Positions 1 through 64,000 of a stretch of DNA of 64,000 bases are shown one piece after another. The notes beneath the pieces were generated by a model, which saw only the letters and a program-made list of their open reading frames with translations, ran no database searches and had not been told where the DNA came from. Within the stretch, counting starts at the first letter, position 1. The number at the start of each line of letters is the position of its first letter. The DNA is taken from positions 265,801 to 329,800 of IMG/VR virus record IMGVR_UViG_3300028840_008160; one strand, written 5' to 3'. Both the position numbers and the translations under genes were made by a program.

Positions 1-14
1 AGTAAGGGAGGCGT

Positions 15-266
15 ATGTCAAAACTATCATCATTACTTAAAGATGGTCAATCTGACAATTGGTCATCGACTAGATTTGCAATGTTATTTACAGTATTATT
101 GTCTAATATTGTTATTTTTGGTACATGGGCAGCAGTTTGTATTTTGAAGCAAGACATAATAATGATTCCCTCTAGTTTAATTACGTTGTATGGTCTTGCT
201 AATGGCATAATAGTAACTGGGAAAGTGACGCAAAAACATTTTGAAGGACAGCATACTAAAGTATGA
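15..266 (+). CDS. small two-TM membrane protein, possible holin
   Basis: 83 aa, two hydrophobic stretches, SSTRF before TM1, GKVTQKHFE after TM2; SD AAGGGAGG. Confidence 0.45.
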   Translation: MSKLSSLLKDGQSDNWSSTRFAMLFTVLLSNIVIFGTWAAVCILKQDIIMIPSSLITLYGLANGIIVTGKVTQKHFEGQHTKV

Positions 267-736
267 AGCATGTAGCTCAGATACAAACAGAATTTGCGAA
301 AGAAGCTATTAGTCGTTGGGAAAATCTGTCTTATGAGTCGCAAAAAGCATATTTGAGACGCCATCCTAAGACAAAGCGGCGCGTAACTATGCAACCTATT
401 AAAGGCACAAAACGACTTGTACGTAGAGCGCTTGACAAGTTTAACAGCTTGAAACGTTTTATGAACAGGTCTAGTAATAAGAAATATGGTTTGAATGAAG
501 TTAATACGCGAGAAAGAATGTATTCAATATTGACAAAGGCAATTAAAGGAAAAGATGTTAAGTTACTAGATGCTGCTGGTTGGGGCTTATGGTATGAAAA
601 TGAAAAAGATGTTGAGAATGTAACAACTCAACTTAACAATAAAGTACGTTCACTTATCAGATCTATTAAGAGTATACGCAACCAATTACATAGAGAAAAC
701 ATGAAAAAAATTAAAGAACAGGTGGAGGCTGTATGA
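263..736 (+). CDS. leader-family protein (leader + W-box + basic cargo)
   Basis: MKHVAQIQTEFAKEA-ISR-WENLSYESQKAYLRRHPKTKR. Confidence 0.85.
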   Translation: MKHVAQIQTEFAKEAISRWENLSYESQKAYLRRHPKTKRRVTMQPIKGTKRLVRRALDKFNSLKRFMNRSSNKKYGLNEVNTRERMYSILTKAIKGKDVKLLDAAGWGLWYENEKDVENVTTQLNNKVRSLIRSIKSIRNQLHRENMKKIKEQVEAV

Positions 737-2829
737 ATCACACTGCTCAAATTCAGAAAGAATTTGTAAAAGAGGCACGCAAGTGGGACGATCTTACGTA
801 TGAGGAACAAAAAGGATATCTTTCAAGGCATCCTGCTTCAAAAAGAAAGATAACTGCAAAGCAGGGTATGCCGTCAAAGAAAAAACTGAAAGAAAAACTT
901 GAGAAACGAATTCCTGGCAGTAAGAAAGAAAAAGTTGATGCAGCAACTACTGAAAGACAACAGAAATTAAAAGAGAGAGCTGAAGAACGAAAAAAAGAGA
1001 AAGACATTAGTAAGCGTCAACAAGAACGAGCTGTAAAAAAATCATATCCACCATCACCAGTTTTAGATAAAGCACTTGGTAAATTATATACAAAGTATGT
1101 TGCATTGTTTGAAGCTCATGGACCAATATCAAAATATAATGAATCTTCCCCAGTGACTGCAAAAATTAATCAAATGTGGAAAGCTGCTTTTCCAAGTGAA
1201 AAGATTGAAGGTGAATATGTTTTTGATGCAGTTGAACGTGAATTAGGGCTGGCATCAAAAAGTCATGGTCCTGGAAGAAAAAAGGGTAAACCTACACGTA
1301 AAACGTTACCGACTAAAGAAGAATTTATTGACGCGATGAAAGAAACGTTTATTAATACTGATCGCGAATATCCAAAAGTTGAGGGCGAAAAAGATCCTCT
1401 GATAGCTGAAAACAAAAAATATGGATTTAGTGAACCGATATCTGGTAGTGAAAGAACAAGACTTACAGCAATAGAAGAATCATTGCCAGATGACCAAAAG
1501 AAATTTGCTAAACATTTAGTTGTTAAAGATAGAACATATGGTGTAGATGATAGAGGTCATGATTGGAATGGTCAACGTGAACTAGTTGATACTAGTGATG
1601 ATAGACCTATTATCAAATCAACATATAACAGTCCAAATTATACTGACAAACGAGAAATTACACATTTTCTTGTGCCTATAACTAGTCGATTTGCTGTGAA
1701 AAACTGGGCTCGTGGAATAGGTGGATTAGAGTACGCGCAATTCGATACGCTTGAAAAAGCAAAAGCTGGTATGAGTCAATTGCCAGAACAAGAAACAAAA
1801 GCAAAACTTCGTAATGAAATAGAAGAACTAACAAAGAAGATTAACAAAACTTCTGAAACTATTATTAAAGAAGGATATGGTGAAAATGATCCACCATCTG
1901 GCAGTACTGTAAGAATGATTGCCAGATCAATTTTGGAAGCACCTCGAGAAGATGTGTATTCAACAAATTACAATTCGCAAGGAAAAGTTATTGGTAAATC
2001 GCTTTACAGAAAAGGTCGCGAATTTTTGTTGACTCCTGAACAACAAAAACAGGTTGTAAAAGTAATATCTAATCCGTCTTCTGCTAGTGCTGAAGATATT
2101 GTTGTAGCAAAAGAACACTTCGATTACTTTGTTGACGATTTAGAAAGTAATAAAGATTTACAATCTGAATATGATAAAAAGTATTTGAATAGATTTTTAC
2201 AGCACAAAGACAAATATAAGAAAGCAATTGATAAGATTGAACCAATTGTTATTTTAAGACAGAAGCTGTCAGACCAGCATGGTCATCAAACAAAAGAAGA
2301 TGTCAAACTTCCAGAAGGTTTTGAATTTGCTGATAAGCCGACAATGTCTCATGAATTTAGTGGAGCTGATTTCTTTGTGAAAAGTAAAGATGGTGATATT
2401 GAAATGGCAATAAGCACAAGTGAACCAGCTGTGGGTGGTTATTCGCCAGTTTATGGTGAAGTTTTCTATAAAGTACCAGGGCAAGACGGACTTTATACGC
2501 TTGGTCGAAGAGGAGTTGATTCTGGACTAGATGGCGACTGGAATGATGATGTCAATGATGTAATTAATGAAGCAATCGGACGAGTTAGAGAAAAACAGGA
2601 TAGAATATCAAGATCAGTAACTGTATCAGTGGGTAAGAGCTCTTGGCATGTTACACCAGAAAATTTAGAAAAAATGAAAGAAAAGCTTCGTAATGGTAAA
2701 ACTGTGACTTTCATGCCGCATGGTTTTGGCACAGGATATTATGTGAAAGCTAGACTGGGTCAACCAACAACTGAAACTGAACAAATATTTGGTTTGCCTA
2801 TATCTGTTAGTTCGTTTGACGCTGATTAA
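733..2829 (+). CDS. leader-family protein, 698 aa multidomain cargo
   Basis: MNHTAQIQKEFVKEA-RK-WDDLTYEEQKGYLSRHPASKR; ATGA overlap with upstream gene. Confidence 0.85.
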   Translation: MNHTAQIQKEFVKEARKWDDLTYEEQKGYLSRHPASKRKITAKQGMPSKKKLKEKLEKRIPGSKKEKVDAATTERQQKLKERAEERKKEKDISKRQQERAVKKSYPPSPVLDKALGKLYTKYVALFEAHGPISKYNESSPVTAKINQMWKAAFPSEKIEGEYVFDAVERELGLASKSHGPGRKKGKPTRKTLPTKEEFIDAMKETFINTDREYPKVEGEKDPLIAENKKYGFSEPISGSERTRLTAIEESLPDDQKKFAKHLVVKDRTYGVDDRGHDWNGQRELVDTSDDRPIIKSTYNSPNYTDKREITHFLVPITSRFAVKNWARGIGGLEYAQFDTLEKAKAGMSQLPEQETKAKLRNEIEELTKKINKTSETIIKEGYGENDPPSGSTVRMIARSILEAPREDVYSTNYNSQGKVIGKSLYRKGREFLLTPEQQKQVVKVISNPSSASAEDIVVAKEHFDYFVDDLESNKDLQSEYDKKYLNRFLQHKDKYKKAIDKIEPIVILRQKLSDQHGHQTKEDVKLPEGFEFADKPTMSHEFSGADFFVKSKDGDIEMAISTSEPAVGGYSPVYGEVFYKVPGQDGLYTLGRRGVDSGLDGDWNDDVNDVINEAIGRVREKQDRISRSVTVSVGKSSWHVTPENLEKMKEKLRNGKTVTFMPHGFGTGYYVKARLGQPTTETEQIFGLPISVSSFDAD

Positions 2830-2855
2830 CTATCTTGTAAACTGGTTTGTAAATT

Positions 2856-2885
2856 GAGCTGCTATTTTTTAGCAGCTCTTTTTTT
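2856..2885 (+). terminator. intrinsic terminator
   Basis: GAGCTGCTA-TTTTT-TAGCAGCTC then T7. Confidence 0.85.
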
Positions 2886-3205
2886 GTCATCTAATATTTA
2901 TTAGTTATGCTAAACTATTAGCAAAAAGTTGCAGTTTTTCATATTCAATGTAATGTAACTTACTGTCAAAAAGGAGGTTTTGGTTCATTATAGACATGTT
3001 GGATTATACTTTGATAAAAGCACTAATTGTATAGGATTCAAATATTGAAAATTGAAGACAAGAACTGTAAACAATTCACTAAGAGCAATAATAGCTTTAG
3101 TAAGTTTTTTAATTACTATAGATTACGATACTATTGAAAACAACAAGGTTCAAATTACAAGAAAATGATGAGCAAATTATATTTATCAGATACAAGGAGT
3201 GTTGA

Positions 3206-3400
3206 ATGCATATTAAAATAGATGGAGATAAACGATTAGTGTCAATGAATGGTGAAGAGCTGGCTGATACATTATTAACTCGATATAAAGCGTCACAAGG
3301 CATTGTGAATTTTAGATTGTTAGTTGATCCGTCTAATATTAAAGTTGAGACAAAAGACGGTAAAATCTCTGACGTGCGATTTGTTGTTACTAGTGAATAA
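3206..3400 (+). CDS. hypothetical protein
   Basis: 64 aa ORF with SD AAGGAG. Confidence 0.65.
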   Translation: MHIKIDGDKRLVSMNGEELADTLLTRYKASQGIVNFRLLVDPSNIKVETKDGKISDVRFVVTSE

Positions 3401-3626
3401 TAAAGCAATATATCTCATTCAAATTGAACAGATTAGAAATGTCTCTAAAGATGTGACTCAAGATGGTATTGAGAAATATGTTGAGATGCTAAAGAATGAT
3501 AAACTAATCCAGCCGATTGTTGTCAAGAAAATTACAGAAGATTTGTATATGCTAAAAGATGGTTCCCACAGAATTTGTGCGCATTTACAATGCGGAAAAG
3601 ATTCAGTTTTAGCACATATCATATAA
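3393..3626 (+). CDS. ParB/Sulfiredoxin N-terminal-like domain protein
   Basis: QPIVVKK...YMLKDGSHRICA motif; GTG 3393 preferred over track start 3324. Confidence 0.7.
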   Translation: MNNKAIYLIQIEQIRNVSKDVTQDGIEKYVEMLKNDKLIQPIVVKKITEDLYMLKDGSHRICAHLQCGKDSVLAHII

Positions 3627-3635
3627 GGAGATGAC

Positions 3636-3995
3636 ATGAGTGACCTATTACAATTTAAAGCAGCAAGCGGCCATGTTTTCTTTTTAGATAATTTGATTGC
3701 GTTTGTCATTGGAACTGCATCTATGATGTATTTGTGTTGGATGACAGTAAAGAAGCAGTATGACAAAATATTTCATTGTGTATTGAGTGCGCTTATTACA
3801 TTTGTAATAGGTTATGTTCTTCAGATTATTGGTTGGCCGTGGTGGATAGCACCGATAGTGGCTTTAACTATCGGCTTCAGTAAAGAAATGGCTGACAAGC
3901 TCAATAAGAAAAAACAATTATTTGATTGGTTTGACATTGTGGCTGATGTTATTGGCATCACTTCAGTGACAATACCATATTTAGTATTGAAATGA
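3636..3995 (+). CDS. multi-pass membrane protein (VanZ/YfiM-like)
   Basis: DKIFH...KEMAD...FDWFDIVAD pattern between TM helices. Confidence 0.55.
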   Translation: MSDLLQFKAASGHVFFLDNLIAFVIGTASMMYLCWMTVKKQYDKIFHCVLSALITFVIGYVLQIIGWPWWIAPIVALTIGFSKEMADKLNKKKQLFDWFDIVADVIGITSVTIPYLVLK

Positions 3996-4423
3996 ATTAT
4001 AGTTATTCTGACTGGTGTATGCATTATTATGGATATGAACTGAACGAGGAATGTTTGTTAGAACAAGAAGAATCTAGTTTAAGACGAGATGCATTCTTTT
4101 CTGGAATACGAAGTCAAGTATATAAAAACGTTTGTAAAGGTGTAGATGGACGATATCAGTGGAATTTAGTTTCAGGTAAACGACATTACAGAAAAGATGG
4201 TAGTAAAATTCATTTAGCAAAAGAGACGACATCAGTCTTGTCACGAATTTTTGAACGTTTTAATGAGACAGAGGGTCGTGATTTACTGTTTGAATTGAAT
4301 ATCAGTGTGCCAGAAAATGAAGATGATGTTATTGAATGGATATCAAATGCTTTACCAAAAAGAGAAATTTCTGCTAGAGCGTTTAGATTTGTGTTAGCTA
4401 AATATAAAAAACAATTTTGTTGA
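3992..4423 (+). CDS. hypothetical protein
   Basis: 143 aa ORF, ATGA coupling. Confidence 0.65.
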   Translation: MNYSYSDWCMHYYGYELNEECLLEQEESSLRRDAFFSGIRSQVYKNVCKGVDGRYQWNLVSGKRHYRKDGSKIHLAKETTSVLSRIFERFNETEGRDLLFELNISVPENEDDVIEWISNALPKREISARAFRFVLAKYKKQFC

Positions 4424-4471
4424 AAAGAGTCAACAGTTCTAGCAGTTATGTGTTTGGTCTATTAATAGGAG

Positions 4472-4735
4472 GTGATTATGTTAGACGTCGACATTAAACC
4501 TGGTACAACAAAAGCAAAACTTCATTTGCGTGATCGTAATAGTTTAATTAGTGTTACTAGTGAAATTATGCGAAATGGTCTATTGGGACCCATTGTTCAA
4601 GGTGCGCCATTTTTATCAATTACTTGCGACTGTGGCAAAATGTTTGAATACAAAACAGATCGTGATGTACCTTGCAGCAATGTCAAATGTGATTGTGGTG
4701 CGCAAATTATTCTTTATGATGCAGAGCTTATATGA
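4472..4735 (+). CDS. small Cys-containing putative Zn-binding protein
   Basis: two CDCG motifs; SD AGGAGG. Confidence 0.6.
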   Translation: MIMLDVDIKPGTTKAKLHLRDRNSLISVTSEIMRNGLLGPIVQGAPFLSITCDCGKMFEYKTDRDVPCSNVKCDCGAQIILYDAELI

Positions 4736-4871
4736 GTGATATTGTGTTCGATAGACAAAATGGAAAATACACATGTCTTGACTTTACAAGACAAATGACA
4801 AATGATTGTTCTGAATGTAAAAATTGGAATCAGTTCGATTTATTTACAGATAATGATTGAAAGTATGAAAG

Positions 4872-5456
4872 ATGCAATGGGAAGTTCTTGATTTTGTAGA
4901 ATTCTGTAGATCTGTGCCAAAACATGGTTTAGTTGTTGCATCTAGCGGCAATGCTTCTTGTAGGTGTGGCGACGAATCTAATAGATTTATGATTACTAGA
5001 TCAGGCTTGTGGCTTGAAAATATGACAGAAGATGATGTCGCATTCATTCAAGATAATGAAACCTCTAATAATCCGTCAATGGAATTGCCTGTACATCTTG
5101 CTATCTATAATCGACGACCTGAAGCTAAAGTAATTCTTCATTTTCAATCACTTGCAGCTACAGCAATTGCGTGTATAAGGATAATGAATATCCCATTTTG
5201 TATCATTCCTGAAATCAAATACTATTTCAACAAAATCACTTCAATTGGTTATGCAAAACCCGGATCAATTAATCTCATTAATCTTATGACTGTGGCATTT
5301 AAAGAAGCTGATATTGTGCTTGCAGATAATCATGGACAGTTTGTTATTGGAGAATCATTTGAACATGTATTAAGACGAGCTATATTTTTTGAATTTGCTT
5401 GTAACTTGCTTCTTAAGATTGGAGTTGACAATTGGTCAAAAGTGAAAACAATATGA
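4872..5456 (+). CDS. class II aldolase/adducin family protein
   Basis: SGNAS, ITRSG, PSMELPVHLAIY, ILHFQS, NHG motifs. Confidence 0.85.
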   Translation: MQWEVLDFVEFCRSVPKHGLVVASSGNASCRCGDESNRFMITRSGLWLENMTEDDVAFIQDNETSNNPSMELPVHLAIYNRRPEAKVILHFQSLAATAIACIRIMNIPFCIIPEIKYYFNKITSIGYAKPGSINLINLMTVAFKEADIVLADNHGQFVIGESFEHVLRRAIFFEFACNLLLKIGVDNWSKVKTI

Positions 5457-5465
5457 TGCTTTATC

Positions 5466-5627
5466 ATGCTTGATAGAATATGTAAATTTGAAGTGGCTGC
5501 TGAGATGCTAGACAACGCTGTAGAATTGGCCAAAGTTTAGTTGCTTACAAATGGAACGATTGACATCAACAATCAAAGTGTGACTATTATGGCAATCATA
5601 TCGAGAGAAAAGGAGATATATGATTGA
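5466..5627 (+). pseudogene. small ORF interrupted by in-frame TAG (5538-5540)
   Basis: reading through the TAG gives a 53-codon frame ending in an 8-nt overlap with the next ATG. Confidence 0.35.
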
Positions 5628-6078
5628 ACAGACATATACGATTGAACAGATGCTAAAAGTAATTGATGCAGCTTGCAAAAATTTGATAGAATACAAAGAA
5701 AGATCAAGTGAAGAATTTGCAGAAGCAATGAAGCAAATAATTATAAATACTGCAAAACATTTATTTTCTGTTGAAGAAGATCAAATAAAATTCAAGCAAG
5801 ATCCTAATGATGATAAAATAGCGATTATACCGGCAAATCTTTATACGTTATTACTTATGAGAGGTATCGTTCTACCATTTTCATATGTAGAAAAACATAA
5901 ACGTATTAATGATAATGAAGAAGTTGAATTAGATATTCCTGCAAACATACCATATTATAGTGGTCATACGATGGTATTTAAACCAGATTCGGCAAATCAT
6001 TATTTGCGACTTAATAAAGCTCTACAATATATCAAGCTAGATGTCACATTAAATTCAACATCATTACGCGCAGATTGA
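5620..6078 (+). CDS. hypothetical protein
   Basis: 152 aa ORF with SD AAGGAG. Confidence 0.7.
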   Translation: MIEQTYTIEQMLKVIDAACKNLIEYKERSSEEFAEAMKQIIINTAKHLFSVEEDQIKFKQDPNDDKIAIIPANLYTLLLMRGIVLPFSYVEKHKRINDNEEVELDIPANIPYYSGHTMVFKPDSANHYLRLNKALQYIKLDVTLNSTSLRAD

Positions 6079-6145
6079 TAAGAAGCTACAATAAAATCTC
6101 TTCAAGACAGATTTATTCTACTTAAATCACTAGTTTCATTTCATT

Positions 6146-6165
6146 TGATAGATTACTATCTATCA
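6146..6165 (+). promoter_or_regulatory. hairpin overlapping start codon of a leader-family gene
   Basis: TGATAGA-TTACTA-TCTATCA perfect 7-bp inverted repeat including the A of ATG 6165. Confidence 0.45.
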
Positions 6166-6509
6166 TGAAATATTTAGCTCAAATACAAGCTGAATTTCTT
6201 AAGTTGTCGCGGTCATTTGAAGAAATGACTATGGAACAACAACAAGAATATCTAAATATGCATCCTAGATCTAAAAAGTCACTTAGGGGTCAAGCGTTAA
6301 ACATTGCGCGTAAATTAGGATTGTATTACAACGGTTATCAACCAGAAATTCATGCGTTCATGTTTACAGAACCCGAAACTGAATCATCGTTTTATGCAAG
6401 AAATTTTGAAGAAGCTGAACATAAGATTCATGAAAAATGCGTGCTTTTTGGTCTTAAACATGCGTCTATCATCAAGCATGAGTATAAGTATCTCGCTACG
6501 CATTGTTAA
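6165..6509 (+). CDS. leader-family protein
   Basis: MKYLAQIQAEFLKLS-RS-FEEMTMEQQQEYLNMHPRSKK. Confidence 0.85.
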   Translation: MKYLAQIQAEFLKLSRSFEEMTMEQQQEYLNMHPRSKKSLRGQALNIARKLGLYYNGYQPEIHAFMFTEPETESSFYARNFEEAEHKIHEKCVLFGLKHASIIKHEYKYLATHC

Positions 6510-6580
6510 ATATATGATCCAGGCAATCTTGAAATGATGCAAGATCTTAAAAGGAAAATAAAAGAGATGAGGAGTTAGTT

Positions 6581-7726
6581 GTGAATCATAAAGCACTTAT
6601 TCAACAAGAATTCGAGAAAGTAGCACGTAAGTGGAATGATCTTACGTTGGAAGAGCAAAAAGCGTATCTTAAGAGACATCCTGCATCTAAACGTCGGCTT
6701 ACTGCTAAACCAAGAAGTAAGATACTAACTAAAAGTGAAGAATTAAAAAGAAAAATGCCTAGTCAAAGGATTAAAGAACGTAGGACAAAAGTTAAGCTGG
6801 ATGAGATGCGAGGTGTCGCAAGATTTCATGATCATCTTAGTCGACTTGAAAAATTAGCTGACAAAAATAGTTTAAACCGGCAAAAACTCGTATGGGTTCT
6901 TAATAATGCTCTTAAAAGTAAACGGCCTAGTGGTGGTAAACCAAGAACATATGGTATGTATGATTGGGGTAAAAATAAAGAAGTAGCTAAGAAGCTAGAT
7001 GTTGTTGTCAATAAAATAGCAGATGCTGTTAATGACATGGATGATAGACATTATGGTGCTAATAAAGCTGCTAAAGAATGGATCAACAATCATTTTTATG
7101 TTGAACGTAATGTAAGTGGTAAGAAAACTCCAAAAAGTATTAAAGAAATACGAGAATCAAAACCAAAGAAGTCAAAAGTAGTGAAGAAAAGTAAGACACC
7201 TGAGCATGTGACTACTGGTGATCGTGTAAGTTTTAGTTCTCGCAAAGGTCATATTGAAGGAACAATTACTGACGTTAGACATGGTAATAAATACATTAAG
7301 TATTTAGTCGAAACAGATGATGGACAACATTGGTGGGTAAAACGTCGTGAATCTGGTTATGCTCATGCTGGAATGAAATATTTAGGTAAAACATCTGAAA
7401 AAGATGCTAAACGGCTTCAGACTAACAGACAAGAATTTGATCAAGCATTGCAACACGAAAAACATGAGCGAACTCTCGATGGTCGAGAAAAACTTGAGCA
7501 GTTAGGTGTTCAAAGAGGTGACACAGTAACAATTAAAGGCACTAGATATAATTGGACAGCAAAAGTTATGGATATAGATTATCACAAAGGTGGTGTACGG
7601 ATAGATCAAGAAAGAACTAGACGTCAACGAGGCAGTTGGTTTAGTGATGTTCCTGGAAAGGTGACAACGCATTATAGATTTATACCTGCAAGGTTTATAA
7701 TAAGTTCAAGGAGAGAGGAGATTTGA
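6581..7726 (+). CDS. leader-family protein with two C-terminal SH3/KOW-like barrels
   Basis: MNHKALIQQEFEKVA-RK-WNDLTLEEQKAYLKRHPASKR; TGDRVSF..GTITDV and RGDTVTI..AKVMDID. Confidence 0.8.
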   Translation: MNHKALIQQEFEKVARKWNDLTLEEQKAYLKRHPASKRRLTAKPRSKILTKSEELKRKMPSQRIKERRTKVKLDEMRGVARFHDHLSRLEKLADKNSLNRQKLVWVLNNALKSKRPSGGKPRTYGMYDWGKNKEVAKKLDVVVNKIADAVNDMDDRHYGANKAAKEWINNHFYVERNVSGKKTPKSIKEIRESKPKKSKVVKKSKTPEHVTTGDRVSFSSRKGHIEGTITDVRHGNKYIKYLVETDDGQHWWVKRRESGYAHAGMKYLGKTSEKDAKRLQTNRQEFDQALQHEKHERTLDGREKLEQLGVQRGDTVTIKGTRYNWTAKVMDIDYHKGGVRIDQERTRRQRGSWFSDVPGKVTTHYRFIPARFIISSRREEI

Positions 7727-7811
7727 GCGTTGACATTAGTGATGAGCCCAAGAGTTGACTGAATTCTTTTTAATTTGCAGAACAGTTTCTCAAAAGAAAT
7801 GGAGCTAACGT

Positions 7812-9620
7812 ATGGCAACATTTTATGTAGATATTGATGACAGTTTTACGCAGGCAGTGGATGCGGATGGTACGCCGTCTAAGCCGTATGATTATAATTG
7901 GTTTACGGGCCCCGCGCCTGCAGGCACACATACTTTTTACTTTCGCGGCAGCAGGACGCTATCAACGAACTTTGCATATAATCCAGCTTTTCAGTTATCA
8001 AGCGTACTTCCTTGGGATATGTCACTATACGGGCCTTGGCGTATAAATGGTGGTTCAAGTTATGAGATGTACATAACAGCTACAATGAAAGGCGGGATAA
8101 TATATTGTCCACGTATACATAGCGCAAGTGGGCCGCCTATGTCTGTTCCAATAGTACTTGAAGATTTATTTATTAACGCTCGATTCGACTTCGACAATCA
8201 GCAGTCGACACCTAATTACCCTACATTTCGTCGTTGTACTGTCTATAACGCAGATATCGCCTCTCAAATTGCAGCTATTTCAGCAGACACATGTGGGGCT
8301 TTTGACAGCTCTCTCTTAAATTGTGGTCTTATTGATAACAACGGGAATATGTTTGGTTCTGTTGACATGTCTGGGACTGCGTCTACAAAAGCTGGATTTA
8401 ACTCTCAGTTTGTTTGGGACGGGGGTCTAGATCCCTACTTAACTCTCAACGATCTTGGCGGAAATGTTTGGGGCGCAACACTTGAGAAATCTCTACCAGC
8501 ATGGGATAGCACGAATCTAACAGATTTTAATTTATTAGATGGTTATGGTGTTGGGGCTACAGGAAGCTGGGCGACAACAACAGCACCAAATTGGGCTTCA
8601 ACATATCCAAAAACTGGTACTATTGGTGGAACGTCTGTAGAGATTTTGTCACAAACAGATATGGACGGAACTTCGTATGCAGTTGTAGCACCTGATGGTG
8701 CAAGCGCACCAACTGCTCAGCAAGTAAAAGATGGCGAAGATAGTACAGGAACGCCTGTTGCTGCTGGTTTTGCTAATTCAGTAGCTTTAATAGCTGATAC
8801 AGAAGCAAATATGTTTTTAACTAATTTGGTATCAGAGACTGCTTATGATATTTATGTTGTAGCTGAAGGTGCATTATTACAAGATAATCCTATTAAGCTA
8901 GATGTAACAACTAGCGATATTACTGATCCTATCAACGCAGCTGGTTATCCGAAAGTAAATACGCTTGGTGAGACGACAGCCTCGTTTTTGACTAAAACCA
9001 ATGAAAATGGTATGGCTTATGTGGTGATAATACCAAGAGGAGCTAATAGTCCTACATCGGTGCAAGTGAAAGCTGGACAAGATAGTACGGGAACGTCAGT
9101 AGCTGCTGGATTTTCTGGATCTGCTTCGTTAGTAGCAAATACAGAAGCTACGTTAAATGTATCAAATTTATCTATAGGTACTCGATATGATGCATATATC
9201 GTTGCTGAAGACGCGCCGTATAATTTGCAAGATTCACCGATTAAAGTTGAATTTTCAACGATACCAAAAATTGTAAGTCAAATGAACGTGCCAAAGTCAT
9301 ATATTGGATCGTATGTTGTGATTAATGTAAATGGGCTTATTGTTACAACAGATAAAACGTATCCTGGGTCATTTACTATTGATGTAGAAGTTGGTAATCA
9401 ATATGAGATCGTACCATATACAGGATTAGACGCGACTGATGTAAAAGTTAGAATAAAAGTGTTGTCGCAGACTAATGATGAATGTCTTGTTTTAATAAAA
9501 GTAAATGATGGTGAGAATGATAGTAATACATTCTATTATAAGATTGTTATTGTAGCTGGAACAGAGAAGCCAAAGACAAAACCCGTGGGTTATGGCATTG
9601 ATGTAACAACTAGACAATAA
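7812..9620 (+). CDS. putative virion appendage/adhesion protein with two FN3-like repeats
   Basis: N-terminal YVD...DGT..PY beta-helix-like opening; two ~110-aa repeats (YP...APT..QVK.G.DSTGT.VAAGF...YD.Y.VAE...LQD.PIK); no signal peptide. Confidence 0.55.
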   Translation: MATFYVDIDDSFTQAVDADGTPSKPYDYNWFTGPAPAGTHTFYFRGSRTLSTNFAYNPAFQLSSVLPWDMSLYGPWRINGGSSYEMYITATMKGGIIYCPRIHSASGPPMSVPIVLEDLFINARFDFDNQQSTPNYPTFRRCTVYNADIASQIAAISADTCGAFDSSLLNCGLIDNNGNMFGSVDMSGTASTKAGFNSQFVWDGGLDPYLTLNDLGGNVWGATLEKSLPAWDSTNLTDFNLLDGYGVGATGSWATTTAPNWASTYPKTGTIGGTSVEILSQTDMDGTSYAVVAPDGASAPTAQQVKDGEDSTGTPVAAGFANSVALIADTEANMFLTNLVSETAYDIYVVAEGALLQDNPIKLDVTTSDITDPINAAGYPKVNTLGETTASFLTKTNENGMAYVVIIPRGANSPTSVQVKAGQDSTGTSVAAGFSGSASLVANTEATLNVSNLSIGTRYDAYIVAEDAPYNLQDSPIKVEFSTIPKIVSQMNVPKSYIGSYVVINVNGLIVTTDKTYPGSFTIDVEVGNQYEIVPYTGLDATDVKVRIKVLSQTNDECLVLIKVNDGENDSNTFYYKIVIVAGTEKPKTKPVGYGIDVTTRQ

Positions 9621-9794
9621 AATATGATATTAATTATTACAGCGATATTGTAATCAAGATATTTGTTATACATCTATATTCTTGATACAATGTTCTTGCA
9701 TCACCTACAATTCATTGCAATGGCTTAAGAATAATAGACTTAATGATAATAAGTTGTTAGCACAAATTGAACGAAGTGTTATGACGGGCATAAC

Positions 9795-10259
9795 ATGAAA
9801 CATTTTGCCAAGATACAACAAGAGTTCATTGAATAGATCTTCGCTAAAGATGGTTCAATAGAGAAGATTATTAATGGTGATTTAGAATTGGTTTGTGTGC
9901 CTGAAGATGAGACAAAAGATCATGTTAGTGGATCAGAAGCTAACAAGAATATGGTAAATCGTGTTATCTATATTAACAAACCAATTAAAGAAGTTGCTGA
10001 AAAATTTGATATCAAACTTTGTTTATGCCGTTGTAAAATGCAACAAGCAAGTGATACAGGAAATAAAGTTGCATTATATCACGGAAATGGCACTTTACCA
10101 GGTGGGTTTAGATATTGGATAGCTAATGAGCGATCTGATCTAGAAAATCAAGGATTTCTTGAGAACTCAACTCAATTTTGTTGGTTAAAACCTCATAAAG
10201 TTGCATCTACAAATAAGAATGACAAGAAATTACTAATTCAATTGAGTGGAAAGTTATAG
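9795..10259 (+). pseudogene. leader-family gene with TAG after codon 13
   Basis: MKHFAKIQQEFIE then TAG 9834-9836, then an open frame continuous with track ORF 9888..10259. Confidence 0.65.
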
Positions 10260-10350
10260 CAGGCATAATGTGAGATCATTAATTTTGGGTTATGGCAGAT
10301 TATTAGAAGTCATTTGATAGATAGATTACTATTATATGAAAAATACATAA

Positions 10351-10710
10351 TTAAACAAAATATTTAACTTCTTGCAAGTCAGAATCTTTATTAAGTTGTT
10401 GTTTTATTTCAGATCGCAATTTATTTAGAATTATAATTCGTTTACTTACATCTGCGAATACGACGTCAGGCATTCTATCAGATAGTTTGTGATATTGAAC
10501 TGCTATTAATCTCCACAATTCTCTGTTGATTTCAAACAGTTTCCAAAATTCTTCATGGTATTTATCAATTATTGTAGGATGAAGTTTGTACAACTCATTG
10601 AGTTCTTTGAAGACACTTTCTGGGACGTCTGTAATATTTCTACTTTTAATTTCTAAAATAGTTACTTTATCAATAAATTCGCCAATTGAGATTGGACACA
10701 TGAGCTTCAT
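10351..10710 (-). CDS. DUF6165-like protein
   Basis: PISIGEFIDKVTILEIK...ELW...N..RSEIKQ...S.LQEVK; coupled to GT9 gene. Confidence 0.65.
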   Translation of the reverse strand: MKLMCPISIGEFIDKVTILEIKSRNITDVPESVFKELNELYKLHPTIIDKYHEEFWKLFEINRELWRLIAVQYHKLSDRMPDVVFADVSKRIIILNKLRSEIKQQLNKDSDLQEVKYFV

Positions 10711-11630
10711 AATATAGCTTCTATTGCAGATTGTATGTAATTTAATTGAATATGATTACAATCTTCAGTAGGATGCTCTAGTGAAAAAAATGGTGCTTCA
10801 ATATCAAGCGGTTTTGTAAAGTTTGATCCGTATGAATATAGTACAACTGCAGGCTTACCTAAAGCAAATGCTAGATGAGAAAAATAACTATCTACTGTAA
10901 TTACAGCATCAGCCATATCAACAATAGCACTAACATTTCTTAATGTACCACATGCATGAGTACAAGGTAAATTAAATGGATCTGATTGATTAAGATAAAT
11001 GACATTATGATGTTTAATAAGTTCATAAATACTTCTAACTATTTTTTCGTTTAGAGACCGAATAGATACTGATGCTAATGGTGCAAAACAAATATTTTTC
11101 TTTTCATCTGATAAAAATGGTACTACACTAAAACATTCTTCGTCTACTACTTTGTATAAATATTTCCAGCTTGATGGATTAATGCCCATCATTGCAGCAA
11201 AGATTTTTGATGTAGGGCCGTCAATTAGTTTGCTGTATTTTTTACATAATGGTACAATTTCAGGATTGCTTTTACCGCCAGTTTTTTGTAATTGCGCGAA
11301 TTGATTCATAAATTCTACATAAGTGTTGCCAGGGTCGTGATGTGTACCGGTAAATCTATTTTTTGGGCCGATAATACCTCGCCAAATACATTCATCTTTT
11401 GTTGTTTCTGGTCGAATGTCTGTAAAATTGAGAACTACATCGTAGTGTTTGTGGAAGTTCATAGGTAGAACTTGAATAAAGCCAACATCAAACACGTTTT
11501 GCAATGGCTCTGGCGAACTAGTAAAGTCAAAGTGACAAGGGCCAATTTCTTCTTCTAATTTTTTAAAAATAGGAGAGAACCGAATACAATCACCAAGACC
11601 AAAATACGATAAAACGCAGACTTTTTTCAT
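10707..11630 (-). CDS. glycosyltransferase family 9 (heptosyltransferase-like)
   Basis: GLGDCIRFSP N-terminal motif; VITVDSYFSHLAFALGKPAVVL C-terminal motif; start at MKKVC assumed. Confidence 0.8.
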   Translation of the reverse strand: MKKVCVLSYFGLGDCIRFSPIFKKLEEEIGPCHFDFTSSPEPLQNVFDVGFIQVLPMNFHKHYDVVLNFTDIRPETTKDECIWRGIIGPKNRFTGTHHDPGNTYVEFMNQFAQLQKTGGKSNPEIVPLCKKYSKLIDGPTSKIFAAMMGINPSSWKYLYKVVDEECFSVVPFLSDEKKNICFAPLASVSIRSLNEKIVRSIYELIKHHNVIYLNQSDPFNLPCTHACGTLRNVSAIVDMADAVITVDSYFSHLAFALGKPAVVLYSYGSNFTKPLDIEAPFFSLEHPTEDCNHIQLNYIQSAIEAIL

Positions 11631-11653
11631 GACTATGCCTTTCGTCATGACTA
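11630..11653 (+). promoter_or_regulatory. TGACTA-box promoter candidate
   Basis: TGACTATG-CCTTTCGTCA-TGACTA. Confidence 0.5.
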
Positions 11654-11685
11654 TTTTTGTATATTCTCAGCATAGGATTTACAAG

Positions 11686-11910
11686 ATGATCTCAATTGAT
11701 AATGGACAAATCTGGAAAAATAATGAACATTTTGCAAAAGTCGAGATGAAATTAGCACCTAACTCTAGACATTTTCTTTTTCGAGTTGTCGTGTTTACGC
11801 ATCGATTAGATTTTGTTAAAGTAACAACATGGGTGAAGAAACAGATGTTAGAGCGATATTTGAAAAACGAAGATTATGAAGAAACTAACTATAAATTTGA
11901 TATGCATTGA
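11686..11910 (+). CDS. hypothetical protein
   Basis: SD AGGA before ATG 11686, in frame with track ORF. Confidence 0.55.
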   Translation: MISIDNGQIWKNNEHFAKVEMKLAPNSRHFLFRVVVFTHRLDFVKVTTWVKKQMLERYLKNEDYEETNYKFDMH

Positions 11911-12164
11911 AAAGCAAATTGATTACTACATAAAGGTTCAAAATGAGATTACTAAAGTTATCAAAGATATTTAGAGACAGATATAACTTAGCAAAAGTGT
12001 TCGGCATCTCTGTACAATTACATTATACTTTTGTTATGTTTTTACTGACAAACAATGGAAATGATGATGGCAATTCCTAAATTAGTTAAAAACATAAAAC
12101 CAAGAGAACGAGATGAAGCTATTATTTGGATTGATGGTCAACCTCAACGATGCAAGGTGCAAAA

Positions 12165-12374
12165 ATGCCAGCAGTCAAATGTTTAAGTTGTGGACGGATA
12201 ACAAATACGGCTGTTGCTGATTGGTTAGATTGCAAACAAAATTATCAAGATAATAAAACATCTCCAGAATTTGCAGACCGATGTTTTGCTGCTGTTGATA
12301 GCAAAAATAATGTATGGGTAAAAGGTTGTGCTTATGATGACGACGATAATTATAAAATGTCATTTGTGAATTAG
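12165..12374 (+). CDS. Cys-rich hypothetical protein (frame stays open 29 codons past its TAG)
   Basis: CLSCG...CFAA...GCAY; TAG 12372-12374 followed by ILGSSTLPKTREQMLQELEELTKNE. Confidence 0.55.
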   Translation: MPAVKCLSCGRITNTAVADWLDCKQNYQDNKTSPEFADRCFAAVDSKNNVWVKGCAYDDDDNYKMSFVN

Positions 12375-12444
12375 ATTTTAGGTAGTTCGACGTTGCCAAA
12401 AACGCGGGAACAAATGCTGCAAGAATTGGAAGAGTTAACAAAAA

Positions 12445-12828
12445 ATGAGAAAAAAGTTAAGTAGCTTTGTTGAGACATGCCGTCTAACTAAAGAAAATTG
12501 TAAAATTCCAGATTACAAGTTCATCAGCTCGAAAGATGATGGCAACAATGGTTTATTTATGTTTTCTTTGACTGATAAGAAGTCGGGTCAAAAACGATAT
12601 TTAAGATGTTTGGTTTGTGACGAGGGTGATTGGGATCATGTATCAATATCAGAAGAAACTAGTATGCCAACATGGGAAGAAATATTATTAGTTAAAAGAA
12701 TGTTTTTTGATGAGTCTGAAATTGTATTTCAGTTATATTCATCAGATTTTAAATATGACAACAATGTAATTCATTTGTGGAGGTCTCATAAACTCGATAT
12801 TCCTGTACCACCGAAGGATTATATATGA
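12445..12828 (+). CDS. conserved phage protein (WxHVS...PTWEE family)
   Basis: WDHVSIS...PTWEEILLVKRMFF...VIHLWR. Confidence 0.7.
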   Translation: MRKKLSSFVETCRLTKENCKIPDYKFISSKDDGNNGLFMFSLTDKKSGQKRYLRCLVCDEGDWDHVSISEETSMPTWEEILLVKRMFFDESEIVFQLYSSDFKYDNNVIHLWRSHKLDIPVPPKDYI

Positions 12829-13106
12829 ATGGGTTCAAAGTTAAATTAGTCGACGATCAACTTATTGTGGAACCAATGAATGAGCCAAATGATATTAATT
12901 GGGATAAGATCATTTGTTACGACGATATTGTACTGATTTATATTGAAGCTATAAATGTTAGTACTGCAAAACGTAAAGCTATGGAAAAAATCAGTAAATT
13001 TCTTCCATTGTTGGATAGATGTCAAGTTATGTTAGAAACAAAACCATTGGTTGGTGTAAAGATTGACGAATGTAAGAAACAACTTTTAAGAAAGGAAAAA
13101 CAGTAA
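12825..13106 (+). CDS. hypothetical protein
   Basis: ATGA-coupled 93 aa ORF. Confidence 0.6.
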   Translation: MNGFKVKLVDDQLIVEPMNEPNDINWDKIICYDDIVLIYIEAINVSTAKRKAMEKISKFLPLLDRCQVMLETKPLVGVKIDECKKQLLRKEKQ

Positions 13107-13297
13107 TGGATGCTTATCGGCGTGAACTTACGAAACATCGCACGCATGTAGCCGAAGACAAAAAGAAGAAGCAGGAAAAGATTGCACGAATTCGTGAGAC
13201 TTTACTCACGCACAAAGAAAAAAATGGAGATGTTCCATGTACACATGTTCATGGATATGCTCTCGATGAAGTTAACAATATCGTAAAGGTTGTTTAA
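13106..13297 (+). CDS. hypothetical protein
   Basis: TAATG-coupled 63 aa ORF. Confidence 0.55.
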   Translation: MDAYRRELTKHRTHVAEDKKKKQEKIARIRETLLTHKEKNGDVPCTHVHGYALDEVNNIVKVV

Positions 13298-13690
13298 ATG
13301 AGTTTGCCAGAAGTTATCAAAGGCAAAATGGTAATGGAAGTTAGTCCTCAGATACAAATTATTCTATTTCCAGATTATGAGGGTCAGCCGAAAATCGACG
13401 TTGTTCAGGTTGATTTTACTCAGCTTGAAGGTAAAAAGACATCGTTGTTTATGACACCATGCGAAGCATTAGAATTGTTATCGGCTCTTGCCACAGCTGT
13501 ACAATTTTATCTTTACAATCAAGAACAATACCGTAAAGAAATTCTTGAACCAAGAGAAGCGATAGTTGATTCAAGAATTATGTGTCGACGTATCAAATCA
13601 GAATGTCATCACAAAGATTTAAGTGCAAAGTATGAGTGCGAGAAAGAAGATCGCGAATGTGCTTTACGAAATAGTGTTGTAGAAGATTAA
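13298..13690 (+). CDS. hypothetical protein
   Basis: 130 aa ORF abutting previous stop. Confidence 0.6.
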   Translation: MSLPEVIKGKMVMEVSPQIQIILFPDYEGQPKIDVVQVDFTQLEGKKTSLFMTPCEALELLSALATAVQFYLYNQEQYRKEILEPREAIVDSRIMCRRIKSECHHKDLSAKYECEKEDRECALRNSVVED

Positions 13691-14031
13691 GTAGAAAATT
13701 CAACTTTAGTAGGATTATCTTGCAAATTTGATACAGAATCTTCTGATACAACGTATGCATCGTAATTAGTACTTTCTGCTAAATTGATTGCTGCACTATA
13801 AGCTTCAAAATTAGCCACTTGAATTGCTGCACCAGATAAACCAAATGCAACCGGTGTTCCGGTACTATCTTGACCATTTTTTACTTGCTGTGAAGTTGGA
13901 GCTGTGGCACTTCTGTCAACAATAACAAAAAATGTACAGCCGTTTTCGTTCGTTTGCGATGTAATGTCGACAGTTGTCGGTGTTCTATTTACAATTGACG
14001 GATATCCTGATTCATTTATTGGTTTTGTCAT
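13687..14031 (-). CDS. stand-alone FN3-like domain, paralog of the repeats in 7812..9620
   Basis: PINESGYP...TNENG...APTSQQVKNGQDSTGTPVA...YDAYVVSED...LQDNPTKVEFST aligns with both repeats; SD AAGGAG. Confidence 0.8.
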   Translation of the reverse strand: MTKPINESGYPSIVNRTPTTVDITSQTNENGCTFFVIVDRSATAPTSQQVKNGQDSTGTPVAFGLSGAAIQVANFEAYSAAINLAESTNYDAYVVSEDSVSNLQDNPTKVEFST

Positions 14032-14041
14032 CGATTACTCC

Positions 14042-14371
14042 TTAAAAAGCATTGTCTATATTTTCTAAAAAGTCTTGTTCGTGTGGATATATATTTAAAA
14101 TGTGTTGCATTCCTGTTAGATGAAAAGTGTCCATTATATCTTTATTTAACCCATATATGCATAAATTTACTTTTGTACTGTATTCTACTAACAATCCTAA
14201 TGCAGAACTGTCAATTGTATTTACACCAGTTAGATCTAGTACGATATTTGATCTGCCTTGTTTTATAATGGCTTGTAGTCTATCAGCAATGTTGTTAACT
14301 TCGCCATTAGTTATTGAACCTTGAATTGTCAGAACTAGATACATCTCATTTGACGATTCTTGAATCTGCAT
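14042..14371 (-). CDS. STAS-domain anti-sigma factor antagonist (RsbV/SpoIIAA-like)
   Basis: IVLDLTGVNTIDSSALGLLV...FHLTGM; SD AGGAGG before ATG 14371. Confidence 0.85.
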   Translation of the reverse strand: MQIQESSNEMYLVLTIQGSITNGEVNNIADRLQAIIKQGRSNIVLDLTGVNTIDSSALGLLVEYSTKVNLCIYGLNKDIMDTFHLTGMQHILNIYPHEQDFLENIDNAF

Positions 14372-14453
14372 ATTAAGCCTCCTATGGCCTTTTCTATAAT
14401 TAGCATCTTTATAAAACAACTTATTACAAGTAAAAAGAACTTAACCCATTCAT

Positions 14454-14483
14454 TTGACAGATGAACAAGGGTTCATGTAAAAT
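14454..14483 (+). promoter_or_regulatory. sigma70-like promoter candidate
   Basis: TTGACA-N18-TAAAAT upstream of ATG 14504; spacer contains ATGAAC-AAGG-GTTCAT inverted repeat. Confidence 0.45.
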
Positions 14484-14503
14484 CAATGAAAGGCATAGAT
14501 AAC

Positions 14504-14665
14504 ATGAGACATCTGGCTCAAATTCAAGAAGAGTTTCTGCGTATTGCTCAGGAAAATACTGTTGACGACACTGTTAGAGACCCACAGAGAGTCCACACCA
14601 TACAAACAGTTAATGACAAGACAACGGGTCATCCTATCGAACCTGCCCGAGCTGACCGAAAATAA
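14504..14665 (+). CDS. leader-family mini-protein, 53 aa (not in ORF track)
   Basis: MRHLAQIQEEFLRIA-QENTVDDTVRDPQRVHTIQTVNDKTTGHPIEPARADRK. Confidence 0.75.
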   Translation: MRHLAQIQEEFLRIAQENTVDDTVRDPQRVHTIQTVNDKTTGHPIEPARADRK

Positions 14666-14680
14666 CTACAGTTGACAGAC

Positions 14681-14704
14681 TTTCTTTGTCTTCATGAGTG
14701 ACTA
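14681..14704 (+). promoter_or_regulatory. TGACTA-box promoter candidate
   Basis: TTTCTTTG-TCTTCATGAG-TGACTA, ATG 7 nt downstream (14712). Confidence 0.65.
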
Positions 14705-14711
14705 TAAACTT

Positions 14712-14900
14712 ATGATGTGGTAGACTAGAGACGGAAGAGTAATGAATATCAAAGACATGGATGCGCAGCATTTGCATAATGTAATTGCTATGTTAGAGCG
14801 AGAAAAACGTCAACCAGATGTTATTGAAGAATTACGCAAAGAATTAGATAGTAGGCAATCTCAAGTGAACAAATTTTCGTTTATTTTAGATCACAATTAA
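14712..14900 (+). pseudogene. small conserved phage protein (WxTRDG...DM...HL.N.I.ML) with TAG at codon 4
   Basis: MMW*TRDGRVMNIKDMDAQHLHNVIAMLER; TAG 14721-14723 lies inside the motif. Confidence 0.6.
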
Positions 14901-14919
14901 CTTTTCATGGAGGTGTCGT

Positions 14920-15462
14920 ATGAAGTGGATAGTGCCAAGTGTCATTATGGGTGTTGTCGTTGTCGGAATTGTGATTGTCGTTTTTATGAAGATTGGTTAC
15001 ACGAATCAAGCAATTGACTATGAAACACAGTACGAAGCGCAGACAGATGCGAACAAAGCTATTTATGATGAAGTCTGGAAAGTACTTCAACAGAAAGCTG
15101 GAGTTGTAAGTCAGTACGCTGATGATTTTAAAAGCGTGTATCAACCTCTTATGGAAGCCAGATATGAGGGTGATGCTAAAGGTGCCCCAATGTTCAAATG
15201 GATTCAGGAACGAAATCCTACGTTTTCAATTGATTTATACAATTCGTTGTCTGATGCAATTTCTGCACAACGCGCTAAGTTTACTCGAGTTCAACTCAAA
15301 TTGAGAGATATCAAGCGTGAACACGATAAATTACGGCTGTCAATTCCGTCATCATGGTTTGTTGGTGGTCGTGATGAATTAGAGGTAGTGCTTGTAACAT
15401 CTGCTAAGACCGAACAGACATTCGAAACTGGCCAAGAAAATGATGTAGAACTTTTTAAATAA
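14920..15462 (+). CDS. single-TM protein with helical domain (LemA-like)
   Basis: N-terminal TM then amphipathic helices; SD GGAGG. Confidence 0.55.
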   Translation: MKWIVPSVIMGVVVVGIVIVVFMKIGYTNQAIDYETQYEAQTDANKAIYDEVWKVLQQKAGVVSQYADDFKSVYQPLMEARYEGDAKGAPMFKWIQERNPTFSIDLYNSLSDAISAQRAKFTRVQLKLRDIKREHDKLRLSIPSSWFVGGRDELEVVLVTSAKTEQTFETGQENDVELFK

Positions 15463-15471
15463 GGGGCAATT

Positions 15472-16671
15472 GTGAATGGGTTAATGTATGGTTGTTTATT
15501 AGTTCCATTAATAGCTATCATTTTTTTGGCTATCAAATTCAAGGCTAGAATGGCTATTTGGGAATATGTGATCCTTTTCGTAGTGCCGTTGATTACAATC
15601 ATCATTGGTAAGGTTATTTCTATTCATTCGCAGACAGTTGATACGGAATATTGGAACACATATGGCATTAAAGCAATCTATTATGAGGCATGGAATGAAT
15701 GGATAACAAAAACATGCGAAGATTGTACTGAGACATGTACTGGTTCAGGCGAAGATCGGACTTGTACGGAGACATGTGTAGAATATGACTGTTCATATTG
15801 CGACAATAATTCAGCATATTGGGAATTGATAGATAATACTGGTACATCTTTTGGTATTCCGTCATATGAATTTGAACGCATAACAGCACTTTGGGGAAAC
15901 GTAAAACGTGTTGATAGAGGCAAAAGATGTGAATGTGAATGTTTTGGTAATGGTGATCAATTAGACGGCGATCAATATATTACAGTAATGAGCAATGCAA
16001 ATGATATTGATATGACAGTGCCGATATGCAAACAACATACATATGAAAATAAAGTTCAATGTTCTAAATCTGTATTTAACTTTCAAGAGATTGATAGTAC
16101 GACAATAGCTGATTATAAACTATATTGTTATCCTCATTATGAGAGCATGGGCATTCTTCATTATAATCCTCTTATAGGTACAAAAGATGGAAAAGCCGCT
16201 GATAGATTAAACAAGCATAATGCTCGACTAGGCTCTTTTAAACAAGTTCATATGATGATTGTCGTATTTCATAATCAACCATATGATGCAGCACTTCTAC
16301 AAGAGGCATATTGGAAAAAAGGCAATAAGAATGAATTCATTTTATGTATTGGACTTTCTGGTAATAAAATTGTATGGACTTATGTTATATCATGGACTGA
16401 TGAAGAAGAGCTGAAGATTAGAGTAGCTAGAAAAGTAAAAGAAATGGATTATGATCTTATAGCTATAGCTGACTACATGGCTGATGAAGTAAAGAAAAAT
16501 TATGTAAGAAAGCAATTTGTTGATTTTAGTTATATTTCAGTTGAGCCAACATTGAAAGCTGTTTTAATAACTTTCTTTGTGACATTGATCGTTACTATTG
16601 CAATCTCAATTTTTGCAATAGCAAATGATTTCAATTTTGGTGATATGACTAAAGGCCGTCGTAGGTGGTGA
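15472..16671 (+). CDS. membrane protein, two N-terminal TMs, Cys-rich insert, C-terminal TM
   Basis: hydrophobic segments plus CEDCTETC...CTETCVEYDCSYC. Confidence 0.65.
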   Translation: MNGLMYGCLLVPLIAIIFLAIKFKARMAIWEYVILFVVPLITIIIGKVISIHSQTVDTEYWNTYGIKAIYYEAWNEWITKTCEDCTETCTGSGEDRTCTETCVEYDCSYCDNNSAYWELIDNTGTSFGIPSYEFERITALWGNVKRVDRGKRCECECFGNGDQLDGDQYITVMSNANDIDMTVPICKQHTYENKVQCSKSVFNFQEIDSTTIADYKLYCYPHYESMGILHYNPLIGTKDGKAADRLNKHNARLGSFKQVHMMIVVFHNQPYDAALLQEAYWKKGNKNEFILCIGLSGNKIVWTYVISWTDEEELKIRVARKVKEMDYDLIAIADYMADEVKKNYVRKQFVDFSYISVEPTLKAVLITFFVTLIVTIAISIFAIANDFNFGDMTKGRRRW

Positions 16672-16789
16672 TTCAGTGCGCATAGTTAAGCTATAGCACG
16701 AGTTATTAATCATCTTTTGACAAATCACTAAAAGACAGGAGGCTCAATATAATTGCATACTATATAAGGCTAAAACTAAGGAGTTAAAC

Positions 16790-17002
16790 GTGAGACTTGA
16801 AGTAGATTTTCCTGACGAATTACTGGCACAAGTACCAGATGAAACAGATGAGCGAATCGTCGCATTAGCTATAAGAGACACTGTGACTAGACTTGTTAAA
16901 GATAATAAAGAAACAGTGCCAGATTTGTTACGTCAAAATATCAGTGAAAACGAACAATGGTTGAAAGATATAGTTAATGAAGTAAAAAGCAAAAACGATT
17001 AA
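16790..17002 (+). CDS. hypothetical protein
   Basis: SD AAGGAG, GTG start. Confidence 0.6.
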   Translation: MRLEVDFPDELLAQVPDETDERIVALAIRDTVTRLVKDNKETVPDLLRQNISENEQWLKDIVNEVKSKND

Positions 17003-17027
17003 CGTCTGACATAATTACTTATTTGAT

Positions 17028-17060
17028 AAAGTAACTACTATTAAGTGGTTACTTTTCTTT
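17028..17060 (+). terminator. intrinsic terminator
   Basis: AAAGTAACTACT-ATTA-AGTGGTTACTTT (one G:U) then TCTTT. Confidence 0.7.
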
Positions 17061-17082
17061 TGTCTTCATTTTTAGGTCGAAT

Positions 17083-18063
17083 ATGATTGATTTTTTTAAA
17101 CGACTAATTCAATATTTGCGAAATTTATTTTTGGCAAAACAAGCATTTTGGCCAGAGAGTACGTTTGACATTCTTAACAAGGAGAGTACCGTGAGATGTC
17201 CAAAACTGGGTTGGATGCGTGATCTTCCAGATATTAGAGACTATAGTGTTGATACGCCAAAAGTACAAGAAACGTTAAAGATGTATCCTCAATATGGTTC
17301 AACAATACCAGACACTGTTGATTTAAGACAATGGTGCTCTCCTATAGAAGATCAACAAGCTTTAGGTTCTTGCACAGCCAATGCTGCAGTTGGCGCAGTC
17401 GAGTTGTTACAAAGGGCATATTATGGTAATCATATTGATATGTCTAGATTATTTGTTTACAAAACTACAAGAAATCTTATGCAAAGAACAGGTGATACTG
17501 GTGCTACTATTCGTGGAACAATGAAAGCTCTTGCAATGTTTGGTTCGCCACCGGAGCAATATTGGGATTATGATATTCAAGATTTTGATCTTGAACCATC
17601 ACAATTTGCTTATGCAATGGGTCAAAACTACAAGGCAATTAGTTATTACAGATTAGATCCACAAATAAAAACCACAGAAGCTATGAGTCAAACAGTTCAG
17701 CGTATTCAACAACAACTAGCTTGGGGTATTCCTTGTGTGTTTGGTTTCATAGTTTTTTACTCAGTTCCAAGACCTGGTGATGGGAAAATTGATATTCCAA
17801 TGCCAACGCCCGGTGATTATCCAATGGGAGGTCATGCTGTACTAGCTGTTGGTTATGATAATAACCGTATGATGCCAACGACTACTCCTGGCAAATCTGT
17901 GAAAGGTGCGTTTCTTATTCGTAATTCGTGGGGAACTTCATGGGGTGATGGTGGATATGGCTGGTTGCCCTATTCATTTGTAAGGTCTGGTCTTGCAGTT
18001 GATTGGTGGGCACTTGCATATACTGATCATATTGATCTTTCACAATTTGACACCAGGAGATAA
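17083..18063 (+). CDS. papain-like cysteine peptidase (C1A)
   Basis: DLRQWCSPIEDQQALGSCTANA, GGHAVLAVGYD, IRNSWG: Q-C-H-N catalytic set intact. Confidence 0.9.
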   Translation: MIDFFKRLIQYLRNLFLAKQAFWPESTFDILNKESTVRCPKLGWMRDLPDIRDYSVDTPKVQETLKMYPQYGSTIPDTVDLRQWCSPIEDQQALGSCTANAAVGAVELLQRAYYGNHIDMSRLFVYKTTRNLMQRTGDTGATIRGTMKALAMFGSPPEQYWDYDIQDFDLEPSQFAYAMGQNYKAISYYRLDPQIKTTEAMSQTVQRIQQQLAWGIPCVFGFIVFYSVPRPGDGKIDIPMPTPGDYPMGGHAVLAVGYDNNRMMPTTTPGKSVKGAFLIRNSWGTSWGDGGYGWLPYSFVRSGLAVDWWALAYTDHIDLSQFDTRR

Positions 18064-18065
18064 TC

Positions 18066-18737
18066 ATGAAAAATGTTGATCAGATAGTTAATAGCATTTT
18101 ACAAAAGAGTGCAGCTGATATTGTTGATGATGTAGTGTCGTCGACACTTTTAAGTGAAGCTGTTGTTGATTTCTTGCGCGAAAATCCTAATCCCACAGAC
18201 GCTGATTTGCATAAGTGGGCAGAAGAAAACAATTATAATATACACGAAGTTGAAACAGAAATTTATAAACTAGCAACTAGTTTTGTTCAAGGGTTAAAAG
18301 AGATCAATAAAGAAGCAGAAACAGAACCAGAAGCAAATCCTGATTTGAAAGGATTTGTAACTAACATTGAAGAAGATACAGTTGATAACGATGATTTTAG
18401 ACGTGTTTTGTACACTGGCAAGAACTCTCAATTAGTACTTATGTCAATAGAACCAGGTGATGATATTGGCGTTGAAGTTCATACTGTCGATCAATTCTTT
18501 CGTGTTGATTCTGGTTCTGCACAAGTGATAATTAATGATGTGCCTCATGATGTAGAAGACGGTTTTGCATTCGTTGTGCCAGCAACAGCAAAACATAATG
18601 TTATTAACATAGGTGATGAACCGTTAAAGTTATATTCAATTTATTCACCGCCACAGCATAAAGATGGTACAGTTCATTCTACTAAAGATGAAGCAATGCA
18701 AGCGGAAGAACATTTTGATGGAGAAACTTCAGAATAA
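18066..18737 (+). CDS. cupin-domain protein with divergent leader-like N-terminal extension
   Basis: C-terminal SQLVLM...IGVEVH.VDQFFRV..G...HNVIN...LKLYSIYSPPQH; N-terminus MKNVDQIVNSILQKSA. Confidence 0.85.
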   Translation: MKNVDQIVNSILQKSAADIVDDVVSSTLLSEAVVDFLRENPNPTDADLHKWAEENNYNIHEVETEIYKLATSFVQGLKEINKEAETEPEANPDLKGFVTNIEEDTVDNDDFRRVLYTGKNSQLVLMSIEPGDDIGVEVHTVDQFFRVDSGSAQVIINDVPHDVEDGFAFVVPATAKHNVINIGDEPLKLYSIYSPPQHKDGTVHSTKDEAMQAEEHFDGETSE

Positions 18738-18750
18738 CTGCTACAATAAT

Positions 18751-18774
18751 CGTCTACGTTACTACAGTTGATTA
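18751..18774 (+). promoter_or_regulatory. TGACTA-box promoter candidate
   Basis: CGTCTACG-TTACTACAGT-TGATTA. Confidence 0.55.
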
Positions 18775-18869
18775 TATCTACAGCTGACTAATTTTGTCTT
18801 GATGTAAAACTCTTGAATGAGTTTTACAACAATATACGGAAAATTATGTATTGAAGACTGGATGTTGCG

Positions 18870-19313
18870 ATGAAAATTGTTAAGTTTTGGTTTTGGTTTC
18901 TCTTAATTTTAGCTTTGTACGCGTCAATTTTTTACAAAGAAATTTATAACGTCGATAATCGATATTTGAATAATCTACATGTAGTATTTTTTGTATATGT
19001 GATGGTAATTAATGTGCTTATGATATTTGCTGCCTTTGGCATATTTACAATGGTAAACGGACATGTGTCTATTGAACCGCAAGACAAACCAAAGATGTTC
19101 AAATTAGTTAAGTCTTCATTTGGTTTGAATTTTGTTTTGAATAGAATTTTTTGGACTGGCATAATAATAGGTCTAGCTATAATAGATGCTTGGTGGTTTT
19201 TTTCATTTTTACTTTTACAAGAATTTGAAGTATGGTACATACGAACAAAGACGAAAGCATTGAGAGAAATGTGTGGATATAAACAGACTAGAGATGAGTC
19301 AGAAGGCAAATGA
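18870..19313 (+). CDS. membrane protein
   Basis: three to four hydrophobic segments. Confidence 0.65.
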   Translation: MKIVKFWFWFLLILALYASIFYKEIYNVDNRYLNNLHVVFFVYVMVINVLMIFAAFGIFTMVNGHVSIEPQDKPKMFKLVKSSFGLNFVLNRIFWTGIIIGLAIIDAWWFFSFLLLQEFEVWYIRTKTKALREMCGYKQTRDESEGK

Positions 19314-20019
19314 TGGCAGAAAACAAAGTGCTTGAAAAGTTGATCGACGCATTTGCTACGATAGAAAAGTATGATATAAGAGTTGCTCGAATAAATATGC
19401 CCTATCGTGCATATGATGAAATTGTAAAAGATCAAATATGTCGATTTGATTCATCTAGTCTTATATCAACACAACAATCAATAGCGTTAGATAATACTAG
19501 GACTGAAGCACGTATTGGTAATTTGTATGGTGCTGAAGTGTTCTTTTCTGACAAATTTGAAGTCTTTGGCGAACAAAATTTTGCGCCAGCAAGGGCAACA
19601 GATGTTATTATAGAAGTAATCGAATAAAATGTCCAGTACCATTGTACTCATTTATTGGCAATCTTACCATTTATGTTAAATCAAGAGCATTTCCAGTTTC
19701 AAATGTCAGTAAAGAAGAATCAATTGCAATAGAGATGTTACGAGAAATGATCACTGAAGCTGAATACCGTAAGTATATTAAAGATGGATTTATTTGTGTA
19801 AAAGGTGTAAGCGGCAAGATTTATCAAGTTTTTAGACATAACAACCATGTAAGAGTTTGGCATAATGGTAAATTAATTGAAGAAATTTGTTCATATATAT
19901 CTGATACAAGCGTGCCACCGACTGACAAAGTTGTCGCATTTAAAACTATTATTGAAACTGATGAAGAAGAATTTCGTTCACTTGGAAACGTTTACAAAAT
20001 GAGAAGCATGGCAGCATAA
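19310..20019 (+). pseudogene. split member of the LREMITE paralog family (ORFs 19310..19627 and 19642..20019)
   Basis: the two ORFs together align with single ORFs 25741..26403 and 36770..37489; the second lacks an SD/ATG; different frames. Confidence 0.55.
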
Positions 20020-20492
20020 TGGGACAAGAATTTTGGATTTTGCCAACAAAAAAAGATAGTAAGCATGTCAGGAAACTTGTAGCTCAAATCGGTTCAACGC
20101 CTAGTGATAAAGGTAATTATCGATACGTTGAAGGACCATCAATTGACAAGTATAAGCTTGATTGTTGGATTCATTGGCGAGGACCAAGACTTGAGATAGG
20201 ATATGCTGCGGGCGCATATTTAGGAGAATGGGCTAAAGCAATTGCGCTTGAAATTTGTAAACGATTTAGACCAAAAAGGGCAGGACATGATGCTATTGGT
20301 TATATAAAAGATCTTGATCAGTTTATAACGACGCGACCATTTGATGTGGAAATGAGATTACGCATGGACGCTATGAAACGATCTAGCGCAAGTGAAGAAT
20401 TGAAAAGAAAATGGGAAAAAGAAATTCAAGACATGAAACAATATCAGAAAATTGTAACAGAAGGTGCTGCTGTCGCATTTAAAGATTTATGA
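20019..20492 (+). CDS. hypothetical protein
   Basis: 157 aa coupled ORF. Confidence 0.65.
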   Translation: MGQEFWILPTKKDSKHVRKLVAQIGSTPSDKGNYRYVEGPSIDKYKLDCWIHWRGPRLEIGYAAGAYLGEWAKAIALEICKRFRPKRAGHDAIGYIKDLDQFITTRPFDVEMRLRMDAMKRSSASEELKRKWEKEIQDMKQYQKIVTEGAAVAFKDL

Positions 20493-20680
20493 AAAATTAT
20501 GATAAAGCAAAAGCTGCTGTTGCTGAAGACGAAGATTTACAAAAAGCTGTTGACGAATTAATGTGGCAATATGTTAGCGAAGACGGCATGTCAAAAAGAT
20601 TGGCTAAACGAAAAGCAATGCGAGTAATTGCTAGAACGTTATCAAAATTGCCAAAGGATAAAAATGATCAACCATCCTGA
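20489..20680 (+). CDS. hypothetical protein
   Basis: 63 aa ATGA-coupled ORF. Confidence 0.55.
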   Translation: MKNYDKAKAAVAEDEDLQKAVDELMWQYVSEDGMSKRLAKRKAMRVIARTLSKLPKDKNDQPS

Positions 20681-21794
20681 CATCAAGAAAAAGCGGCTGT
20701 CTTCGTATAGCTATATTGAAACTAGAACAGCAAATGATCAACTTTTAGAAGTTCGATGTCCAACTGAATATGTTGATAAAGTTAAAGAAGTTTTAGCTTT
20801 AACTGTATCAATCCAGCCTGCAATAAATCATACAACTAATGTGACTCACGGCGGTTATGGGCGGTATTCAAGATTCAAACTTGACCAGAAAAAATATGCT
20901 GGTGGTCATGGAGGTTATATTGAAGTACTGCGAATTCTAGATGCGCCTGACAACAGATGCCCTAATGTGCTTCATTCAATGTCAGTATATCATGGATCGT
21001 CGTTTACAGAATTCAAAACGATTAAAGACGCTGTTGACGCATGGAATAAGTATTATGGTAAATTATTTGAGAGAGAGTCATTAGAAGAAATACCTGGATT
21101 TATACGACATGTTAAGTGCGGTGTGCTAGATCCTTGGTTTTATGCATTAGGCGATCAGCATATTACAGGGGATTTTGTTTTTCCCGATGTATTTAATGAA
21201 CATCCTCAATATAGAGTAGGGACCAAGTTTATTGTTGATGATAAGGCTGACGGCTGTAGGAAAGTTAAAATGTGTATGGGTGCTGTAACGCGTGAGAAAG
21301 ACAGCGGTAATTATTGGGGCTGCACTGGAAATAAATATCGTGAGACAGAAATCTTCTGGGATGATGGCACGTCGTCATTAGCAACTAATAATGTTCGAAT
21401 ATTACAAGATAATAAATTATGGATTGATGAAGCAATTACGAAATTTAAACGACTCATCTCTGGTACTTGCACGCATTTTGAGATACCATTCGTTGATGGA
21501 AGTAAATTTCTTGGCAGACTTAAATTATGTGATGGAACGTCAAAATCAGAGCCCGGCATTTATGTAATTACTGTCGTCGTCAAGGACAAAAATGGAGAAC
21601 GCACTGTGACAGGGCGACAGTCATTTACGCCAACCGATGACTGCAAAACAATATATGACAGAGTCAAACTGGACGCTGAAATCAAAGGAATTGAATTAGT
21701 TCGATTTGAATCTTGCGTTAAAGAAAACAAACGTAATGAGTCAGCAAAATGGAAAGGCGTTTTCGAGCTTGAAAAAGTTGAAAAAAACATATAA
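20628..21794 (+). CDS. hypothetical protein (start possibly 20664)
   Basis: long open frame, no motif recognised. Confidence 0.7.
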   Translation: MLERYQNCQRIKMINHPDIKKKRLSSYSYIETRTANDQLLEVRCPTEYVDKVKEVLALTVSIQPAINHTTNVTHGGYGRYSRFKLDQKKYAGGHGGYIEVLRILDAPDNRCPNVLHSMSVYHGSSFTEFKTIKDAVDAWNKYYGKLFERESLEEIPGFIRHVKCGVLDPWFYALGDQHITGDFVFPDVFNEHPQYRVGTKFIVDDKADGCRKVKMCMGAVTREKDSGNYWGCTGNKYRETEIFWDDGTSSLATNNVRILQDNKLWIDEAITKFKRLISGTCTHFEIPFVDGSKFLGRLKLCDGTSKSEPGIYVITVVVKDKNGERTVTGRQSFTPTDDCKTIYDRVKLDAEIKGIELVRFESCVKENKRNESAKWKGVFELEKVEKNI

Positions 21795-22161
21795 TAAAAT
21801 ACCAAAAATTGATTGCGAACCTGGTTGTACTGAATGTTGTGGTATTGTTCCAATTAGTCGTGATGAAGCTAGAAATATTGGTATTAATGATAGACGTCTT
21901 CTACCAGTTAAAGATGACGGAATAACTTGCGCATATGTTTGTAAGACAGGTTGTTCAATTTACAAGAAGAGACCAGTTTTGTGCAGACTAATGGGCGTTG
22001 TTGAAAAAATGCCTTGTCCAAAACGACAACCTGAACGTATGTTGACGCAAAAAGAAGAAGATGAACTTATGAATGAAATATTTCATGGTAAGATTAGTGG
22101 ACAAATGTCAAATGAACTTAGTAATTTGGTAGAAAAATTGAAATGCCAGACAGAGAAGTAA
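21706..22161 (+). CDS. YkgJ-family cysteine-cluster protein (start uncertain)
   Basis: CEPGCTECCG...CAY...GCSIYKKRPVLCRLMG. Confidence 0.8.
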   Translation: MNLALKKTNVMSQQNGKAFSSLKKLKKTYNKIPKIDCEPGCTECCGIVPISRDEARNIGINDRRLLPVKDDGITCAYVCKTGCSIYKKRPVLCRLMGVVEKMPCPKRQPERMLTQKEEDELMNEIFHGKISGQMSNELSNLVEKLKCQTEK

Positions 22162-22490
22162 TGCCGACAATCATAGTTCCAGATAGGTCGTTTCTCGTCG
22201 GCTCAATTCACGGATTGAATGCTGGTCGACGCCTTGAAAAAGGTAATGACATTCAGCCTATTGTTACTGAAACTCAAGGAAATAATGCAAATGAGATTAA
22301 GCATGTACCTTATATGGGTTATTTTTTACATTGCACATGCAGTAAGTGTGGATACATGTTTGCATGGGATGATCCGAATGATATTCCTGAAGAGTCGCTA
22401 GAATGTGGTAATGATGAATGCGATAACATTGTTATTTTGTATGGTGTTGGTAATTCAAATTTGTGGCGAATTGGAACAATAAAACTGTAA
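22143..22490 (+). CDS. Zn-ribbon hypothetical protein
   Basis: CTCSKCG...CGNDECD. Confidence 0.55.
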   Translation: MPDREVMPTIIVPDRSFLVGSIHGLNAGRRLEKGNDIQPIVTETQGNNANEIKHVPYMGYFLHCTCSKCGYMFAWDDPNDIPEESLECGNDECDNIVILYGVGNSNLWRIGTIKL

Positions 22491-22544
22491 ACTTATCTTG
22501 ATTCGCATACAATAAATTAAGGAGCGTTCAATGAGGAGCAACAT

Positions 22545-23117
22545 TTGGTCGTCCGCAACAAAATTGAGAGTGATCGCATCATCCGTGATCTTGGGGTTAA
22601 CTACTCTCCTTTTTGCTTGGTCTATAATCAAAAAGAGGCTGAAAAAGCGATAGCTAAGATTAAAGAGCTAATCGGAATTAGAGAAAAACGAGCTGGTGGA
22701 GGTCACTTGATTACAGGATTGACTGTTCCACAAGCTTTTTCTTTTGTAAATTCAAAAAATATGGTTGCTTATCCATGTAGTATTTATCATGATATGCGAG
22801 AAACAGAAGATCATCTTAGATATCAAGGTGAAATTCAATTACACCCTGATGGAACAATGTGCGGCATTTACAATACAACTCCTGGGATAAAAAATAGAGA
22901 GGCGTGCATTAGATCTGAAGCTGTTCGTTTTGGGACATATTACCAAAGTCCAGCTATACTTGATGAAGTTTCATGGGATTGGAGGCCAGTACGTGATATA
23001 GTTGATTATTGTTGCGACTACGATTTAATTGGACCTGTTATTGAATACTCATTATATGATGTGCCTGTTGGTTGGAAGAACGAATTTGTAGTGATTTGGG
23101 AGATAAGGAACTATTGA
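22545..23117 (+). CDS. hypothetical protein
   Basis: 190 aa ORF, SD AGGAG, TTG start. Confidence 0.6.
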   Translation: MVVRNKIESDRIIRDLGVNYSPFCLVYNQKEAEKAIAKIKELIGIREKRAGGGHLITGLTVPQAFSFVNSKNMVAYPCSIYHDMRETEDHLRYQGEIQLHPDGTMCGIYNTTPGIKNREACIRSEAVRFGTYYQSPAILDEVSWDWRPVRDIVDYCCDYDLIGPVIEYSLYDVPVGWKNEFVVIWEIRNY

Positions 23118-23302
23118 TGTCATTACTTATTAAACCAACGCCAGTTCTTACTGGTGAAGATGCGCAGCGTTTTGCAAAGGCTATAGAAAATCCAAAGCCT
23201 GTGTTAAAAGAAGAGTATCTTCGTGCCAAGAAGACGTATGAAGCTGTGGTACGAAAGCATAGTCAATTTTCTATAGAAAATGACTTGACTACTCTTCAAT
23301 GA
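23117..23302 (+). CDS. small protein resembling DUF1778/antitoxin C-terminal segment
   Basis: IKPTPVLTGEDAQRFAKAIENP. Confidence 0.4.
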   Translation: MSLLIKPTPVLTGEDAQRFAKAIENPKPVLKEEYLRAKKTYEAVVRKHSQFSIENDLTTLQ

Positions 23303-23913
23303 AAGACTATCCAGCAATTTCACGAGACATTCAGTTCGGATTACCTGTTTATGCTTTTGATAAATTGGACGGGTCAAATATTCGAGCAGAGTGGACGCGT
23401 AAGCATGGGTTTAATAAATTCGGCAGTAGAAAACGATTACTTGGCACAGACCAAGAATTTTTGCCAGAAGCGATTAGGCTTGTCAAAGACAATTTTGAAG
23501 AGCAACTTGCGAAGATTTTTGTAAAACAACGATTTGACCGTGTTATGTGCTTCTTCGAATTTTATGGTGAAAACTCGTTTGCCGGAGTGCATGTCAAAGA
23601 ACCCCATCGTGTAGTCTTATTTGATGTTAATCCTTATAAGAAAGGGATAATGTTTCCTCGTGAATTTTTAAGTTTGTTTGGGCATCTCGACATTCCTCGA
23701 TTATTACATCAAGGTAATTGCACTCATCCATTCGTAGATAGTGTCAAAAATAATTCACTTGAAGGACTGACAAGTGAAGGTGTTGTTTGTAAAGCACCGG
23801 GTAAAGGAAAAATGTCATTGCCTATAATGTTCAAAGTTAAGACAGAACAGTGGATCACTAAACTCAAAACATATTGCGGTGATGATGAAAGATTGTTTAG
23901 AGAACTGTTATGA
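23299..23913 (+). CDS. RNA ligase 2-like adenylation domain
   Basis: KLDGSN (motif I), FFEFYG, LFDV, EGVVCK, FKVK. Confidence 0.8.
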   Translation: MKDYPAISRDIQFGLPVYAFDKLDGSNIRAEWTRKHGFNKFGSRKRLLGTDQEFLPEAIRLVKDNFEEQLAKIFVKQRFDRVMCFFEFYGENSFAGVHVKEPHRVVLFDVNPYKKGIMFPREFLSLFGHLDIPRLLHQGNCTHPFVDSVKNNSLEGLTSEGVVCKAPGKGKMSLPIMFKVKTEQWITKLKTYCGDDERLFRELL

Positions 23914-24407
23914 ACGTTGATCGAGAACTTATTGAGAAATATTTCAGACGCTTACATCGTTTTGAACGTTTAAGTAACTGTGATGCACCAATGTCAATAC
24001 TAGAGAGTGAATTAGAATTGATTGAGGCTGCGCAAGAAGAATTAACAAATGTTGGATTAGATGTCAATTTGTGGATGACAACACCACAGGGTCAAGTTGA
24101 ATTTCGGACGTTTTGTGCAACGACAGATCATCTTGAAAAATGTAGTGCAAGATGTGGTCAATGTTTTGAATTCAAGTATATTGAACATTTTGGTTGTGAA
24201 TTTTCGTCTGCAACACCATTTCGTTGTCCGTACTTCAAAGATTCCGGGTATTATATCGACGATCGAATTCATCGATTTATGATTAATCGTTGTTCAAAAT
24301 GCAAACATCACACTGAACATAAATTAGCAAATGATCTTGGCTTTGAAATTAATTGTTCAAAGAAGCTGGATCAATTAGCAGAAAAATGCGAGACATTTGA
24401 AGAATGA
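23910..24407 (+). CDS. Cys-rich hypothetical protein
   Basis: multiple CxxC motifs. Confidence 0.6.
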   Translation: MNVDRELIEKYFRRLHRFERLSNCDAPMSILESELELIEAAQEELTNVGLDVNLWMTTPQGQVEFRTFCATTDHLEKCSARCGQCFEFKYIEHFGCEFSSATPFRCPYFKDSGYYIDDRIHRFMINRCSKCKHHTEHKLANDLGFEINCSKKLDQLAEKCETFEE

Positions 24408-24802
24408 TAAAAGCAATTGAGTTTTTGTTGAATGGTGAGACGCATCGAATTGATGCAAGACATTACTGACTCTATTAAACCACAACTTAAACTAGAATTG
24501 ATTTGTTTTAAATGTGGTGTAAGAGGCGAGATTGGTAAAGATCAGTTCATTGGAAAAGTAAATGTGAAAATCGACTAGATGAAGCTAGCAGAATAGAGAT
24601 AAATGATGGAACAGCCATTGCAATAATGTCAGAACCTCAAGGTGATAGAAAAATTTGCGCGTTTCATGAAACATACAATTATTTGAAATTAGCTCAAGGT
24701 CATTCCAAGGTTTTGAGAAATGGATAGATGAAGCTAAATAAATCGTTGCTTTATAAACGAGATAATATGTTAAATTCGTTCACATTCACAAGGAGCAACG
24801 AT

Positions 24803-25036
24803 ATGAAAGTATTCGCTATTCTTTTGATTGCGGCAGTGTCAGTTCTTGCAAAAGCAGATACCGTTACTGTCATCAAGTGCGATACAATCATTGCATGCAA
24901 AGTATTAAATGTAGTCACTACAACAAAAGATACAACTGTCGTGTCAAAAATTGACACGATAGAAGTTAAAGATCCAGTAAAGCCTATTAAGAAAGAAGAG
25001 ACTGTTGCATCAAAGAAAGAGAAATCAAAGAAATAG
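24803..25036 (+). CDS. small secreted protein
   Basis: SD AAGGAG; signal peptide MKVFAILLIAAVSVLAKA; Lys-rich tail. Confidence 0.65.
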   Translation: MKVFAILLIAAVSVLAKADTVTVIKCDTIIACKVLNVVTTTKDTTVVSKIDTIEVKDPVKPIKKEETVASKKEKSKK

Positions 25037-25061
25037 TCGACTATATATTTATTGTGTATAT

Positions 25062-25093
25062 AGGGCACGATGTTTTTCATCGTGCCCTTTTTT
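25062..25093 (+). terminator. intrinsic terminator
   Basis: AGGGCACGATG-TTTTT-CATCGTGCCCT then T run. Confidence 0.9.
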
Positions 25094-25107
25094 GTTTTGG
25101 AGGAATA

Positions 25108-25422
25108 ATGAGTGATGAAAAAGGTTGGTCATATATTTGTTATAGCGGAACAAAGGTATTTAGACGATCTAAATGCGATGAGTCGTTTCAAGATTGGCCG
25201 CTTGTAAAAAACGAATTAAAAGTTGGTGATGAAGTCATTACGTGCGTTTTTGGGACGTATCAACAAGGTATTGTTGTTTGTAAAGACGACTCAGGCTGTC
25301 TATTTGTTGATGCAGGGTCAAATATAACTAACTTGAAATTTGACGAAGATGATCGGCACTGTTGGACAACATCATGTGCTTTTAATAAAGCAGCAATGGT
25401 AAAGGTCAAACGTGAAAATTGA
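25108..25422 (+). CDS. hypothetical protein
   Basis: SD GGAGG before ATG 25108. Confidence 0.65.
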   Translation: MSDEKGWSYICYSGTKVFRRSKCDESFQDWPLVKNELKVGDEVITCVFGTYQQGIVVCKDDSGCLFVDAGSNITNLKFDEDDRHCWTTSCAFNKAAMVKVKREN

Positions 25423-25753
25423 TGATGGCAAAATTGTTGTTATTTCGCAACCGACCCATGTGACAATTTCGTGGTACGTTGGTAGTGGTTTTGTTGAAAG
25501 AGCAACGGTAAGCGCAGATTTAGTGGATCAATGGTGGATTAATAGAGTGTTAGTTCAACCAGAAAGTAATCGTGGGCTTGGCATTGGAAGTCATTTACTT
25601 AAAATGTTGAAAGAAGAAGTCAAAAAACAAGGTGGAACAAAAATAGTTGTGGCACCTGGTGGATATGATCAAAATAAGGATCGTCAAGTTAGATTTTACA
25701 AAAAACATAATTTTATTGAATATGAGCAAGGGAGTTATATTTGTTTTCTGTGA
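25412..25753 (+). CDS. GNAT-family acetyltransferase
   Basis: INRVLVQPESNRGLGIGSHLL acetyl-CoA loop; RFYKKHNF. Confidence 0.8.
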   Translation: MKIDDGKIVVISQPTHVTISWYVGSGFVERATVSADLVDQWWINRVLVQPESNRGLGIGSHLLKMLKEEVKKQGGTKIVVAPGGYDQNKDRQVRFYKKHNFIEYEQGSYICFL

Positions 25754-26403
25754 TTTCCGACCCAAAGAGTAAATTTATTGCTCAAAAGATTGTAAAAACA
25801 GTTAATGACTGCAGATTAAGAAATTTGCCGGCAGAAAAGATTGTATTGACAAAAAAAGTGTTCAATGATTTGAGTCATGATGAAGACTATTTTGCTGGCT
25901 TTGACATATCTGACAATCAAGAATATCTTTTTGGTGTGAATGTTTGCGTTGTTAGCGACGGTAGGTGTCAAGTAATTGCACCAACACAGTTTGGACGACA
26001 AACATTCGACATACAGTGTAGCAAAAAAGACTTTTTCGTTCATACTATACGGCAAAATCTTTATGTTCGTACTATATCTCGATCAGGGGCAGTAAGTAAT
26101 GTATCACCGGCTGAAGAACGAGCAATTGAGCTTCTTCGAGAGATGATTACAGAAGCAGAATTTCGAAGATACCTTAAATATGGTTTCATTCTTGTTCAGG
26201 CACAAAGTAGTCGAATATATCAAGTGTTTAGAGAAGCAAGACACATAAAAGTTTGGCTGAATGGTAAATGTATTGAAGAAATTTGCGTGCGATTGAACGA
26301 ACTGCCTCAAACTGATTACGTAGTGGCTTTCAAAGTTATGATTGAGACAGATGAAATTGAGTTCAGACAATTAGGAAATTTATATAGGTTGGCAGCTTCA
26401 TGA
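25741..26403 (+). CDS. LREMITE paralog family protein
   Basis: AIELLREMITEAEFRRYLKYGF...IEEIC...TDYVVAFKVMIETDEIEFRQLGN shared with 19642 and 36770. Confidence 0.75.
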   Translation: MFSVISDPKSKFIAQKIVKTVNDCRLRNLPAEKIVLTKKVFNDLSHDEDYFAGFDISDNQEYLFGVNVCVVSDGRCQVIAPTQFGRQTFDIQCSKKDFFVHTIRQNLYVRTISRSGAVSNVSPAEERAIELLREMITEAEFRRYLKYGFILVQAQSSRIYQVFREARHIKVWLNGKCIEEICVRLNELPQTDYVVAFKVMIETDEIEFRQLGNLYRLAAS

Positions 26404-26870
26404 GATTAACACAAAAACGACTAGATTTTTTAACGACATTTGTTAGAGACAGATCGTACTCTGTACGATTAAGCAATTGTTTAGAGAACTTTTTGTTTAT
26501 GATTGATGTGTTATTGTATTCACAATCAGAGTTACGCAAATTACCGAATTTTGGTGTAGTAGCTGAAGAAGAATTGAAGCAAGATTTCAAAAATCACGGA
26601 TTGAGTTTACGAACAATATTTAGTAAAGCACAGATGTTAAGAATTCGACAGGTTAGATTTGAGAAAGTACTTCATACACCATGCATCAAATATTGGCGAT
26701 TTTTTGATAGAGTGCTTGAGCGTTTAATACCAAAAGATTGCAAAGATAGAGAAATATTCAAAAAACTACTTGTGAGAAAAATGTGTCATAAATGGGCGCA
26801 TGTAAAAGGTGAAAAAAAACGACAGCAAATTATAGAACTTATGAGGTTTGCAAAGTTGGAACACAATTAG
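26400..26870 (+). CDS. RNA polymerase alpha subunit C-terminal domain-like protein
   Basis: SVRLSNCL...IDVLLYSQSELRKLPNFGVVAEEELK matches alpha-CTD pattern. Confidence 0.7.
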   Translation: MRLTQKRLDFLTTFVRDRSYSVRLSNCLENFLFMIDVLLYSQSELRKLPNFGVVAEEELKQDFKNHGLSLRTIFSKAQMLRIRQVRFEKVLHTPCIKYWRFFDRVLERLIPKDCKDREIFKKLLVRKMCHKWAHVKGEKKRQQIIELMRFAKLEHN

Positions 26871-26953
26871 TTCAAGAGATTGAAGAATTGAGATGGTCTT
26901 GTGAATAGATATTTTATATTTTCAGTAATCAATATACAGCATAAGGTTGCGTA

Positions 26954-27175
26954 ATGAGAATTGATTCAATAAGAACTCAACACTTGCATACACTTACTGC
27001 TTATAATCAAGCGAGAGGCTGAGCTATTGCCGCGTTAAGTCAACGCTTAGTTGAATTGCATAGAAAAGCGTCTGAGACAAATGATCCTATACTTATAAAA
27101 ATTATTAGCAAAATTGAGACAAGAAAGCCATTAACAAATAATCAAATTCAATTTGCTTTTGACCAATTAAAGTGA
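26954..27175 (+). pseudogene. small ORF with in-frame TGA (27020-27022)
   Basis: frame continues 50 codons past the TGA and ends in a GTGA overlap with the next gene. Confidence 0.5.
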
Positions 27176-27480
27176 AGGTTTATATGTTTCACATTTTAGA
27201 ATGGTGGCAATTCAATTTAGCTTTACAAATTGAACTTGACCGTCAAAATGATTTTAAAGAACTTTGTATTGATAAAGCAGAAATTTTAGATTGTTTAAAA
27301 AGAGCAAATAAAAGTATTGATGAGATTAAAAGAATCAAATCAAGTTGTCCGTTATTGAGACAACAATCAAATAAGCGTATTCGCCAATTAAAATCTTTGT
27401 CTCGCAAATTCCGCGGCCAGCTCAGACAAGTACAACAGATGCTGAGCAATTACGATCGCTATGGTGAAATAAATCCATAG
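27172..27480 (+). CDS. coiled-coil hypothetical protein
   Basis: 102 aa GTG-start ORF. Confidence 0.5.
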   Translation: MKVYMFHILEWWQFNLALQIELDRQNDFKELCIDKAEILDCLKRANKSIDEIKRIKSSCPLLRQQSNKRIRQLKSLSRKFRGQLRQVQQMLSNYDRYGEINP

Positions 27481-27611
27481 TCCTGCCTGCTTATCTAAAT
27501 CGTAAATGTGTTGAAAAAATTTAAAAAAAATGTACTATAGAAGTGTATTTTTGACAAAGAGTTATTATTATGAAGAGTGATAAAAGAACAACAAAAGAAA
27601 AGTAGGAGGAA

Positions 27612-28004
27612 GTGATGGCTATTTGTATATCATACAACAGCATTCCTTCATTAGATGAAACAGTTAAAAGAGTTCAAGTTAGTGAAGATGGTTATGTAAT
27701 GTGGGTTACATTATCAAGCGGAAAACAACTCGTTTCTCGTTTTTTTGACACTAATGAATGGCCTAAAGTTAGACGGCATCTTGCACCGCATGTGATTGTT
27801 GATGATGAAAATGTGCCTAATTTTGAACCTGACGCTGGCAAATATTACTGGGCTAAAAATAAACATGAATCAGTATGGCGAGTTTGGTATATCGGATTGG
27901 ATCCAGATGACAACAAATGGGTTCATCAAATAGATATTAAACCATTAAGATTAGATGATATGGATTTAAGTGAATATGATATTAAAGAAGCAAAGCCATG
28001 TTAA
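27612..28004 (+). CDS. hypothetical protein
   Basis: SD AGGAGG, GTG start. Confidence 0.65.
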   Translation: MMAICISYNSIPSLDETVKRVQVSEDGYVMWVTLSSGKQLVSRFFDTNEWPKVRRHLAPHVIVDDENVPNFEPDAGKYYWAKNKHESVWRVWYIGLDPDDNKWVHQIDIKPLRLDDMDLSEYDIKEAKPC

Positions 28005-28013
28005 GGAAAATAT

Positions 28014-29663
28014 ATGTATAATGAACCGAAAGCAGATTGCAGTTTAACAGCAGGATACAGATCTTTAGTAGTTAATCCTAAGAATCCTCTATATCATCTG
28101 TTTAATTTTATTGCAAAAGAATATGCAAATGATACAGAGAAATTATTGAAACATTTTACAGGTTTACTTGCGCTAAGTATAGATACGGGTGTGATTAAGA
28201 ATAAAAATTTGCGTGTTGCTGTTAAATTTTTGAAATTTGGAGTAACTGGTTCAATTTTTGGATCTGAATTTATAATGCACATTCGCAATTATATTCATGA
28301 TCAGAAAAGTATGAAAGCTGATCCATTCAAAAAACGTATGATAAAAGCTTCAAAACTGCTCGAAATAAAAGAAGAAGATGCAATGTATGCTAATTTACCT
28401 CACGCTGAAGTAAATATGAGTACAGAATTTGCTATGTGGTTCGTGAATAGACCTCAAACATACAAAGTCAGAATCAAGGGTTATTACAATATGCAATCTC
28501 TTGAAGAAATAACAAAAGAATTAGAATTTGAACCAGGTCGAACTACAGAAGTTGCAATCATATTTGAAATAAACAAAGAATTTTTTATATGGGACCTTGT
28601 TTTTAAGACTGGTATTTTAGGAATATCAGGAGTATCATCATCATATTTTGTAGGCAAGATGATAAATGAAGATAAAGTTAATGACATTCGAAAGGCTATG
28701 TTGTTTGATTTTGCTCAAAGCTTAAACTATAAAGAAAATACTATTTGGTTTGATGGTTGGGGAGGATTATATTCTAAACCGCGCCGCGTTGTTTTGGAAC
28801 AAATTAATCAGTTTGACACAACAAGACTTATTACTGAAATTGAAGCAGTACTCGAACATGGACGAAAACGAGCTTTTGCTTTTGTCGGCAAACAAGGCGT
28901 GGGAAAATCGTCAATTCTTAGATTAATTGAACAGAGATTAACAAAATATATGATTATACATCTTACGCCAGATGATTTTGAATATGCGTCTCGCATTCGA
29001 GATAGATTTGAAGTTACAAAACTTTTTCAACCATTAGTACTTATGATTGAAGATTTAGATGCTTGTGGTTTAAAAGAGAAAAAGAAAACTACTGGAGCGT
29101 TTCTTGATTGTATTGATGAAGTTAATAAAGATTTGAATATAGTTATTTTAGTATCAATTAATGACACTGCATTGGTTCACCGCACAATTATCAATCGACC
29201 TGGGCGGTTCGATCGTGTGTTTGAAATTTTTCCGCCTAAAACAATTGATGAAGCATTATATGTAGTCAAATCAAAAATAAATGCAATCCAATCAAATTAT
29301 TGTGAACAAATGCAACCGAAATTGTTTGCTGACGATCCGACAAACATAAATAAAGTACTAGACAGATGTATTAAACAAGGATTTACGCAAGCTGAATTAA
29401 CAAATGCAATTGCAGAACAAGCACTTATAGAAATTGGTATTGATTTAAAATGTGGTTTGTTAGCCAAAACGTGGAATGATATTACTCATATTGAATTTGA
29501 ATCATATCTTGATAAAGCTGTAGATAGTCATATAGCTACAAGGACTGCTATCAAAAACTGCAATTTTCATGATACTGACCCTGATGACGATGACGAAGCC
29601 AAATGCGTAGACAAGCAGGCGTCTCCTGGTTATGGGGCAGTAGAAGCTATGTCTTCTAGTTAA
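28014..29663 (+). CDS. AAA+ ATPase
   Basis: Walker A GKQGVGKS, Walker B LMIEDLD, second region of homology INRPGRFDR. Confidence 0.9.
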   Translation: MYNEPKADCSLTAGYRSLVVNPKNPLYHLFNFIAKEYANDTEKLLKHFTGLLALSIDTGVIKNKNLRVAVKFLKFGVTGSIFGSEFIMHIRNYIHDQKSMKADPFKKRMIKASKLLEIKEEDAMYANLPHAEVNMSTEFAMWFVNRPQTYKVRIKGYYNMQSLEEITKELEFEPGRTTEVAIIFEINKEFFIWDLVFKTGILGISGVSSSYFVGKMINEDKVNDIRKAMLFDFAQSLNYKENTIWFDGWGGLYSKPRRVVLEQINQFDTTRLITEIEAVLEHGRKRAFAFVGKQGVGKSSILRLIEQRLTKYMIIHLTPDDFEYASRIRDRFEVTKLFQPLVLMIEDLDACGLKEKKKTTGAFLDCIDEVNKDLNIVILVSINDTALVHRTIINRPGRFDRVFEIFPPKTIDEALYVVKSKINAIQSNYCEQMQPKLFADDPTNINKVLDRCIKQGFTQAELTNAIAEQALIEIGIDLKCGLLAKTWNDITHIEFESYLDKAVDSHIATRTAIKNCNFHDTDPDDDDEAKCVDKQASPGYGAVEAMSSS

Positions 29664-29685
29664 TCTACGTTTTTAGATATGACTA
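29662..29685 (+). promoter_or_regulatory. TGACTA-box promoter candidate
   Basis: AATCTACG-TTTTTAGATA-TGACTA, ATG 7 nt downstream (29693). Confidence 0.65.
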
Positions 29686-29692
29686 CTCTAAC

Positions 29693-29986
29693 ATGTCTGT
29701 TGTACCTAATTACATTGAATTCACTAATGAAGAGCTTGTTGATTTAAGTTATCGACTTCAAAATTCAAATTCAATTCATGCTAAACAACTTGCCAAAAAG
29801 ATTGATCGTTCGATAGGTCAATTTACTACGACAAATCTCCTTGGTTCACTAAATTCTTCATTTGAAGATCGTATTTGTAAAGATTTGATTTTTTTCATGT
29901 CGATAAACGACGTGGCAAAAATTGATGATAAAGAACCGTTTAAAACAATAGCATTGTGGAGATTACATTTAGGGAGACAACGTTGA
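29693..29986 (+). CDS. hypothetical protein, predicted leaderless
   Basis: no SD; ATG 7 nt after box. Confidence 0.6.
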   Translation: MSVVPNYIEFTNEELVDLSYRLQNSNSIHAKQLAKKIDRSIGQFTTTNLLGSLNSSFEDRICKDLIFFMSINDVAKIDDKEPFKTIALWRLHLGRQR

Positions 29987-30213
29987 TTCAAACAGCAATT
30001 TTGATTTTAAGTGGTTTAGCTATTTGGCTAGCGACGACAAAACAACCCGTTTATCGTTTGATTGGTGGTTGCATTGGTTTAATTGGTCAGTCATTTTGGC
30101 TGTATGAAACATTTGTTAAGATTCAATGGGGAATGTTTTTATTGAGTATATGGTTTTTGATCATATATGTGAAAACAATTATTGTGGCATGTAAAGACAG
30201 GAGGCAATCATGA
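29956..30213 (+). CDS. small three-TM membrane protein
   Basis: hydrophobic segments with GLIGQSFW and QWGMF. Confidence 0.6.
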   Translation: MEITFRETTLIQTAILILSGLAIWLATTKQPVYRLIGGCIGLIGQSFWLYETFVKIQWGMFLLSIWFLIIYVKTIIVACKDRRQS

Positions 30214-30626
30214 GTGTTCCAGGGACATTTTCAGTGACAGAACTAGCAAATGCTAGAGCTGCTGTTATTGCTAGCATTGGCAAAGCTCGTCTTACTAAAG
30301 ATGGAAAAATGATTGGTAGTCCATTTATTACGTACACTGAACTTGCTGACAAAATGGGCTGGACAATTGACGATGAATGGGACGGCGATAGAATGGGATC
30401 ACTAGCTGGTCAAATTTCTGAACAAGAAATAAATATGGGCGGACCATTCATTGGTGCAGTTATTGTTAAAAAAGGTGAAATGCGACCTGGTATTGGGTTT
30501 TATCGATATGGTGCACATCTTAAAAGAATGCAAAAAGATGTCGATAAAGTTGACCCAAATGGCATTGAAGAAAACATTTTTTGGACGAAAGAAGTTATTG
30601 CTTCTGTTGAAAAATATGGCAGGTAA
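30210..30626 (+). CDS. putative winged-helix protein
   Basis: ITYTELADKMG...G...GQISEQE...PFIGAVIV...PGIGFY. Confidence 0.5.
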   Translation: MSVPGTFSVTELANARAAVIASIGKARLTKDGKMIGSPFITYTELADKMGWTIDDEWDGDRMGSLAGQISEQEINMGGPFIGAVIVKKGEMRPGIGFYRYGAHLKRMQKDVDKVDPNGIEENIFWTKEVIASVEKYGR

Positions 30627-30628
30627 TT

Positions 30629-31237
30629 ATGCCAGTAGTAACAGTTGATAAAGTTCGTTTTGTCGTACACTGGAAGTCTGAATGGATCGAAATACTAAGA
30701 TATATTGATGAGAATTTTAAGACACTTTCGGGTAATATTGATTGGAAAGCTGCTGAAAAAGTTGGTTTACTTTCTGGCTTTCCAAATGTGTCACTTAAAT
30801 ATATAAGTAGATATTGGTCGACGAAGAAAAGAAAAAGAGATAGAGTTCAACAATCATGTCGATCTGATAACACGCAGCGATTAAGTGTTCTACATAAAAA
30901 TGGAATTCCTAAACGTATACGTTTTCTATGGACAAGACAACAGCAAATTGTTCTTGATCGACTTGTGCGTCGACATAAAAGAAAGTCTGTTGTAGATTGG
31001 AAAGGCGTTTGGAACGATCCTCAAAGAAAAAAACTACCGACTCATTACACATTAGTTTCTTTACGTAAGTATTGGAACAGCACAAATCACATCGATTCAG
31101 ATTTGAACATTAAATCTTCTTTGGCTTGGCGTAAAGCAAATCCAGAACGATATCGACAGCATCAATTGAAAATTGCTCGACGTAGAAAGAATGAGAAAAA
31201 TGCGTTTCTGTATTCTCGAATGGAATATCGTCGTTAG
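30629..31237 (+). CDS. basic protein with tandem Myb/SANT-like repeats
   Basis: two W-x(18-21)-W-x-W-type units, e.g. WTRQQQIVLDRLVRRHK...VDWKGVW...LRKYWN. Confidence 0.5.
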   Translation: MPVVTVDKVRFVVHWKSEWIEILRYIDENFKTLSGNIDWKAAEKVGLLSGFPNVSLKYISRYWSTKKRKRDRVQQSCRSDNTQRLSVLHKNGIPKRIRFLWTRQQQIVLDRLVRRHKRKSVVDWKGVWNDPQRKKLPTHYTLVSLRKYWNSTNHIDSDLNIKSSLAWRKANPERYRQHQLKIARRRKNEKNAFLYSRMEYRR

Positions 31238-31241
31238 GCGA

Positions 31242-31378
31242 TTTCGCCATTGAGAAGCTTTATTTTCGTGCACTGAGAAGGTATTACTTCTTTTCGCCAC
31301 TGAGAAGCCTTATTTTCGCCTCTGAGAAGGTATTACTTCTTTTCGCCACTGAGAAGCCTTATTTTCGCCTCTGAGAAG
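31242..31378. repeat. six-copy direct repeat array (iteron-like)
   Basis: core TTTCGCC[AT][CT]TGAGAAG (copy 2 TTTCGTGCACTGAGAAG) ending at 31257, 31280, 31307, 31329, 31356, 31378; spacing 23/27/22/27/22. Confidence 0.9.
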
Positions 31379-31528
31379 TCAATTAAAATACTAACCCTTC
31401 ACAATTAATTTATAATACGTTTAATATCAATAAGTTAGAAGCATTAATAGGATCATTTTGATGGGTTTTGGGCATGACTACAATAATAGGAAGCGTAGGT
31501 AATGCCACTTAACCAAACGGAGGTTAGC

Positions 31529-33682
31529 ATGAAGCTAACGAGTGCAATATGGATGGTCATCATTTTGATGACGGCGAGCGTAAGCTGGGCAGTCGACACC
31601 CAGAAATCAAAGTCGACGAACTATCCTCTATCTACCACACTCGAAACTGCCGATTCGAGTTGGGTGCTTCAACTCATACAAAATGAGTTGTATTGGGGAG
31701 TTCAGGAACTTGAATCTGGTGATTTTGTTGTCACAGCTACTAACGCAACGGTTGGTGGTTCATGGACGAAAGAATCATCATGGAATGGCAACACAGCACC
31801 AGAAGATTTTTTCAATGAATTATCAGCCGGTGTAAAAGAGGTTCGGTTTCTTCCGGTGGGCACCGATTCTGTTGTACTTGTCATTTCAGGTCCAGACAGC
31901 ACATACCTTTATAGACGTTATGCGACATATCAATCGGCACCGTACATCTGGACAAGAACTGCACTGAATGCAGTTTTTGACTCGCTTCAATATACTACAA
32001 TTCAAGGCGATACTATCATCCGGAATTATCCTAATGCTATAAGCGTTGATGTTCCCGGAATGACAATTATCAGCCGAAGTTTTGGAGTTGATATTTTTGG
32101 CAACGAATATTTTGTCGGCGAAATTGCTGGCAAAAAAGTATTTGCTAAAAATGAAGTTAGCTCAGGCAAGGTAATTTATTGGGAGTACGGAATCGACGTG
32201 CTTCCGATTTTTGATCCAACAAACATCTCTTATTTGATCGCTGGCCGCGGCGGAGTCGATAGCATCTACATCAATCATCCTGTGTATGTTGTCGAAGATA
32301 CCATTTATGTATCAGCATTGGCTGATACTCTTTTAAATGGCGATGACATTGTCAGGATTTATCATCCCATTACGATCATAGACGACAATCAAACAATTCA
32401 TCAGTCAGTGCCTATTGTTCCTGTCTTTTCAGATTGGATACGTTATTCTGGCGACACTACATATTTAGAAATCTCAGCTTCACCGGTAACAATTGGTGCA
32501 ACTTATCCTCTTCGATATCGAATCATCGATCGTTCCTCAAGCAATGACACTAGCCCATGGTTAATGGAAGATACGGTTTGCATGATGATCAAAGTCGTTA
32601 ATGATTCAATGAAGGTCACAGATATTGTCGACCAACAGGCCACTGAAAGTCAATCATTTTCGGTAAATGTAGTAGTATCAAATGGAATGTGGCCAGCTGT
32701 CGAATCTTTCACTGGACCAAGCTGGTTGACGATCAACAACTTCACAATTTCTGGAACGCCGACACATTCAGATGTTGGAGGAGAAGTTGTAGTCGCGATC
32801 TTAGACACAATGATTCAATATCGAGGCATTACTCATACTCAAGTTACTCAACGAGATACAGTTCGTTTCAACATTACTGTTGAATACCTGCCCAATGCAA
32901 TTCCGACCATATCAGTTACACAATCAGCTGATACCATTTATATAGATGAATCGTTAGCTTGCACAACACATGTTGCTGATGCTGATGGCGATCAGCTTAT
33001 TACAACTTATGGAATTGTTGCAAATGCTTCATTTACACAAAATAATGATTCATTATATATAGTAACATTTGGAACAACGGGTTCATACGCACTTATATTC
33101 AAAGTGAATGATGGAGAAGATTCGGCATCTGCGCAGATTGATATTGAAGTTATTGACAGACCAACTGTTAATATACCACCAGTTGTTGCTAACGACACTG
33201 TTAGAACGAAACTTGGCGACGGTGATTGGATTCGTAAAGTGATTCAAGCAACTGACGATGACAATGATCAATTGATGTATGATTTTGGTAACGGTTTTAC
33301 ATTGGATTCGACGTACGTATATGAAGTCATTGAGGCTGATACTTTTGATGTCGAAGTCAAAGTTACAGACGGTACAGACACCGTTACATGCATTTTGACT
33401 GTGATGATAGAAGATGTTCCAACAACTACAATAACAAATCTCAATCGCGTGCCTGCAAATGATTTTGCTAAATTACAAGGCTCACGCATTGATTATGGAA
33501 TCAAGTCAGCTGGGCAAATCAAAATTGTAGCAATTACTTTAGATGGTCGCATTGTTGCCAAAGTGAATGCTTACAAATCTGCCGGTTCATACTTTCTTGA
33601 CATTAATTCTTCGACACCGGTAATTGTTCAAGTGATTGTCGGTTCCATTCGTCAAATGATGAAGATCACAACGATCAAATAA
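31529..33682 (+). CDS. secreted Ig/cadherin-like repeat surface protein with FCB-type C-terminal sorting-like domain
   Basis: SD GGAGG; signal peptide ending SWA; GPSWLTI...SGTP, NAIPTI...DADGD, NIPPV...ATDDDND repeats; C-terminal IDYGI...IVAITLDGRIVA...AGSY. Confidence 0.7.
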   Translation: MKLTSAIWMVIILMTASVSWAVDTQKSKSTNYPLSTTLETADSSWVLQLIQNELYWGVQELESGDFVVTATNATVGGSWTKESSWNGNTAPEDFFNELSAGVKEVRFLPVGTDSVVLVISGPDSTYLYRRYATYQSAPYIWTRTALNAVFDSLQYTTIQGDTIIRNYPNAISVDVPGMTIISRSFGVDIFGNEYFVGEIAGKKVFAKNEVSSGKVIYWEYGIDVLPIFDPTNISYLIAGRGGVDSIYINHPVYVVEDTIYVSALADTLLNGDDIVRIYHPITIIDDNQTIHQSVPIVPVFSDWIRYSGDTTYLEISASPVTIGATYPLRYRIIDRSSSNDTSPWLMEDTVCMMIKVVNDSMKVTDIVDQQATESQSFSVNVVVSNGMWPAVESFTGPSWLTINNFTISGTPTHSDVGGEVVVAILDTMIQYRGITHTQVTQRDTVRFNITVEYLPNAIPTISVTQSADTIYIDESLACTTHVADADGDQLITTYGIVANASFTQNNDSLYIVTFGTTGSYALIFKVNDGEDSASAQIDIEVIDRPTVNIPPVVANDTVRTKLGDGDWIRKVIQATDDDNDQLMYDFGNGFTLDSTYVYEVIEADTFDVEVKVTDGTDTVTCILTVMIEDVPTTTITNLNRVPANDFAKLQGSRIDYGIKSAGQIKIVAITLDGRIVAKVNAYKSAGSYFLDINSSTPVIVQVIVGSIRQMMKITTIK

Positions 33683-33709
33683 AAATCCAGCAATCCATGC
33701 TGTGCTGGT

Positions 33710-33737
33710 GGGTGAGCTTTTTGCTCACCCTTTTTTT
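33710..33737 (+). terminator. intrinsic terminator
   Basis: GGGTGAGC-TTTTT-GCTCACCC then T7. Confidence 0.9.
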
Positions 33738-33816
33738 GCGATTTGATACGGCCACATTTTGAGGTTCTCCTTGTTTGATAAGTTCACAAATATGATACTT
33801 TAAAAAGGGAGATATT

Positions 33817-34653
33817 ATGATGAGTTATAATTTGAATTTGATGAAGGATCCGGACGACAAACGCGACTTTCCTTTTTTAGCTAGTTTTACACCAGAAGAA
33901 CTAAAAGCAGGTCGTTTGTCAAACATTCCTGAAATAATTGATCATAGTGATTTGATGTCACCTGTAAAAGATCAAGGTCAACTCGGTAGTTGTGTAGGAT
34001 TTGCTGTTACGGCATTGAAAGAATGGCAAGAGCAGAGAGAACATAAAGAAGAAGTTGAATCGGGTAAGTTTGATCATCGCGATGAAAAGTATTACGACTT
34101 ATCTGAATCTTGGGTATATTGGATGTCAAAAAAGATTGACTGTTGGCCAGGGCTTGAAGGAACATCAATTCGTTATGCTATGAAAGTACTTAATACACTC
34201 GGCGTGCCTTGTGAAAAAGCTTGGCCTTATGACGACAAAGTTAAGGGCGAACCTAAAAGTTGGGCTAAACTCGTTGCTAGATGGTCACTTATTGGTTCAT
34301 ATTATAGAGTAAACACATTGAATGAACTTATCACTGCGTTAGCTCAACACCCAGTAGCAATCGGTATTGCTTGTTTTGAAGGCATTTTCTTTGTTGGTGA
34401 AGATGGCATTGTGCCGATGCCAAGAGATTCTGCTTATTGCTATGGTGGACATGCTGTTTGTGCTGTTGGCTATGATCAACATAAGAAGTTAATAAAGTTC
34501 AAGAATAGTTGGAGTACGAATTGGGGAGAAAAGGGTTACGGTTACTTACATTATGATTATGTAGGTACGAACAATTACATGTGGGATGCTTGGTATTGTA
34601 AAGACCTTTCTGTAACAAAAGACATGCTTGAAGGCACTAGGAATTTGATATGA
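33817..34653 (+). CDS. papain-like cysteine peptidase (C1A)
   Basis: PVKDQGQLGSCVGFA, GGHAVCAVGYD, FKNSW. Confidence 0.9.
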   Translation: MMSYNLNLMKDPDDKRDFPFLASFTPEELKAGRLSNIPEIIDHSDLMSPVKDQGQLGSCVGFAVTALKEWQEQREHKEEVESGKFDHRDEKYYDLSESWVYWMSKKIDCWPGLEGTSIRYAMKVLNTLGVPCEKAWPYDDKVKGEPKSWAKLVARWSLIGSYYRVNTLNELITALAQHPVAIGIACFEGIFFVGEDGIVPMPRDSAYCYGGHAVCAVGYDQHKKLIKFKNSWSTNWGEKGYGYLHYDYVGTNNYMWDAWYCKDLSVTKDMLEGTRNLI

Positions 34654-35261
34654 AACACTTGGCAAGAATTCAAACAGACTTTCTTAAACAAGCTGCTGGT
34701 TGGGAAGATTTTTCAAGACAACGGCAATTGGAATACTTAGGTCAGCATCCTAAATCAAAAAGGCACATTACTGCTGATCTTGTGAATGCAAGCAAAGATA
34801 CAAAAGATAGCTATTTAAGTGGGATGAATAGTTGGGTACAAAATGAAAAACATCATAAACCGTTAGCAATTGTATTGAAAAATTTCATGCACAAATATTT
34901 ACCTGAACGATTCTATAAAAAATTGTACGATGAAGATTTACACGGTGATTTACCGCCAGATTTGTTTGAACGTCTTGCTAACAAATATGATTTACCAATT
35001 TATTTGGATGAAACATCTGGAAAACTGCCTGAAAGCGCGTTAGCTCTTATTAATGAAAAGACAGAAACTGTCTTACCAGGACAAGCGAGCGGAGAGTATT
35101 TGAGGATTAAAGTTGCTACTGGTGTTGTTAATGGCAAGAGAATGATAATTTCGGGCAGTGAAAGAACGGGTTTGGCTGATATCAAAGACAAAGAGGGCAA
35201 AGTAATTGGGCATCATCCATATAAGAGTCATGCAGTTGAATTGATTTTGGGGGCAAAATGA
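34650..35261 (+). CDS. leader-family protein
   Basis: MKHLARIQTDFLKQA-AG-WEDFSRQRQLEYLGQHPKSKR. Confidence 0.85.
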   Translation: MKHLARIQTDFLKQAAGWEDFSRQRQLEYLGQHPKSKRHITADLVNASKDTKDSYLSGMNSWVQNEKHHKPLAIVLKNFMHKYLPERFYKKLYDEDLHGDLPPDLFERLANKYDLPIYLDETSGKLPESALALINEKTETVLPGQASGEYLRIKVATGVVNGKRMIISGSERTGLADIKDKEGKVIGHHPYKSHAVELILGAK

Positions 35262-35629
35262 AACATTTAGCTCAAATTCAAACTGAATTTTTACAGCAAC
35301 AGCCTGAATGTGGTCGTTTTCTTACTCCAAGGCAACGTCATCGCCGCAAAATGTTACGCCGAATGCAACAGCGACGTGATCCCGAATGTATTGAAGCTTC
35401 TCACCATAAAGAAGCTGCAGATAAAAAGATGAAAGTTATCACTGTAACATGTCGAGATTATGATGACAAATTAGAAAATTTGTTGAATCATATTAAAGAT
35501 ATAGGCAATGTTGGTCATTCATTTCCAATTGTTATTGATGAAGGCTCAGAAACTGAAGGGAAATTTGGTTGGGATGGTGATGGAGCAGATTACATAAAAG
35601 AAATCAAAATGACTTATGAAGACGAGTAG
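35258..35629 (+). CDS. leader-family protein without W-box
   Basis: MKHLAQIQTEFLQQQ; cargo LENLLNHIKDIGNVGHSF...GWDGDGADYI. Confidence 0.8.
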   Translation: MKHLAQIQTEFLQQQPECGRFLTPRQRHRRKMLRRMQQRRDPECIEASHHKEAADKKMKVITVTCRDYDDKLENLLNHIKDIGNVGHSFPIVIDEGSETEGKFGWDGDGADYIKEIKMTYEDE

Positions 35630-35638
35630 GAGAATGAA

Positions 35639-36671
35639 ATGCGGCATCTAGCGCAAATACAAATTGAATTCTTGAAAGAAGCTCGTAAGTGGGATGATCT
35701 TACGTATGAAGAACAAAAGGGATCTTAAGCGTCATCCTAAATCAAAACGAAAGTTGACAGCTAGACCTGGAAAAGGTACACAAAAGAAAGAAGCACCTGA
35801 CGAAGTACGAAAGAAGCTTAAAGATAAGAAAAAAGAAGTAAAGCCAAAAGTTGAATTTGAGCCTGAGTCATGGGACAATATTGCTTCAAAGCTATCTAAT
35901 AAATCAAGATCAGATATTCAATCCGAGATTGTTAAATTAGAAACAAAAATGGAGAAAAGAAATCAAGCTGCAATACGAAGAGAGCAACGTGCTCAAGGTA
36001 ATTTAGATGGAACAGCTATTGATGCTGCTTATGAAAGAAATAGACCTGATGAAATGAGAACAAAGTTACTCAAACATTATTTGCAAAATGGTTCAAAACC
36101 ATTGCCCAAAAATCTTAAAGAAGAGTTTGAGCAATATCAAAAAGATCAAGAATGGCGACAAGAACATAAAGAGAAGCGAAAAGAGCGACGTGAACAAGAA
36201 ATGAGTGAACATGGTCATTTGATGGATAAGATGGTTACATGGACTTCAAAGAAGAATTTTGGCCGTGAGATGATAGGCAGAGTCACAGCTGTTAAGTCCG
36301 GTAAGCGCGGTCCATATGTAAAGACAGACACAGGTTGGAAAGTACCAGTATCCATGATAACAAAATCAAAAACTGCTCCAATAGAGGAGCGCCACAAAAC
36401 TAGAGTACAACCGAAATCATTGGTAGGTAAAAAAATTACATGGCCGACTAAACATAGACCACAAATATTTAGGCGACCTCGTCGAATGAGACCAGGACGA
36501 TTGTATAGAGTTGGCCCAAAGCCTGCACCTCCAGGATACGACGCAACTTCAGGAACGGCATCTGGTGTCGTGACTGGAGTAAAAGGCAGTAAGTTGTTAG
36601 TTGATAATTGGACAGTGCCAATAACATTAGTTAAGAAAGTAGATGATAAAGATTTCACTGGGTGGGTATGA
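35639..36671 (+). pseudogene. leader-family gene frameshifted inside the W-box; tandem SH3-like cargo
   Basis: MRHLAQIQIEFLKEARKWDDLTYEEQKG (35639-35722) continues as LKRHPKSKR in the +1 frame; 2 nt missing relative to paralog 733. Confidence 0.75.
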
Positions 36672-36737
36672 TTGGTATGTTGATATTTGAAATATATGGG
36701 TTAAATAATGATAATGATAAACTTAGTTTGAACTAAT

Positions 36738-36761
36738 TTTCTATGTTCTGTCGCATGACTA
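36738..36761 (+). promoter_or_regulatory. TGACTA-box promoter candidate
   Basis: TTTCTATG-TTCTGTCGCA-TGACTA, ATG 8 nt downstream; CATGACT-ATATA-AGTCATG palindrome. Confidence 0.65.
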
Positions 36762-36769
36762 TATAAGTC

Positions 36770-37489
36770 ATGAATATGACAGATCAAATCAGACACGTAG
36801 CAAGATTGCCGCAACGACTTCTTCGTGAACGAGCAATGATTGCAGAGCTTGCTGCAAAGACAGTCCATGTAACAATTCGTGACTTTAAAGCGAAGAATGC
36901 TCCTCCCCCACAAAGTCTAAGTATTTCTCCAGTACTTTCAAGACATCTTAGAAAAGACCCACAACTCGGTTTTCGTGAAAAACCGACGTTTATGGGCATA
37001 CTTATCAAAGTTGATGAAAATCTACGGGAAGGTGAAATTAGACTTAGCTCAGTTGATACATCACGACAACTTAGATACACAGCAAGTTCGATAATTTCAC
37101 CTTATCTTTTTTCAATATTTGGTAATGATTGTTACAATATTGTTATCAAAACTAGAGGCCATCCTGTTAATTTTCACAGCGCCGGACCGGAGCAAACAGC
37201 GCTTGAAATGTTACGAGAAATGATCACTGAAAAAGAGTTTTTTAAGTACCTTAAGTATGGCTTTCTTATTGTTGAAGGTAAAAGTGGTAAACAGTATCAA
37301 GTTTTCAGACTAAATGCACACACAAAAGTTTGGATGAGAGGTAAACTCGTCGAAGAAATTTGTGTAAGAATAAACAATAAAGCAGACGTACCACCAACTG
37401 ACAATGTGATTGCGTTCAAAGTCATGATTGAAAGTAATGAAGATGAATTCAGACGGATAGGAAACGTTTATAGAATGAAGGTTGCATGA
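36770..37489 (+). CDS. LREMITE paralog family protein
   Basis: ALEMLREMITEKEFFKYLKYGF...VEEIC...PPTDNVIAFKVMIESNEDEFRRIGN. Confidence 0.75.
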   Translation: MNMTDQIRHVARLPQRLLRERAMIAELAAKTVHVTIRDFKAKNAPPPQSLSISPVLSRHLRKDPQLGFREKPTFMGILIKVDENLREGEIRLSSVDTSRQLRYTASSIISPYLFSIFGNDCYNIVIKTRGHPVNFHSAGPEQTALEMLREMITEKEFFKYLKYGFLIVEGKSGKQYQVFRLNAHTKVWMRGKLVEEICVRINNKADVPPTDNVIAFKVMIESNEDEFRRIGNVYRMKVA

Positions 37490-37887
37490 TCATTACACCT
37501 CAAACAAAATCAATCTTTCTTGCCGGGCCAATTCCCAGAGTCACTGTTGATTTTCAAGAAACATGGCAGCATGCCGCCGCATTGATTTCAAGACTTGACG
37601 AGAATGTTGTCGTATATTGCCCAATGCCTTTTTCACTTGATGGTTATGAGTCGCAAATTGAATGGGAAGAAGACCATCTTGAAGAAGCATCTGTTATTTT
37701 GTTTTGGGTGCCTAGACATATAGCTGCGTCGGTACCTGAAGTTGACATGTCTGCTTTCACAACAAATGTTGAATTTGGTGACTATTATTTGATTGCTTTG
37801 TACTCTAAATATCGCATTTTTGGAGCATCTTTTGGAAAACCTAGAACTATTTTGCCTGATCTACAAACAGATCCAAGAACTAATTGA
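37486..37887 (+). CDS. nucleoside 2-deoxyribosyltransferase-like protein, C-terminus apparently lost
   Basis: IFLAGP...WQ...QIEWEEDHLEEASVILFWVPR...FTTNVEFG. Confidence 0.6.
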   Translation: MIITPQTKSIFLAGPIPRVTVDFQETWQHAAALISRLDENVVVYCPMPFSLDGYESQIEWEEDHLEEASVILFWVPRHIAASVPEVDMSAFTTNVEFGDYYLIALYSKYRIFGASFGKPRTILPDLQTDPRTN

Positions 37888-38095
37888 AGCTGGCAAAGAG
37901 TTCTATTTGCGTGGGTTGCTTAATCTTATAGAACCTATTGATAAAACAAACGACTACGATCGCGCATTAGAAATGTTACAAATGAGCGTTGATGATGTGG
38001 TTGAAATTTCCGATACTGAATTCCAATGTTTTGTGCAAGATCAATGGGCTTGGACTCAACAAGCATTCATGTCAAATACGAAGTATCTAAAATGA
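37793..38095 (+). CDS. conserved phage protein fragment lacking a clear start
   Basis: P.DKTNDYDRALEMLQMSVDD..EISD.EF..FVQDQWAW. Confidence 0.5.
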   Translation: MLCTLNIAFLEHLLENLELFCLIYKQIQELIEAGKEFYLRGLLNLIEPIDKTNDYDRALEMLQMSVDDVVEISDTEFQCFVQDQWAWTQQAFMSNTKYLK

Positions 38096-38628
38096 GTGGT
38101 GAACAATCATTAAATTTATGTGCGACTAAACGTTTTGGTCTTGATTTGTCGCCAGAAGAGCAAAAATACAAAGAACAATTAAAAGATTTTTTGCTTGCAT
38201 TAAATCATCGGACTGTCAGAATCATAAGGCGCAGTGATTTACCGCTCGAAATAGAACAAGCATTAAAGACATTCAAAGAAAAAGCTGCAAAAATAACGGA
38301 TGAAATTACAGCTAAAGCATGTCAAATTAAAGACGGACAATGCATTAGAACAAGAAAAAACCCAGAAAATAATACTGATTTTTGTTGTTGTAACGAATGT
38401 GGTTGGGGCGTAGGTTATATTAAACAAATTTCGACACAAGAAATTAACGAACGTGCTAAATTTTGGGATAATGAAAAGGGGTTTCACAGAGTTGACGGTT
38501 GTGCGCTTCCTAAAGAAGAACGATCTATAACTTGTCTTTATTACTTATGTGATGATGCGATTGAGAATATTTCAAAATTCGAGCTTGACGTGCTTTATCT
38601 GATAGGTTCGTTTAGAGAAATAATGTAG
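38092..38628 (+). CDS. Cys-rich hypothetical protein
   Basis: CQIKDGQC...CCCNEC...GCALP.EERSITCLYYLC. Confidence 0.6.
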   Translation: MSGEQSLNLCATKRFGLDLSPEEQKYKEQLKDFLLALNHRTVRIIRRSDLPLEIEQALKTFKEKAAKITDEITAKACQIKDGQCIRTRKNPENNTDFCCCNECGWGVGYIKQISTQEINERAKFWDNEKGFHRVDGCALPKEERSITCLYYLCDDAIENISKFELDVLYLIGSFREIM

Positions 38629-38636
38629 GAGATAAA

Positions 38637-39035
38637 ATGAGCATATTAATTGTGACAGATGAGACATTTGATAAAGAAGTACTAAAAGCTGATAAGCTCG
38701 TGTTAATTGCTTTTTGTGCGCCATGGTGTTCTCATTGTAAGTATCTTGATCGAGTGTTTGAAAGAGTTGAGAAAAAGTTTGGTGAAGCTAAGTATTGCGT
38801 GATCAATATAGATGAAAATCCTCTAACGACTCAAACATTCGATATTGTTGCTATTCCTACTGTGTTTTTTATTAAAGATGGTGAATGTAAAAAGCAAACA
38901 ATAGGCTCGCGATCAGATACTGAATATTTGACAGATATTGCCAAGATACTCGGTAGAAATAAAGATGAAGTTTTGCATACTGACTATCAATGGTCAGTCA
39001 GTCGACATCTAAAACCAAAACCAATATTATTATAA
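38637..39035 (+). CDS. thioredoxin
   Basis: FCAPWCSHC active-site motif; IPTVFFIKDG. Confidence 0.85.
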   Translation: MSILIVTDETFDKEVLKADKLVLIAFCAPWCSHCKYLDRVFERVEKKFGEAKYCVINIDENPLTTQTFDIVAIPTVFFIKDGECKKQTIGSRSDTEYLTDIAKILGRNKDEVLHTDYQWSVSRHLKPKPILL

Positions 39036-39078
39036 AACTGTATGAGAGATTTTTGATTTCACTTCATTTTATATCTCA

Positions 39079-39106
39079 GCTCCCTTATAGCTAACTATAA
39101 GGGAGC
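39079..39106 (+). promoter_or_regulatory. RBS-sequestering hairpin
   Basis: GCTCCCTTATAG-CTAA-CTATAAGGGAGC perfect 12-bp stem covering SD AAGGGAG of ATG 39110. Confidence 0.75.
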
Positions 39107-39109
39107 ATT

Positions 39110-41041
39110 ATGAATCATTTCTCACAAATTAGCAAAGAATTTTCAAAGCATGCAATTGCAAAAGTTGCTAAAAGTTGGGATGAGTTGTCATTAAATAAGC
39201 AGTATGAGTATCTAAAGAAGCATGCATCAGTGACAAAAACTGCTAGAAAATGGGATGACTTGTCCTATGATGAACAACGAGCTTATTTAAAACGGCATCC
39301 AAAAAGCAAACGTAAAATAACTGCTAGGCCTTCTGCAAGAAAAGAAGCCCCGCAAGAAGATATCAAAAAACCAAAAGTAAAACCTTCTGGCACATCTGAT
39401 ATTAATGAAAACACTTTTCCATTTTTGAAATATTATACACGCGAGTCGGCAAGACAAAAAGTGTTGAGTGCTTTGTCAGCTGCTCAAGAAGCTGTCACTA
39501 GTGGTACAGCATATTTTGATGATTTGAATACATTGTCTAAATTAATTTCAAATGATCCTAATTTACATCTTGATAGAATTATTGGAAGACTTGATAAAAG
39601 AATGTCGAAGGAAGACGTTAAATCATTGTCAAGTAAATTAGGACTCGGATGGTCGACTGATTCACCTAAGGGTGTTAAACAGGTTTGGAGATTTCTTCGT
39701 TCTGGTGAAGATTTGCAAAAAGCGACTAAACAACTTGCTAGTAATATAGCTGCAGTAAAGTTCAATGATAATGAACGACCAATAGTTAATAAATTGCAGC
39801 AGGTTCTTAAAGATTATAAGCCTCTTCTTGAATTACATGACAAATTAAAACAGACAAGAATGGAAAAAGGCTATAGGCCCAAAGAAAAGAAGCCTATTGA
39901 AGTTAATATTGATCAGCCTTTAGAAAAACGTTATCCATTTGTTGGATCTGTCGAAACACATGTTCATAAATTGAGGCAATCTGGAGATGAAAAATCTGTA
40001 GAATCATGGCAACATCGACATGACAAACTAGTTCAAGCACTCGAAGTTGCAGATGAAAGTTTGCAAGAAGGACAAATCTTCAACATTGATTATAAAGAAT
40101 TGAAAGATCGCATTAGTTCTGCTATGCCAAAAGTTGAGATCTATAATTTAGTTGAAAAACATGGTGGTGATAGACAGGCATCACCTGATATTTATTTTTA
40201 TGGACTGAATGAGTTGCCAAAAGCTGTTAGAACTGCAGAAGGATATACTAATAGTAGAAACCCTGCAATTGCTGCTGCAGCAAAAGAATGGCTAGAAATT
40301 TATCAACCATTTTTGGCTGCTAGAGAATTGTTAAAGCAACTCAAGCCTATGATTGTGAAAGGTCGTAAGCCTGATCCAAATGCACCAGAAAAATATGTTC
40401 CACCTGCAGGAGCAATAAAAGATCTTAGAAAAGTAAATGAATTATTAACAGGCATGACTGATAATATTCGTAAGCGCGTAATTGATAGTTCAAAACGTTA
40501 CTATCGTGATGTTGTTGATACGTATATAAATGAAACAAATGGAATGATATCACCTCATGAATGGGCGAAAGAAAAACGAAATAACTTTTATCCACAAGTA
40601 TTAAATGTATTAGTACATCAAACTGGTGATTATGGTAAACAAATATATAAGCCGATTGATGCAATAGATAAGAGAATTGATTTAATGGCAGAACGAGACG
40701 GAGAAGCCGTATTACAAAGATTCATTGCTAAAAATGCTGATAAGTTAGCATCTATTATTGGAGAAAAAGGTGGATTGAAACAGGCATCTTCGCTTGGTAT
40801 TCAAATTGAAGGTCATGACATCAGTGGTAAAATGAGGTTTAAGTTTGATGATGGTAGTATGTTTGATGTTTGGAGCAGTGTAGTACTTCATTTTAGTAGT
40901 GGTGGGAGACTAACTTCTGGTCAGCCATTTTATAGGTATCCAACAACTTTTCATAATATTGTTACACCAAATGGTGAAACAATGAGGGCAGCAACGGAAG
41001 AATGGATGAATGAAACGTTTACTGAATTAAAAACTGCATGA
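39110..41041 (+). CDS. leader-family protein with two W-boxes, 643 aa
   Basis: MNHFSQISKEFSKHA-IAKVA-KSWDELSLNKQYEYLKKHA-SVTKTA-RKWDDLSYDEQRAYLKRHPKSKR. Confidence 0.85.
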   Translation: MNHFSQISKEFSKHAIAKVAKSWDELSLNKQYEYLKKHASVTKTARKWDDLSYDEQRAYLKRHPKSKRKITARPSARKEAPQEDIKKPKVKPSGTSDINENTFPFLKYYTRESARQKVLSALSAAQEAVTSGTAYFDDLNTLSKLISNDPNLHLDRIIGRLDKRMSKEDVKSLSSKLGLGWSTDSPKGVKQVWRFLRSGEDLQKATKQLASNIAAVKFNDNERPIVNKLQQVLKDYKPLLELHDKLKQTRMEKGYRPKEKKPIEVNIDQPLEKRYPFVGSVETHVHKLRQSGDEKSVESWQHRHDKLVQALEVADESLQEGQIFNIDYKELKDRISSAMPKVEIYNLVEKHGGDRQASPDIYFYGLNELPKAVRTAEGYTNSRNPAIAAAAKEWLEIYQPFLAARELLKQLKPMIVKGRKPDPNAPEKYVPPAGAIKDLRKVNELLTGMTDNIRKRVIDSSKRYYRDVVDTYINETNGMISPHEWAKEKRNNFYPQVLNVLVHQTGDYGKQIYKPIDAIDKRIDLMAERDGEAVLQRFIAKNADKLASIIGEKGGLKQASSLGIQIEGHDISGKMRFKFDDGSMFDVWSSVVLHFSSGGRLTSGQPFYRYPTTFHNIVTPNGETMRAATEEWMNETFTELKTA

Positions 41042-41068
41042 GTTAATCTCTCCTTATGTTTGTGAAAG

Positions 41069-41110
41069 AAAAGCTACTCATCTTCCTTATTTGAGTAGCT
41101 TTTTCTTTTG
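41069..41110 (+). terminator. intrinsic terminator
   Basis: AAAAGCTACTCA-N11-TGAGTAGCTTTT then TCTTTT. Confidence 0.75.
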
Positions 41111-41158
41111 TTTCGATGTTAGCTATGATAATTCACATAGTGAATTTGAATCTAAGAA

Positions 41159-41182
41159 TTTCTTTGTCTTCTTGAATGACTA
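41159..41182 (+). promoter_or_regulatory. TGACTA-box promoter candidate
   Basis: TTTCTTTG-TCTTCTTGAA-TGACTA; nearly identical to 14681-14704. Confidence 0.65.
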
Positions 41183-41218
41183 TTATTCAATAATAAGAGT
41201 TTTATCAAGGACTAAGTT

Positions 41219-42289
41219 ATGAACATATTGTTTGTAGGTGGCACGTTTGATGATACTGGTGGAAAAGCATCTGGCTATATGACAAAACTTAGCAGCGCAG
41301 TTCATCGAATTTTTCAGTCACAAATGAAAGACGGTGATTCGTTTGTAATACAAAACGGCGGTAATTATAATGACTTGTCAGCTATAAGTTGCGCATGTGA
41401 TCTTTTATTTTGGTTTCCTAACATACCAAATGATAAACCCAAAATTGTTGACAACATTAAGATGAGCTATCCCAAAATGATTTTGGTCGAATCTAAAAAT
41501 AATAAGCAGGAAAAGTACACACATTTTCATCTTATTGCTAGAATGTTGAAGCACAAAACTAATTTAATGATCGAGTTTACTGGAACACGTGTAACATGCG
41601 CTTCAATTCTAGATCCTTTAGGTAACGCATTTACAATGCATGATGATAATATTGATTCAGTGGCAGTAAGATTAGCGTCACGTTGTATAGAATTATTATC
41701 ATTTACTCGAGTGAAAAGCGTTAGTATAGGTGGCGCGATACAATGTGATGATATTCCAGAATTTTTTAAAATTGTTAGAGAACGATCAGACACATTTCAT
41801 GAACTTATACATGCAGCTAATACGTCAAGATTTTTGGGTAACATATCATTTAGATGCGAATCAGGATTTCCTTCTCTTAGACGAGGTGATTTGATATTTG
41901 TATCGCAACGAAACGTTGACAAGCGACAAATTTCTGCTGAATCAATGGTAGCTGTATTAATGACTTCAACGCCAGATGTTCGATATTATGGACATACTAA
42001 GCCATCTGTTGACACGCCTATTCAACGTTTGTTGTATGATTATTATCCAAATGTCAACTACATGTTGCACTCGCATGTATATGTTGACGGTATGATGATG
42101 ACACAGAATGTCATTCCTTGTGGAGCGATAGAAGAGTTTCTAGAAGTTATATCATTGAATACCAATCATGAATCATCTGATTTTTGCGTTAATTTGAAAG
42201 GTCATGGATCACTTGTGTTAGCAAACAGTCTTGCCTATTTGAATCACGTGACATATATAGCAAGACCTTTTCCAGAAGCGCAAATATGA
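41219..42289 (+). CDS. class II aldolase/adducin domain protein with N-terminal alpha/beta domain
   Basis: KPSVDTPIQ..LY...MLHSHVY...PCGAIEE...NLKGHGSLV. Confidence 0.75.
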   Translation: MNILFVGGTFDDTGGKASGYMTKLSSAVHRIFQSQMKDGDSFVIQNGGNYNDLSAISCACDLLFWFPNIPNDKPKIVDNIKMSYPKMILVESKNNKQEKYTHFHLIARMLKHKTNLMIEFTGTRVTCASILDPLGNAFTMHDDNIDSVAVRLASRCIELLSFTRVKSVSIGGAIQCDDIPEFFKIVRERSDTFHELIHAANTSRFLGNISFRCESGFPSLRRGDLIFVSQRNVDKRQISAESMVAVLMTSTPDVRYYGHTKPSVDTPIQRLLYDYYPNVNYMLHSHVYVDGMMMTQNVIPCGAIEEFLEVISLNTNHESSDFCVNLKGHGSLVLANSLAYLNHVTYIARPFPEAQI

Positions 42290-42480
42290 AATTTGTTAAG
42301 GAAATCATAAGAAAACATAAATTGAGAAAGATGAATCAGCTAATTAGAGATACTGAAAACTTTATAGCATGTGCAGATAGTGATAATGCTCTGTCATTAG
42401 CTAGAAACTGTCGCAAACGAAGATCTGAATTAGTTGATTTGTTAGAAAAGCTCGAACAAAAGAAACGAGAACTAGAATGA
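42286..42480 (+). CDS. hypothetical protein
   Basis: 64 aa ATGA-coupled ORF. Confidence 0.5.
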   Translation: MKFVKEIIRKHKLRKMNQLIRDTENFIACADSDNALSLARNCRKRRSELVDLLEKLEQKKRELE

Positions 42481-43640
42481 AGACAGCAATTTACGCTTTG
42501 TCAGCTGATCCAATTACATATGGCCATATCAATATTGTTGATCGAGCATTAGCAGTATTCGATAAAGTTGTTGTAGCTATTGGAAATAATCAGACCAAAA
42601 AGTATACGTTTACATTGGATGAGAGAGAACAACTTGCAAAAGCTGTTTTTTCTGGTAAAAAGTATGAAAATCGTATTGAGGTTGCATCATTTAGAGGCTT
42701 ATTAGTTGATTTTGCGTTTGAACAAAGCATCACGACGATCATTCGCGGTGTGCGAAATACGACTGATTTTACTTTTGAACAGGTGTTAAATGATGTTAAT
42801 CAGTCACAACGTCTTGGTGTAGACATTTATATACTTATAGCAGATCAAACATTGTCACATGTGAGTTCGAGTGCTGTTAAAGAATTACAAGCTAATTCTG
42901 GTAAGAATATTTTAGACTATGTACCTTTAGCAATCAAAGAAGCTTTAGAGATAAGAATAAGTAAACAATTTAGAATCGGGATTACTGGCTCAATTGGTGC
43001 TGGCAAATCATTTGTGTCTAAAAAATTGCGAAAGTATAATAATGATATTAAACATATCAATATCGATGATATTGGCAGATACATTGTTACTGAGTCACAA
43101 CATCCAATAGATGTTCGAACTAGAGAGCAATTAGCTAAAATGTTAAATCTTAGTTTACCGATGTCATTAGATACATTAACTAATTGCATCTTTGGCAATG
43201 CTAATGCATTGCATACATTTAATGAACTTATGCAGGAACCTATTTTATTGAAATTAAGACAACAATTATTTGGTCTTAAAGGCATTATACTTATCGAGTC
43301 TGCAATTTTCGCAGAAACTCATACATCTCATGTTGTCAACAATAATATGATATTAGTAAGCGCATCTAATGATGTTTGTTACGAACGACTTAAATCTAGA
43401 TACAAATTTTTAGCTGATATAAGTGATTCAAAAATAGATGAAGACATTGTACGCAGAATGAGTAGTCAATTTTGTACTGATGACAAACGACGTAGTTTAG
43501 AAGCTGACATCGCAAAAGCAGGACACGGAACAATTATTGATTTTTGTAATGATAAACCATATCAAAGTGATTTTGAAGATTTACTTGTGCGAGTTGAAAA
43601 ATTATCTAAATTGAAAATAACAGGTGATGTAAATGAGTAG
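42477..43640 (+). CDS. coaD: fused phosphopantetheine adenylyltransferase (CoaD) and dephospho-CoA kinase (CoaE)
   Basis: DPITYGHINIV (HIGH-type), RGVR, VSSSAVKEL; then IGITGSIGAGKS P-loop and IDDIGR, IESAI. Confidence 0.85.
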   Translation: MKTAIYALSADPITYGHINIVDRALAVFDKVVVAIGNNQTKKYTFTLDEREQLAKAVFSGKKYENRIEVASFRGLLVDFAFEQSITTIIRGVRNTTDFTFEQVLNDVNQSQRLGVDIYILIADQTLSHVSSSAVKELQANSGKNILDYVPLAIKEALEIRISKQFRIGITGSIGAGKSFVSKKLRKYNNDIKHINIDDIGRYIVTESQHPIDVRTREQLAKMLNLSLPMSLDTLTNCIFGNANALHTFNELMQEPILLKLRQQLFGLKGIILIESAIFAETHTSHVVNNNMILVSASNDVCYERLKSRYKFLADISDSKIDEDIVRRMSSQFCTDDKRRSLEADIAKAGHGTIIDFCNDKPYQSDFEDLLVRVEKLSKLKITGDVNE

Positions 43641-43765
43641 TAATATTTTTAAATGTAAAAAAACATGGTTGGTCTTTATTTGTTCAAAAAGATAATTCGC
43701 GCCCTTGTAACATATATGCGTGTTTAGCTTGTAAAGAAGAAAAAGAAAAAAGAAAGAAGACCTTC

Positions 43766-44158
43766 ATGAAATACGGTCTTGATTTTCATGGTGTTATAGA
43801 CACATTTCCACAGCAGTTTTGTGATTTTAGTCATACTATGGCTAAACAAGGTCATGAAATTCATGTCATTACTGGAAGCATGTTTAACGAGAAGTTCAAA
43901 GCTAAGTTAGATAGTTTTAATATTCATTATGACAAAATCTTTTCTGTGTCTAATTATTTGATTGCAGAACACAGAAAAGTCCATTTTTCTAGCCCTGACA
44001 ATCCATGGTTTGACGAAACCGAATGGCGACAACAAAAAGGGTTATATTGTAAACGTGAAAAGATTGATATGCATTTTGATGATGGAGAAGAGTATGCTCC
44101 ATATTTTGAACCACCAACAATATTTATGTTGGTAAAACCACCGATTGTAAGATCATGA
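43766..44158 (+). CDS. HAD-superfamily-like small hydrolase
   Basis: GLDFHGVI, IHVITG, HFDD motifs. Confidence 0.6.
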   Translation: MKYGLDFHGVIDTFPQQFCDFSHTMAKQGHEIHVITGSMFNEKFKAKLDSFNIHYDKIFSVSNYLIAEHRKVHFSSPDNPWFDETEWRQQKGLYCKREKIDMHFDDGEEYAPYFEPPTIFMLVKPPIVRS

Positions 44159-44589
44159 AAATTGTAGTTAATAACAGAAAGGCTTTTCATGACTACAGTG
44201 TGATTGACACGATCGAAGCCGGTATTGAATTGGTTGGCACAGAAGTCAAGTCAATTCGTGTAGGTAAAATCAACTTAATGGACAGTTATGCGCAATGCTT
44301 AAATGGTGAAGCTTACATCATACATTTGCATATCAGTCCATACAAACAAGGTTATGATAATCATGACCCATATCGAAAGCGCAAATTATTATTGCGCAAA
44401 CGTGAAATATCAAAATTGAAATCTGATATAGATCAGAAAGGTCTCACTCTAATTCCACTCAAAGTGTATTTTAAAGGACAACGTGTTAAGATTGAGTTGG
44501 GATTGTGTCGAGGCAAAAAGAAATATGACAAACGAGAATCGATCAGAGCAAAAGAAACAAAACGACAACTTTCTAGGTTAGGAGTTTGA
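44155..44589 (+). CDS. smpB: SsrA-binding protein SmpB
   Basis: NRKAFHDY...EAGIELVGTEVKSIR...RKLLL...GLTLIPLKVYF...GKKKYDKRE. Confidence 0.95.
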   Translation: MKIVVNNRKAFHDYSVIDTIEAGIELVGTEVKSIRVGKINLMDSYAQCLNGEAYIIHLHISPYKQGYDNHDPYRKRKLLLRKREISKLKSDIDQKGLTLIPLKVYFKGQRVKIELGLCRGKKKYDKRESIRAKETKRQLSRLGV

Positions 44590-44590
44590 T

Positions 44591-44794
44591 ATGCTTGGTA
44601 GAGTAGTTGTTTGGACAGTACTCGGTGGAAAAGGTTTCGCATTAGGGCCTATTTTGTTAGTAGGAGCTGCTGTTGGAGCATTACTTACTGGTTTTGGATA
44701 TTTAATGGGAAAAAAATCAGCAATAAATGAGTGTGAAGATGAAAACGAAGTCGAAGTTGACGATGACGACAATACACCTCACGGTATTGGTTAA
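44591..44794 (+). CDS. small Gly-rich membrane protein with acidic tail
   Basis: GPILLVGAAVGALLTGFGYLMG then ECEDENEVEVDDDD. Confidence 0.6.
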   Translation: MLGRVVVWTVLGGKGFALGPILLVGAAVGALLTGFGYLMGKKSAINECEDENEVEVDDDDNTPHGIG

Positions 44795-44813
44795 ACGTTC
44801 GTCTCTGTATAGT

Positions 44814-44841
44814 ATGGCCGGATTTTCCGGCCATTTTTTTT
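44814..44841 (+). terminator. intrinsic terminator
   Basis: ATGGCCGG-ATTTT-CCGGCCAT then T run. Confidence 0.9.
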
Positions 44842-44843
44842 GA

Positions 44844-44867
44844 TAACTACGACAATTAGATTGATTA
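44844..44867 (+). promoter_or_regulatory. TGACTA-box promoter candidate
   Basis: TAACTACG-ACAATTAGAT-TGATTA, ATG 7 nt downstream (44875). Confidence 0.6.
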
Positions 44868-44874
44868 CTCTTCT

Positions 44875-45066
44875 ATGACATCAAAAGATGAATATGTAAA
44901 AGCAGCTGAAACTCGAATTGTCCAAACTGCAAAGCAAATTGGCGCAGAAATTCCTGCGTTTGTAAGAACTGCAATTTTGGTCGAGCTTAAAACTTTATAT
45001 GACATTGGACAAAGATCTGTTTCTGAAAGGAACGATTCAGATGCTACAACCTCTTCGATTGAATGA
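44875..45066 (+). CDS. hypothetical protein, predicted leaderless
   Basis: no SD; ATG 7 nt after box. Confidence 0.55.
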   Translation: MTSKDEYVKAAETRIVQTAKQIGAEIPAFVRTAILVELKTLYDIGQRSVSERNDSDATTSSIE

Positions 45067-45295
45067 TCGCGCACTCAAGAATCTTGGGTTTGCAGATGAC
45101 GATATTCGAAATTTCTCTGAAATTGCTCGATGGGTTGATTTTGTCGAGACGATTGGCACTGGCACGAGTTTATCGAATGCTTTTAGAATTGTAGCTAAAG
45201 GTCGAGAAATGGCCGACAGAATTAGATCATTAAATTCATTATTAGAAAGACTTGGGATACCGAAAGTAGATGAAGCGTCAACGAGCGAACAATGA
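44999..45295 (+). CDS. hypothetical protein (start uncertain)
   Basis: open frame, helical composition. Confidence 0.45.
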   Translation: MTLDKDLFLKGTIQMLQPLRLNDRALKNLGFADDDIRNFSEIARWVDFVETIGTGTSLSNAFRIVAKGREMADRIRSLNSLLERLGIPKVDEASTSEQ

Positions 45296-45410
45296 GTGTT
45301 TATGTTAAATCCAGATATCAATATTGATAGTAACTCTACACGAAGAAACTGCTGAATAGATCAAATTTTGATAATATAACTATTTCTTTACGATTGAAGG
45401 TTAATGTTAA

Positions 45411-45686
45411 ATGAATGTGCCTCGCAAATGTAGTCTTTCAACAAATCACAGTCCAAAAGGTCGTAAAGCTCCTCACAAAGGTCATCCGAAAGGTCCGTGG
45501 CGATTTGAGAATGGGATGTCATTAAGTCAACGAATTACACAGATGAAAATTGATGAAGTTCTTAAAATACGTGCTTATGGATATAAATATAGAACTGTAT
45601 TCAAAATTGCTAAAGATCACGATTTTAAAATTGCTACTAGACTTGTTGGCGATGGTAAATATGTTAACATTTACAGACTTACTTGA
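45411..45686 (+). CDS. small basic hypothetical protein
   Basis: 91 aa, Lys/Arg-rich. Confidence 0.55.
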   Translation: MNVPRKCSLSTNHSPKGRKAPHKGHPKGPWRFENGMSLSQRITQMKIDEVLKIRAYGYKYRTVFKIAKDHDFKIATRLVGDGKYVNIYRLT

Positions 45687-45772
45687 AAACAAAAATATGA
45701 GTAAATATTCTTTGATACACGTGATTAACGACGACAAAGAATTTACAAAGTATTTTAACTGGCTATTTACAC

Positions 45773-46783
45773 ATGCAGAAAACGCATTTTGAACGATTTA
45801 AATCGTCACCATTTTGGTATTTGTTTGAAGATCAATTCAAACAATGCGAAATGTTTGACACTAATAAATATCCAATTTCTGAAGTTGCACTTTACAAAGT
45901 GTTTGCTCAAAATAGCACTAATTCATCACTTGATCTCTCATTAGCGATGCATTTATATCATGCATGGAAAGATGGTAATTTTTATGAGCTTACACCTGCT
46001 TTATGCGATGTTTTAACAAAAACTGAATATAGAGATGTTGACACACGATTTATTAGAGTGCCAGAAAGGTCAATGTATTTATCATTACCGAAAGGCAATG
46101 GTCTTGTTGTTCCTTGTAATCAAACAGGGCGATTACACAATGCTGAAGGTATTTATCTAACTTTTCTTGAATTTGAACAGCCATCAACAATTCTTCTAGG
46201 TAAACAACATCGCGAGATAAAAGATGTTATTAAACATATCTCAGTTATGGTTGTTGGTGAAGAAATTGGTTTGCATAATGATGCATTAATCTATTTTAAT
46301 TTATGTTTTTGGCAAGGCAAAGTTAGTGATTCGATTGAAAAGAATATCGAAATGACCATAGGTTTCAATAATGATATTTTAGTATACATACGACAAGCAT
46401 TTAATTTGATTGCTAAAGTTTTACTTTACATTGAATGTTCAAACACTGTGTTAAAGCAGATTGCTGGTGTTGATATAAATTCAATATTGGCGAAGAAAAA
46501 GAATAAATCAAAAATCAGGAAACAATTCAAAAAACTGGATAGACTATCTGTACTATTACACAAACAAATTGATGTAACAACAATAAATAAACATTCTTCT
46601 AGCTCGTCATCTGGGGTTGAGACTGGTAGAAAAGTATTATTAGAATCTGTAGCTCCGCATTTTAAAATGCAACATTTTGGTCCACAAAACACTTTAGTAA
46701 AAATTATTCATGTAGATGGTTATGAACGAGGTGAACTTGCAGGACAAATCAAATCAACAAAGAAAAAACATCTTATCAAATAA
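45773..46783 (+). CDS. conserved phage hypothetical protein (start uncertain)
   Basis: RVPERSMYLSLP...VAPHFKMQHFGP...KIIHVDGYERG. Confidence 0.65.
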   Translation: MQKTHFERFKSSPFWYLFEDQFKQCEMFDTNKYPISEVALYKVFAQNSTNSSLDLSLAMHLYHAWKDGNFYELTPALCDVLTKTEYRDVDTRFIRVPERSMYLSLPKGNGLVVPCNQTGRLHNAEGIYLTFLEFEQPSTILLGKQHREIKDVIKHISVMVVGEEIGLHNDALIYFNLCFWQGKVSDSIEKNIEMTIGFNNDILVYIRQAFNLIAKVLLYIECSNTVLKQIAGVDINSILAKKKNKSKIRKQFKKLDRLSVLLHKQIDVTTINKHSSSSSSGVETGRKVLLESVAPHFKMQHFGPQNTLVKIIHVDGYERGELAGQIKSTKKKHLIK

Positions 46784-46812
46784 TCTATGTAAATTCATTT
46801 GATTACTTTATC

Positions 46813-46965
46813 AGGTTGCTAAACTCGGACAGTATTGCTGTCCTCTTACATAGTAACCTTACACTTATCAACAGCTTTTGAACTTAAGCTGGTAAGCTGT
46901 GAGGAAAATTATGCAAGAGGGCAGCATTTCTTTTGCCCTCATTCAATTCATTTAAGAGGAGGGCA
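46813..46965 (+). other. multi-hairpin intergenic element with alternative pairings
   Basis: AGGTTGCTA/TAGTAACCT enclosing GGACAG/CTGTCC; ACAGCTT with AAGCTG or AAGCTGT; TGCCCTC with either of two GAGGGCA. Confidence 0.45.
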
Positions 46966-46967
46966 TT

Positions 46968-47294
46968 ATGTGTTCTGTCGTTGATCGTCCGCTTCATTCA
47001 CTCACGCTCAGAGATGTTGCTCTTGTTTTAGCTTGGGCAATTGATGAAATTCAAAGACCTCTAAAGTATAAGAATATATCAAAAAGGATAAAAAGAATTA
47101 GAAAAGGTACTTTGCGCTATAAAATCTATTATATTCTTAAAGCACATGGGCCTCTTAAACTTCAACAAATTTACAAATTTCTTGCTGCTAATACGCCAAA
47201 CAAGCAAGCTGCTATTAGATGCGAGCTTAATAAAGCAGAAAATAGAAAAGGTAGTACAAAAAGAATTGCTAGGGCAACATATAGTATAAGATGA
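46968..47294 (+). CDS. winged-helix-like DNA-binding protein
   Basis: LRYKIYYILKAHGPLKLQQIYKFL...IRCELNK; SD GAGGAGG. Confidence 0.55.
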   Translation: MCSVVDRPLHSLTLRDVALVLAWAIDEIQRPLKYKNISKRIKRIRKGTLRYKIYYILKAHGPLKLQQIYKFLAANTPNKQAAIRCELNKAENRKGSTKRIARATYSIR

Positions 47295-47836
47295 TTTGTC
47301 GACGTTGTAAAAAAAGAAAACGACTATCTAGTTTTAATGAGTCAGTCATTAAAAATAGAAAGTTTATTTGTAAAGATTGTCTTAAATTAGCGAGATATAA
47401 TTATAAGAAAAATGTGAATTATGTTATTATTGGCATATATAACCATCAACAACATTCTGGTATAAAAGTTTGTTATTCGTTGGAAGAACTAGGTGTTTGG
47501 CTAACACACAATCAAAAGTTTTTAGATTTATATTCTAAGTGGATTGCTTTTGATTGTACTAGGTCATTAAAACCAATTGTCGCCAGAATTGATACTAGCA
47601 AACCGTTTGCAATAAATAATTTGTATGTAACAACATTGAAAAATCATAAGTTAGAAATAAGTAAACAGCGTTCAAGACCAGTTGCGCAAATTGATAATCG
47701 TGGTCATATAGTTGCTAAATTTACAAATGCTAGAGTTGCTGCTAGAATGCTTGGTTCTAAATTTTATGCTAATATTCATGATTGTTGTAGAAAACGTAGA
47801 GCAAAAGCTTTGGGTTATCGTTGGCAATATATCTAA
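47291..47836 (+). CDS. HNH-like homing endonuclease with NUMOD1 domain
   Basis: CRRC...CKDC; PIVARID...NL (degenerate beta-beta-alpha); C-terminal RPVAQID..G..VAKF.NA..AA...IHDCC...A.GYRWQY. Confidence 0.65.
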   Translation: MICRRCKKRKRLSSFNESVIKNRKFICKDCLKLARYNYKKNVNYVIIGIYNHQQHSGIKVCYSLEELGVWLTHNQKFLDLYSKWIAFDCTRSLKPIVARIDTSKPFAINNLYVTTLKNHKLEISKQRSRPVAQIDNRGHIVAKFTNARVAARMLGSKFYANIHDCCRKRRAKALGYRWQYI

Positions 47837-47847
47837 GGAGGATAAAT

Positions 47848-48633
47848 TTGAAAACAACAAAAATTGGTACATTTAAAATATTGTCAAAAACAGATAATAT
47901 TATTGATAATATAGCAACAGCTGCAAGAGTATGTACACAAAAGCAGGACAAGGCATCGCCAGAAACAAATTACAAGTTAGTTAAAAATTTATTGGCTCGA
48001 GGTCATTACGCTATGATTGAATTTGCTGATATGACAGTCGAGTTTTCAAACGTAAGTCGAGGGTTTACTCATGAAATGGTTCGTCATAGGTTATGTTCAT
48101 TTGGTCAACAATCTACAAGATACGTGGATGAGAGTGATCTCCATGTAGTTTTGCCACCGCATAAGGATGAGCACCAACGGACCAAGAGAAGTTCAAAACC
48201 TATTGAGTATTTCCAACTCATAGAAGAGATGTATAAGTCGTTGAGAGAGTCAGGGTATAAGCTTGAAGATGCTCGGCAAGTATTGCCAATTGCTACACAA
48301 TCACAGATTGTGGTCAAGGCCAACCTGAGAGAATGGCGTCACATCTTTGAGATGCGATGTGATTTTTACGCTCACTGGGAAATTAGAAGTGTAATGTTAA
48401 GATTATTAAAATGGGCTAAGCAAGACATACCTCTTATTTTTGATGACTTCTCGTTTTTCCAATCAACAAAAACAAATCAAATATATGCAAAAAAAATTAT
48501 GTCGAAATCACAAATAGAAGATGCATTATCACATTATTTGAAATGTAATCCCGATGTTGATCTCAATCTTCTTTTGGTATCTTCTAAATCTAAACCAGTT
48601 AAAATAGAAATAGAGTCGCGATTGCTCCCGTGA
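47848..48633 (+). CDS. thyX: FAD-dependent thymidylate synthase
   Basis: RGHYAMIEF, THEMVRHRLCSFGQQSTRY, ARQVLP, NLREWRHIFEMR, AHWEIR; SD AAGGAGG before TTG 47848. Confidence 0.95.
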   Translation: MKTTKIGTFKILSKTDNIIDNIATAARVCTQKQDKASPETNYKLVKNLLARGHYAMIEFADMTVEFSNVSRGFTHEMVRHRLCSFGQQSTRYVDESDLHVVLPPHKDEHQRTKRSSKPIEYFQLIEEMYKSLRESGYKLEDARQVLPIATQSQIVVKANLREWRHIFEMRCDFYAHWEIRSVMLRLLKWAKQDIPLIFDDFSFFQSTKTNQIYAKKIMSKSQIEDALSHYLKCNPDVDLNLLLVSSKSKPVKIEIESRLLP

Positions 48634-48707
48634 CTAAAGTCGTGAGCTTTCTTGAGTCATTCTTTGCTTTCATTCAACGACTAAAGCTGTTGGTTTTCAC
48701 GCTCACT

Positions 48708-48730
48708 AAAAAGGCCGCAAAAGCGGCCTT
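48708..48730 (-). terminator. intrinsic terminator for the minus-strand acidic peptide
   Basis: AAGGCCGC-AAAA-GCGGCCTT preceded by A run on + strand. Confidence 0.75.
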
Positions 48731-48768
48731 GAATGAAAGCTTTGACAGATACAGCATTTTTTTAACAT

Positions 48769-48876
48769 TTATTCATCGTCTTCATCATCTTCATCGTCGA
48801 ATTCTTCTTCGTCATCAGTTTCTTCAAATTCTTCTCCTTCAAGCTCATCGACAACATCTTCATCGTCATCTGTCAT
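48769..48876 (-). CDS. 35-aa hyperacidic peptide (not in ORF track)
   Basis: MTDDDEDVVDELEGEEFEETDDEEEFDDEDDEDDE; SD AAGGAG 6 nt upstream; own terminator. Confidence 0.8.
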   Translation of the reverse strand: MTDDDEDVVDELEGEEFEETDDEEEFDDEDDEDDE

Positions 48877-49085
48877 AAGACACTCCTTAGTTAAGGTTTA
48901 GTGAGAGATTTGTTGTTTGAAAAAATCACACAATTTACATGAATAGTAATATTATCAACAGCACTATCAAAGCTGTTTTTAAAATATTGTATAATAATGT
49001 TTTCTTAAGTAATATAAAAATATCTCAATATTTGATAACTCATCTATTTTAACTAATCATCTTAATAATTACAAAGGAATCGTAA

Positions 49086-49703
49086 ATGAATCATCTCGGC
49101 CAAATTCAAAAAGAGTTTGTGAAGGCTGCGTCAGATTGGAACGATTTATCATTTGAAGCTCAACGAGAATATCTTAAGCAGCATCCTGGGTCAAGGAAAA
49201 GATTGACTGCTCAGCCATTATCACCTAGTTCATTTTCGGCAGGTGACGTTGCGTTTGCTGTCGGCGAACTCAAATCAATGACGTCAGAAAAGTTAGAAAA
49301 GATTTTTGCTGAATCTGGTCTTCTTGATATGAGTATGCAAGAAGTCACACTTAAAGATATCAAATTCGGCAAAAATAAAATTACTGCATCATATGATGTT
49401 ATTTGGTATAATGAAAATGAAAATCGTGATGAACGGACTACAAATTTTGTGTCTTGGGATGGTAAGAAATTTATAGCTGATGTATCTGGAGTATCTGAGC
49501 CGCTAGAAGATGAAGATGAAGATGGCGGTTATGTTGAAAACATTACTGCTCATCCAAGATGGTCATTTGATGCTGACAATATGAGAGCAGTTTGGGAATT
49601 ATGGAAAGTAGCACCTGAAACTAAAGCAACAGATGTTCCTACAGCTGAAAAAGAATTGAAAGAATACTTGCACAGACAGATTGATTCAATTTTTAAAGGG
49701 TAG
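49086..49703 (+). CDS. leader-family protein, acidic cargo
   Basis: MNHLGQIQKEFVKAA-SD-WNDLSFEAQREYLKQHPGSRK. Confidence 0.85.
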   Translation: MNHLGQIQKEFVKAASDWNDLSFEAQREYLKQHPGSRKRLTAQPLSPSSFSAGDVAFAVGELKSMTSEKLEKIFAESGLLDMSMQEVTLKDIKFGKNKITASYDVIWYNENENRDERTTNFVSWDGKKFIADVSGVSEPLEDEDEDGGYVENITAHPRWSFDADNMRAVWELWKVAPETKATDVPTAEKELKEYLHRQIDSIFKG

Positions 49704-49706
49704 GCA

Positions 49707-50600
49707 ATGAAATACATAGCACAAATTCAGCAAGAGTTTGCTAAAATCGCAATTTTAGAAGGCGTACGTGAAAGATGGCGTCATTGGTTAGCAAAACAAC
49801 ATTTGCGCCCCGAAGAACTTAGCTGGTGGCGTTCATTATCACGACCAAAACAATTACAGTATATCAAAAAACATCCTCAAACTAGTCTTAGATTTGCTTC
49901 GCATTGGGATGATTTATCTTATGAAGGTCAAGTTCGTTATTTGAAAGTGCATCCAAAGTCAAAAAGAAGAATTACAAAACAAAAAGGCGAAAAAGGTCAG
50001 GACTTTTTCTTACTTGATAGAACATCATTTGGCTGGGATGTAGGGCAAAAAGCTGAATTTCAAGGTAATGCGTTCAACGAGAAAATTACCGATGGTCAAT
50101 TGGTCACTGATCAGCAAATTAGAAATGAAGCAGAACGTATTGTTCGTGAAGCAGAAAGTGAAGTATATCCTGAAGAAAAGAAATTATTTGATGAATATAG
50201 AGAGGATCTTATTCAACACGCTACAGGTAAGATTGAAGAAACTATGGAAAATCCTGAATTTGGTGATGTGTTATCTGACATAGATACAATGGGTGATAAA
50301 CCAGCTGTTGAATGGGATGGACCTTATGGACGACATTGGGAGACATTTAATACTGAAGAAGAAATGCAAGAGACACTTGATAAACATTATTTTGACTATT
50401 TACAACAAACAATTGATCATCTTAATAAGTTAATCGCTGTACGGCCTGATAAACAACAAAAATTACAACCTAAAATAAACGAAGCACAAGTTAAAATGAA
50501 AGAGATTGTTCAAAGACGTCCAGAACTAGGCGACGCGCCTGAGCAGGAACAGATGATGTCGCTTTATGAAAAAGGCAAGCTACAGCCAGAAGATATATAA
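49707..50600 (+). CDS. leader-family protein with two W-boxes
   Basis: MKYIAQIQQEFAKIA...WWRSLSRPKQLQYIKKHP..LRFA-SH-WDDLSYEGQVRYLKVHPKSKR. Confidence 0.85.
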   Translation: MKYIAQIQQEFAKIAILEGVRERWRHWLAKQHLRPEELSWWRSLSRPKQLQYIKKHPQTSLRFASHWDDLSYEGQVRYLKVHPKSKRRITKQKGEKGQDFFLLDRTSFGWDVGQKAEFQGNAFNEKITDGQLVTDQQIRNEAERIVREAESEVYPEEKKLFDEYREDLIQHATGKIEETMENPEFGDVLSDIDTMGDKPAVEWDGPYGRHWETFNTEEEMQETLDKHYFDYLQQTIDHLNKLIAVRPDKQQKLQPKINEAQVKMKEIVQRRPELGDAPEQEQMMSLYEKGKLQPEDI

Positions 50601-50601
50601 A

Positions 50602-50625
50602 AATCTTCGTAATACTGCATGATCT
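50602..50625 (+). promoter_or_regulatory. TGACTA-box promoter candidate (variant)
   Basis: AATCTTCG-TAATACTGCA-TGATCT, ATG 7 nt downstream (50633). Confidence 0.5.
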
Positions 50626-50632
50626 ATACTAC

Positions 50633-50827
50633 ATGACTACATGGGATGATTTTCGACAAGTTTGTGTACATGGAATTCGCGAAGAGCTTGATTCTCATGA
50701 CTGTCTACTATGTCAAGAAATAGCAAGGAAAGCTGGCCTAGATTGTTCAAACGGTAAGACTTACATTTTTACTTCGCAAAAACAAATCGACGAATATCTA
50801 GGAGCATCGAAACAGGTAGACAAATGA
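50633..50827 (+). CDS. hypothetical protein, predicted leaderless
   Basis: no SD; ATG 7 nt after box. Confidence 0.55.
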   Translation: MTTWDDFRQVCVHGIREELDSHDCLLCQEIARKAGLDCSNGKTYIFTSQKQIDEYLGASKQVDK

Positions 50828-51073
50828 ATTCTGTGCCAAAAAAACTGTATAAAATGTGATGATCATCAAACTATTGAAGACCCTGATCCTTATGATTGGT
50901 TTTGTGATGATGATGTAGCTGTTGTTTGTAAACTCGTTAAACAAAAAATAGATCAAACATCACGGCACGCAGCTGATCGACAAGAATTTAAACCTGTTAC
51001 AGTCGGTTGTAGACCACATCACGCTACTAGAGAAACTACTCCTCCTCCTAAATGGTGTCCCAAGAAAAATTGA
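50824..51073 (+). pseudogene. Cys-rich protein broken by an extra A in an A7 run (50838-50844)
   Basis: removing one A gives MNSVPKNCIKC...DPDPYDWFCDDD...GCRP...PKWCP. Confidence 0.65.
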
Positions 51074-51135
51074 GTGAGTAATTATTTCTTAATAGTTCAT
51101 CAAATATAGGATGAACTATTTTCAAAGGAGTAATT

Positions 51136-51384
51136 ATGATGGCTCAAGCGCTTGACATCAACAAACTTAATAGTTTTTATCACGATGGTATTTTGGATGG
51201 CGACATTGTTATGCTTACTAGTGAATATCAAGGTCGCCCAGAAGGCACAACGGGCATCATTGAAATTAGATGGGACGAACAACTTAGATCGCCTGTTCGT
51301 TCTATCCGTTTTGATGAAGATGATTGTGTTTCTGGCATTCAACATGAAGGTCTTGAATATGAGAAATTAGGAGAAGATGCATGA
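51136..51384 (+). CDS. small SH3-like hypothetical protein
   Basis: GDIVML...PEGTTGIIE; SD AAGGAG. Confidence 0.6.
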   Translation: MMAQALDINKLNSFYHDGILDGDIVMLTSEYQGRPEGTTGIIEIRWDEQLRSPVRSIRFDEDDCVSGIQHEGLEYEKLGEDA

Positions 51385-51767
51385 AACATATTACTCAAAT
51401 ACAATATGAGTTTGTAAAGCAAGCTGGCTGGCGTGATCGATCACCTCAATATCAGCGCCAATACTTGAGACGTCATCCCCGGTCTCATCTTAGACCCACG
51501 TTCCCAGGCATGGAAGTCAACATAGATATTGAACCGAGATTTTACGACAAAGCGACAAAGACTTTTTCGTTTGAATTGTCTGATGTTCCAGATGCAGTAC
51601 CGGCTCGTATTGTATTTTTGCGCAATCCAAAAACTGGCGGAAAAGTAATGTTTGCGCATACACATACAGATACTGATGCAACAGATGAAGACGTTTATGG
51701 ATGGAACTATGAAAGTGTGCAAACTAGTCCAAAAGGCAAATACAAACTACTCATGATAAATGACTAA
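51381..51767 (+). CDS. leader-family protein
   Basis: MKHITQIQYEFVKQA-G-WRDRSPQYQRQYLRRHPRSH. Confidence 0.85.
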   Translation: MKHITQIQYEFVKQAGWRDRSPQYQRQYLRRHPRSHLRPTFPGMEVNIDIEPRFYDKATKTFSFELSDVPDAVPARIVFLRNPKTGGKVMFAHTHTDTDATDEDVYGWNYESVQTSPKGKYKLLMIND

Positions 51768-52170
51768 GGTGATAGATGGTAATATGAACGATGAAAAAAT
51801 CATTAATAACGTTATCAAAATGGCTTTGACTTGGGATCAGTGGTCTAAACAAAGACAACTTGAATATCTACAACAGCATCCAGGGTCTAAGAAACATGTG
51901 ACATCTGAGCAACGTAAGATGCAACTGCAATTGCAAATAACAGAAGTTGTTGATAATTTGCGCAAATTACCTTTTATAGATACAGTTAAGATAGATAAGA
52001 ACTTCTATGATGAACCTACAATACATGCTACATCAACACCGGCACCTAAAGGTAAAAAAACGCTAGACACACAATTGGCAATATCATTTTCACCGAAAGA
52101 TCATTCAGTCAAGTTTGAGTCAATATCTGTTAGAAATGATGAGCTTGGCCGGGTTATTCAACGCAAATGA
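51760..52170 (+). CDS. W-box protein with divergent leader
   Basis: MNDEKIINNVIKMA-LT-WDQWSKQRQLEYLQQHPGSKK. Confidence 0.8.
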   Translation: MTKVIDGNMNDEKIINNVIKMALTWDQWSKQRQLEYLQQHPGSKKHVTSEQRKMQLQLQITEVVDNLRKLPFIDTVKIDKNFYDEPTIHATSTPAPKGKKTLDTQLAISFSPKDHSVKFESISVRNDELGRVIQRK

Positions 52171-52316
52171 TTAAAGCATTATTGGACGAAGTTGACGAGA
52201 AAATGCCAATCTATTTGTCAGATCCGTACAACGAAGATTTTTGGAATCATATCGGAAATATATTTCCTCAATACAACTGGCGCTTCGGCAGGTTTGTTGC
52301 TCTTGATTTTTACTAA
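52167..52316 (+). CDS. 49-aa hypothetical protein (not in track)
   Basis: ATGA-coupled; MIKALLDEVDEKMPIYLSDPY...ALDFY. Confidence 0.45.
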   Translation: MIKALLDEVDEKMPIYLSDPYNEDFWNHIGNIFPQYNWRFGRFVALDFY

Positions 52317-52330
52317 TCTCCACGCCTATA

Positions 52331-52354
52331 ATTCTACGCTCACCAGCATGACTA
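52331..52354 (+). promoter_or_regulatory. TGACTA-box promoter candidate
   Basis: ATTCTACG-CTCACCAGCA-TGACTA, ATG 7 nt downstream (52362). Confidence 0.65.
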
Positions 52355-52361
52355 TTAGTAC

Positions 52362-52595
52362 ATGCTGAAATCCTTTGAATTATTGAAAAAGCATCGTGAT
52401 ATTGAGCCGTTCAAAGTTGAATTTTTGAACGGTTTGAACGTTGTAGTGGGCGATAATGGATTTGGCAAATCGACCATGCTGCAAATGATAACTGCTAATC
52501 ATATTGAATTCAAGAAAGGTCAAACGATCTTCAAATGCAAAAGCGACGGTAACAATCGTTATGTCTTCTTTATGGGAAGCTTTTGTTGCTATTGA
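52362..52595 (+). pseudogene. truncated ABC/SMC-type ATPase N-terminus
   Basis: VEF..GLNVVVGDNGFGKSTML Walker A; no Walker B or signature before the stop. Confidence 0.65.
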
Positions 52596-52651
52596 GCCTT
52601 GTTGGGCAATGTTAGGAAAATAAACATTTAAATTTAAACTTAGGAGGTAAT

Positions 52652-53038
52652 ATGAAACCAAAAGTAGGATCTGTCGTTGTATTCAAGCATCAATTATTAC
52701 TTGGTGAACTTGGTCTCATCATCGACAAAGGTTTTATTATTCAGTTTGATAATCAGATCGCTACCGATTGTGAAGAAGTTTCATTTGAAGTAATTGATTA
52801 TGATGCAGATCTACTTTTGGATCCTACGCGACGATACAAACAAGGTGATATGGTCGGTATTTGCAGCGACTGTATGTGCGATTGTCGTATTGTCGCACAG
52901 TTGTCAAATAAACAATACATAATTGAACCTGTTAAGATATATCACTCAAATTCTAAACAGTCAGTGTTTTCAAGTCAAAAGTATTTCATAGTTAAAGAAA
53001 ATCAAATTGTTGTGAAATTATCAAAGGAGAAAAAATGA
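52652..53038 (+). CDS. hypothetical protein
   Basis: SD AGGAGG. Confidence 0.65.
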   Translation: MKPKVGSVVVFKHQLLLGELGLIIDKGFIIQFDNQIATDCEEVSFEVIDYDADLLLDPTRRYKQGDMVGICSDCMCDCRIVAQLSNKQYIIEPVKIYHSNSKQSVFSSQKYFIVKENQIVVKLSKEKK

Positions 53039-53397
53039 ACAGATTTTTATTACTTTGCGTCACTTTATGTATTGTTGCTGGATGCGCTAGATTTAGTGAC
53101 AACATTGCTTCAAAAGGCTCTCTTGTTGGATCCACGAAGGCTCCTTACATTGTTATCAATCAGAGTGGTAACCAAATCATGGATGTTTACAAACTAGAAA
53201 GTGCAATCGTTCAGAGCCCTACTTATAGTGATGGGTGGTTGTTTCTCGATCAAGAAGGTAATCCTATCTTTTTAGGTGGTGATGTTAAAACAATACGATT
53301 GAAGTCTATAAATAGTCCTTTATGGGACAAATATCATGAATATCACATGGAATTTGAATCCAAGACATATCGTGAACTCTATAACGTACCTAAATAA
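53035..53397 (+). CDS. lipoprotein
   Basis: MNRFLLLCVTLCIVAG-C lipobox. Confidence 0.7.
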   Translation: MNRFLLLCVTLCIVAGCARFSDNIASKGSLVGSTKAPYIVINQSGNQIMDVYKLESAIVQSPTYSDGWLFLDQEGNPIFLGGDVKTIRLKSINSPLWDKYHEYHMEFESKTYRELYNVPK

Positions 53398-53786
53398 TGG
53401 ACAAAACTATACAGCGAGTAAAAACAATTGTCGAACTGTTTATTAATTTGCATCTTGAATGTGATGGATTAACGAGAGTAATTCATCACATTCTTGTTAA
53501 AAATGATGTTAGTCATACATGCTATTCAGGCACAGTAGTTTTTAACACAAAACGATTTCCAGTACACTATTGGATTAAATTCAAAAAATATGTGATTGAT
53601 TATCGATTGCGCATGTGGTTTGGTAAATTAGCGCCGCACGGTATTTTTAAACCTGCAAAAAATAACGTTGAGTATAATGGTCGAGAAATTGATTTAACAA
53701 TCAGCGACTCAACGTTTGACATATTAATAGGTAACTATGGTCAAAGAGAAAATCCTGAACAAACGGTGCTTATAGATGAACGGTGA
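53397..53786 (+). CDS. hypothetical protein with possible Cys-His-Asp triad
   Basis: ECDGLTR...HYWI...VIDYRLRMWFG. Confidence 0.5.
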   Translation: MDKTIQRVKTIVELFINLHLECDGLTRVIHHILVKNDVSHTCYSGTVVFNTKRFPVHYWIKFKKYVIDYRLRMWFGKLAPHGIFKPAKNNVEYNGREIDLTISDSTFDILIGNYGQRENPEQTVLIDER

Positions 53787-54909
53787 GTTACTTAAGACAC
53801 CCATAAAAGTTCCTGAAAATCCGTTTTGGGATGTGTTCAAACGGTTTGGGCGTGATGAGATGATTGCTATGGCTGCAAACGTAATAGGCACGGCTATTGT
53901 CGAACAAGTTACTGGCAACATTGGTCTTTCAACAAAAATCCGTGAGATTGTTCTTTCAACTGCAGGTCCTGTAATTGAGAAAATTGGCTTTTTTCCTGCA
54001 CATTTTAAAGACGCTTTAGAGCTTTGTTACTCTACTCCTGTTAAAGACCGGGATCGATTATCAAAATACTTCACAAGGGCTATCAAAGATGGATCGATTA
54101 GTCTGAGTGAAGACATCCTCGTTCATGATCCACTTTATATTATGTTTATGTTTGTGGGCATGAGATTGTATCCGAGCACGCCTGCGTGGTTGTTAGCTAC
54201 AGTAAGTTTCGTTGTTGCTATGTTCATAGTCGCAGTTGGCGAAGTAGGAGTAAATGAGCTTCGATATTTATTGAAGCAGCTGCAACTTAAGCGATTAGGG
54301 TTCGAGAGCGAGAAATATTACGAAACTCGATTTTTTATTGACGCAAAACAAGATCCTAACATTTTGCTTATGCATATGGCACAACAGTTTAACTTGCCAA
54401 TTAAAGAAGTAGGTAACTATCGCGATGTTTATTTTAGTCATAAATTTCCGAGATATTCAGGTAGAGACGCTAAACTCAGACTTAGACAACGAACAATAGA
54501 AGATAGAACCGTGCAAACGGTTCAAATAGTATATCGACGCACTGCAGAATCAAAATCAGAAACCTGTCAATTTAGATTTTTTCCGCAAGAGAAGCATAAG
54601 TACTATTTCGTACTTGATCAAAAGATGCCAAAGACTTTGGTCGAGATTGATAACGATTTTGTACGGCCATATCTTTTGAATGTGCAAGACTCACCAAGTA
54701 TGAAATTTGTTAATTTTAGTCGTACAATAGCTAGAAACACACCAAATGGTCTATTCGTGTCAGTTGATAATATTAGAGATGTTCGACCATTTTATTTAGT
54801 TGAAATCAAAGTATATAAAGACATAAAGTTACTTAAGGAAGCGATGAGATTTATAATGACTCAGTTTCCAGTGACGCAAATTACGTATGGCAAGGAAGAG
54901 ATTTTGTGA
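53776..54909 (+). CDS. membrane-anchored protein with CYTH-like C-terminal domain
   Basis: TM segments; YETRF...YRDVYF...KLRLRQR...SVD...LVEIK. Confidence 0.5.
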   Translation: MNGELLKTPIKVPENPFWDVFKRFGRDEMIAMAANVIGTAIVEQVTGNIGLSTKIREIVLSTAGPVIEKIGFFPAHFKDALELCYSTPVKDRDRLSKYFTRAIKDGSISLSEDILVHDPLYIMFMFVGMRLYPSTPAWLLATVSFVVAMFIVAVGEVGVNELRYLLKQLQLKRLGFESEKYYETRFFIDAKQDPNILLMHMAQQFNLPIKEVGNYRDVYFSHKFPRYSGRDAKLRLRQRTIEDRTVQTVQIVYRRTAESKSETCQFRFFPQEKHKYYFVLDQKMPKTLVEIDNDFVRPYLLNVQDSPSMKFVNFSRTIARNTPNGLFVSVDNIRDVRPFYLVEIKVYKDIKLLKEAMRFIMTQFPVTQITYGKEEIL

Positions 54910-55401
54910 GTCGTGATAATCCAGAACGCGCGAAAGGAGATATCATGAAAGAGCAACTGAAATGCGCGTGTCCTAAGTGTGGCTCATTAGAAAACAATGG
55001 AAAGACTTTTGAAGTTTCGTTAAAAAAAGGATTTTGTTCTAAATGTGGATTTACTCTAGAGCCAGTATTTAGTCAGCCATGGTGCATGTGCGAAACTGTT
55101 ACATATGTTGCTCGTGACGGATTTGCTACATGCTCGCAATGCGGTGGTAAAGACGCATACAAATCTAGTTCCAATCGACCACTTGAAAACAAAATGACAA
55201 AAATAGGAGACAATAAATGGGTAAAATCAAGTCAATAATAAAATATGTTGGCTGGATTTTTCGCGGAAAGCCGACAAAAACGTATATTGGTGGTTGGTGT
55301 GGACTTTGTGGTAAATGGCTTGCTGATGCAAAGTTTATTCGTCCAGATTATTATCGTTTTGAACATGCTATTTTGGGTGATGCTGTTACAATATGTGATG
55401 A

Positions 55402-55686
55402 GTGTTCAAAATGACAAATCAAACAATAAAGCCAGGTGACATTTATGAAGATTGTAGTTATCATCCTGTTCTTTGTACTAACACAGATGACGATGAAATA
55501 GAAGGCATATCATTAATAGATGGTTCTAGTCCGCGATGTTGCAGTTTAAGTCATTGTAATGTAACGAAACTTTCACTTAAAGAAGCTATACATATAAAAG
55601 AACATGGACCAACGCAAGAAAAGAAAGACCATATTAAAGCATTAGAATTACAAGGTTGGTCGTTTACAAAATGGTGGAGTCAATGA
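55402..55686 (+). CDS. hypothetical protein
   Basis: GDIYEDCSYHPVLC...GISLIDGS.PRCCSL.HC. Confidence 0.55.
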   Translation: MFKMTNQTIKPGDIYEDCSYHPVLCTNTDDDEIEGISLIDGSSPRCCSLSHCNVTKLSLKEAIHIKEHGPTQEKKDHIKALELQGWSFTKWWSQ

Positions 55687-56417
55687 AATATTTTCATAAA
55701 AATAGTCAACAAACTGGCCCAACGAGCTCTTATGCTGTCGTGACTGCTTGTATTGGCGAAAAATTTGAACAACTTGCTGAATTAACAATGCCAACGCTTA
55801 AAGCATACGCCAATAGTATTGATGCTGACTTTGTCGTAATTGACGAAAAGAAAATTTCTGTCAAATATACAATGTACGAAAAATATCAGATTTATGATGT
55901 TTTGGGAGAGTATGACCGTATTATTTATGTAGATTTAGATATCATCATCAGGAATGACTGTCCAAATCTTTTTGATATCGTGCCCGATTCAAAACTCGGA
56001 CTTTTTGATGAAGGTCGGTTTATGCAGTGCGCTGACATAATATATGAAGCAATGAAAATTCATAATATTAATTGTCCTGAATGGCATGAACAATCGTATA
56101 ATGCAGGTCTTATTGTTGCGTCAAAACAACATCGTAATTTATTTGTTAAACCAAAAATTGAAGTCAAAATGTATGGACCGTATCCGCATTATGATCAACC
56201 TCATTTAACTTTGAAAATATTAACAGAAGGTTATGAAGTGTTTGAACTTGATTGTAGATTTAATAGAATGCAAGTAGTTGACAGTCATATTAAAGATTCG
56301 CCATTAAATGCATATATAGTTCATTTTGCAGGACTTTCTAATAATCTACATTTTTTTGATATTGTTAAATCTGCAATTGACATATGGAAAAGGAATGGGA
56401 TGATTTATGCAAGTTGA
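55683..56417 (+). CDS. glycosyltransferase family 8-like protein
   Basis: KYQIY...YDRIIYVDLDIII (DxD), YNAGLIV, DQPHL, IVHFAG. Confidence 0.75.
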   Translation: MKYFHKNSQQTGPTSSYAVVTACIGEKFEQLAELTMPTLKAYANSIDADFVVIDEKKISVKYTMYEKYQIYDVLGEYDRIIYVDLDIIIRNDCPNLFDIVPDSKLGLFDEGRFMQCADIIYEAMKIHNINCPEWHEQSYNAGLIVASKQHRNLFVKPKIEVKMYGPYPHYDQPHLTLKILTEGYEVFELDCRFNRMQVVDSHIKDSPLNAYIVHFAGLSNNLHFFDIVKSAIDIWKRNGMIYAS

Positions 56418-56682
56418 TCTTGAACTTAAACCTATTGAATGGTCATCAACTCAAGGTTGTACATATGTTAATGATGAATGGATTTTGCTTTATCAACTTA
56501 ATGATCAGAATTTTTCTGCAGAATGTGTGTTTATAAAATGTTCAAAGCTTGATGCAAAACATGGACTATGCAGAGATATACGATATGAAACAGGTGAGTT
56601 TCTTACTATGGAAGAAGCAAAACAAGCATGCGAAGCTCATTTTCGTGAACTTATGCTTAAAGCATTTCTTCAAGTTGTATAG
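56407..56682 (+). CDS. hypothetical protein (frame continues past TAG to an ATGA overlap at 56736-56739)
   Basis: TAG 56680-56682 followed by VLNEELRRLSPTTKR, TAG, KR, TGA. Confidence 0.55.
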   Translation: MQVDLELKPIEWSSTQGCTYVNDEWILLYQLNDQNFSAECVFIKCSKLDAKHGLCRDIRYETGEFLTMEEAKQACEAHFRELMLKAFLQVV

Positions 56683-56735
56683 GTTTTGAATGAAGAATTA
56701 CGGCGATTATCACCAACAACAAAAAGGTAGAAAAG

Positions 56736-57296
56736 ATGATTGAAAATACATCAAACCAATACAAAGAATTTATTGAAGCGCACAAGTTTGAACTTATGCT
56801 TGATATGTTTGAAGTTGTCAAACTCATAGGCTATAGTGAAGATCAAAACGATTGCTATTATGTCGTTTATAGTTTGAAACGCGGTGAAGTTCATTCAAGT
56901 TGTGTAGGCAAATTAATCCCACTTAAAGATGTTATTCCTGAAAATGATTACAAATACCTCATGAGAGTTTTTGACCTCAATACGCCTACGCCTCAAATCG
57001 TGCAAGATGATATTATCAGTGCTCTTAATGCGATGATCCAGGCTTGTGAACCTATCAAGTTTGATGATTTCAATAAAATTCTTAAAGAAAAAGAAAAAGA
57101 CGCACTTGGTTCTGTAGAACGTAAAGACAGTCGCATCGGTATTAGGACTGTAGAATACAACAACCCATCAAGTGGTTGGGCAACATCGACTGCTGCCATT
57201 ATTGCAACGATTACTGATATTTGTGTTGGTAAAAGACTTGCTTTTCAATTAGAACACGGATTTATTATTGGTGTTCAATGGTATAAGGGAGAATAA
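56736..57296 (+). CDS. hypothetical protein
   Basis: 186 aa ORF. Confidence 0.65.
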   Translation: MIENTSNQYKEFIEAHKFELMLDMFEVVKLIGYSEDQNDCYYVVYSLKRGEVHSSCVGKLIPLKDVIPENDYKYLMRVFDLNTPTPQIVQDDIISALNAMIQACEPIKFDDFNKILKEKEKDALGSVERKDSRIGIRTVEYNNPSSGWATSTAAIIATITDICVGKRLAFQLEHGFIIGVQWYKGE

Positions 57297-57958
57297 AATG
57301 TTTGCAAACATTGATGTAGAAGATAGAGACATCGCGATTGCTATTATAGACATAGATGAATGGCATCAAACTTCTATTCTTAAAGAGAATAGCCCTGTTC
57401 GTAAAATTAGCAATCGACTTCGAAACGAATATCAAGTAAATAGTCATTTGTCACTTTGTATGGCAGAAGATTTCATTATGCATCGAGCTGCTCATCGATT
57501 TCTTGATATGTTTGGAGCGACTTGCACATGAGATTTGTATACATCACTTGCTTATTTCTTTTAACATGCACAAAAGAAGTTACAAAGTTCATGGTCTCAA
57601 TGAATATACTAGTTACAAACGAGTGATTGCTATTGACACAGGAGATGCTATTTATGAGCCAAACGTCAAAGTCATTAGGCATAAAGTCTGGAAATGGGAC
57701 AAAGCTTACAAATAAAGCACTTGTCATAATGGATTATGCTGGTCACAATCACGTATTTGATTTGTCTGACCCTAACAAAGCTAAACAAATTATTCAAAAG
57801 ATTTTGAAAGCATACGATGCTTTAGATGAAGACGATAATGATTTCATTGAAACTCTCGATTGGGACATGATAAATCAAATACTAATGGATATAATACCGT
57901 GTAATGCAAGAGAACTCATTGTTGATGTTGATAAAAATTTCAACAGGAGCATTTTTGA

Positions 57959-58342
57959 ATGAGATATACTAGAAAATTACTTATATCAATATGTGAACAA
58001 GCATTTGTGCCTATAGAAAAATGGGCACATACAGATAGCTATGATGTGCAAGGTAAAACGGGTAGATGTCTTGTGCTTTTAAAAGCCGGTTGCGATTTTA
58101 GAGTACTTACGATAAAAAACAACCCGCCTAAGAAAAAACCACGATCTTTATGTAACAGACTCAATTTGGCGCCTATTGCGACAAATGATCATACAATTTG
58201 GTTAGAAATACGACATAAACGACGTAAATATTCATTTTGTAAAGACTTAGAATTATTCAAAGAGATTTTTTATCTACCAACATTTAAACGCCTCGAAAAA
58301 GCAGCAGGCAATGATTGGTATCCAAATGAAAAAACAGCTTGA
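57959..58342 (+). CDS. hypothetical protein
   Basis: 127 aa ATGA-coupled ORF. Confidence 0.55.
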   Translation: MRYTRKLLISICEQAFVPIEKWAHTDSYDVQGKTGRCLVLLKAGCDFRVLTIKNNPPKKKPRSLCNRLNLAPIATNDHTIWLEIRHKRRKYSFCKDLELFKEIFYLPTFKRLEKAAGNDWYPNEKTA

Positions 58343-58484
58343 TTCTCAAAAAATTGAAGAAACATTTGATATAGTATCGGCTATGAGAGTCAAAATGTAA
58401 CTTCCCATTTACGTAACTCATCCTACACCGCATCCTAAACGAAAATTTGATGGCAAACCTCGCAAATGGTGCTGTCTTGATTGA
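58326..58484 (+). pseudogene. small ORF with in-frame TAA (58398-58400)
   Basis: frame continues 27 codons past the TAA up to the next promoter box. Confidence 0.35.
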
Positions 58485-58485
58485 C

Positions 58486-58509
58486 TTTCTTTGTTTCTGC
58501 GCATGACTA
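58486..58509 (+). promoter_or_regulatory. TGACTA-box promoter candidate
   Basis: TTTCTTTG-TTTCTGCGCA-TGACTA, ATG of uvsE 7 nt downstream. Confidence 0.7.
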
Positions 58510-58516
58510 TTCTTAC

Positions 58517-59383
58517 ATGAAATATGGTTATGCGTGTATTAACACAGTTCTACGCGAACAGAAAATTTTTGCTAGCAGAGGAATGACGCAAAAGACTTTT
58601 CTTACAAAAGGCCTTCAATATGCGTCTATGTTAGCATTGCAAAATGCCAAAGATTTATTGACTATTCTTCAATGGAATCAAAATCATAGCATATTCTTTT
58701 ATCGCATGTCATCTGGCATATTTCCCTGGATGTCAGAATATGAATTGCAAGATCTTCCAAATTTTGACGATATTAAATCAATTCTCCAACAAATAGGTTC
58801 ATTTGCTAAAACTCATCACCACAGACTTACATTTCATCCCGGTCAATTTAATGCATTAGCATCGCCAAAAGACATCGTCGTTCGCAAAACAATAAAAGAA
58901 CTGGAACAACATGCTCAAATAATGGATTTGATAGGCCTACCTCGATCACCACAAGCAAAAATCAACATTCATGTAGGCGGCACATATGACAGCAAATTGT
59001 CAACTCTTAATCGTTGGTGTAATGTTTTTTATGATCTCAGTCAATCAGTTCGTTCTCGACTTACATTAGAAAATGATGACAAACCTAATGGCTACACAAC
59101 AAACGATTTATTATGGGCTCACGAGCTAACAAACATTCCTATCACATTCGACTCGCATCATCATACATGCAATGGTCAATCTTCTCACAAACAAGCTATG
59201 AAACTAGCATTCAAAACGTGGCCAAAACATGTAACGCCAGTAATTCATGTGTCGTCGCATCGACCCGGATCATCAATACAAGCACATGACGACTTTGTAC
59301 AATCATTCGATACATTCAATATGAATGTTGATGTCATGTTTGAAGCAAAACAAAAAGAACAGGCTGTTTTACGACATCTATGA
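58517..59383 (+). CDS. uvsE: UV damage endonuclease
   Basis: MKYGYACIN start, FYRMSS..FP, TFHPGQF..LAS, INIHVGG, LTLENDDK, FDSHHH, HVSS, MFEAKQKE. Confidence 0.92.
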   Translation: MKYGYACINTVLREQKIFASRGMTQKTFLTKGLQYASMLALQNAKDLLTILQWNQNHSIFFYRMSSGIFPWMSEYELQDLPNFDDIKSILQQIGSFAKTHHHRLTFHPGQFNALASPKDIVVRKTIKELEQHAQIMDLIGLPRSPQAKINIHVGGTYDSKLSTLNRWCNVFYDLSQSVRSRLTLENDDKPNGYTTNDLLWAHELTNIPITFDSHHHTCNGQSSHKQAMKLAFKTWPKHVTPVIHVSSHRPGSSIQAHDDFVQSFDTFNMNVDVMFEAKQKEQAVLRHL

Positions 59384-59393
59384 AAGGTTAATC

Positions 59394-60098
59394 ATGGAAA
59401 CACTAACTTTAGGTCCAAGTGACTTACTACACACGTCAAGATTTGTGGCAGCCAGCTACCCAGAAAAACGCAAAAGGATTTCATTTAACGACTTCAACAA
59501 TGAAGCAAAGGCTGCTATAGAACGAGCATATCAATCAAACTGCGTAATTAGATATGTTGACAGGGACTTTGAAAAAATCATTCCAAATCCAAACTTCAAA
59601 CCACTAGCTGATGACCTCTGGGCGCTATTTGAATCTTTCATACCAATAAGACAAAAAATAGATGTTGCAACTAAAATGTGCAACATTCTTTCATCACATG
59701 ATGTCAATCTTCGACCATCAGAAATTGCTTTCGACTTATCAGACGCAATCTTACCTGAAAAAATTATAGACTCTGAAAAGTTTCGAGCTACTATAAAACG
59801 TAGACGATCAACTACCGATCAAGAAATTGACAACAGAGAACGCGAAGTTATAGAAGGCAGAAAACAGTTTTTTCATTTGAATGACCCAGATGAGCATGTT
59901 ACATGGGACATCAAAGAATTCAAAGAATTTGCTTTGGAGAATCCATTACCTTCTGACAATCCAACGTGCGCATTTGTTGGCTACCTAAACAAAACAGGCA
60001 ACAAACGACTTTATTTGCCTCTTGAAGAAATTAGTGATGAAGATTTTTATTCACTTCCTGCACGTTCCTGTTTAAGTAAAACTGGAGTTTCTAAATGA
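59394..60098 (+). CDS. hypothetical protein
   Basis: SD AAGG before ATG 59394, in frame with track ORF. Confidence 0.6.
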   Translation: METLTLGPSDLLHTSRFVAASYPEKRKRISFNDFNNEAKAAIERAYQSNCVIRYVDRDFEKIIPNPNFKPLADDLWALFESFIPIRQKIDVATKMCNILSSHDVNLRPSEIAFDLSDAILPEKIIDSEKFRATIKRRRSTTDQEIDNREREVIEGRKQFFHLNDPDEHVTWDIKEFKEFALENPLPSDNPTCAFVGYLNKTGNKRLYLPLEEISDEDFYSLPARSCLSKTGVSK

Positions 60099-60134
60099 CA
60101 ATAAGTTATAAAATTGCAAAACATAAAGGGATAA

Positions 60135-60647
60135 ATGATGAGAACTAGAATCATCTCAGCTTTTCCCGGCACTGGCAAATCTCACTATCATAATCTACAC
60201 TTTGACACAACTCTTGATTCTGATTCGTCACAATTTTCATGGCTGTCAACAAACGATAATGGTAAAACAAATGCTAGCCGACAAAACGGACAAAGAAATC
60301 CAAACTTTCCACAAAACTACATCGACCACATAAAAGAAAACATCGGCAAATATGAAATCATATTCGTATCAACTCATAAGGTCGTAAGAGATGCTCTTCT
60401 AGACAACTGCATCTTCTTCTATCTCATATATCCCAATCATCATATGAAAGACAAGTTCTTACGCCGTTACAGTGACAGAGGTGACGAAAGCATGTTCGTC
60501 AAACATCTTAGTGATAACTGGGATGCTTGGCTCAAAGAACTATCATTTTGCGACACTGGCTGCAAACAAATACAAATGATATTCCCATACATCGATAAAG
60601 AAATCCAGAATATCATTGCTTCTGAACACGGTGATATGCTTGATTAA
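60135..60647 (+). CDS. P-loop kinase-like phage protein
   Basis: IISAFPGTGKS; DSDSSQFSW; FPQNYIDHI. Confidence 0.65.
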   Translation: MMRTRIISAFPGTGKSHYHNLHFDTTLDSDSSQFSWLSTNDNGKTNASRQNGQRNPNFPQNYIDHIKENIGKYEIIFVSTHKVVRDALLDNCIFFYLIYPNHHMKDKFLRRYSDRGDESMFVKHLSDNWDAWLKELSFCDTGCKQIQMIFPYIDKEIQNIIASEHGDMLD

Positions 60648-60675
60648 TCTACGACTATAACACACATAACTCTAC

Positions 60676-60725
60676 CAGTGACGAAGTTGCGAAGTCTGCA
60701 TCCGCGGCCCTGCGCGGCGACACTG
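60676..60725. other. GC-rich structured element
   Basis: 33 of 50 nt are G/C; CAGTG..CACTG outer stem, CCGCG/CGCGG inner hairpin. Confidence 0.5.
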
Positions 60726-60727
60726 CG

Positions 60728-60769
60728 TTTGTCACTTGGCCCCCTTCCTTTGTCACTTGGCCCCCTTCC
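60728..60769. repeat. perfect 21-nt tandem duplication
   Basis: TTTGTCACTTGGCCCCCTTCC x2. Confidence 0.9.
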
Positions 60770-60791
60770 TCTACGTCTCCCGTCATGACTA
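60768..60791 (+). promoter_or_regulatory. TGACTA-box promoter candidate
   Basis: CCTCTACG-TCTCCCGTCA-TGACTA, ATG 7 nt downstream (60799). Confidence 0.6.
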
Positions 60792-60830
60792 ATTACTCAT
60801 GATATTAAGCACACAAAGATTGGAGCACGA

Positions 60831-60953
60831 ATGAAATTCTGGTTTTGGTTTATGGTAGCTTTTTTGCTTTATCTTATGGCATATGGAAAACTTGGTAAAA
60901 TTGCCGAAGACGTTAAGGTAATTCGTGCAACGATCACACAACAGGCAAAGTAA
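60831..60953 (+). CDS. 40-aa single-TM protein (not in track)
   Basis: MKFWFWFMVAFLLYLMAYGKLG...; SD GGAG. Confidence 0.6.
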   Translation: MKFWFWFMVAFLLYLMAYGKLGKIAEDVKVIRATITQQAK

Positions 60954-61374
60954 TGCCAAAACCAACACACAACACAATATCAGAATGAGCACAGAAATTT
61001 CTATCTCCTCCTCACTCATTCCCTACACCTACACTGGTGAAACAGTAGTAATATTCCCCGTAAACCTTATACATGATCTATTTGATCTAGGTGAGGGCCA
61101 CACTAACTTCACTAGCCTATTACTACGCCTCATCATGAAAGCTGATAGCAACAACATCCAAAAACTAGCCCTAGCATTTCCTCTTGAAGTACTCTTAGTC
61201 TCACTCTGGAAATCGGGCGCTATCCCACTAGAACTCGTCCACTCATGGGATCAAAAACCCCTAACTCTAATCATACAATCATGAAAACACTACAAGAAGC
61301 TAACCTATCAAGCGCACGTTATGTGCAATTTGTAAATCGCCTTTATATTATAGTTTGACTCACTGGAGGCAATT

Positions 61375-61578
61375 GTGAATAGACCATCATTAGCAGGTAA
61401 GTGTAATATAACGGGCGCAAGTATGTTTGATCTAAAGCATCGGAAAGTTTGCTTGGAGTGTGCTCATAGGTTTTGGGTTTATAAGCACCCAACCCTCAAT
61501 GCACTTAAATGGACCTTTTATGGTGTGTTGTTCTTTTTAGGTACTGTATCATGTTTTTATGCTTGTGTGTTCAATTAA
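61375..61578 (+). CDS. small Zn-ribbon/TM hypothetical protein
   Basis: SD GGAGG; CLEC; C-terminal TM. Confidence 0.55.
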   Translation: MNRPSLAGKCNITGASMFDLKHRKVCLECAHRFWVYKHPTLNALKWTFYGVLFFLGTVSCFYACVFN

Positions 61579-61601
61579 CCCGTTCGCTAAAAAAGAATAA
61601 T

Positions 61602-61793
61602 ATGGAATGTGATTTATAAACAACACACAACACGGGCAATATACCACCACGTAACTGGAAAAAGTGGCCTTTTGGTTCAGAAATTATGGATACCACTGTT
61701 AGATTACTAAATGGCCAACTCAAATTTTATCCGACTGTAGAAGAATTTAAAAAGGAGTATGTACACTTATGTCCAAGAATAGATATGGTGTAG
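61602..61793 (+). pseudogene. small ORF with in-frame TAA (61617-61619)
   Basis: MECDL*TTHNTG... frame open 57 further codons. Confidence 0.35.
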
Positions 61794-62227
61794 ACACAGC
61801 TTACTTTAAGAAAGAATTAGCAAGTTTATCACGCTCATTGCCAGATCGAACGCCTCAAGAGTTGCGAAGGTATTTAGTTCGTCTTGCAGATGTAGCTTGT
61901 GACTTTGACAGAAACTGGTCGAAGTCTGATGTTAAGCATGAAACTACGATGTTTGATAAGATTATGAAAGCACTTGGTTATGCTTATGTGAAAAGTCCAG
62001 GGTATGAGTTTTATGTTAATAGTAAATATCCGTTTAATCGTATTAAGATTGACAAGCAGTCAAAAGAGAAAGTTTTTTGTATTGAAGTGAATAGTACACG
62101 CTATAAATGTAGTTCAGAATCTGGATTGATATCGGCCATTTACTTTTTGGGATTGTATGATGGCGCGAAAGATAAAGTAAAGAAGATTAATGATGCAATA
62201 GGAAAACTACGAGGACTTTTGACATAA
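61769..62227 (+). CDS. hypothetical protein
   Basis: SD AAGGAG. Confidence 0.6.
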   Translation: MSKNRYGVDTAYFKKELASLSRSLPDRTPQELRRYLVRLADVACDFDRNWSKSDVKHETTMFDKIMKALGYAYVKSPGYEFYVNSKYPFNRIKIDKQSKEKVFCIEVNSTRYKCSSESGLISAIYFLGLYDGAKDKVKKINDAIGKLRGLLT

Positions 62228-62258
62228 AAGAAGAATATACTTTAGCAAAGGAAATAGT

Positions 62259-62504
62259 ATGATTTTGTTTACGAAGCCGCATTGTCAGAAATGCGAAGAT
62301 ATTAAGCGTAAGTTACAAGTTGCCAATGTGGCGTTTGAAGCAAAGAGTATGGATGAGCCGGCTAATCTTACCGAGTTAGTAGATAGTTTGAATACAGCTG
62401 GTATTAAAAATCCGTTGATGCCTGTGATTAAGTTTGACGACGGGACTGTTGTGTCAAATGATATGGGACTTTATAAAGCACTTAAGGAACGAAAGATCTT
62501 GTGA
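62259..62504 (+). CDS. glutaredoxin-like (NrdH-type) protein
   Basis: LFTKPHCQKC; MPVIKF. Confidence 0.75.
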   Translation: MILFTKPHCQKCEDIKRKLQVANVAFEAKSMDEPANLTELVDSLNTAGIKNPLMPVIKFDDGTVVSNDMGLYKALKERKIL

Positions 62505-62701
62505 GTAGCACAGTTGACAAGCTCAAAAATTTTGGAAATGGAGCAAGCGCTCACACTGCCAACAAGTGTGCTTTCTACATTGAGATGTGTATTGAAAAGG
62601 GTAAAGATAAATTGCGTGTCGAATTAGAAGAGCTTGCCAATCGTGCTATGGAAAGTGGTGATTGGCGAGAGCTTGCCATGCGTATGAAGAGTTGGTGGTA
62701 G
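62501..62701 (+). CDS. hypothetical protein
   Basis: GTGA-coupled 66 aa ORF. Confidence 0.5.
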   Translation: MSSTVDKLKNFGNGASAHTANKCAFYIEMCIEKGKDKLRVELEELANRAMESGDWRELAMRMKSWW

Positions 62702-62704
62702 AGT

Positions 62705-63406
62705 GTGAACAAATATTTTTTGCATTGGCGGGATGGTAGAGTAGAAACTGTTATGGGTGATACAATAGCTAATGCTATTACAAGAGCAGGTTATGGTGAT
62801 GGCGCAATGATAGCTCTCGATTATTGGGAGAATGCAGATACTGTTTGTGAACGTCCCGATTGTAAGAGTCATGTGACATGTCCTTGTGAATGTGGTCGAA
62901 TGTGGGATTCGCAAGGTAAAGTATTGGAGCAAAATCCGTTTGATAGAGAGAGTTTGGTATTGCCTCTCAGATTTCGTGTGTGGAATCTTGAGCAAAAAGA
63001 GATGTATACTTGGGAGAATCGCGATCTTGATGGTCATATTGAATATGAGATGAGGGAGTGGATTCGAGATGCTGTTATGAGTCATATGAGTGGGCCGGCA
63101 TCTGACGAGTGGGCCGAACAGACTGTTGTTATGCAGTATACAGGTATGGATGATATGAATGGGAAGCCGATATATACTGGTGATATTGTGAAGTTTTATT
63201 TTGACGAGATGAATGGAAGTCGCCAGTGGGTTGTTGGTAGACGTTGTGGTCAATTAGATTTTATTAATGCAGGTGTTTGGCAATTATATACATCATGTTT
63301 GCCTGTTAGTGAGCGCAAAGTTGTTGTTGTTGGTAATGTATTTGAGAATCCAGAAGAGATTGCAAATTGTGGGTATATAAAGGGAACCGCAAAGTCAGGA
63401 GTGTAA
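62705..63406 (+). CDS. YopX-family protein with N-terminal extension
   Basis: RFRVWN...MQYTGMDDMNGKPIYTGDIV...VVGNVFENPE. Confidence 0.85.
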   Translation: MNKYFLHWRDGRVETVMGDTIANAITRAGYGDGAMIALDYWENADTVCERPDCKSHVTCPCECGRMWDSQGKVLEQNPFDRESLVLPLRFRVWNLEQKEMYTWENRDLDGHIEYEMREWIRDAVMSHMSGPASDEWAEQTVVMQYTGMDDMNGKPIYTGDIVKFYFDEMNGSRQWVVGRRCGQLDFINAGVWQLYTSCLPVSERKVVVVGNVFENPEEIANCGYIKGTAKSGV

Positions 63407-63448
63407 AGTGATACAGTTTGTCGATTATCATATAATGAAAAAGAGTAG

Positions 63449-64000
63449 TTGATGTTAGAACACTGGGTTTCAAAATATTCTTCCAGGCATGTTGTTGCTA
63501 ATATTAAGCGTGAAATTAGGCAACGAAGATATACAATCGTTAAGTCATGGATTTATTTTGGAGATTTGTATATCGCTGTTGAATATAATCCTGATTTGGG
63601 CCAACCCAGTTGTAAATTTAAACTTCAGACGTATGTTCATAGACGACAAAAATATCGTGTTACTTATGCAGAAGTTTATTGGACAGACGAGTCTATTGAT
63701 AAATATTTTCAAAGTAAGCTAAGTGGGCGTTTTTGTTTAGATCATAATCCGGGAATAGCATGTTATGGGCCTTGGGGAGAAAAGAAATGGTTTCCAGTGA
63801 CAGATATGCAAATGCAAACAAATAATAAATTTGTGATTATAACTTGTGATTTGACGCCGAAGCAGTTTGTTAGTAAAGTTGAGCAAGTTGTTGAAGAAAA
63901 TAAATTAGATGTCTGGTCAGTGTTTATTTGTCATGTGAAAGAAGGTATTGGTGGTTATATTGTTCCTAGAAAAGAGTGGTTATGTGCACATACGGCGTGA
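63449..64000 (+). CDS. hypothetical protein
   Basis: 183 aa ORF ending at the window edge. Confidence 0.55.
   Translation: MMLEHWVSKYSSRHVVANIKREIRQRRYTIVKSWIYFGDLYIAVEYNPDLGQPSCKFKLQTYVHRRQKYRVTYAEVYWTDESIDKYFQSKLSGRFCLDHNPGIACYGPWGEKKWFPVTDMQMQTNNKFVIITCDLTPKQFVSKVEQVVEENKLDVWSVFICHVKEGIGGYIVPRKEWLCAHTA

What the first reader, a model, noticed from the sequence alone, without database searches (positions are those of the whole stretch)
11630..60799. Non-sigma70 promoter box with start codons at the predicted transcription start (leaderless regulon)
Seen: an 8-mer resembling [TA]TCT[AT][CT]G, exactly 10 nt, then TGA[CT]TA, at 11630, 14681, 18751, 29662, 36738, 41159, 44844, 50602 (TGATCT), 52331, 58486, 60768, all intergenic or at gene ends. 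In eight cases an ATG with no Shine-Dalgarno follows after 7 nt (14712, 29693, 44875, 50633, 52362, 58517, 60799) or 8 nt (36770). The uvsE start is independently supported by the family N-terminus MKYGYACIN. The other three lead into SD-bearing or more distant genes. Inference: the hexamer is a -13..-8 element and the upstream box lies at -31..-24, recognised by a phage sigma factor or phage RNA polymerase, producing leaderless mRNAs that could escape a shut-off of SD-dependent host translation.
Basis: partly seen in the sequence, partly recalled or inferred. Interest (0 to 1): 0.78.

Follow-up and report, generated by a model that had tools for sequence, protein, structure and literature searches.

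The report
Phage promoter motif abutting start codons
An uncultured 330-kb marine phage carries at least 14 copies of a two-part DNA signal that looks like a phage-specific promoter. In about half the copies it sits so close to the gene's ATG that the messenger RNA would have no leader, but no RNA data exist to prove where transcription starts.

Summary
TCTWYG-N10-TGAYTA occurs 7 times in its strict form against 0.12 expected. It occurs only at N10 spacing and only on the gene strand. All 11 reported sites hold. I added 23268, 46782 and one site 3.9 kb past the window end.

ATG follows the hexamer by 7 nt at eight sites and by 8 nt at one. Seven of these ATGs open real ORFs of 63-288 aa, including UvdE and an RNA-ligase-like protein. 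Independent gene callers start six of the seven genes at these ATGs. The ATGs at 14712 and 60799 open only 3- and 11-codon ORFs.

A relative with about 70% nucleotide identity keeps the boxes and spacing at orthologous junctions while the spacers diverge. One ortholog keeps the ATG at +7. Two others carry a short leader with GGAGG or AAGGAG instead.

Best reading: a lineage-specific promoter, with a box at -29..-24, a hexamer at -13..-8 and Y(-1)A(+1). It gives leaderless first cistrons at about half the sites. The polymerase or factor that reads it is unidentified, and no sigma or RNAP gene is recognisable in the window.

The "escape from an SD shut-off" idea is not supported, because downstream cistrons in the same operons use strong SDs. 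Thermus phage phiYS40 is a precedent for leaderless phage mRNAs. No RNA run was listed, so the start sites remain inferred.

The parts
11630..11653 (+). Motif site 1. Weak box TGACTATG, hexamer TGACTA. It lies in the divergent gap between the - strand gene ending at 11630 and the + gene 11686-11910. Leadered, about 25 nt.
14681..14714 (+). Motif site 2. The ATG 7 nt after the hexamer (14712) opens only a 3-codon ORF. The real gene is 14742-14900, followed by phrog_1383 and phrog_2087 genes.
18751..18774 (+). Motif site 3 (CGTCTACG / TGATTA). Leadered: the next gene starts at 18870.
23268..23301 (+). Motif site 4, new (box TTTCTATA). ATG 23299, 7 nt after the hexamer, is the called start of the RNA-ligase-like gene (204 aa).
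29662..29695 (+). Motif site 5. The box overlaps the stop of the AAA ATPase gene. ATG 29693, 7 nt after the hexamer, is the called start of a 97-aa gene. Boxes, spacing and ATG are conserved in the relative.
36738..36778 (+). Motif site 6. ATG 36770 is 8 nt after the hexamer, and a second in-frame ATG lies at 36776 (called start, 237 aa). The relative's ortholog has a 20-nt gap containing GGAGG instead.
41070..41102 (+). Hairpin of 11 pairs followed by a T-rich run, after gene 39110-41041. Terminator-like, just upstream of site 7.
41159..41182 (+). Motif site 7. Leadered: an SD (AAGGA) precedes ATG 41219. The site is conserved in the relative, which is also leadered.
44814..44834 (+). Intrinsic-terminator-like hairpin (9 pairs plus a T run), 10 nt upstream of site 8.
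44844..44877 (+). Motif site 8 (TAACTACG / TGATTA). ATG 44875, 7 nt after the hexamer, is the called start of a 63-aa gene.
46782..46805 (+). Motif site 9, new (AATCTATG / TGATTA). It leads into a structured 134-nt RNA (46812-46945), then the SD-led gene at 46968.
50602..50635 (+). Motif site 10 (hexamer TGATCT). ATG 50633, 7 nt after the hexamer, is the called start of a 64-aa gene.
52331..52364 (+). Motif site 11. ATG 52362, 7 nt after the hexamer, is the called start of a 77-aa ORF with a P-loop (AAA_23/AAA_15 N-terminus).
58486..58519 (+). Motif site 12. ATG 58517, 7 nt after the hexamer, is the called start of UvdE (288 aa; Pfam profile position 1 aligns to residue 3).
60723..60764 (+). 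Two tandem 21-nt G+C-rich direct repeats ending 3 nt before the box of site 13. Possibly a regulator site.
60768..60801 (+). Motif site 13. ATG 60799, 7 nt after the hexamer, opens only an 11-codon ORF. The next called genes start at 60831 and 60925.

Best explanation
The motif is the core promoter of a transcription class specific to this phage lineage. Its consensus is wwTCTWYGt, 9-10 variable nt, TGAYTA, 6 variable nt, a pyrimidine, then A. Taking that A as +1, the hexamer lies at -13..-8, where a multisubunit RNA polymerase begins to melt DNA, and the upstream box lies at -29..-24.

At least 14 such promoters head rightward operons across a 56-kb module. The module is bounded by a divergent junction (11.6 kb) and a convergent junction (3.9 kb beyond the window end). 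Its genes cover nucleotide metabolism, repair, anti-defence and many unknown functions.

At seven sites the +1 A is the A of the first gene's ATG, so the first cistron would be translated from a leaderless mRNA. At the other sites the same promoter feeds a short leader with a normal Shine-Dalgarno sequence, a tiny ORF, or a structured RNA.

What is shown: the enrichment, spacing, strand bias, position, conservation and gene starts.

My estimates: about 0.8 that it is a promoter; about 0.6 that the start coincides with the ATG; about 0.5 that specificity is phage-encoded rather than due to a host alternative sigma.
For: - Enrichment, exact N10 spacing and restriction to the gene strand.
- Every site lies at a gene boundary, whereas non-coding DNA is only about 9% of the window. 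TGACTA is about 6 times denser in non-coding DNA than in coding DNA.
- Terminator-like hairpins sit directly upstream of sites 41159 and 44844.
- Nine of 14 sites have ATG 7-8 nt after the hexamer. Seven of these open ORFs of at least 63 codons, whereas only 20% of + strand ATGs do. Independent gene callers start six of the genes there.
- UvdE and the RNA ligase align to their families from the N-terminus.
- A relative at about 70% nucleotide identity has 9 sites in about 50 kb. At three orthologous junctions the boxes and spacing are kept while the spacers and flanks diverge. The 97/98-aa orthologs align from Met1.
- The same promoter precedes SD-led leaders in the orthologs of sites 36738 and 41159. 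The motif is therefore independent of the start codon.
- The base 7 nt after the hexamer is A in 15 of the 20 sites tabulated and in all 3 later sites of the relative. It is usually preceded by a pyrimidine, and this holds at 8 of the 12 sites with no ATG at that position.
- The motif-linked ATGs have no SD, while 37 of 90 ORF starts do, against 5.8% background.
Against: - No RNA data exist, so no transcription start has been observed.
- No sigma, RNAP, MotA-like or AsiA-like gene is recognisable in the roughly 90 kb of this genome that I read.
- One perfect site (L066:16170) points into convergent genes, and two ATGs open only mini-ORFs.
- At 36738 the conserved start is the second ATG.
- The ATG distance varies from 6 to 9 nt in the relative.
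- A 10-bp gap between the two elements fits no characterised sigma-70-family holoenzyme.
- The motif's distribution over the other ~270 kb of the genome is known only for the strictest pattern and one 21-kb sample.
Confidence: 0.62

Rival explanations
1. It is a promoter, but it is read by host RNA polymerase with a host alternative sigma factor, or by the unknown host's own unusual promoter logic. The phage would only trigger that factor, for example through its STAS-domain protein that resembles an anti-sigma antagonist.
For: No phage sigma or RNAP was found in the DNA read. The phage encodes a STAS-domain protein (E 2.6e-17) and an alpha-CTD-like protein. The host is unknown.
Against: More distant relatives (AAA ATPase at 52% identity or less) lack the motif. 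No other IMG/VR contig carries more than one strict copy. The 10-bp spacer fits none of the sigma-family geometries I compared it with, from memory. Sigma-70-like TTGACA/TAnnnT pairs also occur in other intergenic gaps, so the host appears conventional.
Confidence: 0.15
2. It is an operator, that is, a binding site for a phage repressor or activator placed next to promoters. It is not itself the element that positions RNA polymerase.
For: Two short boxes at a fixed spacing are typical of DNA-binding regulators. Site 60768 has extra direct repeats immediately upstream, which suggests layered control.
Against: The two boxes are neither a dyad nor a direct repeat. The orientation is strictly that of the genes. 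Only 7 nt separate the hexamer from the ATG, so no separate -10 element fits downstream, and no other conserved element lies upstream. The Y-A dinucleotide at a fixed distance suggests start-site selection.
Confidence: 0.12
3. It acts in RNA. UGAYUA 7 nt before AUG would be a non-SD ribosome-binding or reinitiation signal on longer polycistronic transcripts.
For: The 7-nt distance equals a typical SD-to-start spacing. Several sites directly follow an upstream gene with no terminator between them (29662, 50602, 23268).
Against: Five window sites and most sites in the relative lie 20-180 nt from the next start, or have their own SD. The ortholog of site 36738 kept the motif but gained GGAGG. The invariant upstream box at a rigid 10-nt distance has no role in this model. 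The hexamer pairs poorly with the 16S 3' end (my own pairing by hand, from memory of the E. coli-type tail).
Confidence: 0.07
4. It is a repeated mobile or recombination cassette, or a chance pattern.
For: Terminator-plus-promoter cassettes that repeat between genes are known in T4-type phages (PeSL elements; from memory). Two sites here have that layout.
Against: Only the two boxes are shared; the spacers and flanks are unrelated, so these are not copies of one element. Chance is excluded.
Confidence: 0.03

Closest known systems
Middle/late promoters of Thermus phages phiYS40 (and P23-45), which give leaderless mRNAs
   Same: A phage-specific temporal promoter class sits directly before start codons, so many phage mRNAs lack a leader. 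phiYS40 is reported to favour their translation by raising IF2 and lowering IF3 (PMC3594737).
   Different: Those promoters are -10-type elements read by host sigma-A holoenzyme in a phylum where leaderless genes are common (PMC12340547; details from memory). Here the element is bipartite, unlike TAnnnT, and the phage relies on strong SDs for most genes.
T4 middle promoters (MotA box at -30 plus a sigma-70 -10 element; sigma appropriation by MotA/AsiA)
   Same: The geometry matches: an upstream box centred near -27 to -30 replaces a -35 element and lies 10-13 bp from the downstream element (T4 values from memory; PMC2988021 was listed but not read).
   Different: The box sequence differs (TCTWYG against TGCTT). 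The downstream hexamer is not a sigma-70 -10. No MotA or AsiA homolog was seen in the DNA read. T4 middle mRNAs are leadered.
Late promoters of jumbo-phage non-virion RNAPs (AR9: AACA-N6-T-A/G; phiKZ: TATG)
   Same: A short conserved element ends at -8, followed by 6 variable nt and a pyrimidine-purine start. AR9's AACA-N6-TA/G has the same layout as TGAYTA-N6-Y-A.
   Different: Those promoters have no upstream box. AR9 leaders are 26-491 nt, and phiKZ showed no leaderless transcript. No split beta/beta' genes and no DFDGD-type motif were found here.
Sigma-54 (-24/-12) promoters
   Same: Two elements lie near -24 and -12 rather than -35 and -10.
   Different: The consensus TGGCAC-N5-TTGC is absent. 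The centre-to-centre distance is 16 bp, not 10. No enhancer-binding-protein context is visible.

Membership tests
Sigma-70-type promoter (-35 TTGACA, 17+/-1 bp, -10 TATAAT) | Two hexamers resembling TTGACA and TATAAT | tested here: not met
   The consensus is TCTWYG and TGAYTA. TGACTA shares only its first T with TATAAT.
Sigma-70-type promoter (-35 TTGACA, 17+/-1 bp, -10 TATAAT) | Spacer of 16-18 bp between the hexamers | tested here: not met
   The spacer is exactly 10 bp at all sites, with no enrichment at any other spacing from N5 to N16.
Sigma-54 promoter | GG at -24 and GC at -12 within TGGCAC-N5-TTGC | tested here: not met
   Column counts show G at -24 but YG rather than GG, and TGA rather than TTGC.
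T7-like single-subunit RNAP promoter | One contiguous conserved block of about 20 nt, from -17 to +6 | tested here: not met
   The conservation is bipartite and reaches -29 to -31. Positions -23 to -14 are variable.
Leaderless mRNA genes | A promoter element at a fixed short distance from the start codon, with no room for an SD | tested here: met
   There are 7-8 nt between the hexamer and the ATG at nine sites, and none has an SD.
Leaderless mRNA genes | The ATG is the true start of a coding gene | tested here: met
   This holds for seven of nine ATGs: ORFs of 63-288 aa, starts chosen by independent gene callers, Pfam N-terminal alignments, and an ortholog aligned from Met1. It does not hold for 14712 and 60799.
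Leaderless mRNA genes | The primary 5' end of the transcript lies at the A of AUG | not testable with these tools
   No RNA run was listed for this DNA.
T4 middle promoter / sigma appropriation | MotA-type activator and AsiA-type co-activator encoded by the phage | tested here: inconclusive
   None was seen among Pfam or PHROG hits for the window, its 5.9-kb extension and L070. About 245 kb of the genome was not read.
Jumbo-phage multisubunit RNAP promoters (phiKZ/AR9 type) | Split beta/beta' RNAP genes in the genome | tested here: inconclusive
   No DFDGD-type motif occurs in any ORF of at least 150 aa in the DNA read. The large unknown proteins gave no significant PDB sequence hits. The rest of the genome was not read.

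The most novel reading that the evidence does not exclude
The motif is read by a so far undescribed phage-encoded specificity system: a sigma-like factor, an activator that remodels host RNAP, or a phage RNAP. Its two DNA contacts lie near -27 and -10, only 10 bp apart, and its start site is tuned to the A of AUG. One promoter type would then deliver both leaderless first cistrons and SD-led operons in a jumbo phage of an SD-using host.
Probability: 0.3. Interest if true: 0.7.

Novelty: new variant of a known kind. Interest (0 to 1): 0.5.

Why it matters
Transcription programmes of uncultured jumbo phages are almost unknown. A clean promoter consensus supported by comparison with a relative gives operon boundaries for a 56-kb module of mostly unannotated genes. 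It also corrects gene starts, because gene finders tuned to SDs can miss or misplace leaderless starts. And it provides a concrete bait for finding the cognate factor, for example by DNA pull-down or co-variation across relatives. If the starts are truly leaderless, this would extend the phiYS40-type strategy from Thermus to a mesophilic, SD-using host. It would also raise the question of how efficient 70S-type initiation is achieved there.

Tried and rejected
- Megablast and tblastn of window pieces against GenBank phages found no close relative. Only distant jumbo-phage hits appeared (Tenacibaculum pT24/PTm1, Lak, an uncultured 595-kb phage).
- tRNA and Rfam scans found nothing.
- The sigma-70 consensus scan was not enriched over shuffles.
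- In the IMG/VR scan with the strict motif plus CATG, only the window's own contig had more than one hit. The other 59 loci look like chance.
- A metagenome scan with the AAA ATPase found only the same phage.
- Relatives with AAA ATPase at 52% identity or less (L075-L077) have no motif.
- Run searches of kind 'any' and 'rna' listed only DNA runs.
- PDB sequence searches with three large unknown proteins gave nothing significant.
- A search for the RNAP catalytic motif found nothing relevant.
- A host guess from SmpB was ambiguous: Bacillota and Desulfobacterota at 52-60% identity.
- A Bacteroidota-type promoter or host was considered and rejected, because SDs are strongly used.
- An archaeal TATA-box reading was rejected. 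The box position fits, but the phage carries SmpB, RNase Y, SLT, an alpha-CTD-like protein and a heptosyltransferase, all of which are bacterial.
- Taking TAnnnT, starting at the TA of the hexamer, as a -10 element was rejected. It would place the start downstream of ATGs that are real start codons.

Full report
SOURCE. The window is the last 64 kb of IMG/VR contig IMGVR_UViG_3300028840_008160 (329.8 kb). This contig is a trimmed copy of JGI contig Ga0309773_1000036 (335,667 bp). Nearly identical DNA occurs in sediment and seawater metagenomes. The DNA is 35% G+C and almost all genes lie on the + strand. No close relative exists among GenBank phages. Two neighbouring genes (phrog_1383 and phrog_2087) link it distantly to jumbo phages. 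The host is bacterial and uses Shine-Dalgarno sequences: AGGA/GGAG/GAGG lies 4-18 nt before 37 of 90 naive ORF starts, against 5.8% of random windows. The phage also carries SmpB, RNase Y, a lytic transglycosylase and an RNAP alpha-CTD-like protein.

OBSERVATION. The strict pattern occurs 7 times, all on the + strand, against 0.12 expected. With looser cores, the + strand has 9-13 hits at N10 and 0-2 at any other spacing from N5 to N16, and the - strand has 0-2. All 11 reported sites are real. A weight matrix added 23268 and 46782, and one more site 3.9 kb past the window end at L066:16170. Aligning 20 sites gives: an invariant C with near-invariant T, T and G in the box TCTWYG; an invariant TGA with near-invariant YTA in the hexamer; and little information in the 10-nt spacer or upstream of the box. 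Every site lies in an intergenic gap or on the last bases of the upstream gene, whereas non-coding DNA is about 9% of the window. The sites are spaced 1.7-7.2 kb apart, which is operon scale. They run from a divergent junction at 11.6 kb to a convergent junction 3.9 kb beyond the window end.

THE ATGs. ATG follows the hexamer by 7 nt at 14681, 23268, 29662, 44844, 50602, 52331, 58486 and 60768, and by 8 nt at 36738. One search's printed gap is one too large, an off-by-one of mine. Of the 8 occurrences of TGAYTA-N7-ATG on the + strand, 7 carry the box. Seven of the nine ATGs open ORFs of 63-288 codons, while only 20% of all + strand ATGs do so. Gene callers used by JGI, ENA and Logan start genes exactly at 23299, 29693, 44875, 50633, 52362 and 58517. 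UvdE aligns to Pfam from residue 3 and the RNA-ligase-like protein from residue 17. At 36738 the caller and the relative's Met1 favour the second ATG, 36776. The ATGs at 14712 and 60799 open ORFs of only 3 and 11 codons. None of the nine ATGs has an SD. The leadered sites (41159, 46782) and the downstream cistrons of the same operons (for example 30210, 51136, 52652, 53035) have strong ones.

COMPARATIVE EVIDENCE. A protein search found one close relative, Logan contig SRR22808017_9935 (107.8 kb). It is syntenic with about 70% nucleotide identity in genes. In about 50 kb of it, the matrix finds nine good sites, all on the gene strand. At three orthologous junctions the two boxes and the N10 spacing are kept while the spacers and flanks diverge.
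- The ortholog of site 29662 keeps the ATG 7 nt after the hexamer, and the 97/98-aa proteins align from Met1 at 56% identity.
- The orthologs of sites 36738 and 41159 have the same promoter followed by short leaders with GGAGG or AAGGAG.
- Two further sites in the relative have an ATG at 7 or 9 nt that is a called gene start. One has ATG-TGA at 6 nt.
The motif is therefore selected independently of the start codon, and the leaderless arrangement is gained and lost between relatives. More distant relatives (AAA ATPase at 52% identity or less) have no motif. No other IMG/VR contig has more than one strict copy.

WHERE TRANSCRIPTION WOULD START. The base 7 nt after the hexamer is A in 15 of the 20 sites tabulated and in all 3 later sites of the relative. 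It is usually preceded by C or T. This holds at 8 of the 12 sites with no ATG at that position. A pyrimidine-purine start 7 nt after the downstream element is what multisubunit RNAPs prefer (established knowledge). With that A as +1, the hexamer lies at -13..-8 and the box at -29..-24. Terminator-like hairpins lie just upstream of sites 41159 and 44844.

WHAT READS IT. This is unknown. The hexamers and the 10-bp spacer exclude a standard sigma-70 promoter, a sigma-54 promoter and a T7-type promoter. Sigma-70-like TTGACA/TAnnnT pairs occur in other intergenic gaps, so this is probably a second promoter class. No sigma, RNAP, MotA or AsiA homolog is recognisable in the window, in the 5.9 kb that follow it, or in a further 21 kb of the genome. 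About 245 kb of the genome could not be read. That 21-kb sample (L070) has only degenerate candidate sites, such as TTGCTACG-N10-TGACTA before an SD-led gene. The strictest pattern (motif plus CATG) occurs in the 330-kb contig only inside the window.

COMPARISON WITH KNOWN SYSTEMS. The nearest functional precedent is Thermus phage phiYS40. Most of its middle/late mRNAs are leaderless, and it appears to shift IF2 and IF3 levels in their favour. The nearest geometric precedents are two. T4 MotA-dependent middle promoters have a box near -30 (from memory). The AR9 late promoter AACA-N6-TA/G has the same layout as TGAYTA-N6-Y-A, but AR9 and phiKZ have no leaderless transcripts.

The promoter and leaderless parts are plausible and now better supported. 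Escape from a shut-off of SD-dependent translation is not supported, because most genes of the same operons depend on SDs.

VERDICT. This is a real, conserved, lineage-specific promoter-like element. Leaderless first cistrons are likely at about half the sites. The transcription start and the cognate factor are unproven. No RNA run was listed, so the decisive test could not be run.

Noticed in passing
window 44155-44589 (+): The phage encodes a full-length SmpB, the partner protein of tmRNA (Pfam E 3e-57). Its best bacterial matches are Bacillota and Desulfobacterota at 52-60% identity. No tmRNA gene lies in the window. The relative has it too.
   Followed up: partly
window 26400-26870 (+); relative L068:7880-8434: A small protein with an N-terminal RNAP alpha-subunit C-terminal-domain-like fold (Pfam 23.6 bits against a 23.8 cutoff; Atlas structural hits to alpha-CTD families, some of them fused to Sigma70_r4 or HTH domains). 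In the relative it sits directly behind a motif site. It is a candidate RNAP modulator or DNA adaptor.
   Followed up: partly
window 14042-14371 (-): A STAS-domain protein resembling an anti-sigma-factor antagonist (E 2.6e-17), on one of the few - strand genes inside the module. Its neighbour 13687-14031 looks like an Fn3-type beta-sandwich, not an anti-sigma kinase.
   Followed up: partly
window 46812-46945 (+): A strongly structured 134-nt RNA follows motif site 46782: a long hairpin of -48.7 kcal/mol (z -5.4) ending in a T-rich run. A second hairpin after it could mask the SD of gene 46968. There is no Rfam match. It may be an sRNA or a regulatory leader.
   Followed up: partly
window 60723-60764 (+): Two tandem 21-nt G+C-rich direct repeats, unique in the window, end 3 nt before the box of site 60768. 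They may be a regulator binding site.
   Followed up: partly
window 31242-31370 (+): An array of 22-27-nt direct repeats (TTTCGCCACTGAGAAG...), including a perfect 49-nt tandem duplication, lies in the gap before the 726-aa gene.
   Followed up: no
window 14712-14723, 60799-60834; relative rel30642: Mini-ORFs of 3 and 11 codons, and a bare start-stop in the relative, begin at the predicted +1 of motif sites that feed SD-led genes. They may be leaderless upstream ORFs, or the polymerase may prefer to start with AUG.
   Followed up: partly
L066:16170-16193 (3.9 kb beyond the window end): A perfect motif copy sits at the convergent junction that ends the rightward module. It overlaps an inverted repeat and points into - strand genes, which include a protein with Ig-like repeats. 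It may be an antisense promoter or a relic.
   Followed up: partly
window 36776-37489, 25741-26403, 19642-20019; L070:10001-10909: A paralogous family shares a C-terminal domain of about 110 aa that is about 60% identical to more than 100 proteins on large metagenomic contigs. It has no Pfam match and its function is unknown.
   Followed up: partly
L070 (another 21 kb of the same genome): Gene content that is unusual for a phage: type IB topoisomerase, RNase Y-like, PARP catalytic and regulatory domains, YEATS domain, staphylococcal-nuclease-like. In the window itself: two papain-family proteases (17083-18063, 33817-34653), an AcrVA2-like protein (45773-46783), ThyX and an NMNAT/CoaE fusion.
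   Followed up: no
L065 / L066 end (JGI contig position 335,667): Two independent assemblies (JGI and ENA) break at exactly the same base. This suggests a physical genome end or a terminal repeat.
   Followed up: no
window 52362-52595 (+): A 77-aa ORF holds only the P-loop N-terminus of an AAA_23/SMC-type ATPase and then stops. It may be a truncated or split gene that still has its own motif site.
   Followed up: no
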